DNA of 50,271 nucleotides from a virus (IMGVR_UViG_3300037467_000958:1-50271); one strand, 5' to 3'. Positions 1 through 50,271 are shown, counted from the first letter of the stretch. Program-made: numbers and translations. Notes: a model not told the origin generated them from the letters alone.

Positions 1-1
1 T

Positions 2-127
2 GTAATTAAATGATTACAGTCGAACGGGTAAAAGCGGCTTACGAAAAAGCCGGGATTAAACCGAAGTCGGGAGATTTTTGCGGGGAAGGCTGTGGCTGCA
101 TATTAACGGCTTTATTAGTTGGGGAAG
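2..127. repeat. Terminal overlap, copy 1 (circular assembly)
   Basis: 2-127 is identical to 50146-50271; base 1 (t) differs from 50145 (g). Confidence 0.95.
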
Positions 128-342
128 GGCATATAGATTTTCCCACGTTTAGAGCGTGGATGAGTAGTGCGCTAGACGAAAGCCCGGTCGGCATGTCTTT
201 TACGGAATTTGTTAATAAAAAATTAGGGCTTGATGCTAATCAAATGTGGTCGGTTATTGACGGTTTTGACGGGCTTATCGGTAAGCCTAGTGACTATTAT
301 AACCTCGGCGCAGAATGCCGGAAGGAGTTGTTGCAAATATGA
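10..342 (+). CDS. Hypothetical protein, paralog of the next gene
   Basis: RBS GGGAGG lies across the circular junction; shares MITVERVKAAYEKAGI, CGC.LTA.LVGEG, DGFDG and CRKEL with 339-674. Confidence 0.85.
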   Translation: MITVERVKAAYEKAGIKPKSGDFCGEGCGCILTALLVGEGHIDFPTFRAWMSSALDESPVGMSFTEFVNKKLGLDANQMWSVIDGFDGLIGKPSDYYNLGAECRKELLQI

Positions 343-674
343 TAACGGTCGAAAGAGTGAAAGCGGCTTATGAGAAAGCGGGAATTAGGCCGATAAGAAA
401 TCACTTTGTAATGATAAACAATGCTGGCGAAAAATGCGGCTGCGGTTTGACGGCTATTTTGGTTGGCGAAGGTATTATATCATTTGAAGATTGGTTGGAA
501 GGGAATTACGGTACGACACTTCCGTCTGAATTTATTGCTAGGCAACTTGACCTTACAGAAGACCAAGTAAGAGGATTCATGGACGGATTTGATGGAAGCC
601 TTTGCCTGTATGATTCAAGACGGGAATACTACGAAATCGGCAAAGCCTGCCGAAAGGAGTTGATCGGGGAATGA
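339..674 (+). CDS. Hypothetical protein, paralog of the previous gene
   Basis: Start moved to ATG 339 (ATGA overlap, AAGGAG RBS, same N-terminus as the paralog). Confidence 0.85.
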   Translation: MITVERVKAAYEKAGIRPIRNHFVMINNAGEKCGCGLTAILVGEGIISFEDWLEGNYGTTLPSEFIARQLDLTEDQVRGFMDGFDGSLCLYDSRREYYEIGKACRKELIGE

Positions 675-925
675 ATATTTACGAACGCCTTCTTCAGATT
701 GCCGATGAAATCGAGGAATTGACCGGGGTTCGTCCGGATATTGACGTTAATCTGCACGGGAACCTTGACGGAAAAACGGCTGAAGAATGCATGGCTGCTC
801 GGGACGCGCTGGCCGCCGATGGTATGGCATTTAAAGACAGCGACGTTGGGAACTTCACCGTATATAGGGCTATGGGCCGCTTAATTGACTTCAATGTGTT
901 CGGCCCGAATAAGGAGGAAGCATGA
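671..925 (+). CDS. Hypothetical protein
   Basis: ATGA-coupled, AAGGAG RBS. Confidence 0.8.
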   Translation: MNIYERLLQIADEIEELTGVRPDIDVNLHGNLDGKTAEECMAARDALAADGMAFKDSDVGNFTVYRAMGRLIDFNVFGPNKEEA

Positions 926-1281
926 CACGCGACGAAATATTGGCAATGGAGCCAGGGCGTGAACTAGACGCGCTTGTGGCGGAGAAAGTGATGGGATGGA
1001 CAGTTAAGTTCATGGATGGCATATGGGGGTGGATGTACCGCGAGAGCGAAAGAAACAGATGGTATAACGTTCCGCGCTTTACCACCGACATATCCGCAGC
1101 ATGGGAAGTGGTGGAGAAGATGCAATCGTGGGGCGGTTGTGACATTGGGTGCTTCGGCAGAACGGGCGACGGCACATGGTATGTGGTTGAGACACACACC
1201 GTAAACGGTTGTCACAAGGCGACATGCCATACTGCTCCCGAAGCCATCTGTAACGCTGCTTTACTGGCATCGATTGAGTAA
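922..1281 (+). CDS. Phage ABA-sandwich domain protein
   Basis: GRELDALVAEKVMGW...PRFTTDISAAWEVVEKM...APEAICNAALLA pattern. Confidence 0.8.
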   Translation: MTRDEILAMEPGRELDALVAEKVMGWTVKFMDGIWGWMYRESERNRWYNVPRFTTDISAAWEVVEKMQSWGGCDIGCFGRTGDGTWYVVETHTVNGCHKATCHTAPEAICNAALLASIE

Positions 1282-1304
1282 TACAAATTTCCATCGTACA
1301 AGTA

Positions 1305-1335
1305 GTATACAAATAGTGTCGTCTAGGGTATACTA
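1305..1335 (+). promoter_or_regulatory. SigF-like (forespore) promoter
   Basis: GTATA-N16-GGGTATACTA versus B. subtilis SigF consensus GYATA-N15-GGnnAnAHTR; spacer is 1 nt long. Confidence 0.55.
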
Positions 1336-1339
1336 CCTG

Positions 1340-1368
1340 TCATAACCGCTAAATACACGGCATAGAAT
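1340..1368 (+). promoter_or_regulatory. SigE-like (mother cell) promoter
   Basis: TCATAAC-N14-CATAGAAT matches SigE consensus in sequence and spacing; RBS AAAGGAGG follows. Confidence 0.65.
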
Positions 1369-1391
1369 ACATCAAAGGAGGATTTTCAAAT

Positions 1392-1922
1392 ATGGTTCCA
1401 TTGGCACTAGGGAAAGTGTGTGCAGCTTGCGGGAAGGAGAGGAAAAGCAAGGCTCTGCGGTACGACACGGAAAGTTTCAACCCGTATTGTGACAACCCGT
1501 ACATTTGTAACGACGAGCATCCCAATTCAGTTAAAAATTTGATTCAGAATCAGAAGGAAACGGTTCTTGTACCGCATGAGGACGCCGTTAATGCCTACCG
1601 GGAGCATCTTTCAGCCGTATACAAGGATTCGGACATCGTGCAAAAGATTCACCGGATGCTCACCGATCCGATTACGATCCGGGTACAGAAGCCCGAAATG
1701 GCAAAATTTCTTGTGGAGTTTCAGCAGGAAAACGATCTTGACAGCCTATCGGAGACGATCCGGTATTGTGTCGAAGTTGTGATGGAAAACCGGGGCATGT
1801 TTATCAAAGAACATCGTGACGCAAAAGCTGAATTAAAGCGCGTTGAAACGGTAAAAGAAGCCATTCAGGAAGTTGTGAAACCAAAAGATGTAACCGTACC
1901 GGATGACGATCTAACGTTTTAA
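1392..1922 (+). CDS. Putative regulator: N-terminal Zn finger plus ribbon-helix-helix-like domain
   Basis: CAAC...C....IC...H cluster; ITIRVQKPEMAKFLVEFQQENDLDSLSETIRYCVE fits the RHH beta-alpha-alpha pattern. Confidence 0.6.
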   Translation: MVPLALGKVCAACGKERKSKALRYDTESFNPYCDNPYICNDEHPNSVKNLIQNQKETVLVPHEDAVNAYREHLSAVYKDSDIVQKIHRMLTDPITIRVQKPEMAKFLVEFQQENDLDSLSETIRYCVEVVMENRGMFIKEHRDAKAELKRVETVKEAIQEVVKPKDVTVPDDDLTF

Positions 1923-1931
1923 TGGGAGGAC

Positions 1932-2654
1932 GTGGGCATGGAGCCTTTAAAGATTAGACTAGACGACAAGCCGAATTTGCTGAAAGCCCTCGCGGAAGAT
2001 CGAGAAAAGGCGCGTGAAGTAATCGGCACTTTTATTGAACTAATCGAGGAATCTTTTGCCTCCGGTTGGGTCGATATTGCCGAGCAGCTTCACCCCAAAC
2101 TTGGGTTTAAAGACCTAGTTCGGGGCATCCTCCGGGGGTCTTTGGACTTAAAAGGCATCAATCCTGAAGCGTATGACGCGCTTAAAATCGAGGTTCACCC
2201 GCTGTCTATTCTTCAGCCTCGAAAGAACTATTTGGACGGCGGGATGAAATACACGAATTGGCGCAACTATTTCAAACTTCCGGACGATGCTGGCATAGGG
2301 GAAGAAACTGTCGCCCAAATCTTCCGGACGATGCTCCGAAACATGAAGTATATCGACATTGGAAAGCTGCGGACATTCCTCGAAGCAAATCAAGTTGTCA
2401 CGTACCGGGGCTTGGGTGATGAACAGATAATGAAATTGCCCTTTTACCCGGCCCTGAAGTATCAGAAAGCTATTGGAGAGTTACATGTCGGTAAATTTCA
2501 CGACGATACCGGGTTTTTCGATTGTGGAGAAATCAAACTGGAAGATGGCGTGCCTGAAGCGTGCCCGGCGTGTAAACACCAGTATTTAACTATTCTCGAT
2601 CTATCCGATTATGCACTCTGCGAAGCCTGCAACGCGGGTTTTAAAATCGTATGA
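1932..2654 (+). CDS. Hypothetical protein with C-terminal Zn ribbon
   Basis: GGGAGG RBS; CPAC...CEAC. Confidence 0.8.
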   Translation: MGMEPLKIRLDDKPNLLKALAEDREKAREVIGTFIELIEESFASGWVDIAEQLHPKLGFKDLVRGILRGSLDLKGINPEAYDALKIEVHPLSILQPRKNYLDGGMKYTNWRNYFKLPDDAGIGEETVAQIFRTMLRNMKYIDIGKLRTFLEANQVVTYRGLGDEQIMKLPFYPALKYQKAIGELHVGKFHDDTGFFDCGEIKLEDGVPEACPACKHQYLTILDLSDYALCEACNAGFKIV

Positions 2655-2860
2655 AGTGGCTCGCGTATATCGGAATTACGTTGAACGTCATCCCGTTCCT
2701 GATTTTCGAATACCAAGTCTTGATGTATAACCCGCTGCTTCTTTTCGATCCGATCACACAATTTAAAGTGACATGGAGTTGTATGCTGGCTCCGATTACA
2801 TGGCTCGGAACGGCTCTCATTATCTTCAGTCAAATCCCCTTTCGCCGGAAATCTCGGTGA
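2651..2860 (+). CDS. Small membrane protein
   Basis: Two hydrophobic segments, basic tail, ATGA-coupled. Confidence 0.7.
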   Translation: MKWLAYIGITLNVIPFLIFEYQVLMYNPLLLFDPITQFKVTWSCMLAPITWLGTALIIFSQIPFRRKSR

Positions 2861-2864
2861 AAGG

Positions 2865-2894
2865 CTGGTATTTCGACATGACATGTGTTACAAT
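2865..2894 (+). promoter_or_regulatory. SigA-type extended -10 promoter (phage promoter family)
   Basis: TGtTACAAT preceded by ACATGACATG; weak -35; contains TTCGACA. Confidence 0.55.
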
Positions 2895-2925
2895 GTACGT
2901 AAAATCGATTGAAAGGAGAAACATC

Positions 2926-3129
2926 ATGTTACCCATCTTGCATCCTATGAGCAAAACTTCCATTGAATTAAGACGCGCCATTAACCGACTTTTGGTATTC
3001 ATTGAACAGAACCCAAGTGACGATCACGTTACAAGCGGCGCGGTTCAGGAATTGATTGACGATTTGAAAGCTGCCCGGTCGCATATTCCGCATAGCTTAC
3101 GCGATCCGGACATTGAAGAAAATAAATGA
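2926..3129 (+). CDS. Hypothetical protein
   Basis: Start chosen at ATG 2926 after AAAGGAG. Confidence 0.7.
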   Translation: MLPILHPMSKTSIELRRAINRLLVFIEQNPSDDHVTSGAVQELIDDLKAARSHIPHSLRDPDIEENK

Positions 3130-4751
3130 TTACATTCAGTACCGACGAAAACTTCATTTATCTGAAGAATGTTCCCCCGTCGGAGAAATCGGTTATGGAC
3201 GTATATTTCAATGCCGTTTGGTCGGCCCCGAAGAAGCATTGGCGGCTTCCGCTGAATCGGCACGTTTTAACGGAACTATGGCGCACGTTTCCGGAGTTGC
3301 GAAGTAATCAATCATTCAACGAATTGGGAAAGCTTACGGCTGAAGAAGTAAGGCAGTTGTTGGATAATCGAAAACGATTCCCGTATACAATTCCGAATAA
3401 CCCGCTACGGCCATATCAGTTAGAAGACGTTCGTATTCTCGAAAAATTACCTTCAGCCGGAATATTCAACGAACCCCGGACAGGGAAAACCCCAACGGCC
3501 ATATCGCTTATGAAGCGCATCGGCGGGAAGCGGAATTTGGTTGTCTGCCCGGCATCCCTTACGCTGAACTGGGAAAAGGAAATACGTGAGTGGTGGCCGG
3601 AAGCAAAAATACGAGTGGTAGACGATAAGCCAAGCAAGCGACAAATCGTATGGACTGAACATAACCCGCCGTATTTTAATTACGTATTTGTAGTCAGCAA
3701 AGACACTTTAAAATCCGATATTGAAACAGTACAGAGATTGAGTTTCGATACGTGTTTTATTGACGAAGCGCATTTTCTGCGGAATTACCAAACCGCACAA
3801 TCGAAGGCGATTTTCAAGATTAAAGCTGAACGCAAATACACCATGACCGGGACGCCGACGGTCAATCATCCTTCAGATATTTGGGGCATCCTGCATTTCC
3901 TTGATCCGAAAGCCTATCCGTCCTACTGGCAATTTACGGCTCGGTATTTCGAAACCTTCCAAAGCCAGTATTCGGCCGGACTTGAAGCCGGAAATCCGAA
4001 GAAACATCGGGAAGCTGAACTGAAGGAGATTGTGGGGCTAGTCTCCGTTTCGAGGAAACGGAGTGAAGTTATGGCATGGCTGCCGAAAAAGCAATACAGC
4101 AAATTGCCTGTCAAAATGGAAGGAAAACAACTTAAACTTTACAACGAAATGAAGAACTTCTTCACGGCGACGGACGATCCGGTGGCCGTGGATACACCGA
4201 ACGTTATTACGCAGCTTATGAGAATGAGACAGTTATGCCTTGATCCTCGTCTTTTGGGATTCGATGAGCCGGGAGCAAAGACAAAAACCTTACTCGATTA
4301 CTTGGAGAATCGGCGCGAACCCATCGTCATAATGACCATGTTCACATCATACCTGAAGATGATTGCTCCGGAGATTAAAAACCGGAAAGTAGGTATGATC
4401 CATGGTGAAATGTCAGCCGCGCAGAAACAGCAATCTGTATTGGACTTTCAAATGGGCCGGATTGACGTCCTGCTATGCAACATTGTGGCCGCAGGAGTCG
4501 GGCTTACGCTCGACAGGTCTAATACGGTGCTGTTCCTCGACCGCGCATGGACGCCCGCAGAAAATGACCAAGCGGAAGATCGTGTCTGTCCAACTTCGCA
4601 AGAACGAAACCACGCGCATTTGATTGTCGATTTGGAATGTGTAAACAGCGTTGATACGCGCATAAACGCGGTTCTTAAAAGTAAACGTACCCTAACAGAC
4701 TACATCAACGAAGGCGGCCGCGCTGCGATAAAATCTCTGTTAGGAGAGTGA
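3126..4751 (+). CDS. SNF2-family (SF2) helicase
   Basis: LRPYQ, RTGKT, VVCPASL, DEAH, TGTP, GVGLTL, QAEDR motifs. Confidence 0.95.
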   Translation: MITFSTDENFIYLKNVPPSEKSVMDVYFNAVWSAPKKHWRLPLNRHVLTELWRTFPELRSNQSFNELGKLTAEEVRQLLDNRKRFPYTIPNNPLRPYQLEDVRILEKLPSAGIFNEPRTGKTPTAISLMKRIGGKRNLVVCPASLTLNWEKEIREWWPEAKIRVVDDKPSKRQIVWTEHNPPYFNYVFVVSKDTLKSDIETVQRLSFDTCFIDEAHFLRNYQTAQSKAIFKIKAERKYTMTGTPTVNHPSDIWGILHFLDPKAYPSYWQFTARYFETFQSQYSAGLEAGNPKKHREAELKEIVGLVSVSRKRSEVMAWLPKKQYSKLPVKMEGKQLKLYNEMKNFFTATDDPVAVDTPNVITQLMRMRQLCLDPRLLGFDEPGAKTKTLLDYLENRREPIVIMTMFTSYLKMIAPEIKNRKVGMIHGEMSAAQKQQSVLDFQMGRIDVLLCNIVAAGVGLTLDRSNTVLFLDRAWTPAENDQAEDRVCPTSQERNHAHLIVDLECVNSVDTRINAVLKSKRTLTDYINEGGRAAIKSLLGE

Positions 4752-4755
4752 GTGT

Positions 4756-5049
4756 ATGAAATTCGTAATGGAAAGGCCCGGCAAGTGGATGGAACGTTTG
4801 GAGGATGCCCCCTTACCTGCCGGACATGAAACGCCGTTTTTAAGGTTCGATCACACCGATGATTTCAGCACGAATTTTAGCTTTATGCCGGATTTGCCTT
4901 ATTCGGAGGAACATACCGTTGAAGCGTTCATCGATAACAGCCTTCTTCAGTTCGACTATCTCGGATATCATATCCTTAACTGGTTCCCTCACGGCAAAAC
5001 GACCTACAAATTTATGAAGGCGACAGCCGATTTCTTTTTTGGGGAGTGA
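4756..5049 (+). CDS. Hypothetical protein
   Basis: ORF in operon context with AGGAG RBS. Confidence 0.7.
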   Translation: MKFVMERPGKWMERLEDAPLPAGHETPFLRFDHTDDFSTNFSFMPDLPYSEEHTVEAFIDNSLLQFDYLGYHILNWFPHGKTTYKFMKATADFFFGE

Positions 5050-5321
5050 TCGAGATGGATTATTCAATTGAAGAAATGCTGAAGCAGATGTTCATCGGCG
5101 GCGCAAAGGCTTTGTTTCTCGGCCCGGTCGGGTGGCATATTGGGATCGTTTTGGTCGTGGGAATTACTTCAGCTTACATCGAAAAACGCCTCATTAAACG
5201 CAGGAAAGAACTGATGGCACAAGGCGTAAAAGCCGTATCGTATTGGATATGCGCGATCACCGCACTTTTGGCCGTGCTGAAAGCAGCAAAATTGACTTTA
5301 ATTACCTTCCGGATGTTGTAA
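5046..5321 (+). CDS. Small membrane protein (2 TM)
   Basis: Two hydrophobic helices with a basic loop; start may be ATG 5055. Confidence 0.75.
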   Translation: MIEMDYSIEEMLKQMFIGGAKALFLGPVGWHIGIVLVVGITSAYIEKRLIKRRKELMAQGVKAVSYWICAITALLAVLKAAKLTLITFRML

Positions 5322-5341
5322 AAATTTTTGGACTTAAATGA

Positions 5342-5371
5342 TTGCATGTTTCACATGACATGTGGTACAAT
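5342..5371 (+). promoter_or_regulatory. SigA promoter (phage promoter family)
   Basis: TTGCAT-N18-TACAAT, extended TG, ACATGACATGT in spacer. Confidence 0.7.
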
Positions 5372-5393
5372 AGAAACATGGAGGCGATGAAAG

Positions 5394-5699
5394 ATGATTA
5401 ACATCGATGCAATCGCAAAAACGGTAGCTGAAAAGATCGTGGCGAAGGTTGACGCAAACACGGCCGATTATGCCGAGGACTTCGATACGGATAACCTGAT
5501 CGACCAAGCGGTTGAGGACGTGTGCGAAGGAACGCCGTTGAACCCGGAGGATTTGTTCGACGTTGTGGCCGGACATCGGGAAGTTGAAATGGCAATTCAG
5601 GGCGCACGGATCATTGTGCAAGACTGGGTTTCCGATCAAGAACTTTGGAAAGACGGCCCGATGAAAGTATACGGACTGAAGCAGGCTGATTTCGTATGA
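5394..5699 (+). CDS. Hypothetical acidic protein
   Basis: GGAGG RBS downstream of promoter. Confidence 0.8.
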   Translation: MINIDAIAKTVAEKIVAKVDANTADYAEDFDTDNLIDQAVEDVCEGTPLNPEDLFDVVAGHREVEMAIQGARIIVQDWVSDQELWKDGPMKVYGLKQADFV

Positions 5700-6175
5700 A
5701 GGACGAGATACACAAGGCGCTGGATGCGGCAACGCCGGGGCCGTGGAAGATGATGGACGGCAGAGTGTACGGTTCTTCTACAACAGCCGTAGAACCGCTT
5801 GTGTGCGAATATGACAAGTTCAGCGAAAGGGACGTCAGAAACGCCTACCTTATCGCCAACGCTCCCACATGGCTCCGCTTCCTGCTAGATGAAGTGGAAC
5901 GGTTGACCGAATTGGAAAAGGACACGACGCGTCATTTAGGGGAAGAAATTGCTGGACTTGAATTTGAAATTCGTCATCTAAAAATTGAACGAAACGACTA
6001 TCGTGCTGGATATCTGAACTATGAGAAGCATTGCGAATCCCTCCGCACCGAACTAGCCGCAAAGGATAAGGTGCTGGAATGGTATGCGGAATATTTGCAG
6101 GACGGTATAAAAGAAAACGGCGAACGCGCCCGTTCCATCCTATCCCAATACAAAGGAGAATCCCAAAGTGACTAA
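5696..6175 (+). CDS. Ead/Ea22-like protein with coiled coil
   Basis: ATPGPW...NAYLIANAP..L..LLDEVERL motif. Confidence 0.65.
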   Translation: MKDEIHKALDAATPGPWKMMDGRVYGSSTTAVEPLVCEYDKFSERDVRNAYLIANAPTWLRFLLDEVERLTELEKDTTRHLGEEIAGLEFEIRHLKIERNDYRAGYLNYEKHCESLRTELAAKDKVLEWYAEYLQDGIKENGERARSILSQYKGESQSD

Positions 6176-7316
6176 ATACCGCTTAGTAAGAGGAAGTGAG
6201 GTAAGCGACTTCCTTCGCTGCCGGAAACGCTGGAAGCACAAATGGGTCGATCATCTGAAGCCGAAACGCCCGGAAGGGAAGTTGTTCTTTGGGAACCTGT
6301 TTCATGTGTTTGCCGAGGAATACTACATGGCTAACGAACGCCGAGAAGAAATCGCTAAGGAATGGATGCGACACACGTTCGAAACTACTGACACTTCCCG
6401 CATGGCGCAGACTGAAATAGATGACCTTTGGGATTTAGCGGTTGGCGTAACGGACGGCTATGTGAAACAATGGGGCGAACGCGATAGGAATATTCGCGTA
6501 ATTGCAACGGAATTTACGTTCGCTATCCCGCTGGCTAACGGTATCGCTTATACCGGAACTATTGATAAACTGTGGCTTGACGAGGAAGGGCGGCTATGGT
6601 TTGCTGATTACAAGACAACAGCCAGCATCGAAAAGTACATTAAACGCGCTCCGATGGATCGCCAAATCAGCCGTTACTTTTGGGCATTAAAAGAACTTTG
6701 CGAGGGCAACGGCTATGTGTGGGATAATGAGGCATGGTGGCCCGTTGCAAATACGCCATACTGGAAGCAGCTTGGCGAAACCCGGCCCCACGGCTTCATT
6801 TATGACATCGTAATGCGGGATGTTCCGAGAAAGCCGGAACTGCTGAAGAAGGGCGGGCTGTCGAAGGCCAAGAATCAAAAGACGACTTATCAAATTTATC
6901 TGGATACGATGGTCGAAAACGATCTTACAACACCGACTCCACAAGGTTCGGTAAGTGTGCCCGAAGAATACGAGGAAATTCTTGCACACTTTAGGATGCA
7001 GGAAACGGAGCAAGGGAATGCCTTCTTCAGACGCATCCCGGTCTATCGGCAACCGGAAGAATTGGAAAGCGCGATTCAAGAGTTTTATGCGGTGGCTTAC
7101 GAAATGGTTCATTACAAAACGCGGTTGGAGTCCGGAGTTACGGCGCATCCCGATTACGATCCCATCTACCGCAACATCACCGACGATTGTTCATGGGACT
7201 GTTCCTTTCAGTCCATGTGCGTAGCGCAAATGGACGGCTCTTGGTACGCCGATATGGAAGAACTATTCTATGAGAAAGAAGAACCCGGAATGGAGTGGTT
7301 AGATGCTAACGGTTAG
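6168..7316 (+). CDS. PD-(D/E)XK (RecB/Cas4-like) exonuclease
   Basis: S....F..C..., G..FH, GTIDKL, ADYKT, Q...Y, C-terminal C..C.....C. Confidence 0.9.
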   Translation: MTKYRLVRGSEVSDFLRCRKRWKHKWVDHLKPKRPEGKLFFGNLFHVFAEEYYMANERREEIAKEWMRHTFETTDTSRMAQTEIDDLWDLAVGVTDGYVKQWGERDRNIRVIATEFTFAIPLANGIAYTGTIDKLWLDEEGRLWFADYKTTASIEKYIKRAPMDRQISRYFWALKELCEGNGYVWDNEAWWPVANTPYWKQLGETRPHGFIYDIVMRDVPRKPELLKKGGLSKAKNQKTTYQIYLDTMVENDLTTPTPQGSVSVPEEYEEILAHFRMQETEQGNAFFRRIPVYRQPEELESAIQEFYAVAYEMVHYKTRLESGVTAHPDYDPIYRNITDDCSWDCSFQSMCVAQMDGSWYADMEELFYEKEEPGMEWLDANG

Positions 7317-7533
7317 GTATCGAATCGTGACAACCGTTCGCCACCCTTCAGGCCATAAACAAGGGCTTCATAGTGAATTACTTTCTCAAGAACCGGATGA
7401 AACTGTTATTGAAAAAGAACTGTCCCGCATAACCGACATGTTAAAAGCGGGTCTAGATCGTTACCATGTGCTTTATGCTACTGTTGAAAAATTATACGTA
7501 CAAGGAGAGTTAAAAGCATGGCATTCGTTGTAA
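7303..7533 (+). CDS. Hypothetical protein
   Basis: Overlap-coupled ORF with GGAGTGG RBS. Confidence 0.65.
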   Translation: MLTVRYRIVTTVRHPSGHKQGLHSELLSQEPDETVIEKELSRITDMLKAGLDRYHVLYATVEKLYVQGELKAWHSL

Positions 7534-8300
7534 AGAAACCGGGGGACGAAGTTAAGCAAGAACGGCGCGGCTATTCAGCCGTCCTGTACGGCCCGCCGAT
7601 GGTCGGAAAAACGACAACGCTGCACGATGACTCCGATTGGAGAGTTTGCCTAATCGATCTCGACAAAAACAGCACGACTGTCGAGGAATCCGAGAACGTC
7701 ACAATTATCGGCGTGGATACATTCGATGAATACTTATCCGTCAAGCAAGGCGTCAACACCGGGACGTGGAAGTATCCGGGCGGCGAACTGAAGATGGACT
7801 TCGATATGTACGCCATCGACTCTTTTACGACGCTGGAAGAAAAGATTAAGCGGTATGTCGTCGAGAAGTACGCCCCGAACCGTCGCCGGGAGATTCAATC
7901 CAAGTTCGGCGCACAATCCGATTGGGGCGATTTGCAGGATATTGAGATTGGCGAAGTGCGAGATTGGCAGGCCATGACCAAGCGGGCCGTAAATCCGGTC
8001 AACGTGCTTTGGATCGGTCACGACAATATCGTGAAAAACGACATGGGGCAGGCGTCGGCAACGGAACTTCTTTTGCAAGGCAACTATGCCGCCCCCCGGA
8101 TTGCTTCAGCCGTTGACGCGATGTTCTACATGTTCAAGATGGAAAAGGACGGCAAAATCGGCCGGGGCATTTACACGATCGACAAAGGAATTTACAAAGC
8201 CGACGCCCGGATTGCTATCGAGCGGAAAGGCGACATTCCGAGTGTTATTTGGTTCCCGAAATGGTCGAAAATTTTCCCTATGTTGGGCTACAAAAAGTAG
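7518..8300 (+). CDS. AAA_24 / Sak4-like ATPase (recombinase)
   Basis: YGPPMVGKTT Walker A, IDSFT Walker B, DWG, IGH; lies between exonuclease and SSB. Confidence 0.85.
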   Translation: MAFVVKKPGDEVKQERRGYSAVLYGPPMVGKTTTLHDDSDWRVCLIDLDKNSTTVEESENVTIIGVDTFDEYLSVKQGVNTGTWKYPGGELKMDFDMYAIDSFTTLEEKIKRYVVEKYAPNRRREIQSKFGAQSDWGDLQDIEIGEVRDWQAMTKRAVNPVNVLWIGHDNIVKNDMGQASATELLLQGNYAAPRIASAVDAMFYMFKMEKDGKIGRGIYTIDKGIYKADARIAIERKGDIPSVIWFPKWSKIFPMLGYKK

Positions 8301-8330
8301 TTGCACGTTCTATATACCATGTGTTACGAT
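8301..8330 (+). promoter_or_regulatory. SigA promoter (phage promoter family)
   Basis: TTGCAC-N18-TACGAT with CATGTGT before -10. Confidence 0.6.
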
Positions 8331-8361
8331 AAGGAAGCAAAATTAAAAGGAGGAAAAACGA

Positions 8362-8955
8362 ATGAGTTTTTTCACAACGGATCACAACGAAGCAGGAAAC
8401 ATGTTCGACCCGGTTGCGCCGGGCAAGTACGAGGCTGTAATCACGCAAGCTGAAGTAACAGCAGCGAAGGAAAGCGGCAACCCGATGATTAAGGTCACGT
8501 ACACGATCCGGTCGGACGTTGACCAGCGGTTCCAAAAGCGGAAGCTGTTCGACAACTATGTGGCATCTGAAAAGGCCATGTTCAAATTCCAGCAGGCCGC
8601 GAAAGCAATCGGTATGCCGCAAGGTTCGCAAGTCGGCTCCATCGAAGAATTTGCGAAAATGATTCTATTCCGCGCCGTGAAAATTACGGTCGCCAACAAA
8701 AAGGAAGTCTATCAAGGCGAGGAACGTGTGAGAGATAACGTAACCTTCGTTGACGAGCCGAGCGTTCCATACAATGGCGGCAACGGCCCGGCTGTGAATC
8801 CGTTTGAAGTCCCGCCGGGCGTCGAAGACGAAACCCCGCCGTGGGAACAGGCTGAAGAAAAGCCGAAAGGCAAGGGCAAGAAAGGCAAGCAAGCCGATCC
8901 GTTCGCGGACGACGGCAAACCGATTGACATTTCGGATGATGATTTGCCATTCTAA
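8362..8955 (+). CDS. ssb: Single-stranded DNA-binding protein (DUF669-like)
   Basis: P.G.YE..I...E....SGNPMI N-terminus; DISDDDLPF tail. Confidence 0.85.
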   Translation: MSFFTTDHNEAGNMFDPVAPGKYEAVITQAEVTAAKESGNPMIKVTYTIRSDVDQRFQKRKLFDNYVASEKAMFKFQQAAKAIGMPQGSQVGSIEEFAKMILFRAVKITVANKKEVYQGEERVRDNVTFVDEPSVPYNGGNGPAVNPFEVPPGVEDETPPWEQAEEKPKGKGKKGKQADPFADDGKPIDISDDDLPF

Positions 8956-8968
8956 GGAGGATTAAACT

Positions 8969-9211
8969 GTGAATGTGAGAGAAAGAAAACGGCTTGTGGA
9001 AGTAAATGGGTTCCAAATTCGATTTGAGGATGCGCGCGGTCAGCGCGTCGAATTAAGTATCCAAAGGGATCACCACGCAGAACAAATCCTTCGCGGCCTC
9101 GTCCATAGCGGGTTCGAAGTTTCGATTAAAGAAGTCCCTATGACGATTTCAGTGAACTACGACGAATGTTGTGAAGCACCGACAGCTTTAGTTAGACCGT
9201 GTAACGGTTGA
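8969..9211 (+). CDS. Hypothetical protein
   Basis: GGAGG RBS. Confidence 0.65.
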   Translation: MNVRERKRLVEVNGFQIRFEDARGQRVELSIQRDHHAEQILRGLVHSGFEVSIKEVPMTISVNYDECCEAPTALVRPCNG

Positions 9212-9264
9212 TCCGGGCAAAGCCCGTTCAATAAATTTAAACCAAAATCTTAGGAGGAATCCCA

Positions 9265-9456
9265 ATGAACACGCAAGCAATCAAAGAGGCTATGAAAGAA
9301 CTCGAAAAAGCAACGGCTGCTGTAATCCGCTTCGAAAAGAAAGCCAATGAAAAACTGGCTGAACTGGAAGCTGCCCGCGAGTCCGCCCGCGCTGCTTTGG
9401 TCGCTCTCGTAAACGGCGAAACTCCGGTTGCAGAAACCGAAGCCGAGTCTGCGTAA
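9265..9456 (+). CDS. Small coiled-coil protein
   Basis: AGGAGG RBS; Ala/Glu/Lys-rich. Confidence 0.75.
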   Translation: MNTQAIKEAMKELEKATAAVIRFEKKANEKLAELEAARESARAALVALVNGETPVAETEAESA

Positions 9457-9461
9457 TAAAG

Positions 9462-9480
9462 AAGGGGGTTCGCCCCCTTT
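9462..9480 (+). terminator. Hairpin, probable terminator or processing site
   Basis: AAGGGGG-TTCG-CCCCCTT; short U tract. Confidence 0.55.
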
Positions 9481-9569
9481 GGATAGGGTCGTCCAGAGGC
9501 GGCGACGTCCGCGACAATAGCCGTTCGAGTCGGCTATTCGACTCTATCCAAAGCGGACGAACATCGGGG

Positions 9570-12434
9570 GTGACAGTTTTGTATAGCGGTGAGTTTTTCG
9601 AAGTTTTCTTTTCCGAACGAGGCCCATTCGAAGCAAATACACAGGGCGAAGCCGTTGTACTTTGTCCCTTCCCTCATGATAAAGGATATGAAACCCGCCC
9701 TTCAGCGCATGTAAATGTCACGAAAGGGCTTTTTCATTGTAAAACGTGCCGGGCTGAAGGACGATTTAACGACGGCGGACTATCCGAAACCGCTTTCGTA
9801 GCCGAGTTTTTCGATGTTTCCTACGATAAAGCCATTCAATTTATGGCAACTTTAGAGAAAGGAGACTCTAGCGAAAGCGAACTTTGGGAGAGAACTGAAG
9901 AAGGTTTGTGGGCTTACGCCGACGCCGTGCAATTTCTTCAGGAACAGCGCGGTTTAACCGAGGAAACGATCCGCAAGTATAGGCTCGGGTATCAGGGCGA
10001 CGGCATTACATACCCGATCTTCATCTATGGCGAACTTTGTGACGTTCGAACCTACTTGCCGAACGAAACCCCGAAAATGCGGTCGAAGAAAGGTTCCTCC
10101 CCGCTGCTGTTCCCCTTTGATGCGTGGAGGGTTGATCATAGACCAACGCTCCTATGTGCCGGAGAAAACGATACCCTACTTGCCCGGCAACACGGCTACA
10201 ACGCTCTTACGACAACCTCCGGGGAAGGGCAATTTCCAAAAATCTTTCTCAACCTCTTTCGGGATAAGGAAGTTTTCATTTGCTACGATTGCGACGACGC
10301 CGGGCGTAAAGGCTCACGTCGGGTAGCGTTCGCGCTTCAAGAGGCGGGTGCAAAAGTCCGGCTGGTCGATCTTCAGCTTGCCGGGACGAAAGAGGAAAAA
10401 GATGTAACCGACTTTTTCGTGAAACTGAAGAAAACGAAAGAGGACTTCGATGCGAGAATCGCAAGCGCGATCCTCTACGATTCCGAAATGGTTCTCGCAG
10501 ACAAGAACGAGTTTTTCCCTCTCGTCGATTTGTGGGACGTACCGGAAGGTCGCTATTACGGCAAGCGGGTTTCTTCTCGGGTTGTTCTTTCGGGTAAGTA
10601 CGACGCAGCGATGCACACGCCGACGGCTATCGAGTGGAAGTGCAACGGCGGGAACTTCGATGTAGAGAAAAAGTCGCCGTGTTGGTCGTGCCGATTGAAT
10701 CGGGAAGCAGAACCGAAACAGGGCTGGTGGATGCTGGACGACACGAACCTAAAAGACATGATGAAAATCGTCGATGTGACGGAAGAACAGCAGACGAAAA
10801 ACATCAATTCCATTTTGGGCCGCCCGGCCAAGTGCCCGAACGGTTCGTGGACGATCCGGGCAAGACAAGTCGTATATAAGGTGGTGTTCACGCCGGATGT
10901 TGAATCAGAATCCGCGTTGGACAGTTTCAGGGCAGTTGAACAGTATGCATACACCATTGGGCTCAACCTCGAAGATGGGAGTCGTTATCGTGCGTTCTTC
11001 AGGCCGTATGCTCACCCACTCGACGGACAACGGGTATTTATGGTTGTTGATCGAGTGGAAGACTCCGACAATGCAATCAATACGTTTCAAGTCACATCCG
11101 AAATCGTAGAGCAGCTAAAAATATTTCAGGGCGATCCCACGGAAATGATGAAACTCCGGGCTGAAATGGCAAAGGATATTATCGGCCCGTTCGCGCCGGA
11201 AATGGCGGTTTATGCGGTCGATTTAATGTACCATAGCCCAATGCGGTTCAAGTGGCGCGGTAAGGAAATGAAAGGCTATCCGGAAGGGTTGGTTATCGGC
11301 GACACCCGAACAGGCAAGTCAGATACCGCTATACATTTACAGAAATACTACGGTATCGGGAATTTTACTTCCGTTAAGCGAGCAACAACGGCGGGGCTGC
11401 TTGGAGGTGCAGATAAACTACCGAGCGGCGGCTTTAAGGTTACATGGGGAACGATCCCTCGGAACAACAAATCCCTTGTCGTGCTGGATGAAATGTCGGA
11501 TTGTGGACTGGACGTAATCGCGTCCCTCACCGATATGCGTTCTTCAGGCATCGCCACGGTGAACAAAATTGCCAAAGGCAAAGCCCCGGCCCATACTCGG
11601 CTGCTGTGGATTAGTAACCCACGGAAGGATAACAGCGGTCACAATATGTCGGTTGCCGACTACCCAACAGGCGTTAATATCGTGTCCGATCTCGTCGGCG
11701 CGACTGAAGATATTGCCCGGTTCGACTTCATTATGCTGATCCCCGAAGGGCGTATTATCTCTCCGAATGAGGAAGCACCGATTAAGGCACACGATGCGTT
11801 GCTTTACAAGCAACTCATATATTGGGTTTGGAGCCGGACGGCCGATCAAATCGTATGGGATAAAGGGGTGGAGGACTATGTTTGGCAAGTCAGCCAAGAA
11901 CTTAATGAAAAGTACAACACGGATATTAAGTTTTTTGGGGCTGAAGCGTGGAAGAAGTTGGCTCGTATTTCTGTCGCTGTGGCTGCTTGTTGTTTCTCTT
12001 GTGACGATAAAGGGAACGCCGTCGTGGTTAATAAATCTCACGTCGATTGGGCTTGTGGTTTCTTACGTTCATGCTATGACAACAGCGTTTTCCAGCTTGC
12101 CGAATACGTCCGAGATAAAAAAGTCTACAACGAAACGAACGGGCCAGTAAACGCCATCGTTGCCGGAATGTGCCGGAGCCATCCGAATGTGATCCGGCTG
12201 TTCCTTAGCACGACAGGTGCGGTTCCGAAGTACAATCTTCAGGCGGTTTCCGGGCTGGACAACAACGACATCAATGGCCTTATTTCAGACATGACGACCA
12301 ACTACCTCATTACCGTTGATTCGAACGGGTTCAAGGCTACGCGCAGACTGAAGAAAGCCGTTCAAGCGTACCGGGAAGAATACGGTCAATCGAAGATGAT
12401 CCCATTAAGCGAACAGGGAGGTTTGCCAGTGTGA
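9570..12434 (+). CDS. Primase-helicase: Zn-binding + TOPRIM domains fused to MCM-like AAA+ helicase
   Basis: CPFPHD..FHCKTC; AGENDTL, YDCDDAG, KDVTD; GDTRTGKS, TTAGLLGG, VVLDEM, ISNP, ARFD. Confidence 0.9.
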   Translation: MTVLYSGEFFEVFFSERGPFEANTQGEAVVLCPFPHDKGYETRPSAHVNVTKGLFHCKTCRAEGRFNDGGLSETAFVAEFFDVSYDKAIQFMATLEKGDSSESELWERTEEGLWAYADAVQFLQEQRGLTEETIRKYRLGYQGDGITYPIFIYGELCDVRTYLPNETPKMRSKKGSSPLLFPFDAWRVDHRPTLLCAGENDTLLARQHGYNALTTTSGEGQFPKIFLNLFRDKEVFICYDCDDAGRKGSRRVAFALQEAGAKVRLVDLQLAGTKEEKDVTDFFVKLKKTKEDFDARIASAILYDSEMVLADKNEFFPLVDLWDVPEGRYYGKRVSSRVVLSGKYDAAMHTPTAIEWKCNGGNFDVEKKSPCWSCRLNREAEPKQGWWMLDDTNLKDMMKIVDVTEEQQTKNINSILGRPAKCPNGSWTIRARQVVYKVVFTPDVESESALDSFRAVEQYAYTIGLNLEDGSRYRAFFRPYAHPLDGQRVFMVVDRVEDSDNAINTFQVTSEIVEQLKIFQGDPTEMMKLRAEMAKDIIGPFAPEMAVYAVDLMYHSPMRFKWRGKEMKGYPEGLVIGDTRTGKSDTAIHLQKYYGIGNFTSVKRATTAGLLGGADKLPSGGFKVTWGTIPRNNKSLVVLDEMSDCGLDVIASLTDMRSSGIATVNKIAKGKAPAHTRLLWISNPRKDNSGHNMSVADYPTGVNIVSDLVGATEDIARFDFIMLIPEGRIISPNEEAPIKAHDALLYKQLIYWVWSRTADQIVWDKGVEDYVWQVSQELNEKYNTDIKFFGAEAWKKLARISVAVAACCFSCDDKGNAVVVNKSHVDWACGFLRSCYDNSVFQLAEYVRDKKVYNETNGPVNAIVAGMCRSHPNVIRLFLSTTGAVPKYNLQAVSGLDNNDINGLISDMTTNYLITVDSNGFKATRRLKKAVQAYREEYGQSKMIPLSEQGGLPV

Positions 12435-14545
12435 ATTTAACAATCGGCGGGGCGACGTATTCTGTTGAGTATGTCGAGGATTTAAAATCTGTTCGGGTGA
12501 ATGGTGAACCGTGGTGTGTGTACGACGTGGAAACGGACGGCCTTCATATTAAGAAAGCACGTCCGTTTCTCGCTGCTTTGTTGTTGGGTAGCCGTGTGTT
12601 TGTGTTTCCGACGACGAAGGAAACTGCCAAGCAGCTACTTCCCATTATTAACGAAGTCGGAATGCTTTATAACCACAACATCAATTTTGACATGCACATG
12701 ACGGCCAACATCGCGGAAGATGACGAATGGCCTCTCCGCATCAAACGATACGGTGATACGATGGGGATGTGCCGTTTGACGTTCGAAGCCATCAGCGAAC
12801 GCGACGGCGGGGATTCCCTGAAACTGAAAGCCATCGGCAAGAAATACATCGATCCGAACGCCGGAGTACACGAAAAGCACGTAAAAAGATGGATTGACGA
12901 CAAAGAAAAAGCGGATCGGAAATTGCTCGTCGCTATGCTGCGGAATCTTGGCTGGACGATGAAGCGGTTCGAAACAGCCCTAAACGATGGATCGGAGCCG
13001 ATTCCGGAACATATTATGAATACGTTTCAGCTTTGGCGCACGACATACCCGAAGCCGGGGTATCAAGATGTTCCGATGGAGATCATGCTTCCTTACGTTG
13101 CAACGGATGTTTGTTTGGTCGATCAACTGGTGAGGAAAGCCCTTCCGGTTGTGGCTTACAAAAAGCAACAGCACATCATGGAACAGGAGTGGGACTTGTT
13201 ACCTCATGTCTATGAAATGGAACGGCAAGGTATTCCAGTTGACCGGGAGTATTTGATGGACGCCCGCGAAAAATTGGAAAATTACATCGAAGAATTGAAG
13301 AACGATATGCACGAATTAGCAGGCCGGGAGTTCAAAGTCGGTCAACATCAAGTCATCAAGGACATCTATGAAGAAAAACTCGGGGAACGCCCTGAATCGA
13401 CCGACAAAAAGTTTTTGAAATCGCAAGGCGAGGAAGATAAACTTGCCAAAACGATTACTACGCTTCGCCGTTTGGAAAAGTGGCTAAAAACATACATCGA
13501 CCGAATATTAACAGTATCCGAATACGACGGCAAATTCTACACGTCGATGAATCAATTCAACCCTGTGTCCGGCCGCTTCTCCGGAGACGCGCAACAATTC
13601 CCCAAAGACCCCATTTACACAAGGCTTGGCGACAAACTGAAGAAAGAAGAAAAGCCCATACCCGACGAAGAAATTCTGTATCACCCACGCCGGGCGTTCA
13701 AAATGCGCGGGTACTACCTTGATTTCAGCCAAGTCGAATTGCGGGTACAGGGCCACTACACCATGTATCTCGGGGGCGACGTTAATCTCTGCCGGGCGTA
13801 TATGCCGTTCAAGTGCGCTCATTTCGAAACCGGAGAAATTTACGACTATTCAACGGTTGAAGGTCGTGCCCGTTGGTCTGAAAAGAACGGCGATGCTTCA
13901 GCTTGGATCGTGCCGGAAACCGGAAAGCCGTGGGTTCCGACCGACGTTCACACCATGACTACGCTGAAAGCCCTTCGCATCATGGGGTACGTGCCTGAAG
14001 AAATGGACGCAAAAACGATTAAATGGTGGCGAAATAAGGGCAAAACGTTTAATTTTATGCGGAATTACGGCGGCGGCGATGCGATGGCAGCGGAAACGCT
14101 GGACATTACGCTCGATCAAGCAAAAGCCATGAACCGAGGCTATACCGATGCGTTCCCGAAGGTCGTCGATTATCAGAATATGGTGGTCAAGGCGATGCAC
14201 AAAAAGGGTTACGTCGAAAACATGTCCGGCCGTCGTTATTACCTTTCCGAGCATTGGAAGTTTTACAAGGTCGCCAACTATCTGATTCAAGGCTCCTGTG
14301 CCGATGATCTGAAGAAGAAAATGGTTCAGATCGCTCGGTTTATCAAGGAAAATAAACTCAGTATGCGGATGGTTCTTTGCGTTCACGACGAAATACAGTT
14401 CATGGTCAACGATCCTGCCGAGGATTGGGCCATTTCACATATAAAAGCGATGATGGAAGATTGCCCGGACATCATGGTTCCGATTGTCGCAGAAGTCGAA
14501 TTTAGTGAATCCTACTGGTCGGAAAAGGAGAAGGTGCATGTATGA
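12431..14545 (+). CDS. polA: Family A DNA polymerase with 3'-5' exonuclease
   Basis: YDVETDG, HNINFD; DFSQVELR (motif A), R..GKTFNF..NYG (B), VHDE (C). Confidence 0.95.
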   Translation: MNLTIGGATYSVEYVEDLKSVRVNGEPWCVYDVETDGLHIKKARPFLAALLLGSRVFVFPTTKETAKQLLPIINEVGMLYNHNINFDMHMTANIAEDDEWPLRIKRYGDTMGMCRLTFEAISERDGGDSLKLKAIGKKYIDPNAGVHEKHVKRWIDDKEKADRKLLVAMLRNLGWTMKRFETALNDGSEPIPEHIMNTFQLWRTTYPKPGYQDVPMEIMLPYVATDVCLVDQLVRKALPVVAYKKQQHIMEQEWDLLPHVYEMERQGIPVDREYLMDAREKLENYIEELKNDMHELAGREFKVGQHQVIKDIYEEKLGERPESTDKKFLKSQGEEDKLAKTITTLRRLEKWLKTYIDRILTVSEYDGKFYTSMNQFNPVSGRFSGDAQQFPKDPIYTRLGDKLKKEEKPIPDEEILYHPRRAFKMRGYYLDFSQVELRVQGHYTMYLGGDVNLCRAYMPFKCAHFETGEIYDYSTVEGRARWSEKNGDASAWIVPETGKPWVPTDVHTMTTLKALRIMGYVPEEMDAKTIKWWRNKGKTFNFMRNYGGGDAMAAETLDITLDQAKAMNRGYTDAFPKVVDYQNMVVKAMHKKGYVENMSGRRYYLSEHWKFYKVANYLIQGSCADDLKKKMVQIARFIKENKLSMRMVLCVHDEIQFMVNDPAEDWAISHIKAMMEDCPDIMVPIVAEVEFSESYWSEKEKVHV

Positions 14546-14868
14546 ATTTCAGCGATTTTCAGAAAATGTCGATGCGAACGATCCCGAAACAAACGCCTCA
14601 CAAAGATTTACTCGCCAACTTTGCGCTCGGTATGATCGGGGAAGCTGCTGAAGTAACCGAGCCGATTAAGAAATTCGTTTATCACGGACATGATCTCGAC
14701 TTGCCGAACATCAAAAAGGAGATTGGCGATGTGCTATTCTATCTTGCGGGACTGGCAACGCTTACGGGGCTTGACCTCGGGGATATTGCGAAAGCCAACA
14801 TCGAGAAGTTGAAAGCCCGCTATCCGGACGGATTCGATTCGCTGAAAAGCGTGAATCGGGAGGCGTAA
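14542..14868 (+). CDS. mazG: MazG-like nucleotide pyrophosphohydrolase
   Basis: GEAAEV...KK...EIGDVLFY...N..KL..RYP. Confidence 0.9.
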   Translation: MNFSDFQKMSMRTIPKQTPHKDLLANFALGMIGEAAEVTEPIKKFVYHGHDLDLPNIKKEIGDVLFYLAGLATLTGLDLGDIAKANIEKLKARYPDGFDSLKSVNREA

Positions 14869-14870
14869 GC

Positions 14871-15251
14871 ATGAAAAGACTCGCGATTATTATCGTGCTA
14901 ATTCTTTTGACCGCATGTTCGGAAGCGGACACGGTTTCAAGTAACATTTCAAAGGCCGCAGACTCGTTTGAAGTGCAACGGAGAGTTGTCTTTTTCAATG
15001 GTATAACGGATAAATATTTGCTCGAAATTGAAGGGTTGTGTTCTCTTGGGAATAACGATGATCCGGGGGAATTGACTGTTACTTGTAAAGTAAGTCCGAC
15101 TGAATATAAGAAACATTTTCTTGGATTAAGTGACAACGTCAGTTATTTTGTAGAGCAAACCGACGCTGTTAATGCAGACCCATTTCATTATCGCGTACTG
15201 TTCCGTCCTGAATCCATCGTACCCGATATAGATTTGCAGACAAGCAAATAA
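14871..15251 (+). CDS. Lipoprotein (common phage family)
   Basis: Signal peptide with lipobox LTAC; ADSFEV.RR.VF.NGITD. Confidence 0.85.
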   Translation: MKRLAIIIVLILLTACSEADTVSSNISKAADSFEVQRRVVFFNGITDKYLLEIEGLCSLGNNDDPGELTVTCKVSPTEYKKHFLGLSDNVSYFVEQTDAVNADPFHYRVLFRPESIVPDIDLQTSK

Positions 15252-15276
15252 AAAGGACGCCTAAATAACGGCGTCC
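15250..15276 (-). terminator. Intrinsic terminator at convergence of lipoprotein and relaxase genes
   Basis: GGACGCC...GGCGTCC hairpin with A-run on the left (U-run on - strand). Confidence 0.7.
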
Positions 15277-15824
15277 AGCGGCTTCTTTTGGATGATGTTA
15301 AACCCTGTCGGGGGTTTAATCTTGTACTCATAATCAGACACGATCCAAAGCGTTTTCGCGTCGTGCTGTTTACGTATAAACGATTCTGCAAAGGCATCCA
15401 CTTTCTGCTGCATCCGTTTTTGGCTTATGACCGTGCGCTGTAACTCGATTAGGATTGCTTCGCCATCCAATCGAGTGTAAGCATCCGGACTGTACTCGTC
15501 GTTCACTTTCGGTTCGACTTCATATACCTTGGGCTGGCCGATCTGTATGTAGAGGTCGGCTATCCCGAGATAGTGCTGAATCTTAGGCGATTGCGGGTGA
15601 ATAACTGAAGGATTCGGCATGTAGAGGTACGGTCGATCCTTCACTTGCGGAATCGGCAGAACGTATCCATCCCTTGTCAGCCGCTTCATTACTCGGTTTA
15701 TGGTCAGTACCGGGCGGGCTACTTCAGGACAAGTCAGCGAAGCCAGTTGATCCCTTGACAAAACTCGGAAGTGTTTCAGAAGTTTCACGATCCTCTGATC
15801 CCTCTGCATCATCTTGGTTTCCAC
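15261..15824 (-). CDS. Replication-relaxation family protein (wHTH + PD-(D/E)XK)
   Basis: RD..I...L..FR.L.RDQL, H.L.IAD.Y, PDAY, IELQRT. Confidence 0.85.
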   Translation of the reverse strand: METKMMQRDQRIVKLLKHFRVLSRDQLASLTCPEVARPVLTINRVMKRLTRDGYVLPIPQVKDRPYLYMPNPSVIHPQSPKIQHYLGIADLYIQIGQPKVYEVEPKVNDEYSPDAYTRLDGEAILIELQRTVISQKRMQQKVDAFAESFIRKQHDAKTLWIVSDYEYKIKPPTGFNIIQKKPLDAVI

Positions 15825-16914
15825 TCTTTCTGTACTTATTCAGGATTGCGACGGACTGTTCAGCCGACATGTAGGGAACCTGAACCGTTTCCGGGAATCC
15901 GTCGAGAATAATCGCCCGGCCCTTAATCCGTCCAATATGCGCTGCATCCGGCAAGTCGAGAATGATCTTGGAATTCGTTTCATCTGCCGTAGCAAAACAT
16001 ATCCTCGATAACATGTTTGCCTTAGTTCGCGGTGCTAATACATCCTTGGCATCCGGTCGTTGGGAGGCGATAACTAAATGTATGTCAACATATCCGGCTG
16101 TCTCTGCTATTTCAGTGACCATCTCTTGAATAACATCGTCGTCCGCAAATCGGCCGTATTCATCGACGATTACAAAAAGCGGATTGACCTTTTCGTCGGG
16201 ATACCGTTCGCGCAACTCTTTGAGGTCAACGCAATCCCCCTTGGACTTCAGCAACGCCTTCCGTTCCGCCACTTGATTTTGCACATCAGCGAGGAATACC
16301 CGAGCCTCCCCACCCGTTTCGGCGGTCTTAACTTGCGGGAGATTTTTGAACGGGTAAAGGTCAGTTATCTTATTATCAATGAAGATGATTTCGATGTTAC
16401 CGTTCGTCACATCTATAAGATGGGTAGCCAAAAGCCGGAGGAATACCGACTTGCCCATCCGGGTTGCCCCGCCTACAAGAAGATGGCAACACGTTTCATC
16501 CCAGAAATCGAGCATCTTCAGCCCGAACGGAGTAAAAAGCGGAATCGAAAGTCCCTCTTTCGGAAGTTGGTCAGTATAGTTCATGCTTGAACTGAAAGGG
16601 GCGATGCCGAATTGAATCTCGAAAGTCGCACCGTAAAGCTGCTTGAACCGGACGTGTGTAGCGGTCGCCTGTTCCAACTCTTTCTTGTGCGCGGTTAAGT
16701 CCTCGTCGGTGATGCCGTAGGGTAGCGACACTTCCGCAACGACGGATTCTCCATCCCGGCGAACGTTCTTCAGATTCACGCCCTCGAAACATTTCATATT
16801 TTCGAAGTACGCATTGGCCGAGCGTTTGATTACCGCTGTCGGCGTAAGCCTTTTGGCCCCGAACACGGAACCCGCCATCATCGCGGCCCCGACAGTCATA
16901 AGAGACAAGATCAT
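15724..16914 (-). CDS. FtsK/SpoIIIE-family ATPase with N-terminal membrane anchor
   Basis: HLLVGGATRMGKS, VIVDEY, SQRPD, GRAI...VQVPY. Confidence 0.92.
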   Translation of the reverse strand: MILSLMTVGAAMMAGSVFGAKRLTPTAVIKRSANAYFENMKCFEGVNLKNVRRDGESVVAEVSLPYGITDEDLTAHKKELEQATATHVRFKQLYGATFEIQFGIAPFSSSMNYTDQLPKEGLSIPLFTPFGLKMLDFWDETCCHLLVGGATRMGKSVFLRLLATHLIDVTNGNIEIIFIDNKITDLYPFKNLPQVKTAETGGEARVFLADVQNQVAERKALLKSKGDCVDLKELRERYPDEKVNPLFVIVDEYGRFADDDVIQEMVTEIAETAGYVDIHLVIASQRPDAKDVLAPRTKANMLSRICFATADETNSKIILDLPDAAHIGRIKGRAIILDGFPETVQVPYMSAEQSVAILNKYRKSGNQDDAEGSEDRETSETLPSFVKGSTGFADLS

Positions 16915-16930
16915 GTAACTCCCTCCTTCA

Positions 16931-16964
16931 TTAATATGTTATGCGGATATATTATGTTACATTC
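16931..16964 (-). promoter_or_regulatory. Putative sporulation-sigma (SigE/SigK/SigG-like) promoter of the FtsK cassette
   Basis: - strand GAATG-N16-CATAACAT, plus overlapping CATATTA; no good SigA pair. Confidence 0.45.
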
Positions 16965-16989
16965 TGTCACATGAAAGGTGTGATATGGT

Positions 16990-17478
16990 ATGCGGGTACT
17001 ATGCTTTGATCCGTCAGGCAACTTTAGCGCTAATGAAGGGAAAGGCAGTTCTGGGTGGGCGTATTTCGAGGACGGACAACTGAAGGATTTCGGCAATATA
17101 AAAGCCGAAAAAGCGGAGAGTATTGAAAGGTATTGGCACGAACACGCTCGATTAATCGACCGATGGATGCCGAACAAAATTGTATGCGAGTCGTATAAGT
17201 TACAGCCCGGCAAGGCTATGGCACAATCGCACTCATCTTTAGAAACCAGTCAATTAATCGGCTATATTCGTATGACCGCTTGGGGGCATGACTACGGAGA
17301 AATATCATTCGTACTCCAAGACCCGGCTTGCAAAACCCGCGTAGCCGATCCGATTTTAGAGCGCATGGGCATCATCGAAAAACGAGGTAATCGTTACTAC
17401 TGCCAAGACAAACTCACGAATGACCATCAACGTGACGCAATACGCCACGGCGTATATTGGCATAAATATGGTAAATAA
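16990..17478 (+). CDS. RuvC-like Holliday junction resolvase
   Basis: LCFDPSG...SGWA, IVCESY, DHQRDAI.H. Confidence 0.75.
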   Translation: MRVLCFDPSGNFSANEGKGSSGWAYFEDGQLKDFGNIKAEKAESIERYWHEHARLIDRWMPNKIVCESYKLQPGKAMAQSHSSLETSQLIGYIRMTAWGHDYGEISFVLQDPACKTRVADPILERMGIIEKRGNRYYCQDKLTNDHQRDAIRHGVYWHKYGK

Positions 17479-17635
17479 GCCGCTGAAATTTTCGTCGCGC
17501 TACCCTAACGAAGTGGACACGAAAATTAAGGAATATGAAAAGCGGGGATACAAACTGAAGAACAGAGGGGTTTTCCGGAATGACCGGGGAGCCGCAGACC
17601 AAATTAAACATTGGGCGGTGATGATACGTGAGTAA
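17468..17635 (+). CDS. Hypothetical protein
   Basis: Start taken at ATG 17468; fills the gap between coupled genes. Confidence 0.55.
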   Translation: MVNKPLKFSSRYPNEVDTKIKEYEKRGYKLKNRGVFRNDRGAADQIKHWAVMIRE

Positions 17636-17822
17636 CCCGATATTGATCGAGATAGTGAAGATGTTCGAGGCACAGCAGGAGAAGGGCTTTAATAAGTACG
17701 GAGAGTATGTCAATATTGACAGTTATTCAATCATCGGATGGATTGAACACGCGCAACAGGAAATGATAGACGGACTCGTATACCTTGAATGTATCAAACA
17801 GAAATTAAAAACCCCCGATTAA
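17628..17822 (+). CDS. Small all-alpha NTP-pyrophosphatase-like protein
   Basis: KG..KYG...W..HAQQE..D..VYL. Confidence 0.65.
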   Translation: MSNPILIEIVKMFEAQQEKGFNKYGEYVNIDSYSIIGWIEHAQQEMIDGLVYLECIKQKLKTPD

Positions 17823-17836
17823 GCACCGGGGGTTTT
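17808..17836. terminator. Bidirectional terminator between the two genome arms
   Basis: AAAACCCCCG...CGGGGGTTTT. Confidence 0.85.
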
Positions 17837-18001
17837 ATTATGGTTTTTGATGATGCCGTACAGCGTTGTCGCTGCGGTAATTAAAAGTACGATACCTTCC
17901 ACAATCGTTTGCTGTGTGTCATCGTCGATGCTGATGTGGAAAACTCCCCCGGCGATCAAAGCGATAAGTGCAACGATAGGCGCGATTACGGTTTTACTCA
18001 T
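17819..18001 (-). CDS. Holin
   Basis: Two TM segments, KNH tail, directly after endolysin. Confidence 0.75.
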   Translation of the reverse strand: MSKTVIAPIVALIALIAGGVFHISIDDDTQQTIVEGIVLLITAATTLYGIIKNHNKTPGA

Positions 18002-18603
18002 TTTATCCCTCCTATTTTTCGTACTTCATCGGCAAGGCGATGGATTTCCTCTCTTGTTAGCGGGACGCCTCCGGCGTTGTGTATGTCGAGGTTCCAAGCC
18101 TGCCCAAGAATGGCGACAATCTTTTCAGCATCCTCTTTTTTCATTTCGGCATCATACTCCTTCAGCCCTTCGGATTGGATGATGGCGTTCAGTTTCTTTG
18201 CGTAGTCCGGATCGGTCGCATACCCGCATAAGTGAAGCGCGTCCGTCTGTTCTTCAGACGTTTTCGCTGAACGAACTCTAGCGTATCGGATCGCTTGGAA
18301 CAAGCGATCTTGATCCCGGTAGAAATCGTATATGGAATCGTAGGCTCGCCATACGGCGGTTGTCGTTATACGACGGCCGCCCACGACTTCCCACGTTGGT
18401 GTTGTGTAGGTCTTGCCCTTCCAAAACTCGTTCGGCGTTCCCCCGCCTACCTTAAATCCCCCAAGATTGTTATACTGGTTCAGGTTACAGCCTGTCTCCA
18501 AGATGTTCTGCGCGATCCGGACTGAAGGAAGAAGCGGAGAGCCTTCTTTCCTTGCCCGGATTGCGTGCGGCGCAACGGTTGCTATAAAGTCGGATCGGTT
18601 CAT
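17998..18603 (-). CDS. Endolysin, GH73 glucosaminidase
   Basis: IAQ.ILETG, NNL.G.K, YATDPDYA..L; start taken at ATG 18603 after GGAGGGAG. Confidence 0.9.
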   Translation of the reverse strand: MNRSDFIATVAPHAIRARKEGSPLLPSVRIAQNILETGCNLNQYNNLGGFKVGGGTPNEFWKGKTYTTPTWEVVGGRRITTTAVWRAYDSIYDFYRDQDRLFQAIRYARVRSAKTSEEQTDALHLCGYATDPDYAKKLNAIIQSEGLKEYDAEMKKEDAEKIVAILGQAWNLDIHNAGGVPLTREEIHRLADEVRKIGGIK

Positions 18604-18833
18604 CCTTGCTCCCTCCTTTGTTCCGTAACCCATTTTTTGATCGCCTTGACGTCGGACTGAAGATTGTCGAGTGCTTGAAGTCCCTTGGCTTGCATTTCAA
18701 TAACCGCGATGAATCGCTTTTCCCGCTCGTCATTCTTTTTAAGAACATATCGGATAATCCACCAAGTTCCGGCCGCTAATCCGACGAGTAAAACGTAGAA
18801 TGGGCTGTCCGACGCATTGATAAAAGGCTCCAC
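18600..18833 (-). CDS. BhlA/UviB-like holin
   Basis: One TM followed by YVLKKNDEREKR coiled coil, upstream of endolysin. Confidence 0.75.
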   Translation of the reverse strand: MEPFINASDSPFYVLLVGLAAGTWWIIRYVLKKNDEREKRFIAVIEMQAKGLQALDNLQSDVKAIKKWVTEQRREQG

Positions 18834-18845
18834 TGTTCGACCTCC

Positions 18846-21800
18846 TTATTGTCCCAAATTAATAGGCTTACCGAAGGGACTTAGGAGTTGGCCGATTGCG
18901 TCTAGGATGCTCGTCTCTCCGCTTCCAACATCATAGGCTGTGCGCCCATACTTTCCGCCAATATTGCCTAAAGCGTATTTAGCCCATGCGCCGGGGTCGA
19001 ACCCGCCCTTATACTCTCTTTCATAATCAATGGGCTTCCCGGTGTAAAGGCTTTTGTTAGTTGCAACTTCCGTCGGAACTTTGAACATCGGGTTGAGCGA
19101 CGAAAGCCCGTACCGGAGCGTTTCCGGAACGCTGCCGCTTAACACTTCATTCAGGTCGTTCAGCGGAAGCATAGGATCGCGGCCTTTGCCAAGCACTTTG
19201 AAGTAAGAAGGAACGGAGTACCCCGGCATGTCGGAGTTGTCGCCTTGATTCGCCCTCTTAATTCGCTCGTAAGTGCTGTAAAAACGCGGTTGCTGTGCGA
19301 GTTTTTCGATCTGAAGCGGGACGTTGTTTTTCATCCAGTTCCAGAACGGCACGATAGTCCGCATCACCCGGTCGCCTGTTGTCATTTCGTGATAATTGAA
19401 TAAGTGCTTGCGAACCAAATCTGAAGCGTGCTTCGTGGAGCCTGTTTCCAGCCCCTTCATAAACAGCGCAAGCCGTGTCACGTTGTCGGCAGGCTCCCCG
19501 AGTATTCTCCGCATCCCTTTAGCGACTTTGTTGTTATACATAAAGTGCGCTACTTTTGCGGTTCCGCCTTTTGCTTGACCGCTTTTAAGGTACTCGGTCG
19601 GGTTGCCTTGATGCAGGACGCCCGTTTCAAGGGCTTGATCCCATACTTTCTGCTGTTCCGCTGTCGCTTTGCCCCGCTTCATGGCAATCATCAGTTTCCC
19701 GGCATCAACGTAGTTCTTACTAGAAACGCCAGCGAGTGCGTTATTAAACAAGTTACCTGTGAAGTTGTTCATATAGTGCGATGGAACGTAGGTCGTATAA
19801 ACTGAACGGATGATGCTCGTCACATTTTCGGCCAAAGTCAGGAACTTTTGAAAACCCTTATCCGTAAAGACTTGATCCGTTTTCTTCATCGCGTCGAACA
19901 CTTCTTTATGAATCAACGTTCCCGGCTTTAGGTTGAGTGCGCCCGCTTCTTCCTTCGTCAACTGATGGAATTGACCTTTCACCCTAGCCGCTTCCGGCGT
20001 GTTGCTAATTGTATCGCGGATTAACCCGTTCTTCCGAAGTCCGTCCTGCAAGTCTTTCATCGCCCGGACTTTGATAGACTTGGTGTAACGTTTACCGAGC
20101 GCGTCGATAGGATCACGTTCGAACAGATTGGATAGAATGTCGATTTTATCGTTGATTTCTGCCAACGCTTCCGGATCGGTCGTTTTCTTCGCAGCGTCAT
20201 CCAACTTATTAAGCGCATTATCAAGTTCCGCGAACGAATCGAAGGACTTCCGTTCTTTCGAAAACTTACTGCTTGTTCCCTTGGCTACGAGCCTTGCGAA
20301 CGATTCGTCTTTCTTTGCGTACTCCGCAGCCCTGTCAAGCGCGTCCTGCGAAAGGTTTTTGATAACGTGCGGAGCGTAATTCGGAAGAACGCCCTGAAGA
20401 ATACCCCGCTTGCTTTCTTCGCTGGCGATCTTTTGATAGATCGGACGAAGTTTATTGGCAACGGCCTGTGCGCGGTCTGAAATAGCCACGTTGTAGTTGT
20501 CCGGAAACTTGTTTTCGAGCAGATAGGCAACTTGCTTATTTTCTTCTTCGGAGAAATCCTTCGTCGCTTTCTTCAGGTCAGCAACGACATGTTCAGCCTC
20601 CCGCATCCCGACACGCTTCACGTTTTCGGCGTTTTGGATTTGTTCAGCCGCATGATTTACAATGCCTTCTCCCGCGACACCGAGTGTCCGGGGATTAAAG
20701 ACATCGGTAACTTTGCCAATTTGGTCGCCTAGTTTCGACCTGCCGCCCATATCCTGAATGAACTGGTCGAGCGTTTTCGGAAGGCTAAAATCTTTCGCAA
20801 CTTCCCCGGTAATTTTCTGTCCGAGGATAGGCTGGTCAACAATTTCTGCCGTATGGCTTACATCGCCTATTTTCGTAGCCGCATCGTCAATTGCAGTACG
20901 GATTGCATCGGCGGTTTTTCCTTTAATCGTGCCGGGCAATTTACCAAGAGCCGCGCCGAACGTCCGCATCGCTTCAGGCCCAAGATTACGCAAAGCAGGA
21001 ATGTCATTTTCCAAACTTTTAACAAACGGCGCGAGTCGGTCTGCAACTCGCGGATCGAGTTGACTAAGGAAATCTTCGGCCTGAAATGGATGATAATTTA
21101 CAAACTGGTTATGGCCGATAACTTGATCTTCGACATTAAAATCCCGAAGGTTGTTCTTCAAATTGCCGTCATTACCGCGAAACTTGTTGATGTAATCTTG
21201 GGCGACTTTGGACTGTTCCTGAAGATGGGCAAACTCTTGTACGTTCATGTCTTTTAAGTCATTAACTTCGATACCCATCTTCTTCAGAATCGCCTTTTGT
21301 TCTACATCCGTTTTTGCACCGATGTTGGCAAGGATGTCGGCGGCTGAAGCGGCTCCGGTAAGCCCAATCTTCGCCGGATTCTTCATCAAAAAGCCCGGTT
21401 TTGTGCCGAACTGTTTGGTGATTTTGGTAAATGGGATATCGAGGTTAATAAGCGCGTTTTGTGCTTGCCCACGCGCTGCTTTGCCTGCCCCTTCAATCGC
21501 ATCGCGGGCGGCGAAACCTTTCTTAACGGCGAACCGTTCCGCGAGGTCGGGGTTAATACCCTTTGCAATAAGGTCGTTCTTCAGTTTTTCGAAGATATTA
21601 ACGGCGGTATTTCCGGCGATATTGGTCAGGTTTTTGCCCTTAGTTGCTGCTTTTACGCCTGCTTTACCTGCTTCTTCAAGCGCGACTTTGCCTGCTGCTC
21701 TTGCCCCGGCCTTCATCGCGGAGCCTGCGCCGAAGGTTAAAAACGTGAGCGGATCGAATAAAATATCCCCCGCAAGCCCGCCCCATTTCAGCGCGGCGTC

Positions 21801-22241
21801 ATTCTTCACACCAAAATTTTTAAGCGTTTGATCGAATCCCGGTTCGTTTGCTCCGGCTGAAGCCATCGAGCCGATAATCGGAATGTCCCGCGCATCGCCT
21901 GTACCGTCATTCCAAGCGTCCAACTGTCCTTTTCCAGCGCGAAGCCCAAGCTGAAGGGCATTGATAAATGGGATGTCATTTGCCCGGAGTTTACCGTCCG
22001 ACCAAGCATTCGTCAGCGACGTAAGCGGTTTGGACGTTGCATTAAGCGTATGAAGGGCTGTCTGCCAAAGCGGTTGATGATAACCCGAGGGAGAACCCCC
22101 GGACGAACCGGAGGCTTTCGGGTTAAAACTGAAAGCAGCATCGCCGCCGATAGGGACGATAGGGGCGTGTCCTGTCGCGGGGCCAATTATATTAGAGCCG
22201 ATTAAAGCCAATATTTCTTCTGCTGTACGTGCCACATTCAC
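18846..22241 (-). CDS. Large internal virion / ejection protein
   Basis: 1131 aa, helical; D..FDPLT.L..G and C-terminal Y..MT..DR.MR.IVPFW.W motifs; last structural gene. Confidence 0.65.
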   Translation of the reverse strand: MNVARTAEEILALIGSNIIGPATGHAPIVPIGGDAAFSFNPKASGSSGGSPSGYHQPLWQTALHTLNATSKPLTSLTNAWSDGKLRANDIPFINALQLGLRAGKGQLDAWNDGTGDARDIPIIGSMASAGANEPGFDQTLKNFGVKNDAALKWGGLAGDILFDPLTFLTFGAGSAMKAGARAAGKVALEEAGKAGVKAATKGKNLTNIAGNTAVNIFEKLKNDLIAKGINPDLAERFAVKKGFAARDAIEGAGKAARGQAQNALINLDIPFTKITKQFGTKPGFLMKNPAKIGLTGAASAADILANIGAKTDVEQKAILKKMGIEVNDLKDMNVQEFAHLQEQSKVAQDYINKFRGNDGNLKNNLRDFNVEDQVIGHNQFVNYHPFQAEDFLSQLDPRVADRLAPFVKSLENDIPALRNLGPEAMRTFGAALGKLPGTIKGKTADAIRTAIDDAATKIGDVSHTAEIVDQPILGQKITGEVAKDFSLPKTLDQFIQDMGGRSKLGDQIGKVTDVFNPRTLGVAGEGIVNHAAEQIQNAENVKRVGMREAEHVVADLKKATKDFSEEENKQVAYLLENKFPDNYNVAISDRAQAVANKLRPIYQKIASEESKRGILQGVLPNYAPHVIKNLSQDALDRAAEYAKKDESFARLVAKGTSSKFSKERKSFDSFAELDNALNKLDDAAKKTTDPEALAEINDKIDILSNLFERDPIDALGKRYTKSIKVRAMKDLQDGLRKNGLIRDTISNTPEAARVKGQFHQLTKEEAGALNLKPGTLIHKEVFDAMKKTDQVFTDKGFQKFLTLAENVTSIIRSVYTTYVPSHYMNNFTGNLFNNALAGVSSKNYVDAGKLMIAMKRGKATAEQQKVWDQALETGVLHQGNPTEYLKSGQAKGGTAKVAHFMYNNKVAKGMRRILGEPADNVTRLALFMKGLETGSTKHASDLVRKHLFNYHEMTTGDRVMRTIVPFWNWMKNNVPLQIEKLAQQPRFYSTYERIKRANQGDNSDMPGYSVPSYFKVLGKGRDPMLPLNDLNEVLSGSVPETLRYGLSSLNPMFKVPTEVATNKSLYTGKPIDYEREYKGGFDPGAWAKYALGNIGGKYGRTAYDVGSGETSILDAIGQLLSPFGKPINLGQ

Positions 22242-22247
22242 ACCCCC

Positions 22248-24635
22248 TTAGTTCGGGTTATACGTATGCCCACCACCGCCGCCACCGTTGCCGATAACTT
22301 TCGTTTTCAGCAGGTCGGCCACGCCTGTTTGTCCCGGCAGTTTTGCAAAGGTGAGGTCGTCAAGGACTTTGGCGTAGGCGTTTTGTGTGCCTAGCGCGTC
22401 AGCGATTGCAGATTGAATTACCTGCTTATCGTGATCGTATGTTGCCGATTTCGGATCGAGTTTCGTAAGTTGCGTGGTGTACGTTGTAATTTCCGTACCT
22501 TTTTGCTTAATAATCGTGGCAAGATTTTTCGCTTGTTGCGACCATTGGGAACTTTGTAATTTATCGGCGTTTTGCGATGCTTTTACGATAAATTCATTCA
22601 TATCCTGATCCAATTTCGCTTTATTGCTGTTTGCTCGTTCGATAATCGCATTCGCAGAGTTAACTTCCGACGCTTGGTTATGCCGAACAGATTCAGCCAG
22701 TTTCAGCGAGTCGATTGTCGGCTGTCCGGTTGTTGGATCGTAGCCTAAGAATTGCGTCATTTTCAGGTTGTATTCCTGCGATAACTTCGCGGCGAGTTGT
22801 TGGTTGGAATTGTCCATTTTCGCATAAGCGATTTTTTCGTTGCTATCCAGTTTGTCATAGAACTGCTTATCCTGTTGACCCAACTGGTCGTATTTAAACT
22901 GAAGATTGCCCATATCGGTGTTGTAGCCCATCGTCTTGCCGAGAAGGTCGATCATCGCTTTCGCCCGGTCGGTCATATTCTTGCTTCCGGACTCGTACAT
23001 TTTTTGGAACAACTGTTGTGCGATTTGGCTTGTGTTGACGTTTGCAAACTTCGTACGCGCATCTGCTAGGCTTTGGCTGTACCCGGCTGCGACTTTCTGT
23101 GCTTGGGCAAGTGCGTCTTGGTTCGCCCGAGCCAGCGTCCGGCCTTGTGACAGCAGGAGGCGGGTATCCTGATCGTTCGCAAGCCCCGATCCGGCAAGGC
23201 CGCGATTTGCCATCGCCTGCCGAGCCTGAAGATAGTCTTGGAACGTTTTATCCTGCAAGTCCTGTTTCGTGTTGGCTAGTCCAGAATTGATCCGCGAGAG
23301 GTCGGCCTCTTGGTTGGCGTTTAGCGAGTTAATAAGATTCGTGAGCGCGTCCCGCTGTTCTTTGGCCTGCGCTTCGGCTTGGGCTTGGGCTTGGGCCTGC
23401 ATGTCGGCTTCGCTTTGTTGGTTCCCGGTGAGCATATCCAAGATGATTTTAATAAGGTCGTTTTGGTCGGTCGGGGCTGCTGCTTCCGTTGTTCCTGTCC
23501 CGGTTCCCGTTCCCGTCCCGGCTCCTGTCCCGGTCGAACCTCCGCCAAACGTCCAATGGCCTGAAGCATCACGCTTCCCGCCGTTGGCCGTGCCGTAATC
23601 CAAAGCCTCTTTTGCGATTCGGTCTTTGTCGGCCTGCGTCTTGGCGTTCTTCCATTGTTGGCCCAAATCTGCGATATGGCGTTGAATCGGGTCATTATAG
23701 TTGAAGTTATTGATACTGCTTCCATAGTCAGCAGGAAGCGGAGGTTCCGCCGCCGACGAAGGAAGTTCAACCGGATTTGTAATAACAGAACCCGGCGAAG
23801 TCGTGCCCGGAGGAATCGTTGGCGACGGCGGGGTATCAATTGAAACCGGGCCTGTCACTCCAGCATCAACCGGAACCGAGATGTTCGGGATACCCGGATC
23901 GGTCGAAGTGGTTGGGAAAGTCCATTTTCCTGCCGCACTCCGATGTCCGCCAGCGGCTTCCCCAATTTGTTTCGATTCCGCCGCGATACGATCCTTTTCA
24001 GCCTGCGATGTTGCATTTTTCCACTGTTGTCCAAGGTCGGCAATCTTCTTCATAAACGGATTGCTAGGATCGAAGTTTTCGATACTGCTTCCGTAATCTG
24101 AAGGGGTTCCGGTTGCCGTTGGAGCCTCTACCTTCTCTACGGGCGCGGGCGGTGGTGTCACAACGGGGGCAGGCGGCGGTGTTACGACAGGCGCAGGCGG
24201 TGCTGTTGGAGCAGGCCCGGACACGACTTGCCACGTTTTTAAAAGCGGACTGTCTTTCGTAACTTCGATGATGTTCCCGTTAATAGGCGATTTAACGTAA
24301 TATTTCTGTGTATCAGCAACAGGCGCGATGACAGGCGGTGTTCCGGCCGGGGCTGAAGAAGCAGGTGGCGGTACGGTCGGGTGTTGCTGCGTCTGCGTCG
24401 GCTGCTGTACCGGGGGTGAAGTCGGAGGAGGCGTTGTCTGCTGGCTCGGCTTATTAGCTGCGGCAACATAGGCATCATAAAGTGAACCGCTGGAATTTGT
24501 ATTCGTATTCGTATTCGTATTAGTAGAAGTAGAGGAACCGCTCGGGCCTGAAACGACTTGCCACGTTCTTAGAAGCGGGCTGTTTGCGGTAACTTCAATG
24601 ATATTTCCGTTAATAGGAGATTTTACATAAGGCAT
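22248..24635 (-). CDS. Putative ejection protein with Pro-rich repeats
   Basis: Q/A-rich coiled coil with MANRGLAGSG motif; duplicated N-terminal modules. Confidence 0.6.
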   Translation of the reverse strand: MPYVKSPINGNIIEVTANSPLLRTWQVVSGPSGSSTSTNTNTNTNTNSSGSLYDAYVAAANKPSQQTTPPPTSPPVQQPTQTQQHPTVPPPASSAPAGTPPVIAPVADTQKYYVKSPINGNIIEVTKDSPLLKTWQVVSGPAPTAPPAPVVTPPPAPVVTPPPAPVEKVEAPTATGTPSDYGSSIENFDPSNPFMKKIADLGQQWKNATSQAEKDRIAAESKQIGEAAGGHRSAAGKWTFPTTSTDPGIPNISVPVDAGVTGPVSIDTPPSPTIPPGTTSPGSVITNPVELPSSAAEPPLPADYGSSINNFNYNDPIQRHIADLGQQWKNAKTQADKDRIAKEALDYGTANGGKRDASGHWTFGGGSTGTGAGTGTGTGTGTTEAAAPTDQNDLIKIILDMLTGNQQSEADMQAQAQAQAEAQAKEQRDALTNLINSLNANQEADLSRINSGLANTKQDLQDKTFQDYLQARQAMANRGLAGSGLANDQDTRLLLSQGRTLARANQDALAQAQKVAAGYSQSLADARTKFANVNTSQIAQQLFQKMYESGSKNMTDRAKAMIDLLGKTMGYNTDMGNLQFKYDQLGQQDKQFYDKLDSNEKIAYAKMDNSNQQLAAKLSQEYNLKMTQFLGYDPTTGQPTIDSLKLAESVRHNQASEVNSANAIIERANSNKAKLDQDMNEFIVKASQNADKLQSSQWSQQAKNLATIIKQKGTEITTYTTQLTKLDPKSATYDHDKQVIQSAIADALGTQNAYAKVLDDLTFAKLPGQTGVADLLKTKVIGNGGGGGGHTYNPN

Positions 24636-24693
24636 GACGAGTCAACTCCCTTCGGACAGGATTTTATCATATTTTGGAGGATGTGTATACTGA

Positions 24694-24722
24694 AAAATAG
24701 GAGGGCTGAATTACAGCCCTCC
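24694..24722 (-). terminator. Intrinsic terminator after the tail-fibre genes
   Basis: GGAGGGCTG/CAGCCCTCC hairpin followed by a U-run on the - strand. Confidence 0.85.
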
Positions 24723-24742
24723 CGTTGTCAGGGTATTACGTC

Positions 24743-24880
24743 TTAACGCGGCGTGGCGATAATCGTATCTGCTTCTTCTTGGGTGAGATAGCCTTTTGTG
24801 ACCGCGTTTTGGATGCCTGTTTCGTCTATGGTGTAGTTCTTCCAACTGGAAAGGAAGTACGCATAGAGTCGGCTTGTCAT
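24743..24880 (-). CDS. XkdX-like small protein (not in ORF track)
   Basis: MTSRLYAYFLSSWKNYTIDETGIQNAVTKGYLTQEEADTIIATPR; V.KG.LT.EE...I motif; follows tail-fibre genes. Confidence 0.75.
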   Translation of the reverse strand: MTSRLYAYFLSSWKNYTIDETGIQNAVTKGYLTQEEADTIIATPR

Positions 24881-24883
24881 CGG

Positions 24884-25462
24884 TTACACCCCCAAGAGAA
24901 AGTTTACGGCTTCTTGTGTTGCGGTTAAGTCTGACCGGATTTCCGAGATTTGCTCCGGAATTGTAGGCGGGGCTTCGGGCTGAATAGGATCGGGAACTTC
25001 GACCGTTTCGTAAGCCATCTCCAAGCCCTCTACATAGTAAGGACTATCCGCTGTAATTTCGAGCGGTGGCTGCGCTTCGTACCGAACGGCGGGTTCCTCT
25101 ATCGTTGTCCAGTATAGCGGATTGCCGTCGGAATCTTGTTCCTGTACTTCTTCAGTCGTCCAAAGCTGAAGAAATTGGCCCGTACCTTCCTGCCCGACGA
25201 TATCGCCGTCGCGCTGTCCGATTACGTTTCCTTCTTCATCGAGGATGTCGATCTGCTCGTAAACCGGACGGGTCACTTCGTACTGCTTTTGGACGCCGTT
25301 TTCATCCATCATTGGCACCCGAACTGCGACCATTACAGGGGTATACGTTGCATCCACCGTTTTCTCCTGATGCGGGATCGTGTATGTTACTTCCAAATCC
25401 GCTTGCGGGAGAAGGTAAAGCTGCTTACCTTCTCCATCCACTTTCGGCTGTTGTTCGAGCAT
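24884..25462 (-). CDS. Tail-fibre-associated / chaperone-like acidic protein
   Basis: Position after the fibre gene; P.PT..EQI...Q.A..FLL tail. Confidence 0.6.
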   Translation of the reverse strand: MLEQQPKVDGEGKQLYLLPQADLEVTYTIPHQEKTVDATYTPVMVAVRVPMMDENGVQKQYEVTRPVYEQIDILDEEGNVIGQRDGDIVGQEGTGQFLQLWTTEEVQEQDSDGNPLYWTTIEEPAVRYEAQPPLEITADSPYYVEGLEMAYETVEVPDPIQPEAPPTIPEQISEIRSDLTATQEAVNFLLGV

Positions 25463-25466
25463 TCGG

Positions 25467-28400
25467 TTACACTCCCTTCACAAGCGGTCTGCCCGCCAGT
25501 TTGAAGTGGTCGTAAACGGCTTCTGTCGATTTGAAAAGCAACGTACTGCTTTTGCTTTTGCGGAACGACACGACAACCAATTTCAATTCCCCGGAATCTG
25601 AAACGAGCATAGGTAGATAAATAAGGGCTTCGGTCGGCAAGGTTGTCGGAATGCTGAACTTGTAATTTCCGAGAGCGACACTTCCGCTGACTGTATCGGA
25701 AGATAGCCGAACATCTTGCGTACTTCCCCTTACAACCGATTCACTTGTCGTGGAGTTAGGCTCGAAGTAAAGTCCTGCCGTTGGTACAAAGCGGTAGTTT
25801 CCGCTCGATGCAAGCGGCATCCGTTTCAACGTAAGACTGTCAAACGTCGTCAGTACACCTTCACTTGTAAACTTATCCGCGATCAAGTTGTAATCTGCTG
25901 TCGGAGACGGCAGGCGAGTAGTGATATTTTTATCGCCTACCGGATCGCCATCCGAAGTCGCAGACCCCGTTCCAAGCGTCGTGATAATCGGCGTACCTAC
26001 CGCGAGTATCTTCGACTTGCTAATCGAACCTTGCCCCTGATACGGAACATACCGATACCACAGTTCCACTTGGGACGCTTCGCCAAGATTACCGCCGAGA
26101 TACTTGCTCGATTTCGCCGGGAACCAAAGTTTCATTTCCTTCGTCTCGGGCCGGATTTTCACGATGTTGCTCTTGGTGTAATCCACGTAATCGGCAAGGG
26201 TTACGTCCAGTTTCACATAGTCGGTGTAAATGTTCGACGGATTTGTTGCCGATGCCGGGTAAGTGGAGTGAACGAGAACGTAAATTTTTTGGTTATTGTC
26301 GATATATGTGTTACTGGACGTCGTTTGGCTGATGGTTGCAGGCGAAGATGTCGTATTCGTGCCGTAAAGCGTATCTCCGCTTGTAGACCAAGAACCCTTC
26401 CACGCTTTCAACGTCGCTCCGTTCGTCAGAACCGAAGCATTATCCCCCGAGCCGTACCCTGTCCACGAAATGGTCATGGAACGAACCGCCGCTTTCAGTT
26501 GCGCCGTCGTCATGCCAAGATGCGAGAGGTCGAATTCGTAAATAAACTGTGCGTACTCTCCCGTTGTGCCTGCGGAATAGAAGTCAAGTACACCGTCTTG
26601 TTTAACAATGCTGCTGTATTCCGAATTGCTGATTTCCCCTGTTACGGTTGTGGGATTTGGAAACGTTGAACCGTGCGTCCATAACCCCCGATGCGGAACC
26701 TCCACCGTACTCCCCGCCACTTTGCCGAGGAAGTTGAGCGTGACTTTCCGCTTGCGCCCCGGTGTCCATTCGGTTGCGGTTACACCCTTTTGAAGTTTTA
26801 TTTGGGACACGTTAACCGTAACCGCCGAAACACTTGGAGTTCGGAAGTATAATCTGATAGCAGAAGAAGTGTCTGCGTCCGCTTTTCCAGTAAGCGTAAT
26901 CTTAGTCGGTGTAGAGGAAAGCGTTACAGATTGTGCCGCCATTTGCACTGAACTGTCGCGGTATAGTTGAACATTAATCGTTCCGCTACCGCTTACCAAG
27001 CATGTTGCGGTAAAATACTCTCCCGCTTTTGCACTTCCTGCCGATAATACACCACCTTCGGGTGAAGATGTTCCGGGCGTAGCGATGGTAATAGTGCCGG
27101 GAGTTGTTACAGATAAAGCACCGCCGTTATACGACGCCCATCCAGAAGTGTCTAGTGGGAATGCTTGGTTTTGATCTAGCATATTTTCCGACAATACCGG
27201 GAACGGGTTCGTCGGCTGCAAGGTCGTAAACCCGCTTGCTTCCGTTGTGCTGTCAAACGCAGAGATTGCCGACGTTTTAAGCGTGATGGACAGTTCAACA
27301 TAGTCCGTATTTATGGTCGAAGCCGTTACGCCGTCCGATGCGTCTGCGTAAGCTAGAGCGTAATAGAAGCCGTTAGAATCCACTACGGAAGAAATTACGG
27401 TGTTATTTCTAGTCAGTGATGTAACCGTTCCGTTGGTGTGGGAAGCTGGGCTTGCATTCCATGCGCCATTAATCCATTCAGCAACATAAGCCTTGTTTCC
27501 CGCAAGACCCGAACCGTATCCATTCCAAGTACAACTAATCTGCGTGATGTTGTTTGTCAGCCATGTCTTTTTACTCGCCGTACCGTCTGCCGGGATTTCG
27601 CCGTACTTATCTTCGATAGCCCGGATGAGGTCGAATTGGAAAACGTGCTGGCTTACGTCATTCAAAGTTGCGCGGCTTGTTGTCGCCAGCGTTCCATCCA
27701 AGGCAAAAGCGTTATTATAGTTTGCTTGGCTAACCTCTGTACCTCCCGGTGATGGAGTGAGTGAGGTTGTCGTGATGATACCTTTAAGCGTGTGTGGGAC
27801 TAAATCTGTACTTCCCGACACTTTCCCCGCAAAATTCGCCTTCACGCTCACCGTATTCGCTGCAAGAAGTTCATCCCCGTTGACCGCTGCTTTCAGAATA
27901 TCCGTCGCCACTTGCGGGAGTCCCTTGCCTGCCGGATAGTTGACCGCATACGTGATCGTGATGTTACTTGTGTTCGTGGTCGGAGCCGTGGTGATCGTGT
28001 ACGTTGCATCCTTTGTGCCGAGTCCGCTCCATGTTCCGGCGATGCCCGTGGCAGTGACGGTTGGGAGGGATGAAGATGTCTCCAAAAGGTATGTCCCGCT
28101 TACAAAGTTAAGTCCTGCGCCGCCTGTCCACGAAAGCGTAGCCGTTGAATTGGTAGAATCAACGGAATCCACGGTCAAATCTGTTACCGTGTAAGTCGAA
28201 ACTCCGTCGAAGCGGGTTACATGATCGCTTGCCGTAAACTTCGAAACGTCGCTAACTTTAATTGTCGTTGGTGAAGTTACGCCTGTTTTATCCTCTAGGA
28301 TTTTCGAGAATCCCGCCGTTGCTCCGGTTATTCCGCCATAATCCGAGTGAATCTTAATCGTATCCCCGATAGCCCATACGCCCGATGTTGCTTGCGTCGG

Positions 28401-31400
28401 GATAACATGCTTCGGACGGTTTACGCCGTTCCAAGTTGGATCGACCACATCCACGACGGTTATCGACTGCTGCGGGTCGCCGTAGGCGATCCGTTGCCCG
28501 TTGAAGTTGCCACCGTTTATGCCCTCGTAGTGGAACGTCGAAAGCGTGCCGGACTGAACCATGTGACCGTTGGCGAGATAGTCTTTGTCGAGATACCAGC
28601 GTCCGTAAGGGACGAATGGGTTTACGACGGAGCCTTTTTCTAGTTGCGGGAGCAACTTCGATACGTCGTCGGGAACGTTGGTTGAAGTTGGATTATTACT
28701 CAGACGAATCTTTACTTTTGCCGTATTTGCGGCTGTCGTGAATGTTCCCGAAGGCGCAAAAGCTGTTCCTTGCACTACAAAAGTGCCGTCGCTTTGATAC
28801 TCAAAAACGGTAATCGAACCCCCGTTTGAACTAACGGAATATTGCGTGTTTGGTTGAACCGGGATGAGGTTAATCGTTCTAATTCGAGAAGTTGTACTTG
28901 CGTTATTGCCGCTTGAATCATAACTGCCTTGCTCCCACGCATCCACCGTTGTCGGGCAAAGATTCTCCACAAAATTCGGGTACGAATCCACATACGGGAA
29001 CAACGCACCGATCTTATCCCCGCCAGTCCAGTTCGGGTCAACGTCGATTAGGTTGTAGGTGGCTTGGTCGATTTCGTATAAGCGGAATCCGTCATAGTTC
29101 GCCTTGTCGTTTACACTTGCGGGAGTTAAAACGATGTTCAAAGCCCCGCTGGTATATTGGAACTTTTGATAGCCCACGACCCATTGCCCTGTCGCGCTTG
29201 TGGTAAGGGTGCTGTATCCACCTTGCAAGGCAAAGTTAGCGGTACTGATTCCATAATTCGTCGAAGCCCCGGATTGAAGATAACTTTCACCAACAAAAAC
29301 ATAATACTTTCCGCTGGTGAGAAGCGAGTCGATCGCCATAGCGACGGTAGAAGTTCCTGCCGACGTTCTTTGAAGTTGTTGCGACGATTTTCCGTATTTG
29401 AAAATTGAAGTTGAAATGGACTTCGTTATAAAACTATTTGTGCCTTGGAAACTGAATCCGTCAGCTACGCCGTCGCTGTTAGAATCAACTTCAAAACTAC
29501 CTAGTAATCCGAACTTGTTAGACAAATCCACGCTCGTTCCATCAGCCCGCTTAACCGCCGTGCTGTTGAGTGTTTGCGCCGGCCCAAGCGGAGCCCTCCG
29601 AAGACCGTAAACGTCCTTTTGCGCCAGTTTCGTATCCTTGGTCGTCAGCGCACCGCGCATAAGACTGTCGAACGCAGACTCCGTTTCCATCCCCGGCATA
29701 AAGTTAACCGGAATCCGATGCCGAAGGTCGATAATGTCCGATGCGTCGATGATGTTGGAGTAAAGGCCGTCGGGACGGTCGGATAGAAGGCTCCACGTAC
29801 CCGTGCCGATGCTTGCTTGTGTTGTTTGGTCAGTATTAATATTTTGAACCGTAATTTTATTGCTTCCGTCTTTTGAAAGCACAAGAATACGGTGAGCAGT
29901 TGTAACGGCAAAATTATGAATAATGTCCCCAACTTGAATATTGTTGTAGTCAGTGGTTGCAACGGTAATTTGTTGCGTTTGCCCATATGCCAAAGACGGA
30001 GAAAATGTTACTGATTGCGTAGTTTGGTAATAATCCCTTGCACCGTTCAGATTATCCCGCCGATACCCGCCGCTGTTACGGCGCTTGATGCGGAAAAGGG
30101 GAATCGCGTAAACGTATCCGTCATTTGTGGCGAGGGTGGTTTTAGCTGTGCTGGAACCGTCGCCAGCGATATAGAGGCCGATGTCATCTGTGAAGATTTT
30201 CTTGCCTGTGTTCGATGAAATAGCGCGTAAAGGCGTGCCATAAAATGCAGAATCCGAACCCCCGGTTTCCCAAGCCGTCTTGACTATCGGTGCCGCATTT
30301 CCACCTTGTGCTGTAACGTCCCACCCGGATAAACCTGATGCTCCGCTTGCACCCAAACCTTCTGGGTTTCGCCCAAAATCCACGCCATCGACCACGCGAA
30401 TACGCCAAGACATGGTAACCGGAGTGTTGGTCGGAAAATAGGCTTCCAAGAATACCAAATCTTCGCGATACCCATACGTCGGCGGGGCTGAAAGGGCTTG
30501 CGTAATGACAGCCGAATTTGTGATCTTGAAGCCGTTCAAAATTGCAGCGAATTTGCCGAGATAGAACGTATTCGCAACAGTTGCGCTTGTTCCGACCGCA
30601 CCGTTCGCCGGGGAAGTCGTTGCGCTGATAACTGAAGAATAATCATAAACGCCCGACATATTGCGCGTCCGTTCGTAGTCTGCCCGAGCCGTATTAACTG
30701 CAACAGCCTCGGATACAGTTCCCGCGCCGATTGCGCCGTTCAGCGTTGCGTACACAATATCAATGGCATTTTGAGCGTTACCAGCACCGGGAACATTGCC
30801 TGCATACGTGTGATTCGCCGCGCTTTTTGCGTCGGTTGCCAATTTTGCCAGCGTGACCGCTTCGCTTGCGATTTCAGCCGTGCCAACCGCACCGTCTGCG
30901 ATTTCGGACGAACCGACCGCGCCGGGCGCGATTTTCGCTGCTGTCACCGAATCGTTTGCCAGTTGAGACGTGCCAACGGCTTCATCGGCAATCGCCGCCG
31001 TTACGACCGCTTTCGCGCCGATTTTCGTCGAAGTAACCGACGCCGGAGCCAGCTTATTGCCGTCAACGTTGCCGTCCATAATCTTATCAGCCGTAACCGC
31101 ATTGATAGCAATCGCGTTGTTTACAACTGAAGAAGCCGCCATTTTGCTTGCCGTTACCGATCCGTCGGCAATTTTGGCCGTTCCTACCGCGCCATCGGCC
31201 AGTTTCGTTGCACCTACTGCGCCGTCTAAGATTTCCGTGGAAGTGACCGCGTTCGGAGCCAATTCGGAAGTGCCTACAGCATCGGCTTGAATAGCCGCAG
31301 AGCCAACGGCGTCTGTGGCTATTTTTGCCGCCGTAACCGCGCCGTCTGCGATCTTAATTGTGGTTACGTTGCCATCGGCAATCTTGACCGTTGTGACCGA

Positions 31401-31709
31401 AGAATCCGTTATCGCCGCCGTGTTAACAGCGTTCGCCGCGAGGCTTGCCGCGATTGTCAGCACATCGCCGGAAAGGGACAGCGTAATGCTCGTTCCTTCA
31501 CGGAATTTAATACTATTCACCGCTGCATCGAGCGTTGCCGTGGCCTTGGTCGTGCCGTCGGCGTTTTGCACGATAAACGACTTCGCAAGGCGGGCGTAGT
31601 TGTCGTTGATTGCGGTTACGAGCGTTGTTCGATCCTGCTCGTACTCGCTTTCGTGCATCGTTTCGCCGTCGTTCCAGTTCTTTAGGCTGTTAATATCGAT
31701 TTGTGCCAA
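25467..31709 (-). CDS. Tail fibre / receptor-binding protein
   Basis: 2080 aa; 10-residue (G/D)AVTxxKIA repeats, CBM-like beta domains, S/T/G-rich. Confidence 0.85.
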   Translation of the reverse strand: MAQIDINSLKNWNDGETMHESEYEQDRTTLVTAINDNYARLAKSFIVQNADGTTKATATLDAAVNSIKFREGTSITLSLSGDVLTIAASLAANAVNTAAITDSSVTTVKIADGNVTTIKIADGAVTAAKIATDAVGSAAIQADAVGTSELAPNAVTSTEILDGAVGATKLADGAVGTAKIADGSVTASKMAASSVVNNAIAINAVTADKIMDGNVDGNKLAPASVTSTKIGAKAVVTAAIADEAVGTSQLANDSVTAAKIAPGAVGSSEIADGAVGTAEIASEAVTLAKLATDAKSAANHTYAGNVPGAGNAQNAIDIVYATLNGAIGAGTVSEAVAVNTARADYERTRNMSGVYDYSSVISATTSPANGAVGTSATVANTFYLGKFAAILNGFKITNSAVITQALSAPPTYGYREDLVFLEAYFPTNTPVTMSWRIRVVDGVDFGRNPEGLGASGASGLSGWDVTAQGGNAAPIVKTAWETGGSDSAFYGTPLRAISSNTGKKIFTDDIGLYIAGDGSSTAKTTLATNDGYVYAIPLFRIKRRNSGGYRRDNLNGARDYYQTTQSVTFSPSLAYGQTQQITVATTDYNNIQVGDIIHNFAVTTAHRILVLSKDGSNKITVQNINTDQTTQASIGTGTWSLLSDRPDGLYSNIIDASDIIDLRHRIPVNFMPGMETESAFDSLMRGALTTKDTKLAQKDVYGLRRAPLGPAQTLNSTAVKRADGTSVDLSNKFGLLGSFEVDSNSDGVADGFSFQGTNSFITKSISTSIFKYGKSSQQLQRTSAGTSTVAMAIDSLLTSGKYYVFVGESYLQSGASTNYGISTANFALQGGYSTLTTSATGQWVVGYQKFQYTSGALNIVLTPASVNDKANYDGFRLYEIDQATYNLIDVDPNWTGGDKIGALFPYVDSYPNFVENLCPTTVDAWEQGSYDSSGNNASTTSRIRTINLIPVQPNTQYSVSSNGGSITVFEYQSDGTFVVQGTAFAPSGTFTTAANTAKVKIRLSNNPTSTNVPDDVSKLLPQLEKGSVVNPFVPYGRWYLDKDYLANGHMVQSGTLSTFHYEGINGGNFNGQRIAYGDPQQSITVVDVVDPTWNGVNRPKHVIPTQATSGVWAIGDTIKIHSDYGGITGATAGFSKILEDKTGVTSPTTIKVSDVSKFTASDHVTRFDGVSTYTVTDLTVDSVDSTNSTATLSWTGGAGLNFVSGTYLLETSSSLPTVTATGIAGTWSGLGTKDATYTITTAPTTNTSNITITYAVNYPAGKGLPQVATDILKAAVNGDELLAANTVSVKANFAGKVSGSTDLVPHTLKGIITTTSLTPSPGGTEVSQANYNNAFALDGTLATTSRATLNDVSQHVFQFDLIRAIEDKYGEIPADGTASKKTWLTNNITQISCTWNGYGSGLAGNKAYVAEWINGAWNASPASHTNGTVTSLTRNNTVISSVVDSNGFYYALAYADASDGVTASTINTDYVELSITLKTSAISAFDSTTEASGFTTLQPTNPFPVLSENMLDQNQAFPLDTSGWASYNGGALSVTTPGTITIATPGTSSPEGGVLSAGSAKAGEYFTATCLVSGSGTINVQLYRDSSVQMAAQSVTLSSTPTKITLTGKADADTSSAIRLYFRTPSVSAVTVNVSQIKLQKGVTATEWTPGRKRKVTLNFLGKVAGSTVEVPHRGLWTHGSTFPNPTTVTGEISNSEYSSIVKQDGVLDFYSAGTTGEYAQFIYEFDLSHLGMTTAQLKAAVRSMTISWTGYGSGDNASVLTNGATLKAWKGSWSTSGDTLYGTNTTSSPATISQTTSSNTYIDNNQKIYVLVHSTYPASATNPSNIYTDYVKLDVTLADYVDYTKSNIVKIRPETKEMKLWFPAKSSKYLGGNLGEASQVELWYRYVPYQGQGSISKSKILAVGTPIITTLGTGSATSDGDPVGDKNITTRLPSPTADYNLIADKFTSEGVLTTFDSLTLKRMPLASSGNYRFVPTAGLYFEPNSTTSESVVRGSTQDVRLSSDTVSGSVALGNYKFSIPTTLPTEALIYLPMLVSDSGELKLVVVSFRKSKSSTLLFKSTEAVYDHFKLAGRPLVKGV

Positions 31710-31724
31710 TTTGACACTTCCTTT

Positions 31725-33701
31725 CTATGGCTTCGTCAGCCTAAATTCCAATCCGAAACCGAAAAACTCACATTGATTTCCATTTCCGCCCCGGATGTGG
31801 AACCGGACACGGCGACATTTGCCGCGAATTGCCGTTTTTTGGACTGAAATATTGACTTCCCCGAAGGGAGATTTGCCCATGAGCCATGTACCGAATGTTG
31901 TGCCTGCATAAAATTGGAAATTCGGTGTTGTTGTCGTCTGCCAAACGACGTAACCGTTCTCGTCGATTACCGCTTGTCCGGAATCCGGCGTCAGGATAAC
32001 CGCTGAATCCGCTTGGATCGTAACGTAAAAATCGACGTTATGGCTGTTATAGTGCTTGGCGAGAGCATACAACTTCTTCAGTTTCTTGTAGTTGAATGAG
32101 GCTGAAAGATCGAGTGCTTTGGTTTCTATGACCATATCATACAACTCGCCCGCATCGGTGTAAACATCATAATCGTGCATATAGAGATTACCGTTTACGG
32201 TCAGATTGTAGGCGTCCTCACCATAGAGCAAAAACTGAACAATATCGAGTTTGTTGGTCGCATCCTTCGACCAAACTCCGGATTCGTAATAGTACCGATA
32301 GATTGTTTTCTTCTGCGGGAAACAAATCCAGTACATCGAATCCGTCACAATTGCGCAGGCATCTTCATCTGTCGGCATTTCCGATTTAACCGACTGGTCG
32401 ATTCTGGCGACGTTCATCGTTTCCAGCCGATAGGGGTTTGGTTTCAGCGCTTGAATCCCTTCATGCGAGAGGAAATAGATGTTGTTGCCTACTACCTGTG
32501 CCGTTCGCCCGGCGATACAGCCGATACCGTCGTGAATCTGAAAACGTTGGTAATCGTCTCCTGATTTCCCGACAAGGGTTTGGATAGTTGTCTTTGTAAA
32601 GACAACTAACATGTTTTGAAACCGGACAGCAGCGGTAATCGGTTCCTGCTTCCCCGTATCGAACGTGATCGTATTCGATACCGGGTAGTAGCGCGGGTTC
32701 GATAGATCTGAAATATACATTTGGTAGGGATACTTATCGTCGCCATAGAGCAAAATTCGATCCCAATGGAGCAGGATGTGCCTGCACTTGGACAACGCAT
32801 CGACAGGTGTGGAAGACGAATTGTCGGCAACAGCTTTTACCGTAAATCCGACTAGCACATAGATTTGCGTCGATACCGGGGTCGTGGCATCCCCCGTTTT
32901 CCGTACCGTTACGCGAATATCGTAATCCGTGGCTGAAACGAAATTGAACGTTTCGGACGACTCGGAAGCGGTGAAGTCCTTTTGAACGGCGTATGTCGAA
33001 TCGGAGGACTTTTTAAACTCCCATTTATAATCAATCGTGCCGACGTAACTTGAAGGAACATTGACGAACGCGGTCATTTCGATTGGTGTATTAATGGCCC
33101 CGAAGCGGGTTTGCGGCTTAATGCCGATAGCTTCGACGTTTGCCGTAACCGAAACACCGTTTTGAATGTAGTTATCCGGGTCGGGAGCCAGTCCATTCGT
33201 GCCGATGTAAATCGCTTCCATTACAGTCGGTGTGTACGGCACAACGACTTGCGCTGTCCAGCCGGAATCATAAGTTACTTCGACCAGTTTTGTCCCGGTT
33301 GCAACGTATAGGGTTTCTTTATATTGAACAGCCTCAACCGATAGGCTGGACTGAAAGGTAAACGGGGAGCCGCCATCGGTAATCGGAATTTCCGTCGCCG
33401 TGGAAGAACCGTTCTCTTTTACGTACAGACGGCCGCCAACAGCGAGAATGATGTCTGGATAAGACTGTCCGGAACGGTAATAGAAGAAAACACCTTGCGC
33501 TGTACCTGCCTGCGTTAAAATACTCGTCCTACCATAACGAAGCCTTGCCGAACCGCGTCCCGAAAGGTCGGCGTTGAGCAAGGTGGACATTTCGTTATTT
33601 TTGAGATTTTCGTTCGTAACTTCTGTATTTAAACCGCCCGAGAAGTCTAGGAAAGATTCAAAGACTTTCTGTGACGGATCGACGTTAATGTTCTGACGCA
33701 T
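31725..33701 (-). CDS. Tail nozzle / tubular protein B-like (beta-propeller)
   Basis: DFSGGLN start, GC.A..T.Q.V.N..YFLS..GI; podovirus gene order. Confidence 0.75.
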   Translation of the reverse strand: MRQNINVDPSQKVFESFLDFSGGLNTEVTNENLKNNEMSTLLNADLSGRGSARLRYGRTSILTQAGTAQGVFFYYRSGQSYPDIILAVGGRLYVKENGSSTATEIPITDGGSPFTFQSSLSVEAVQYKETLYVATGTKLVEVTYDSGWTAQVVVPYTPTVMEAIYIGTNGLAPDPDNYIQNGVSVTANVEAIGIKPQTRFGAINTPIEMTAFVNVPSSYVGTIDYKWEFKKSSDSTYAVQKDFTASESSETFNFVSATDYDIRVTVRKTGDATTPVSTQIYVLVGFTVKAVADNSSSTPVDALSKCRHILLHWDRILLYGDDKYPYQMYISDLSNPRYYPVSNTITFDTGKQEPITAAVRFQNMLVVFTKTTIQTLVGKSGDDYQRFQIHDGIGCIAGRTAQVVGNNIYFLSHEGIQALKPNPYRLETMNVARIDQSVKSEMPTDEDACAIVTDSMYWICFPQKKTIYRYYYESGVWSKDATNKLDIVQFLLYGEDAYNLTVNGNLYMHDYDVYTDAGELYDMVIETKALDLSASFNYKKLKKLYALAKHYNSHNVDFYVTIQADSAVILTPDSGQAVIDENGYVVWQTTTTPNFQFYAGTTFGTWLMGKSPFGEVNISVQKTAIRGKCRRVRFHIRGGNGNQCEFFGFGLEFRLTKP

Positions 33702-33705
33702 TTAT

Positions 33706-34284
33706 TCACCCCCAACTTGGGTAAAATGCCGGAGCATAGGAGTATTCGGAATTGATCTCCCATTGTGCGGTAACTTTGTCGCCTTCGGTTGCAGCCGTTT
33801 CGAGCGTAAATATAGTCGGTACGTCGCCAAACTCAAAACTTGCAAGTTGCCCATTTACATACACTTTGAGATTGCCGTATGGGTAACTGTAATCGTTCTT
33901 CGTAATTGTGAAGTCGGTTTGCCCGGCCGTCGCCGTAAACTGTTGAACGTTCGATGTACGTAAATATTGCACCGGAGGATCGTAATTTTCGGTGAAGTTC
34001 CGGATACCGTCGCTGAACTGCGACATGTAACTTTCCTTCTCCCGAACAGCCGAATCTTTCGACTTGAACATCGCGGCCGCATAGTAGACCGGAATCTCAT
34101 GATACTTGCTATCGAAAACGAACGTGTCGGTCATGTCCGAGGACTTGACGACATCGGGAAACTCGCAATTCACTTCGACAGCCATCAAATCCTTGCCCCG
34201 ATTGAGCAGAGAAATGATCGTGTCGGTGTCCTCTACATCGTCGATATAAAGGTTAACGAGATTCACCATTTGGGACAGTTGCAT
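33706..34284 (-). CDS. Head-tail adaptor (tubular protein A-like)
   Basis: YHEIPVYYAAA motif; C-terminal FTATAGQT.F...VYVNG module; position. Confidence 0.65.
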   Translation of the reverse strand: MQLSQMVNLVNLYIDDVEDTDTIISLLNRGKDLMAVEVNCEFPDVVKSSDMTDTFVFDSKYHEIPVYYAAAMFKSKDSAVREKESYMSQFSDGIRNFTENYDPPVQYLRTSNVQQFTATAGQTDFTITKNDYSYPYGNLKVYVNGQLASFEFGDVPTIFTLETAATEGDKVTAQWEINSEYSYAPAFYPSWG

Positions 34285-34290
34285 TTACCG

Positions 34291-34566
34291 TCACCCTTTC
34301 TTAGCACCGCCGAGTTTCGACGCCGTCGTAGCAGCACCCGCGATTTGTCCGTTTGTAACCACACTGCTACCAATCGAACCGGAAGGATCGCCGCTTGTTA
34401 TCTTAACGTTTATAGCTTCCGTTAAAGCTGCATTAGATTTCACAACCGGAGGCTGAATAAGTTTTTCCAGCAAGGCGTTCGTTTTCCGCTGTTCTTCAAT
34501 CAGCGTATATATCATTTGATCCTGCCGGGTTCCGAGTATGCCAAATTCTTCGGTTTTCATCGTCAT
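34291..34566 (-). CDS. Hypothetical virion-associated protein
   Basis: AAAGGAG RBS; one TxxKL-type repeat like those in the tail fibre. Confidence 0.7.
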   Translation of the reverse strand: MTMKTEEFGILGTRQDQMIYTLIEEQRKTNALLEKLIQPPVVKSNAALTEAINVKITSGDPSGSIGSSVVTNGQIAGAATTASKLGGAKKG

Positions 34567-34576
34567 TTCTCCTTTG

Positions 34577-34610
34577 AAAAAGCCCCCTATCTGCTAGGGA
34601 CAGGGGGCTT
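34577..34610 (-). terminator. Intrinsic terminator after major capsid gene
   Basis: AAGCCCCCT...AGGGGGCTT with U-run on the - strand. Confidence 0.8.
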
Positions 34611-34619
34611 AATTATTTA

Positions 34620-35504
34620 TTACGGATTTGCACCGAGGATTCCGCGATGATCGCTCCAACCTACAGAGAATCTTGTGCGGCCTTTATACTTCGCTTGGTC
34701 GGTATCGAAATCGGTCGTAGACTTGAAGTTCAAGCGTTCCCGCCAGAAGAAGTTCAACTGGTGAAGCTGGCTGTCCAGCAGGAACCAGTTGTCAGCGTCC
34801 GTTAGGTAGTCGAGAACAACGACATTGAAACGGCCCTTCATCGGGTTAATATCGTTGTTGTTCGTTCCCGGCAACTGAACGGATTTCGCAATCTTTTCAG
34901 CCGTGAACTCCAATGCACCCGGAACAATCAGCGTATCGACATTCATTTGGATTTTCAGGCCACGCTCGTCTACTTGCTCGCGTGCCAATTTGAAAGCAAT
35001 TTCCAAGTTGGCTTCCGATAGTGCCAGCGCACCGATGGAGTTGGTAGACGTGCCGCCGTCGAGCCGCTTATGCGTGGCAGAAATAAGTGCTTCGCCTTTG
35101 TAAGCCTTCGGGTCGGCTGTAAAGGCGTTGTTCAAAATTGCAGCAGCTTTCGTTTCAATCGTAGCGCGTGCAGCACGGGCAAGAGCCTTCGGCATTTTGT
35201 TGATTTGGGTGTACTGTTCGTCATCGACCAGTTCCTTTTCAACAATGAAGCCTTTGGAGAAGGTCGTATGCTTGTACTGCACGATGTCCGTATCGGTCGG
35301 GTCTTCGTATTGCGTGGAATCCGTCGTTCCCTTGGCATCCCACATCGAGAATCCGCCCATCCGGAGGTCGGTTTCAATCGCCTTTTTGGACGACATTACA
35401 TTGAAAACGCGGCTGTATTGCTCCGGTTTTTCCTTGTAAGTTTCGAAGAAAATCTTACGCAGGCCCGGTTCAAGAAGTTTCGAAAAATTACCGGAATGAA
35501 GCAT
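34620..35504 (-). CDS. Major capsid protein (Mu gpT-like HK97 fold)
   Basis: L.PGL..IF, LIVP.ALEF.A, N..NP, YLTD...WFL, R...GW.D.RG. Confidence 0.9.
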   Translation of the reverse strand: MLHSGNFSKLLEPGLRKIFFETYKEKPEQYSRVFNVMSSKKAIETDLRMGGFSMWDAKGTTDSTQYEDPTDTDIVQYKHTTFSKGFIVEKELVDDEQYTQINKMPKALARAARATIETKAAAILNNAFTADPKAYKGEALISATHKRLDGGTSTNSIGALALSEANLEIAFKLAREQVDERGLKIQMNVDTLIVPGALEFTAEKIAKSVQLPGTNNNDINPMKGRFNVVVLDYLTDADNWFLLDSQLHQLNFFWRERLNFKSTTDFDTDQAKYKGRTRFSVGWSDHRGILGANP

Positions 35505-35520
35505 CGTTTATCCCCCTCCC

Positions 35521-35943
35521 TTATACTAATTGACGGCCAGTAATGACCACTTCGTAGTTGCCGTTCGAAAGCGCGCCTACGACTTTAACAAGCGCGTTGG
35601 TTGTAACAGCGGCGTTCAAGATATAGTCGCCCGAGGACAACGTAATCGGATAGCCTGTGCCGACAACCGGAGTACCGCCCGTTACCGTCATTTCGTAAAC
35701 AGCATTCGCAGCCGAGCGAACTTTACCCGTAGTGGTCGTGTCAGCCGTGATTTTAACATTCGGGCCAAGGTAAACGCCAAGAACGGAAGTATCGTTAGAA
35801 GCAGCCGCAACAACATCGCCAGCACCATTCAGCTTTACGATGTCGCCACGTTTTGCGGTCGTGGCATAAGTCGCATCCAGTTTAAAATCACGTACCGGAT
35901 GGGCAGCGTCACCGCCGCCAAGCATACGACGAAATTCGATCAT
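35521..35943 (-). CDS. Capsid decoration / cement protein
   Basis: GD.VKL...G.V..A......LGV pattern, between scaffold and capsid genes. Confidence 0.7.
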   Translation of the reverse strand: MIEFRRMLGGGDAAHPVRDFKLDATYATTAKRGDIVKLNGAGDVVAAASNDTSVLGVYLGPNVKITADTTTTGKVRSAANAVYEMTVTGGTPVVGTGYPITLSSGDYILNAAVTTNALVKVVGALSNGNYEVVITGRQLV

Positions 35944-35957
35944 TTGTCAGGCTCCTT

Positions 35958-36803
35958 TCACATTTTGTATTTAAGGTAATCCGCCTCCGAAATCCCCATG
36001 TTTCTTGCCATGGCTCTTTCTTCAGCCGTAAGTCCGTCCGCCGTGCTGGATTTGCTTCCAGTTCCCGGCGTTACCGGGCTTGCTTTCCGTCCGGATATTT
36101 CAGCCAACGCCTCTTGTTTTGCAAGATCGCGGCTTGCTTGAATGATCTTCTTCCCATGAAGCGCATAGACCGCATCTTCCAGCGGAGCGTCCGGGTTCTG
36201 AAGCACCTGAAGAAGATGTACCTTTGCCGCGTCGATATCCTCTTGCGAAAGCATCGGAAAGTCCTTTTGGATCGTCGATGCTTCCGAATCAACGCGCCGC
36301 TGCCAGCTATCAAATTGCGATTGGTACAGTTGTTGTTCCAACTGCTGAATCTTCGCGTCCTGTTCTTTCTGACGCTGAAGGTATTCAACTGACACCCCCG
36401 ACTTTTCGGCTTCACGCTGAAGTGCCGCTTGTTGCACTTGCTGCAACATGACTTCGGGCGTTGTACCGTAGAGGTCGGCTAACTGCTTGGCCAGTTTAAA
36501 TTCAGAAGATTGTTCCAACTGTTCCCGCAACTGACGCTGCCTGCGTTCTTCTGCAAATTTCGCATTTTCTTCCGGTGTTTGAACCTTCTTCTCGGGTTCC
36601 GGTTCCGGCTCGGGGGCTGGTTCCGGTTCCTTTGCTTCCGGTTCGGGTTCAGGATCACCGTACTCCGGGCCTGTTTGATCGTCGTCGTCGCTATCTAGGG
36701 TGTAATCGTCGTCGGTAAGTTCGGCGTCGTTATCGTCCATGTCGATAAGTCCGTCACCGTCAGCGAAATTTTGAAGGTTCATTCGAAGCAGAAATTTTTT
36801 CAT
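35958..36803 (-). CDS. Capsid scaffolding protein
   Basis: MNLQ.FA N-terminus, acidic/PE-rich, coiled coil, LT.EE..MA..MGIS..DY.K tail. Confidence 0.85.
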   Translation of the reverse strand: MKKFLLRMNLQNFADGDGLIDMDDNDAELTDDDYTLDSDDDDQTGPEYGDPEPEPEAKEPEPAPEPEPEPEKKVQTPEENAKFAEERRQRQLREQLEQSSEFKLAKQLADLYGTTPEVMLQQVQQAALQREAEKSGVSVEYLQRQKEQDAKIQQLEQQLYQSQFDSWQRRVDSEASTIQKDFPMLSQEDIDAAKVHLLQVLQNPDAPLEDAVYALHGKKIIQASRDLAKQEALAEISGRKASPVTPGTGSKSSTADGLTAEERAMARNMGISEADYLKYKM

Positions 36804-36817
36804 ATCCAGACTCCCTT

Positions 36818-36895
36818 TCCCTTTTTGCGCGTGGGACGCGAAGATTTAGGCTTGTGGACTTGGCTTTTTGCGGAGCCACCCGGCGTACAAGCCTA
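36818..36895 (-). ncRNA. Structured 5' UTR with two H-type mini-pseudoknots
   Basis: CGGG-UGGC-UCCG-CAAAAA-GCCA and CGCG-UCCCA-CGCG-CAAAAA-GGGA; 9-bp stem enclosing the first. Confidence 0.6.
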
Positions 36896-36907
36896 TTTTC
36901 AGGCAAC

Positions 36908-36936
36908 AGTTTACAAGAAGTTGTATGCCCTGTCAA
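36908..36936 (-). promoter_or_regulatory. SigA promoter for scaffold/capsid operon
   Basis: TTGACA-N17-TAAACT on the - strand. Confidence 0.7.
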
Positions 36937-36946
36937 TATTATTTTC

Positions 36947-36976
36947 GAATACACGTATCGGTTTTAGGGTATAATA
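36947..36976 (+). promoter_or_regulatory. SigF-like promoter of the antisense hydrolase gene
   Basis: GAATA-N15-GGGTATAATA; no SigA -35 at the correct spacing from the embedded TATAAT. Confidence 0.6.
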
Positions 36977-37034
36977 CAATCTGAAGAAAGGATGGTGTTG
37001 TGCCTTCAGCGGTAGAGTCCATATTTACTTCGGT

Positions 37035-37349
37035 TTGATGATATATGTAATGCTGTGGCAAGGCGGGATCGTTTTTAACCCCATCGCCTTTGCGATAGGG
37101 TGCATTTTTCCGGATGTGGATCATCACAAGTCCCCCGCAGGAAAAGTTATGCCTTTATGGCATTGGTTCCGGCATCGCGGGTTCGTGCATTCGATTCCGG
37201 GGATGGCAGTATCGGCGTTGCCAATACTGCTCATTTGGGGCTGGAAAATGGCCCTGTCGTTTGCGGCCGGATTTTTCATTCACTTGGCCCTCGATTCATG
37301 CACCCCGAGCGGAATTGAATGGTTCCAAAAACCAAAGAGCCGTCACTAG
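37035..37349 (+). CDS. YdjM-like membrane metal-dependent hydrolase (5' end problematic)
   Basis: G..FPDVDH, HRG..HS, G...HL.LD..T..GI; the first His (SGRVH) lies upstream without an in-frame ATG/GTG/TTG. Confidence 0.8.
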   Translation: MMIYVMLWQGGIVFNPIAFAIGCIFPDVDHHKSPAGKVMPLWHWFRHRGFVHSIPGMAVSALPILLIWGWKMALSFAAGFFIHLALDSCTPSGIEWFQKPKSRH

Positions 37350-37361
37350 GACGGCTCTTTT
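37334..37361. terminator. Bidirectional terminator between hydrolase and portal
   Basis: AAAGAGCCGTC...GACGGCTCTTTT. Confidence 0.85.
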
Positions 37362-37445
37362 CCGCGTTCCTTGCCCTTACCCGTTCGCGGTACGGGGGAG
37401 GATGGAACTATACAGGGCAGGAACCCGCTGTTCGGCCTGCCGGAA

Positions 37446-39362
37446 TTAGTAACCTTTTGCCATCGCTTGCATCGCTGTGGCCCCAGTCGTCCCGACCGGG
37501 CCGTTGCTCTTGGCCGCGTCCCGTTGCCGCCCGTTTTTGCGGTCGGCTTTTGCGTCTTGGTCAAGAAGTTGTTGGGCAGCTTCTTGAGCCGCCTGAAGTG
37601 CTTGCTCCTGTGACATCCCTTGCGCGATGTTTTGCCGGATGACGTCTGCGATTTGCACCATTTTCTGCGCGGAATCGAGAGCCTTCTGCGCTTCCATGCG
37701 CTGGCGATCGCTTGTCATGCGCTGAAGAATTTGGTCTTTTTGGTCAAAATCCTGCATCCGAAGCCATTCTTCCGGCGTGATAATCGGCGGGTCGAATTGG
37801 AACTGCCCTTGCATATTCATTAAGTTGTCAGCCGCTTGCTTGCGAAGTGCCTGCGTTGTGGGGGCAACCGAGTACGTATCCGCTTTGCAAATCCAATCGA
37901 GATTGTCGATTGTCGTTTTGTCGAACGGCTCGTATTCCTCGTAAACGGGCTTGCCGTTCGCACCTTTGGTTACAATCGGTCGTTTGTCTTTCCACTTATA
38001 AAGGATATTTAATATGATTAAATTTGAAATTTGTTCAACGAAATCGTCAATCTGAATCATCTTGTCTTTGTCTCGGATGGTTGCCCGCTCGATAAGCGCA
38101 TTAACCCCGGTCGATGTGGTCAAGGAGCCGACCGACTGCCCGGTATACGCTTCATTAATGCCGACAAATTCCTTCAGGTTTTGCGACATCCGATCCTGAA
38201 GATCGAACAATCCCTTCGGGATATCCGGAGGCTCGTTGTGGTGAATCGCTTTCGTCGGGTCACCGTTTGCCGTCCACACCTTGCCCGGCAACGTCCCTGT
38301 ACGCGCCAAATCTTGCGCGTTGATGCCGGATTCCCGAGAAACGACCTTCTGCGGGTTTTGGTGCAGAACCCCGATAACTGAAGCAATCATGGCGGTTCGA
38401 TTGATGATCTTCGAATTATCAATAATGCCCTCTGCCGTCGAAGTGCCGAGGAAGTCGTTTTCTTCTTCCTCGTCATACAGTACAGCGAATGGGTAAACGC
38501 TCGGCTGTTCGTCTTCCTCCACATACAAGAAGAAATCCATACCCGGAATGTAGTAATACTTATTCAGTTGCCAGCGGCCGTCGTCGTTTAGGAAACGCTC
38601 ATAGTGAATATGAACCGTTACATTCTCGTCACCGAGAACATTTTGCCCTTGCTTGCCGGGGCCATTTTCACGGTCGAGGACTTGTCCGGTTTCGGTATCC
38701 GTTGCAGCTAAAACATCGTGGTTTAGTGCCTTAAACTTCTCTAAATTGCCGTTTTTCTCCACATATTGGCGGAATTTCTTATTATTTTTAACTGTGGATA
38801 ACGCCATGTTTTCCACGCAGACGGCATACTTGGCATCATACATATAAAATGCGTCCGGATCGAGGTAAAAACTTGTGATTGGATACCGTTTTACGCAGAT
38901 TTTGCCTTGATACAGGGCGTTTTCAGGTGAATTTTCGCCTACATACGTACCTCCGACGTAGGTATCGTCAGTATAAACGACGGCTATCGAAATGCCGTGC
39001 AGAAGTGATCGGTCGATACAGCGGCGAATAACACGCGGAACCTTTTCGGTCGTCCAAACGTGCTCATAAGCCCGTTGTAATTTCTCCATTTTCTCCGCAT
39101 ATTTTTGTTCCCGCGCCGTGAAGTGCGCCATCGGGATAGCTGAAGCAAGATTGGCCCGTTTCAGTGTTCGGGTATAGCGCACATCGTTGATAACAGGTGT
39201 CGGAATCCACGGCGGCAAGGATTCGTCTTTCCATATGTCGCCACGGTCGAACTTGTCGATCAGTTTAATCTTTTGGTGCTTGGTCGCAACGGCTTGTTCT
39301 GCCTTGTGAAATCGGGCCGTTAGGTCGGAAATTTTAAGTTTAATCTGTTCGGCTTCGTTCAC
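37446..39362 (-). CDS. Portal protein (P22-like)
   Basis: 638 aa downstream of terminase; F..DP.A, G......G.....TS.GV..L, C-terminal Q-rich coil. Confidence 0.85.
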   Translation of the reverse strand: MNEAEQIKLKISDLTARFHKAEQAVATKHQKIKLIDKFDRGDIWKDESLPPWIPTPVINDVRYTRTLKRANLASAIPMAHFTAREQKYAEKMEKLQRAYEHVWTTEKVPRVIRRCIDRSLLHGISIAVVYTDDTYVGGTYVGENSPENALYQGKICVKRYPITSFYLDPDAFYMYDAKYAVCVENMALSTVKNNKKFRQYVEKNGNLEKFKALNHDVLAATDTETGQVLDRENGPGKQGQNVLGDENVTVHIHYERFLNDDGRWQLNKYYYIPGMDFFLYVEEDEQPSVYPFAVLYDEEEENDFLGTSTAEGIIDNSKIINRTAMIASVIGVLHQNPQKVVSRESGINAQDLARTGTLPGKVWTANGDPTKAIHHNEPPDIPKGLFDLQDRMSQNLKEFVGINEAYTGQSVGSLTTSTGVNALIERATIRDKDKMIQIDDFVEQISNLIILNILYKWKDKRPIVTKGANGKPVYEEYEPFDKTTIDNLDWICKADTYSVAPTTQALRKQAADNLMNMQGQFQFDPPIITPEEWLRMQDFDQKDQILQRMTSDRQRMEAQKALDSAQKMVQIADVIRQNIAQGMSQEQALQAAQEAAQQLLDQDAKADRKNGRQRDAAKSNGPVGTTGATAMQAMAKGY

Positions 39363-39694
39363 GAAATCAGCCCTCCTTCATAGTCCGCTTCGCCTTCCAA
39401 TTCTTCTTCATCGAGCAATTTTTCGGCTAAATTGGCCGCTTTTAGCCATTCTTGCGCCTCTTTCGGCAAATCCGGGCTTGCGCCTTGATGTTGCGGAACG
39501 TCGGCCTTGATGCGCTGAAGGATGATGGAGCGCACATCCCGAACAGCAAGCAATCCGACCGATGTTTCTGCAACAGGCAAGTGTAGTTCAAATGCCATTT
39601 TTAGTTGCGTATAATCGGATTTGGTAAAATTGTACGAAAGATAAGTGCCGTCGTTGTAGTACACCGTATATAATCGCGTTGCGGGTTTACCCAT
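39359..39694 (-). CDS. Hypothetical protein
   Basis: Start taken at ATG 39694 (MGKPATR) after AAAGGAGG. Confidence 0.65.
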   Translation of the reverse strand: MGKPATRLYTVYYNDGTYLSYNFTKSDYTQLKMAFELHLPVAETSVGLLAVRDVRSIILQRIKADVPQHQGASPDLPKEAQEWLKAANLAEKLLDEEELEGEADYEGGLIS

Positions 39695-39713
39695 CTTATT
39701 CAATAAGCCTCCT

Positions 39714-41249
39714 TTATACGTAGGAGAGGTAAGAACCTTTGTAGTCTTCAAAATCTTCATCTTCGTATTCCAATTCTCGGACATTATTGTATCTCTTTGG
39801 CGGTTCACTTGCAATATACAATAATTCGTCCGGGTTCTCCGGTAATCTCATAAACCCGTAGCGAATCGAGTCCATCGCGTGATCGTTTTTCTTGATGGGT
39901 TTTTCGTCCGGGTTTTTCTTGTCGTCGAGCGTTATTTCGGGGAATTTATAATTGATGCCCTCTTTGGCGATGTTGGGGCATTTGTCTTTGAACACTACCC
40001 ACTTTTTGCGTTTGATGTAGGAATTAACACGTAGAATCCCGGCTTCAATGCTGTTATTCCCTTCGGTGAAATACAAACCGTAATCTTGGTAGAGGGATTG
40101 AACAGATTTGCCGTTGATGGGGTCGGTCTTATTTTTGATGGAGGGATCGGCAACCATAAATCGTATCCGTCCTGCGGGGATAGCGTCTATTCGTGGCCGA
40201 ATAGCCGCTGCGTGATCCGGCACAAGGGCTTCCGGCTTGTAGTATTCGTCATACGTAATCACGACTCCATTCTCGGGGTCTATCGCGTTCCAGTATACAG
40301 CCGTCGGGTTCCGCAAGCCGTGGTCGAGGGTAATAAACCGTTCCCATGATTTTGGGATTTCACTAATTCCACGTAAGCGGAAATAGTCAGACTCGGTAGT
40401 CAGAACTGAAGAAAACTCCGGATAGACCATACCTTCCGAGTGGTCGAATGATCCCAATAGGTATCGTTTTATCCACCATTCCGGCTTTGATTTGCTGTTC
40501 ATTTCAATGAAATCATCCGGCAGATACCTGTTTAATTCCGTCGGCCAAATGAAAGTAGTAATAAAGCGGTTATAAAGATCATGTTCAGGATGGTTAGCGT
40601 CAGCCCGAGCGATATTATCCGCAAATACTTCTTTGATCCAGCCAATGTCTGGGTTGGAACAAACGGCAAACAGTCGGTTTTTGACAAACGGGTCGCGCAT
40701 CCGAGTAAGAAGTTGGTCATAAATAGAACGATCGATGCCCGAGGCTTCTTCCATGTGGATAATTCCGGCGTTAATAGATCGCAATTTTTCTTCGTCATCT
40801 GAAGGAATCGTATAAAAAATGAATCCATTTTCAAGTTCGATCTCACCGTCCGCTTTGTTATATCGTTTGATTAGGGAAGGTGGGCAAACTTCGTTGAAGA
40901 ACGTTTTGAGCGTGGTTCGCTTCAACTGTTGTAAAGTCGGCGCGGTGAGAAGCCCGGTTCCTTTTGGATTTTCAAGAGCGCGAAGTAAAACTTCTGTCAG
41001 GGAAGTCCGGGATTTACCGGAGCCGAACCCGCCGAAATAACCAATGATTTGAACCTGTAATTCCCACGCATTTTTCCGTTTGTTGTACCGCTCTACGAGC
41101 GGCACGCTATGCGACGGCATTTGATAGTCCTGCGGAACGTACGTAAGTTCGATTGCATTGCAGAAAGGGCATACGACATAAGCCGGATGCCCGTTTTCAG
41201 GTACAATCACATCCCCGCCGAAGCAAGATTGGCATAAGCCTGTTGTCAT
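39714..41249 (-). CDS. terL: Terminase large subunit
   Basis: GGFGSGKS, APT..QL, MEEA, SNP, DHG..NPTA, NDHAMDSIRY; start taken at ATG 41249. Confidence 0.95.
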   Translation of the reverse strand: MTTGLCQSCFGGDVIVPENGHPAYVVCPFCNAIELTYVPQDYQMPSHSVPLVERYNKRKNAWELQVQIIGYFGGFGSGKSRTSLTEVLLRALENPKGTGLLTAPTLQQLKRTTLKTFFNEVCPPSLIKRYNKADGEIELENGFIFYTIPSDDEEKLRSINAGIIHMEEASGIDRSIYDQLLTRMRDPFVKNRLFAVCSNPDIGWIKEVFADNIARADANHPEHDLYNRFITTFIWPTELNRYLPDDFIEMNSKSKPEWWIKRYLLGSFDHSEGMVYPEFSSVLTTESDYFRLRGISEIPKSWERFITLDHGLRNPTAVYWNAIDPENGVVITYDEYYKPEALVPDHAAAIRPRIDAIPAGRIRFMVADPSIKNKTDPINGKSVQSLYQDYGLYFTEGNNSIEAGILRVNSYIKRKKWVVFKDKCPNIAKEGINYKFPEITLDDKKNPDEKPIKKNDHAMDSIRYGFMRLPENPDELLYIASEPPKRYNNVRELEYEDEDFEDYKGSYLSYV

Positions 41250-41422
41250 AGAATACGGCCTCCCACAAGATACAGATACCCGTCTGCACCCCGGATAAGC
41301 AAAGGACGGCGGCAATCGACGCATTCGTATACAGATTCGTTGTCGTTAACTTTGGAATCTTCCGCTAAATGACGCCCGCATTCGCAGCTTACGTAAACCC
41401 ATGCGCCGACCTTTGATTCCAT
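41246..41422 (-). CDS. Small Zn-ribbon protein (not in ORF track)
   Basis: 58 aa MESKVGAWVYVSCECG...YECVDCRR...; GGGGGTG RBS; ATGA-coupled to terL. Confidence 0.65.
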   Translation of the reverse strand: MESKVGAWVYVSCECGRHLAEDSKVNDNESVYECVDCRRPLLIRGADGYLYLVGGRIL

Positions 41423-41460
41423 CGGGACACCCCCGGACTTGCTATGTTAACTAAGATGTT

Positions 41461-42066
41461 TTAGCTACTCGCTTCACCTTTCGGCTCCGGCTTAGAACGC
41501 AAAGCCTCCGTCTTAGCGTTGGACTCTTGGACTTGAAGGTTTGCTTTAATGCCTGCGGTTGCTGCTTCCTGTTCCGCCCTTCTCTCGTTTAAAGAAAGGG
41601 TTTGTTGATGGGCTTGTTCTTTGTGCTGGGCGTCTTGGTCGGCTTGGGATTTTTTGGTGTGCATGTCCAACATCGCTTTCGCCTTTTCCAATTCGAACTT
41701 CTGCGCCTCGATGTCCATTTCTTGTTCCATCTTGATGTGTTCCATTTGAAGTTTTTGCTGTTCGAGGGCGAGTTGATCCTGCGGGCTAATCCCTTGCTGC
41801 TCCGCACCAAGTGATTTGTAAGCCGCCGCGAGTGTGTTGACAGCGTTTGCCATAATATCGACGTTAAGTTCTGTCGTCCGACTTAACGTATTTAGTATGG
41901 ATTGCAAAATCGCTTCCTGCACTTGTGAGGCAAGCCCCTGTGCAGAAGCACCCGCCGTTTCTTGCGGCGTTGCAGCCTGCGCTTCCCCCGGAAAAGCGAA
42001 CGAAAGTTGCCCCGAGCCGCCTTGCGGTTGCACGATGCCCGGAAGGGCGTTTTCTGGAATCGACAT
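41461..42066 (-). CDS. Q/A-rich coiled-coil protein
   Basis: AAAGGTGG RBS; long helical C-terminus. Confidence 0.75.
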   Translation of the reverse strand: MSIPENALPGIVQPQGGSGQLSFAFPGEAQAATPQETAGASAQGLASQVQEAILQSILNTLSRTTELNVDIMANAVNTLAAAYKSLGAEQQGISPQDQLALEQQKLQMEHIKMEQEMDIEAQKFELEKAKAMLDMHTKKSQADQDAQHKEQAHQQTLSLNERRAEQEAATAGIKANLQVQESNAKTEALRSKPEPKGEASS

Positions 42067-42107
42067 TTGTATTCCACCTTTTTCTTTTCATTGTATACGA
42101 ATCTCCT

Positions 42108-42311
42108 TTAAAATTCCAGAGTTCGCCCTTCGCCTGAAAGATACCACGCCTCTTTTTGCTTGGCAGTCATCTTGTCCCATTGACACATGCTTTTTGCAAA
42201 TCCATGACCACGCCGTAGGATACCGAATGTTACCGAGATTTTATTGTAACCTCGCATAAAGGAGTAACTTTCCTTTGTAAACCATAGCCAATGCTTAATG
42301 TAATTTTTCAT
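42108..42311 (-). CDS. Hypothetical protein
   Basis: ATGA-coupled to upstream gene. Confidence 0.55.
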   Translation of the reverse strand: MKNYIKHWLWFTKESYSFMRGYNKISVTFGILRRGHGFAKSMCQWDKMTAKQKEAWYLSGEGRTLEF

Positions 42312-42727
42312 TCGCTCTGTCTCACCACCTGTGGCCGGGAGATTTGGTGCATTACAATCACCTTGTTACGATCCCCGGTATTCAGGACACCGGAAATTTC
42401 GTTTACCTGTTTGATCGCGTGCGTGTCGCCTTGAAGTCCTTCCGTCACTAACGTTTGGAAGGCCTTCCGGCTCGCAATTTGCGCGTTAAACGCCATCTGC
42501 GCGTTAATGTATTGCCGAACGGGTTCCATGTTTAGAAATTCGTACCACATTTGTTTGTTGCCGACTCGCAGCTTCGCTGTGAGTTCGCTAGGATTCAAGT
42601 GCAAAGCGAAGTCGTTTTCGTAAAAGGCGTCCGCCAGCCGAGCGAATACTTCTCGCTTTTCAGCCGGAAAAGACTGAAAGGAGGGGTTAATCTTTAACAT
42701 TTCGAGTAGTTTGTTTATTTCTTCCAT
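42308..42727 (-). CDS. Putative terminase small subunit
   Basis: Helical 139 aa, GDT.AIK motif, upstream of terL; assignment mainly positional. Confidence 0.5.
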   Translation of the reverse strand: MEEINKLLEMLKINPSFQSFPAEKREVFARLADAFYENDFALHLNPSELTAKLRVGNKQMWYEFLNMEPVRQYINAQMAFNAQIASRKAFQTLVTEGLQGDTHAIKQVNEISGVLNTGDRNKVIVMHQISRPQVVRQSE

Positions 42728-43013
42728 TAATCATAACCTCCATGTCGAAGAAAAACGGCCGTTTGGTTTCGCTTTTGGTTCGGCGGCGCATTGCATTTTT
42801 GACGAAGTTGATTCGAAACATTTTGCAATCCTTCTTCCACCGTTCGACCGGGATAAAAGCCTCTTGAACGTATTTACCGCCATACTCGTTATAGTAATCA
42901 TAAACGAGCAGATATCCCGGTTCGCCTTCTTTAACGTACTCGACGGCGTAAAAATACCCCGTTTTGAATGTAGACGCCTTGGTACTGGATGCGTTTGAGT
43001 TCTTCGCGGACAT
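42687..43013 (-). CDS. Hypothetical protein
   Basis: Start taken at ATG 43013 after GGAGG; overlaps both neighbours. Confidence 0.5.
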   Translation of the reverse strand: MSAKNSNASSTKASTFKTGYFYAVEYVKEGEPGYLLVYDYYNEYGGKYVQEAFIPVERWKKDCKMFRINFVKNAMRRRTKSETKRPFFFDMEVMINGRNKQTTRNVKD

Positions 43014-43230
43014 CGCCCTCGACCTCCCTTGCGAAGCCGTTTTCGTCGAATAGCACATCTTCTGATGTGCTATACAAACCCGAAAGGAGGCTCCGAATCG
43101 CTGGATCAGCGATTCGAAGTTTCCCATTCTCGTATTCGCAAGCCGTCTGCGGGCTTCGGCGGATTAACTTTGCGATTTCTCGCTGCGTATACTTTTTCTC
43201 GACGCGAAGAATCTGAAGAATTGTTGTCAC
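42931..43230 (-). CDS. XRE-family HTH protein
   Basis: LR.EKKYTQREIAKLI..S.QT...YENG. Confidence 0.85.
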   Translation of the reverse strand: MTTILQILRVEKKYTQREIAKLIRRSPQTACEYENGKLRIADPAIRSLLSGLYSTSEDVLFDENGFAREVEGDVREELKRIQYQGVYIQNGVFLRRRVR

Positions 43231-43514
43231 GCTGTCACTTCCTCATACATCGCGTTAAACCGGGCAGGCTCGTACACCTGTTGTTCTCCGGTTGGTAGGG
43301 TGACTATATAGTCACCCGAGAAAACTGGAATAGGGTTGCCGCCCTTGCCGATAACGACGTAAACGTTTTCGCTGTTTACGATTTTCGAAATCGGGGAGCC
43401 GGGGAAAGCGGCTCCGGCGTAGGTTTTCGCGGTGACGACCCCTCCAACTTCCCGCATTTCAGGAAACCACTGAAATGCGAGAATGTCGGGCGTCTTTTTA
43501 CGATAGGCTTTCAT
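43227..43514 (-). CDS. Conserved phage protein (RKK...A.QW / GDYIV...F...YE family)
   Basis: Start ATG 43514 after GGAGG; both family motifs present. Confidence 0.75.
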   Translation of the reverse strand: MKAYRKKTPDILAFQWFPEMREVGGVVTAKTYAGAAFPGSPISKIVNSENVYVVIGKGGNPIPVFSGDYIVTLPTGEQQVYEPARFNAMYEEVTA

Positions 43515-43735
43515 TCTTCCACCGCCTCCTTCATAAACACTGCCACGGTACATTTCAGACCGTGTTCTTTTTCGAACAATTTTTCTAATCTGTTTTCTAT
43601 CGTCATAATTGAAAGCTGCTTTTCTTTGTCGGTGAGCGTTGCCCACATGTTGATAAAATTGGATATTTCCTGCCAGTTATCTCCGTTCCACTGAACAGCT
43701 TCGATTGTTACGGGCTTCTTTCTAAATTTCGGCAT
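43511..43735 (-). CDS. Related phage protein, C-terminally divergent
   Basis: FRKKPVTIEAVQWNG N-terminus; lacks the GDYI motif. Confidence 0.7.
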   Translation of the reverse strand: MPKFRKKPVTIEAVQWNGDNWQEISNFINMWATLTDKEKQLSIMTIENRLEKLFEKEHGLKCTVAVFMKEAVEE

Positions 43736-43952
43736 CTTTCTTCACCTTCCTATGGGCGATTTCGGAAATGCGCTGGTAATCTGTCCAATTCCAGTCGCGC
43801 CCGAGTTCTTGGCGCGTCCGGAATGTCGTGGATGTGGAACTGAAGGATACGAGGTCAACGATCCCGGCTGCGGGATCGTGTACGGCGGTGATTATGGCGG
43901 CATGGTTGTTTTTTGTCAAAACAATCCGGCCGACTGAAGGAGTTGGGTTCAT
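43722..43952 (-). CDS. Conserved phage hypothetical protein
   Basis: MNPTPSVGRIV...AAIITAV; ATGA-coupled start at 43952. Confidence 0.7.
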   Translation of the reverse strand: MNPTPSVGRIVLTKNNHAAIITAVHDPAAGIVDLVSFSSTSTTFRTRQELGRDWNWTDYQRISEIAHRKVKKDAEI

Positions 43953-44203
43953 TGGCCGATGGACTTCTGCAAGGCGTAGCCTTCCAGTTCCCACAACCTG
44001 TTTTTGATGCGCTTGGCGCAAATTTCATAACCGATGGCAACTGAAAAGTTCGCCGGGTCTACGCAGCTTGCGGACTCTACGATAATAAAGCCGTTGGGTA
44101 AGCGGCACTTCATAACAAACGTTTTGTTGAGCCACGTGTCGGTTTCGACGATTGATTGACTGAAAAGGGTGTCGATTTGCTCGTGGGTTACCGTGTTTTT
44201 CAT
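43949..44203 (-). CDS. Gp49/Sf6 gp66 family protein (Acb4-like nucleotide sponge)
   Basis: L.NGF...ESASCVDPANF...IG..IC...I...LW.LEGY.LQ. Confidence 0.85.
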   Translation of the reverse strand: MKNTVTHEQIDTLFSQSIVETDTWLNKTFVMKCRLPNGFIIVESASCVDPANFSVAIGYEICAKRIKNRLWELEGYALQKSIGQ

Positions 44204-44255
44204 TTTGGGAAATCCCCTTCTAATTTAAATTATAACGCTTGTCCTGTTACATAAC

Positions 44256-44284
44256 ATATTACATCATGGATGATAGGTTGTCTA
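44256..44284 (-). promoter_or_regulatory. Putative SigA promoter of the leftward operon
   Basis: TAGACA-N17-TAATAT on the - strand; another TATAAT lies closer to the RBS. Confidence 0.45.
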
Positions 44285-44604
44285 TAAAAATTTGGAATTT
44301 TATTTATTTGCTTTGCAAAGGAGGTATTTTGGGGCTGCCCCTGTATTTGTATACGTGGGAATTTTTAAATGTGAATTGAGATGGGATTTGCATTCCCATC
44401 TGCCTGCGTGCGTGTACGCGCGCGCGTGGGACTCCGTTTGCAGCCACCCCTCATCAAATCATACCCTACCACCCTATCCTACCCCGCCTGCCAGCTTGGA
44501 GGCGACCGAACAAAAATCAAATTAATTTCCGTCGAATCGGAATATTCATACCCCGAACCGTGTATACTGGTATCAAGTCAGCACCGAGCATACAAAATTG
44601 GCTG

Positions 44605-44634
44605 TTGACAGAGCATACAGGTTCATGATAAGAT
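44605..44634 (+). promoter_or_regulatory. SigA early promoter
   Basis: TTGACA-N18-TAAGAT, extended TG. Confidence 0.75.
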
Positions 44635-44638
44635 GAAG

Positions 44639-44724
44639 TCAGTTAGGGAACGGTGGCAATGAGTCAGGGGTCGACGAGCCTGACCACGCAGGGCGGAACC
44701 GACCGCCGGAAACCTCCTAATTGA
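44639..44724 (+). ncRNA. Putative structured leader RNA 1
   Basis: Closing stem TCAGTTAGG/CCTAATTGA; inner GTCAGG/CCTGAC and GGCGG/CCGCC hairpins. Confidence 0.45.
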
Positions 44725-44754
44725 AAAAAGTCGACAAAAATCTGAGGTGATGTA

Positions 44755-44937
44755 ATGACTAAGCAAGAATATGGTAAAAGACGTGTTAGGTTGTTCAAAC
44801 AATGGCAAAAAGCTGACGCAGACGACGCTTCCGCTTTACACCATGCTATGGAACAACTAGCTAACGATTTCGAAAAAGAATACGGCTATCGACCTATCGG
44901 GTCGGAATGGGAAGAACTGGCAAAAATGGAAGCATGA
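44755..44937 (+). CDS. Hypothetical early protein
   Basis: GAGGTGA RBS. Confidence 0.75.
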   Translation: MTKQEYGKRRVRLFKQWQKADADDASALHHAMEQLANDFEKEYGYRPIGSEWEELAKMEA

Positions 44938-45049
44938 CACAAACCGCGAGGTTGCGCGTGAACCGTCACGGACGGCACGGCGGGTTGGCGGGAGTCGATA
45001 AGCCTTCCATGTAATACAAAGTTTTACGGAAACGCCGAATACAAAGTGC

Positions 45050-45078
45050 TTGACATGACATGTAACACGTGTTATGAT
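45050..45078 (+). promoter_or_regulatory. SigA early promoter (phage promoter family)
   Basis: TTGACA-N17-TATGAT, extended TG. Confidence 0.85.
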
Positions 45079-45084
45079 GTAATT

Positions 45085-45315
45085 GTCAGACAGGGACGCG
45101 GTTCCAGCGTGAGAGGCCGCATTGTCGTAAGGATTTGTCTCTAGTCGCTCTAATGGCTGATGGAGGTTACAGCCGTATCAATCCTCCAGCTAGTTTCCCT
45201 TGGCCCGTAATGGGTACTGAAGGCTTAACTCCTGCATAGGGGTTGCGAGTGGGGAAATGTAGCGATGCCGCGTTAAGACTGGCGGCAACCGTTTATCGGT
45301 TAAAGTGGGCGAACA
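45085..45315 (+). ncRNA. Putative large structured leader RNA 2
   Basis: About 230 nt with no credible + strand ORF after a strong promoter; nested stems and one pseudoknot. Confidence 0.55.
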
Positions 45316-45342
45316 ATCCAAATTAAAAGGAGATTGATAAAT

Positions 45343-45516
45343 ATGTACGTATGCCAACTTTCGAAAGAAAAGCAAGACGCACTTTATGTAGATGTTGTTT
45401 TCTCGGTAATCGACTTGGGTCTGCCGGCTGTTGAACAAGTCGAAGCCATTCAAAACGCCATGAACAGCAAGCTGTCCGACCTGTCTGACCTCATCGACAT
45501 TCGCAAATACCAGTAA
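45343..45516 (+). CDS. Hypothetical early protein enclosed by an inverted repeat
   Basis: AAAGGAG RBS; ATG 45343 (TTG 45334 is an alternative start). Confidence 0.75.
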   Translation: MYVCQLSKEKQDALYVDVVFSVIDLGLPAVEQVEAIQNAMNSKLSDLSDLIDIRKYQ

Positions 45517-45593
45517 TTTGTCGAAATGCAGCAATTCGCCCACTTTAACGGCCAAACGGTCGAATAAACCCCAATGGGAGGCGTTTATACGCT

Positions 45594-45800
45594 ATGAAAA
45601 AATTTATCGCAGGCTGGGCTTTGTCGAATCATGGAGGCGTCGGTGTTATTGAAATTGACAACTCCGGCGACGGCATGTTGGTTCAATATTACGACCACGA
45701 TCCGGAATGGGTTGAAATTCAATATGATGACGACGGCGAACCCTTTGTAAAAGTCGGCCAGCTTGAATTGCCGCTTAACGAATGTATGCGGTACGCTTGA
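45594..45800 (+). CDS. Hypothetical acidic early protein
   Basis: GGGAGG RBS. Confidence 0.8.
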   Translation: MKKFIAGWALSNHGGVGVIEIDNSGDGMLVQYYDHDPEWVEIQYDDDGEPFVKVGQLELPLNECMRYA

Positions 45801-45879
45801 AGCCGGGCGGGCGGCCTGTCTACCGACGGGCCTCTCTCCGGGCCTTACAAGCCCCAATAAAATTTGGGAGGTTGTCTAA

Positions 45880-46131
45880 ATGACGACTATTGAACTGGCA
45901 AGAGCATTCGTAAACGGTGCAACAAAAGGCAAAGCGGCTTCTTTGTCCATCGAAGGCGACAGGCTGTTCAGCTATGACACGATTATCGCACAGCGGACGC
46001 CGAATCTGACGTACCTGAACGTCACCAAGTATAGTGTGACGACGAGCAAGCACCAAACCCGCCTAAAACGGCTTCTGCCGGGCGCACAACACGTCGAAGG
46101 TATTCCTATGGGCCGCAGGCATATTGTGTAA
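45880..46131 (+). CDS. Conserved phage early protein
   Basis: LFSY.T.IA...YS.TTSKHQ motif; GGGAGG RBS. Confidence 0.8.
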   Translation: MTTIELARAFVNGATKGKAASLSIEGDRLFSYDTIIAQRTPNLTYLNVTKYSVTTSKHQTRLKRLLPGAQHVEGIPMGRRHIV

Positions 46132-46220
46132 CTGACGCCAGCCGTAAGCCGCTGAGAGCCTATCTCGGCGGTTTACACGGACGCCAGTCCGACAATACCC
46201 CAATGGGAGGCTGAAAAGCT

Positions 46221-46427
46221 ATGCAAAAGAAAATGGGCTTGTTCAAAATGTACGGATGGAAACGCACGGATTTCGGGTTCGAAATTCTATTGCCGCTGAA
46301 GAACGGCTTGTTTGTCGGTGAAAATATCAGCATGGCCGACGTGGAGCGCATGTCCGAAATTCAGCTTCAACGGGAAATCGAACGGAAAACCGCGCTTTGT
46401 AAGCATAATCAGCGGGTAGGAGGCTGA
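46221..46427 (+). CDS. Hypothetical early protein
   Basis: GGGAGG RBS module. Confidence 0.75.
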   Translation: MQKKMGLFKMYGWKRTDFGFEILLPLKNGLFVGENISMADVERMSEIQLQREIERKTALCKHNQRVGG

Positions 46428-46433
46428 AAAGCT

Positions 46434-46577
46434 ATGAAACGGTTTTTATTCGAAGTGACGTATTTGAACGGAACGGTTCAGGAAATTGAATTGTTCGCGG
46501 CCACGTTGCGGCAAGCTTGGCTTCGGTTATCTTTTTCGCAAGCGCAAAAGGTTATTTTGCTGGAAGGTGACTTGTAA
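46434..46577 (+). CDS. Small hypothetical protein (47 aa, not in ORF track)
   Basis: Same 18-nt RBS/start module as the previous gene; MKRFLFEVTY... Confidence 0.7.
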   Translation: MKRFLFEVTYLNGTVQEIELFAATLRQAWLRLSFSQAQKVILLEGDL

Positions 46578-46769
46578 TACAGATTATTTCCGTGAAACAA
46601 TGTTCCACGTCACGTGCAATCCATGAAAGCGTTTTATTTCCGAACATTACAAAATAGCGAATACATTTTAAAGTTTTTTTTCGTTAGGGTATAAAAAAAA
46701 TTTTGTTGTAAAAAATACTTTTTGCCTTTTTTTAATAATATAACAAGTAATTAAAGGAATACAAGGATA

Positions 46770-46798
46770 TTGACAATACTTTAATTATTTGTTATTCT
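46770..46798 (+). promoter_or_regulatory. SigA promoter overlapped by a 17-bp inverted repeat arm
   Basis: TTGACA-N17-TATTCT, extended TG; IR arms 46740-46756 and 46779-46795. Confidence 0.65.
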
Positions 46799-46938
46799 TG
46801 CATTGTTAGTAAAAAACAACAAAAAGTTTTTTTCCCAAGTACCCAGAAGGGAGGGGCCAAACGAATTTTTCCTTGTGTTTTCTTAGTTTTGAAAAAACTA
46901 AGCATACAAAACGCTAAAATTTTAAAGGGAGTGCTTAC

Positions 46939-47337
46939 ATGCCTAGAATGCTATCTGTATTCGCGGAAGCCGTTCTGCTGCGTATGCAGGACGGACTGGA
47001 CGAAGCTAAAACCGCCGAAATTCTGAACACGAAGTACGGTACGGCATACACGGCCGACCATGTTGCAACATTCACCAATCGCGTAATCGTCAAGCGCAGG
47101 CATCCGTATTTGATCCATGAATTGAGAGATAAGGGCTTAAAAGCGCAGGCCGTCGCGGATTTATTCGGCATCCGGGTTCAGACTGTTTATTACCACCAGC
47201 GGCAATTTCCGAAAAAGCCGTTCGGTGATATGACAATGTTTACCTATGCAGGCGCATTACAAAAAGAGTGGGAACCTGAACACAATAAATGGTTCGAACA
47301 CGGAAGGCTGCATCACGCCGTTACGTATTCTCGATAA
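46939..47337 (+). CDS. HTH DNA-binding protein
   Basis: LRDKGLKAQAVADLFGIRVQTVYYH; a second HTH-like segment N-terminally. Confidence 0.7.
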   Translation: MPRMLSVFAEAVLLRMQDGLDEAKTAEILNTKYGTAYTADHVATFTNRVIVKRRHPYLIHELRDKGLKAQAVADLFGIRVQTVYYHQRQFPKKPFGDMTMFTYAGALQKEWEPEHNKWFEHGRLHHAVTYSR

Positions 47338-47418
47338 TTCGCAAAACGGAACCGCGCATACAACCCTTTCAGCCTGTATTCGCGGTTCTCAAATTTCTTA
47401 AAAAAGGAGCATTACAAA

Positions 47419-47622
47419 TTGTTCGAAAAAGATGTAATACTACGTACAATCGAAGAATACCGTAAACAAGGCTATACGATGAAAGCCTGTTTTCAGAAAG
47501 CAGCCGCCGCTGTGAATTTTTCCCGCTCTATCGAATCCATTAAATATACGTATTACGAGGAACGCAAAGCCTTAAAACGCTATAGGGAGTTAACCGGGGA
47601 CTATTCAGACATACAAAATTAA
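47419..47622 (+). CDS. Small helical protein, possibly RsfA/Myb-like
   Basis: AAAGGAG RBS; D..L..T......G.T....F.......N..RS pattern. Confidence 0.55.
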   Translation: MFEKDVILRTIEEYRKQGYTMKACFQKAAAAVNFSRSIESIKYTYYEERKALKRYRELTGDYSDIQN

Positions 47623-47625
47623 CGA

Positions 47626-47655
47626 TTGACATGTATACAGGAACCGTGTTATGAT
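47626..47655 (+). promoter_or_regulatory. SigA early promoter (phage promoter family)
   Basis: TTGACA-N18-TATGAT, extended TG. Confidence 0.8.
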
Positions 47656-47713
47656 AAGAATACAGAAGGGGAAGTAATTCCCCTACATAACCCTTAAAGG
47701 AGGCCGAAAGGCT

Positions 47714-48316
47714 ATGAGAACAAAACAAATTAATATTTACAAGTACGATGAACTTTCCGACCGTGCGAAGCAAAACGCGCTTTATCGTTGGGCATCACAC
47801 GGCGATTATGACGGGTCGGAAAATGAAGAAACGCTGAAAGCGTTCGAAAACATTTTTCCAGTTAACGTGCGGGATTGGGAGTACGGTGAGCGCGGCCGGG
47901 AGTATGTGCGCTGGACGTTTACGGCCGATGATGACATTGAGAACCTTTCAGGTGTTCGGCTGCTTACGTACCTTGCGAACAACTATTTTCGCGATTTATG
48001 GAAAGGGAAATACTACTCGACGCGCATGAAATGGATTGACGGAAAATGCCATTATAAAAGCCGCCATTCAAAAGTCATTTTCGATAACGCTTGTGTATTA
48101 ACAGACGTTTGGATCGACCATGATATTCTTCAGCCGATTTACGGCTTTATGAAAAAGCCGGATCATCGCACGTTCCGCGATTTAATGGAGGAATGTTTGG
48201 AATCTTGGATATCTGCTTGTACGAACGATTATGAGCATTACTATTCGAAAGAACATTTTGCGGAAATGTGCGAAGGTAACGAATGGGAATTTGACGAATA
48301 CGGAAATTTTGCTTGA
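47714..48316 (+). CDS. Conserved phage protein
   Basis: Y.YDELS..AK..A N-terminus and E.CE.NEWEFDE.G C-terminus. Confidence 0.85.
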   Translation: MRTKQINIYKYDELSDRAKQNALYRWASHGDYDGSENEETLKAFENIFPVNVRDWEYGERGREYVRWTFTADDDIENLSGVRLLTYLANNYFRDLWKGKYYSTRMKWIDGKCHYKSRHSKVIFDNACVLTDVWIDHDILQPIYGFMKKPDHRTFRDLMEECLESWISACTNDYEHYYSKEHFAEMCEGNEWEFDEYGNFA

Positions 48317-48342
48317 CATGTATACATGACATGTGCTATATT
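48313..48342 (+). promoter_or_regulatory. SigA early promoter (phage promoter family)
   Basis: TTGACA-N18-TATATT, ACATGACATGT in spacer. Confidence 0.8.
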
Positions 48343-48362
48343 GAATGTAGGGAGGCGATAAC

Positions 48363-48500
48363 ATGTTGTTCTTCGCAATCGTGCTAGGCGCGTTCATTGC
48401 AAGCCCGCTGCTCGGGATCAAAACCCGGTATATGGCTGAAGAACGCGACAAGCAAACCGCTCGGGAAGTCGTCGAGGCTTACAAGCGCCGGGTTCTATAA
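48363..48500 (+). CDS. Small membrane protein (45 aa, not in ORF track)
   Basis: GGGAGG RBS after promoter; N-terminal TM. Confidence 0.7.
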   Translation: MLFFAIVLGAFIASPLLGIKTRYMAEERDKQTAREVVEAYKRRVL

Positions 48501-48568
48501 CGGAATCCGGCAAGTTTTTCACTCATTCCCATGTCACGTGACATGAGGCCAAAAGGGAGGCTTTTCAA

Positions 48569-49075
48569 ATGAAAAAAGTTATCAACCCGATTATGAAAAA
48601 GACTTACGGCGGACGCTCCTACCGGGTACACATTAAAATCGAATTGAACGACGGCAAACTGTCCATTTCCGGGGTTGAAGGTGCGCTTCCTTCAGGTAAT
48701 TGCTTAGGAAGTTGCGGACAAATCGATATGCACCTTCGAACCGAAAATCGCCACGCTAACGGATGGAAATACATGCCGGGCTGGACACCTTCGAAAATGA
48801 CGAAACTCTTGGAAATATGGGATCGCTGGCATTTAAACGATATGAAAGCCGGAACGTCGAAACAAGAAGCATTTATCCGGGATTGGAAAGCGGCAGGCAA
48901 TAAATACGATTACACGGCCGTATGTAAAGCGTTGGAAGAAGCCGGGCTGCTGGTTGACGGTGAGTACAAATACGGCACGAAATGGCTGAAAGAAGAAGTG
49001 CCGCAAGAGGTTATCGAGTGGCTTTTCAGTCTCCCGGATGCCGAAAAGCCCTGTGCGTGGGGAAGAAATTTATGA
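48569..49075 (+). CDS. Conserved phage protein
   Basis: GQI...W.RWHLNDM.AG..Q...YKYG..WL.EE.P motifs. Confidence 0.85.
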   Translation: MKKVINPIMKKTYGGRSYRVHIKIELNDGKLSISGVEGALPSGNCLGSCGQIDMHLRTENRHANGWKYMPGWTPSKMTKLLEIWDRWHLNDMKAGTSKQEAFIRDWKAAGNKYDYTAVCKALEEAGLLVDGEYKYGTKWLKEEVPQEVIEWLFSLPDAEKPCAWGRNL

Positions 49076-49163
49076 CCGTCCTTCACATTCGAATTAACGG
49101 GCAGCTTGTGGCGATCCGGTACGGCAAGCAAATTATTTCAGTCCGGTAATACAAATTTCCCGC

Positions 49164-49193
49164 TTGACGTGTATACATGTTACGTGATATGAT
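49164..49193 (+). promoter_or_regulatory. SigA early promoter (phage promoter family)
   Basis: TTGACG-N18-TATGAT, extended TG. Confidence 0.8.
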
Positions 49194-49221
49194 AAAACTA
49201 TAAACAAGGAGGCGATGCCCG

Positions 49222-49557
49222 GTGATAAAAGTACATTGGATTAAAGATGGAAAGGAACATGAAGGGATGATTCCGGCTGAAAAGCTGGACGAATGGTTCG
49301 AGTGGGCGAAGAAATACACTTGGGCCTACGGATGGGAGGAAATGGGACTCACCCCGCAGGAACGCATGGCCCTCACCCCGGCGATCTGCATCGATAACGA
49401 AGGCGTTGAGGATTATTTGGAACACGGGCAACGGTATTTACTTGACTTTCCAGAAAAAGAAGATAGAGCAGGCGTATTTGTATACACGCTGGAAGGTTTT
49501 TTAATCGACACATTTTTTGAAGATCGCTTTACCGTAATTCCCGATGATGAAGCCTGA
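49222..49557 (+). CDS. Hypothetical acidic protein
   Basis: AAGGAGG RBS. Confidence 0.8.
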   Translation: MIKVHWIKDGKEHEGMIPAEKLDEWFEWAKKYTWAYGWEEMGLTPQERMALTPAICIDNEGVEDYLEHGQRYLLDFPEKEDRAGVFVYTLEGFLIDTFFEDRFTVIPDDEA

Positions 49558-49888
49558 AGAAATCGTAAGTCGGGCGCGGGCTTCAGGGCTTCGCGTCCGG
49601 ACGTTCCACGGCGATCCGGCAACAGGCCGGGAGTCTTATACGCAAAAAGGCGCGATTATCCGCATCATGGCGGGACATAAGGAATTATATCGGCATCCTA
49701 CTTACTTTCAGCCTAACTTAATGATTATCGGCTCCTTCAGTGCGGTTTTCGATTACAATCCAAAAAGAATCCGCGACTTCCCGTTTACCGTCTGCTATGA
49801 AAACAAACATGCAATCCGGATTTTCGAAACGAAAGAAAAAGCTGAAAGGTATGTCCAATATTTGAAGGGAGAACGCCAAAAATGTTAA
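49544..49888 (+). CDS. Hypothetical protein
   Basis: Overlap-coupled ORF. Confidence 0.65.
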   Translation: MMKPEEIVSRARASGLRVRTFHGDPATGRESYTQKGAIIRIMAGHKELYRHPTYFQPNLMIIGSFSAVFDYNPKRIRDFPFTVCYENKHAIRIFETKEKAERYVQYLKGERQKC

Positions 49889-49971
49889 TTGATGTGCTTG
49901 TATGGGGAGTCGTTGCAATCGCGCTAATAGCTTTGCTTATATACGGACTGTCGGGAGGTTGGAAAAATTGA
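49882..49971 (+). CDS. Very small membrane peptide (29 aa, not in ORF track)
   Basis: AAGGGAG RBS; MLIDVLVWGVVAIALIALLIYGLSGGWKN. Confidence 0.55.
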   Translation: MLIDVLVWGVVAIALIALLIYGLSGGWKN

Positions 49972-50153
49972 CGGTGAAGTGTCCTCGCTGCGGAGAACAC
50001 AACATCCAGAAAAACAACCCGGAATCTTTATTCTTCAAAGCACTCATATGCTATCCCTGTTCGGATGAAGAAATCCACAAAGTTAAGCGGGCATGGAAAA
50101 CGCACCCGGAAATGGCTGAATATTTTCAGAAAATACTTTTGGGAGGTAATTAA
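49968..50153 (+). CDS. Small Zn-finger protein
   Basis: TTG start after GGGAGG; CPRC...CYPC. Confidence 0.7.
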   Translation: MTVKCPRCGEHNIQKNNPESLFFKALICYPCSDEEIHKVKRAWKTHPEMAEYFQKILLGGN

Positions 50154-50271
50154 ATGATTACAGTCGAACGGGTAAAAGCGGCTTACGAAAAAGCCGGGAT
50201 TAAACCGAAGTCGGGAGATTTTTGCGGGGAAGGCTGTGGCTGCATATTAACGGCTTTATTAGTTGGGGAAG
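50146..50271. repeat. Terminal overlap, copy 2
   Basis: Identical to 2-127. Confidence 0.95.

Follow-up and report, generated by a model that had tools for sequence, protein, structure and literature searches.

A two-block motif resembling promoters of the sporulation sigma factor SigF lies upstream of a YdjM-family membrane hydrolase gene in a 50,271-nucleotide virus sequence (the whole stretch analysed, hereafter the window), and its conservation in related phages is the strongest result of this analysis. The window is a whole virus record and is the complete 50.3 kb genome (CheckV estimate 100%; ends overlapping by 126 nt) of an uncultivated, integrase-less soil podovirus. The first-pass annotation joined three loci with sporulation-type, non-SigA promoters into a single system for spore entry. 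The three are independent transcription units, not one system, and two of them, both accessory, keep conserved promoter-like motifs that resemble sporulation-sigma types; this part of the claim stands at the motif level, for the YdjM-family gene and an FtsK-like cassette, and falls for the remaining locus (see below).

Table 1. Coordinates of the window features discussed in the text
Feature	Position	Strand	Remarks
Inverted repeat ACAAGTAGTATAC / GTATACTACCTGT	1298..1340		Around both promoter blocks; candidate operator
SigF-consensus match GTATA-N16-GGGTATACTA	1305..1335	+	56 nt ahead of p176 start
SigE-like match TCATAAC-N14-CATAGAAT	1340..1368	+	13/15
p176	1392-1922	+	Cys-cluster protein
p240	1932-2654	+	Cys-cluster protein
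Terminator-like hairpin at cassette end	15255..15276	-	7 pairs, 6 G-C, then TTTTTATTTG
Replic_Relax-family protein	15261-15824	-	PF13814 35.1 bits (cut-off 25.3); phrog_2190 E 1.2e-24
FtsK/SpoIIIE-like ATPase	15724-16914	-	396 aa; PF01580 38.8 bits (cut-off 24); phrog_1358 E 4.7e-53
Promoter-like region GAATGTA-N14-CATAACAT	16936..16964	-	12/15 to SigE consensus
SigA-like promoter TTGACA-17-TAAACT	36908..36936	-	10/12; toward scaffold and capsid genes
SigF-consensus match GAATA-N15-GGGTATAATA	36947..36976	+	1 mismatch
YdjM-family small membrane metal-dependent hydrolase	37017..37349	+	ORF annotated from TTG 37035
Hairpin after YdjM-like gene	37334..37360		11 pairs; terminator-like
Six strong SigA-type early promoters	44605..49193	+	10-11/12, all with TG-extended -10

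The YdjM-family gene and its upstream motif

As the first-pass annotation held, a membrane hydrolase is encoded antisense to the late genes, with the portal gene on one side and the scaffold gene on the other: the ORF at 37035-37349 (+) scores 65.5 bits against PF04307 (cut-off 29), and a six-frame search places the match at 37017-37325 (model positions 5-116, 64.5 bits). The window copy has no canonical in-frame start for the conserved N-terminus, and the Asp and His residues of the family are invariant in alignment A1. YdjM of E. coli is a LexA-regulated inner-membrane hydrolase. The window protein shares the conserved Asp and His with that family and differs in its length (about 104-124 aa against a 176-position PF04307 model) and in its score against the YdjM equivalog NF008651 (27.7 bits, cut-off 216); no convincing LexA box was seen for the gene by eye. 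With its own promoter and hairpin the gene is an accessory gene (moron), and the nearby SigA-like promoter is divergent from it.

A scan of both strands with the relaxed SigF consensus GNATA-N14-16-GGNNANAHTR gives two matches, at 1305 and 36947, compared to a mean of 0.35 in dinucleotide shuffles, 8 of 200 of which reach two. This consensus is taken from excerpted text of bioRxiv 10.1101/2023.12.01.569620, quoting Wang 2006, which also reports the GAATA -35 variant for five B. subtilis SigF promoters. The 36947 site has a per-region P of 0.010-0.0145 in shuffles, and the best SigA score in its region is 9/12, without a TG. The homologous gene in five further related phage sequences is preceded by the same arrangement (G-N-A-T-A/T, N14-16, GGG-N-A-N3-T-R), and an anchored alignment is conserved in the two blocks only. 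Four of the six distinct upstream sequences have at most one mismatch to the SigF consensus and the other two have two. Shuffles that preserve base composition alone give per-region P values of 0.0145 for the window, 0.0225 for L027, 0.017 for L028, 0/2000 for L031, 0.16 for L032 and 0.275 for L026, the last two being individually at chance; Fisher combination of the relatives only gives p=1.4e-4 (6e-3 under conservative choices) for loci that are not fully independent, because homologous loci share ancestry. These regions score at chance level for SigA, SigB and SigG, with best SigA scores of 7-9/12 without a TG versus 10-11/12 with a TG at the early promoters. A motif derived from the YdjM promoters has zero to three occurrences in each genome and identifies the YdjM promoter in all carriers. 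The SigF-like promoter claimed ahead of the hydrolase is thus conserved in position and structure as a motif, and our preferred interpretation is a promoter recognised by a sigma factor of forespore type (SigF, perhaps SigG), a plausible reading to which we give a probability of about 0.4. The gene would then be expressed while the phage genome resides in the forespore, and would be off during ordinary lytic growth.

The FtsK-like cassette and the p176/p240 locus

The second accessory unit, on the minus strand, encodes the FtsK/SpoIIIE-like protein claimed at first pass and a Replic_Relax protein, both above their Pfam cut-offs, with relaxase better kept as a putative label for the latter; the PF13814 match covers residues 14-61 and profile positions 2-48 of 191 only, and the protein probably starts a few codons inside the annotated start. 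The FtsK-like ATPase has a single N-terminal hydrophobic segment, and GGATRMGKS and VIVDEYG look by eye like the Walker A and Walker B motifs; a C-terminal gamma domain (polarity-sequence reader) is not among its families at E<=0.01. The two genes make up an autonomous cassette, complete with promoter and terminator, which belongs to a module common to Bacillota plasmids and phages. Its role may be in the handling of unintegrated phage DNA, by segregation or transfer.

The CATA-type -10 described for this cassette is present (CATAACAT), and GCATAACAT begins 30 nt ahead of the FtsK-gene ATG. GCATAnnnT lies 30-32 nt ahead of the start codon in five of ten cassettes (window, G001, G006, G007, and Bfsp1), with a chance of about 0.003 per region at that position, and is absent in the five more distant cassettes; it appears to be a conserved non-SigA -10-like element. 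The SigE two-block score is at chance here (per-region P=0.18; 0.16-0.19 for the FtsK loci overall). Genome-wide, the SigE/SigK consensus (T/G)(A/C)ATA(A/T)(A/T) plus CATACA(A/C)T is matched at >=12/15 by 10 sites (11.2 in shuffles) and at >=13/15 by one (1.9 in shuffles).

Conservation upstream of homologs, found for the YdjM motif and for GCATAnnnT, does not extend to the p176/p240 locus. Both tandem SigF-like and SigE-like motifs claimed there are present, and the SigF-type site at 1305 has no mismatches to GYATA / GGnnAnAHTR (exact -35 GTATA, spacer 16), a score reached by 0/2000 shuffles of the 110-nt upstream region. The same site doubles as a weak SigA site (TATACA-17-TATACT, 9/12) and is enclosed by an inverted repeat with 13-nt arms, 17 nt apart and 92% complementary; the promoter may be overlapped by a dyad-symmetric operator, and a comparable repeat, CCATGTAGTTA / TAACTACATGG, was read by eye in G006. 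The SigE-like match at 1340 has a per-region shuffle P of 0.029, with the genome-wide SigE count at chance level. The promoter type is not kept in G002 or G006, and Paenibacillus larvae phage API480 has no gap at this position.

The two genes (1392-2654) adjoin an SNF2 helicase and are homologs of API480 gp60 and gp59 (24% and 26% identity; E 7e-5 and 4.5e-15); homologs are also present in G002 and G006, and lie beside the helicase in all three. Within the replication module they count as core genes, of early or middle class. The Zn-finger label given to them has the Cys clusters in both proteins, seen by eye, in its favour, but neither has a confident family (the best for p240 is DUF7130 at 18.3 bits, below the 35-bit cut-off). 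The RHH protein placed in the same operon was not recovered: the 69-aa ORF at 2651-2860 is hydrophobic, and no Pfam or PHROG family matched it. We regard the SigF-consensus likeness at this locus as a coincidence, or as no more than a secondary feature.

Alternative readings of the motifs

It is possible, if doubtful, that a phage-encoded regulator binds the motifs, or that they are weak factor-dependent SigA promoters, with a coincidental likeness to sporulation consensus sequences, and that G[ACT]ATAC elements and inverted repeats serve as operators. G[ACT]ATAC recurs in the intergenic and regulatory regions of the phage, and the SigF -35-like block may for this reason be a regulator site. 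GTATAC, GAATACA and GCATACA are strongly enriched in intergenic DNA (10 of 19 GTATAC sites and 8 of 12 GAATACA strand counts fall in its 2.9 kb) and occur in or just 5' of strong SigA promoters; TGTATACA or GCATACA is found in several early-promoter spacers, and three of the early SigA promoters contain TGTATACA. The 1305 site is itself a 13-nt inverted repeat, ATGTAACA is seen by eye at the FtsK promoter, at the early promoter at 45050 and in the region of the late promoter, and a 132-aa protein (46939-47337) has weak helix-turn-helix matches, all below cut-offs. Perfect TATAAT and TATACT -10 hexamers lie within the two SigF-type sites of the window, and SigA promoters of G006 (TTGCATA ... 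TGGTACACTA) differ from the SigF consensus by at most one mismatch, so that the SigA and SigF patterns are close. The YdjM promoters of L026, L027 and L028 nevertheless lack GTATAC while retaining G-N-A-T-A/T and GGG at a spacing of 15-16. The block spacing is constant (14-16), as for a sigma factor, whereas the apparent repeat spacing is variable (23-28, counted by eye), and all six YdjM promoters have GG instead of the usual SigA TG of the group. Reading of the YdjM promoter by the general-stress factor SigB is very improbable. The SigB -10 is GGGTAT, which the blocks GGGTAT, GGGTAA and GGGCAT resemble, but against the SigB consensus the best two-block matches have 2-4 mismatches (per-region P 0.05-1.0 in 7/7 regions), the -35 GTTT is absent, and the conserved T-R at -10 positions 9-10 falls outside it. 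A one-mismatch SigF match in Bfsp1 (P=0.004) overlaps the ribosome-binding site and is ruled out as a promoter, illustrating that a low shuffle P can mislead.

The forespore-type reading of the YdjM motif is separable from the spore-entry model, which is speculative and which we consider unlikely. Here SigF in the forespore and SigE/SigK in the mother cell would be read, lysis silenced, and the genome moved by the FtsK-like pump and the Replic_Relax protein, by analogy to Streptomyces TraB, which moves plasmid DNA. The two conserved motifs are consistent with it, the CATA-type -10 including that of the phi29-like Bfsp1, as is the lack of an integrase, which was correctly called at first pass (tyrosine integrase PF00589 and serine recombinase PF00239 have no match at E<=1 in the window). 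The YdjM-family gene and the cassette occur together in the window, G001, G006 and G007, and are both missing from G002, G003 and API480; this co-occurrence also fits shared ancestry, because the carriers share a single region of the portal tree, where the label needs as few as 2-3 changes. Several props of the model fall. In addition to the RHH protein, no RsfA-like gene was found (a six-frame search with TIGR02894 had no hit at E<=1, and there was none among 10 scanned proteins), parS half-sites number three versus 1.6, with no full site (16-bp palindrome, <=3 mismatches) versus 1.5 expected, and 0A boxes show no excess in the genome (12 versus 9.4). The chance-level SigE scores, the core replication role of p176 and p240, and the lack of a gamma domain also argue against it, as does the wide distribution of the cassette family, which is common on plasmids, those of non-sporeformers included (101/726 Enterococcus records), and is present in Mycobacterium phages (52/365 records). 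In the model's favour, the excerpted text of PMC10294663 already puts forward the idea that entrapment is favoured by phage segregation genes. There is a slim prospect that a virulent soil podovirus lineage, having the cassette in common with a phi29-like phage, runs a gene programme keyed to both sporulation compartments. If so, a SigF-type promoter would turn on a membrane metallohydrolase in the forespore, and a mother-cell-type promoter would turn on a membrane-anchored FtsK-like pump with its DNA-binding partner, which would bring the unintegrated phage genome into the spore or keep it there.

Relatives and known systems

The window TerL is 36% identical to that of API480 (podovirus vB_PlaP_API480, MK533143), and the two genomes have a common architecture with the order TerL, portal, scaffold, capsid, as well as PolA, primase and helicase; API480 is thus a related phage, and no integrase is annotated in it. 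However, protein identities are only 24-40%, the GC comparison is 39% against about 49%, and API480 has neither the FtsK/Replic_Relax cassette nor the YdjM gene, with a gap of 157 nt between its portal gene and the next. No portal relatives were found among the genome contigs searched. Phages of Brevibacillus and Lysinibacillus have the endolysins closest to that of the window, and the FtsK-like protein is closest to that of Cytobacillus phage Bfsp1 (43%); we infer that the window phage most likely infects a spore-forming Bacillales host.

Among Bacillus-group phages and plasmids, Pony, RBClin15, PM1, Novomoskovsk, Bfsp1 and the Geobacillus vB_GthS phages have the FtsK/SpoIIIE and replication-relaxation pair, and such operons are described in excerpts of PMC3853050 and PMC11526630. 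In this group the cassettes are often directly after lysis genes, with their own upstream gap. Sharing of GCATAnnnT at 30-32 nt with the window is limited to its nearest sub-family (G001, G006, G007 and Bfsp1). A small membrane ORF lies ahead of the FtsK gene in three of these, G006, G007 and Bfsp1, but not in the window or G001.

Like phi29, the window phage is a virulent podovirus, and its host is probably a sporeformer. According to PMC2731898, suppression of the phi29-type lytic cycle can occur, with the genome becoming trapped in the spore. Entrapment of phi29 uses Spo0A boxes and parS, whereas the window has no parS and no 0A-box excess, and the phi29 replication machinery is unrelated to the PolA and primase-helicase of the window. 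The window sites match B. subtilis SigF promoters in the -35 (GYATA or GAATA), the -10 (GGnnAnAHTR) and the spacing (14-16 nt), but are phage-borne motifs whose SigF dependence is putative. The overlap of a window SigF-type site with a good SigA -10 hexamer resembles the rho promoter, for which excerpts of bioRxiv 10.1101/2023.12.01.569620 describe a SigF site overlapping a SigA -10.

Genome organization and probable host

The record comprises a single whole virus (50271 bases; completeness estimated at 100% by CheckV), and its final 126 bases exactly repeat positions 2-127, so that the assembly closes on itself. It is labelled linear, yet the ends overlap, as would be expected if the assembly were circular or the genome terminally redundant. 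Neither tRNA genes nor Rfam families were found in the window, and megablast of both halves against the phage collection gave no match and no near-identical phage. The nearest named phage is API480, a Paenibacillus larvae podovirus with which gene order is shared, the window TerL being 36% identical to that of API480 over 92% of the query. The absence of an integrase reported in the first-pass annotation holds, in that neither an integrase nor a serine recombinase matched at E<=1 in the window, and a pattern-limited scan of genome contigs, using exact short peptides, failed to turn up a prophage relative of the portal. The host is likely a spore-former of the Bacillales, because the FtsK-like protein is nearest to its counterpart in Cytobacillus phage Bfsp1 (43%) and the endolysin to endolysins of Brevibacillus and Lysinibacillus phages.

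Coordinates of the features, and motifs upstream of the YdjM-family genes
Feature	Coordinates	Strand	Content
Replication/early module	~44.3 kb, through the record ends, to 15.25 kb	+	Includes SNF2 helicase, PD-(D/E)XK nuclease, AAA_24 protein, DUF669 protein, primase-helicase, family A polymerase, MazG, VG64-like protein
Late genes	44.2 to 17.8 kb	-	Terminase, portal, capsid, 2080-aa fibre-like protein, holin candidates, glucosaminidase endolysin
Terminal repeat	2-127; 50146-50271		126 bases
p176	1392-1922	+	
p240	1932-2654	+	
Inverted repeat	9468-9562		24 nt, 88% complementary, arms 47 nt apart, inner 8-nt perfect repeat
Replic_Relax gene	15261-15824	-	
FtsK-like gene	15724-16914	-	
2080-aa late protein	25467-31709		
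YdjM-family gene (annotated)	37035-37349	+	
Two longest ORFs in interval	45190-45857	-	No family, coding strand uncertain
Early SigA promoters with spacer repeats	45050; 47626-47655; 48313-48342; 49164-49193		TGTATACA or ACATGT-type repeats
Window motif	36947		GAATA-15-GGGTATAATA
L026 motif			GAATA-15-GGGAAGGATA
L027 motif			GTATT-16-GGGCATACTG
L028 motif			GTATT-16-GGGTAAACTA
L031 motif			GCATA-14-GGGGAGAATA
L032 motif			GAATA-15-GGGCAAGCTA
Small membrane ORF, G006 (L037)	34470-34700		
Small membrane ORF, G007 (L040)	28500-28640		
Small membrane ORF, Bfsp1 (L058)	2013-2216		
Novomoskovsk (L064)	2696-3109		FtsK + Replic_Relax, then TrbC/VirB2-family and ParG-like

Several further features of the genome were recorded. 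The 2080-aa late protein has repeated tail-fibre PHROG matches confined to its first 250 residues and no Pfam family. The inverted repeat at 9468-9562 sits directly upstream of the primase-helicase gene, where it may serve as an origin or form a structured leader. The two minus-strand ORFs at 45190-45857 lie within the plus-strand early region, immediately after the early promoter at 45050.

The YdjM-family gene and its upstream motif

Of the new findings, the best supported is that a conserved YdjM-family moron in this integrase-less lineage is preceded by a conserved, putatively SigF-type and non-SigA promoter motif. The gene product, previously described as an antisense membrane hydrolase, is present and is a YdjM-family protein. 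Its gene lies between the portal and scaffold genes on the opposite strand and is followed by an 11-pair hairpin; a SigA-like promoter divergent from the unit faces the scaffold gene. Homologs in eight further IMG/VR loci occupy the identical slot in the identical orientation, and these loci provide five distinct upstream sequences: L026, L027, L028 (the same as L029 and L030), L031 (in the L009 record) and L032 (the same as L033, and in the L003 record). The carriers are confined to one part of the portal tree, with two non-carriers among them, and in a nine-row clade the slot is filled by same-strand HNH-like and other small genes; we rejected the same-strand genes of the portal-scaffold gap in that other clade as morons.

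The window gene has a conserved in-frame N-terminal stretch with a Pfam match from 37017, and no canonical start precedes the TTG at 37035, the equivalent codon being ATG in L031 and GTG in L032. Upstream of this first canonical start the frame is open and conserved at the protein level (36975-37040), and behind a strong ribosome-binding site there is a 12-codon upstream ORF whose terminal TGATG overlaps an ATG at 37038, an arrangement also present in L032. Relatives in genome contigs are from archaeal and proteobacterial assemblies (29-41% identity); these are uninformative on the host and were rejected for that purpose. The Bacillus subtilis gene yfhP is a putative member of the YdjM family; if this holds, YdjM-family genes of hosts would themselves be sporulation genes. 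The SigK regulon as listed in PMC517825 includes yfhP.

Sigma-factor sites were sought with IUPAC consensus patterns, not weight matrices. A SigF consensus of GYATA and GGnnAnAHTR, with GAATA variants known, is quoted from Wang 2006 in bioRxiv 10.1101/2023.12.01.569620, and we relaxed the -35 to GNATA with spacers of 14-16 on both strands. This pattern matches the window exactly twice, at 1305 and 36947, precisely where SigF-like sites had been placed in the first-pass annotation, and both sites are intergenic and correctly oriented; dinucleotide shuffles gave a mean of 0.35 matches, with two reached in 8/200. Matches with at most one mismatch number 16 in the window and 6-19 in its relatives, these being raw counts with no null expectation.

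The regions upstream of the YdjM genes are otherwise diverged, and the two-block motif is kept in every one of the six sequences, four of them departing from the SigF consensus at no more than one position and the remaining two at two positions. Per-region shuffles, which preserve base composition only and concern loci that are homologous, gave P values of 0.0145 (window), 0.0225 (L027), 0.017 (L028), 0/2000 (L031), 0.16 (L032) and 0.275 (L026); the combined P for the relatives only is 1.4e-4, or 6e-3 under conservative choices. A motif derived from the six sequences has 0-3 occurrences in each genome, and in carriers one of them is always at the YdjM promoter. The best SigA scores upstream of the YdjM genes are 7-9/12 with TG absent, and SigA, SigB and SigG models (the latter two from uncited consensus sequences) perform at chance level in the regions of both YdjM and p176. 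Inspected by eye against an uncited consensus, the YdjM promoter has no convincing LexA box.

G[ACT]ATAC recurs in the intergenic DNA of this phage, and the -35-like block of the window YdjM promoter could therefore be a site for a phage regulator, which would make this ordinary phage regulation. Of the 19 GTATAC sites, 10 fall in intergenic DNA totalling 2.9 kb, eight of 12 strand counts of GAATACA are intergenic, and three early promoters have TGTATACA in the spacer. Ordinary SigA promoters of the related phage G006 (TTGCATA ... TGGTACACTA) are also within one mismatch of the SigF pattern. Under the SigF-type reading, recognition of the YdjM promoter by a forespore sigma factor would make this an integrase-less phage with a gene timed to the spore compartment, and the conserved motif would be a direct handle for testing. 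A one-mismatch SigF match in Bfsp1 (P=0.004) extends over the ribosome-binding site and can only be spurious.

The SigA-type promoters described earlier are borne out by six early ones at 44605-49193, which are classic and have TG-extended -10 boxes. Four early promoters have palindromes or repeats in their spacers, and G[AC]ATACA lies ~10-17 nt upstream of several -35 boxes among the strong early SigA promoters; both types of element are probable operators for a phage regulator.

The p176-p240 region and the proposed spore-entry system

The p176 and p240 proteins are homologs of API480 gp60 and gp59, their homologs in related genomes G002 and G006 adjoin the helicase, and both belong to the core of the replication module. 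Profile searches gave no confident family for either; p240 had a poor model and no usable match in a protein atlas search, and p176 had no match in an exact-short-peptide pattern scan of viral contigs, from which absence is not implied. The SigF match at 1305 is perfect and enclosed by a 13-nt inverted repeat. At the equivalent position G002 has a TTGCAG-18-TATAAT site and G006 has SigF and SigE scores at chance, and in API480 there is no gap upstream, unlike in the window; the promoter type is not conserved.

Other components of the dispersed sporulation-coupled system put forward in the first-pass annotation fared less well. With a SigE consensus from a passage quoting Roels 1992, the proposed two-block promoters score 13/15 at 1340 and 12/15 at 16964, and such scores are equally common in shuffled sequence (10 matches of at least 12/15 versus 11.2 in shuffles, and one of at least 13/15 versus 1.9). 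The RsfA family model has no match in the window, and the supposed RHH ORF encodes a hydrophobic 69-aa product without family. With uncited consensus sequences, a full parS site is absent from the window, and both parS half-sites and 0A boxes are at chance level. Conservation of the promoters in related phages extends to the YdjM motif and, within one sub-family, to the GCATAnnnT element of the FtsK cassette, and fails for p176-p240. The three flagged loci are separate units, and a wider spore-entry system is speculative. The portal tree groups the carriers together, and co-occurrence of the YdjM gene and the cassette was for that reason rejected as evidence of a functional link.

The FtsK-like and Replic_Relax cassette

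Both cassette genes are where they had been reported and are above Pfam cut-offs. The FtsK-like protein (396 aa) has one hydrophobic N-terminal segment and, by eye, Walker motifs; a Pfam search lists no gamma domain, and the partner protein matches Replic_Relax over the N-terminal part of that family alone. A hairpin terminates the unit. The pair is present in related genomes G001, G006 and G007, and absent from G002 (93% complete), six fragmentary records and API480. Relatives of the cassette are in 365 phage records (Bacillus 264, Mycobacterium 52) and 726 plasmid records (Bacillus 302, Priestia 124, Enterococcus 101, Clostridium 45), with 467 of the plasmid records typed as non-mobilizable. 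Exact-short-peptide pattern scans of viral and genome contigs gave no match to the FtsK-like protein, although absence is not implied. The operon is described, and its role speculated on, in passages of PMC3853050 and PMC11526630.

A GCATAnnnT element begins 30 nt upstream of the first start codon in four cassettes (window, G006, G007 and Bfsp1) and 32 nt upstream in that of G001, with a chance of ~0.003 per region; CATAnnnT was found within 100 nt in none of five more distant cassettes (SP-15, Bacillus phage 1, PM1, Novomoskovsk and PK3.5). This -10-like element is thus conserved inside one cassette sub-family. The full SigE two-block score at the FtsK loci is at chance level (per-region P 0.16-0.19) and gives no support for a mother-cell sigma factor, and a SigK -35 (AC at 16-17 nt), judged by eye, fits Bfsp1 and fails in the window, G006 and G007.

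To our knowledge, survival of host sporulation by virulent phages is understood in detail mainly for phi29, via Spo0A and parS. The cassette promoter element is common to the window and the cultured phi29-like Bfsp1, which would offer an experimental system for the idea, proposed in PMC10294663, that segregation genes promote the entrapment of phages in spores.

In G006, G007 and Bfsp1 the FtsK gene comes after a small membrane ORF that starts with MV(V/I)KIN..PIQVKE and is missing from the window and G001. In Bacillus phage Novomoskovsk, the genes next after FtsK and Replic_Relax carry TrbC/VirB2-family and ParG-like annotations, and these neighbours hint at a conjugation or partition module as the source of the cassette.
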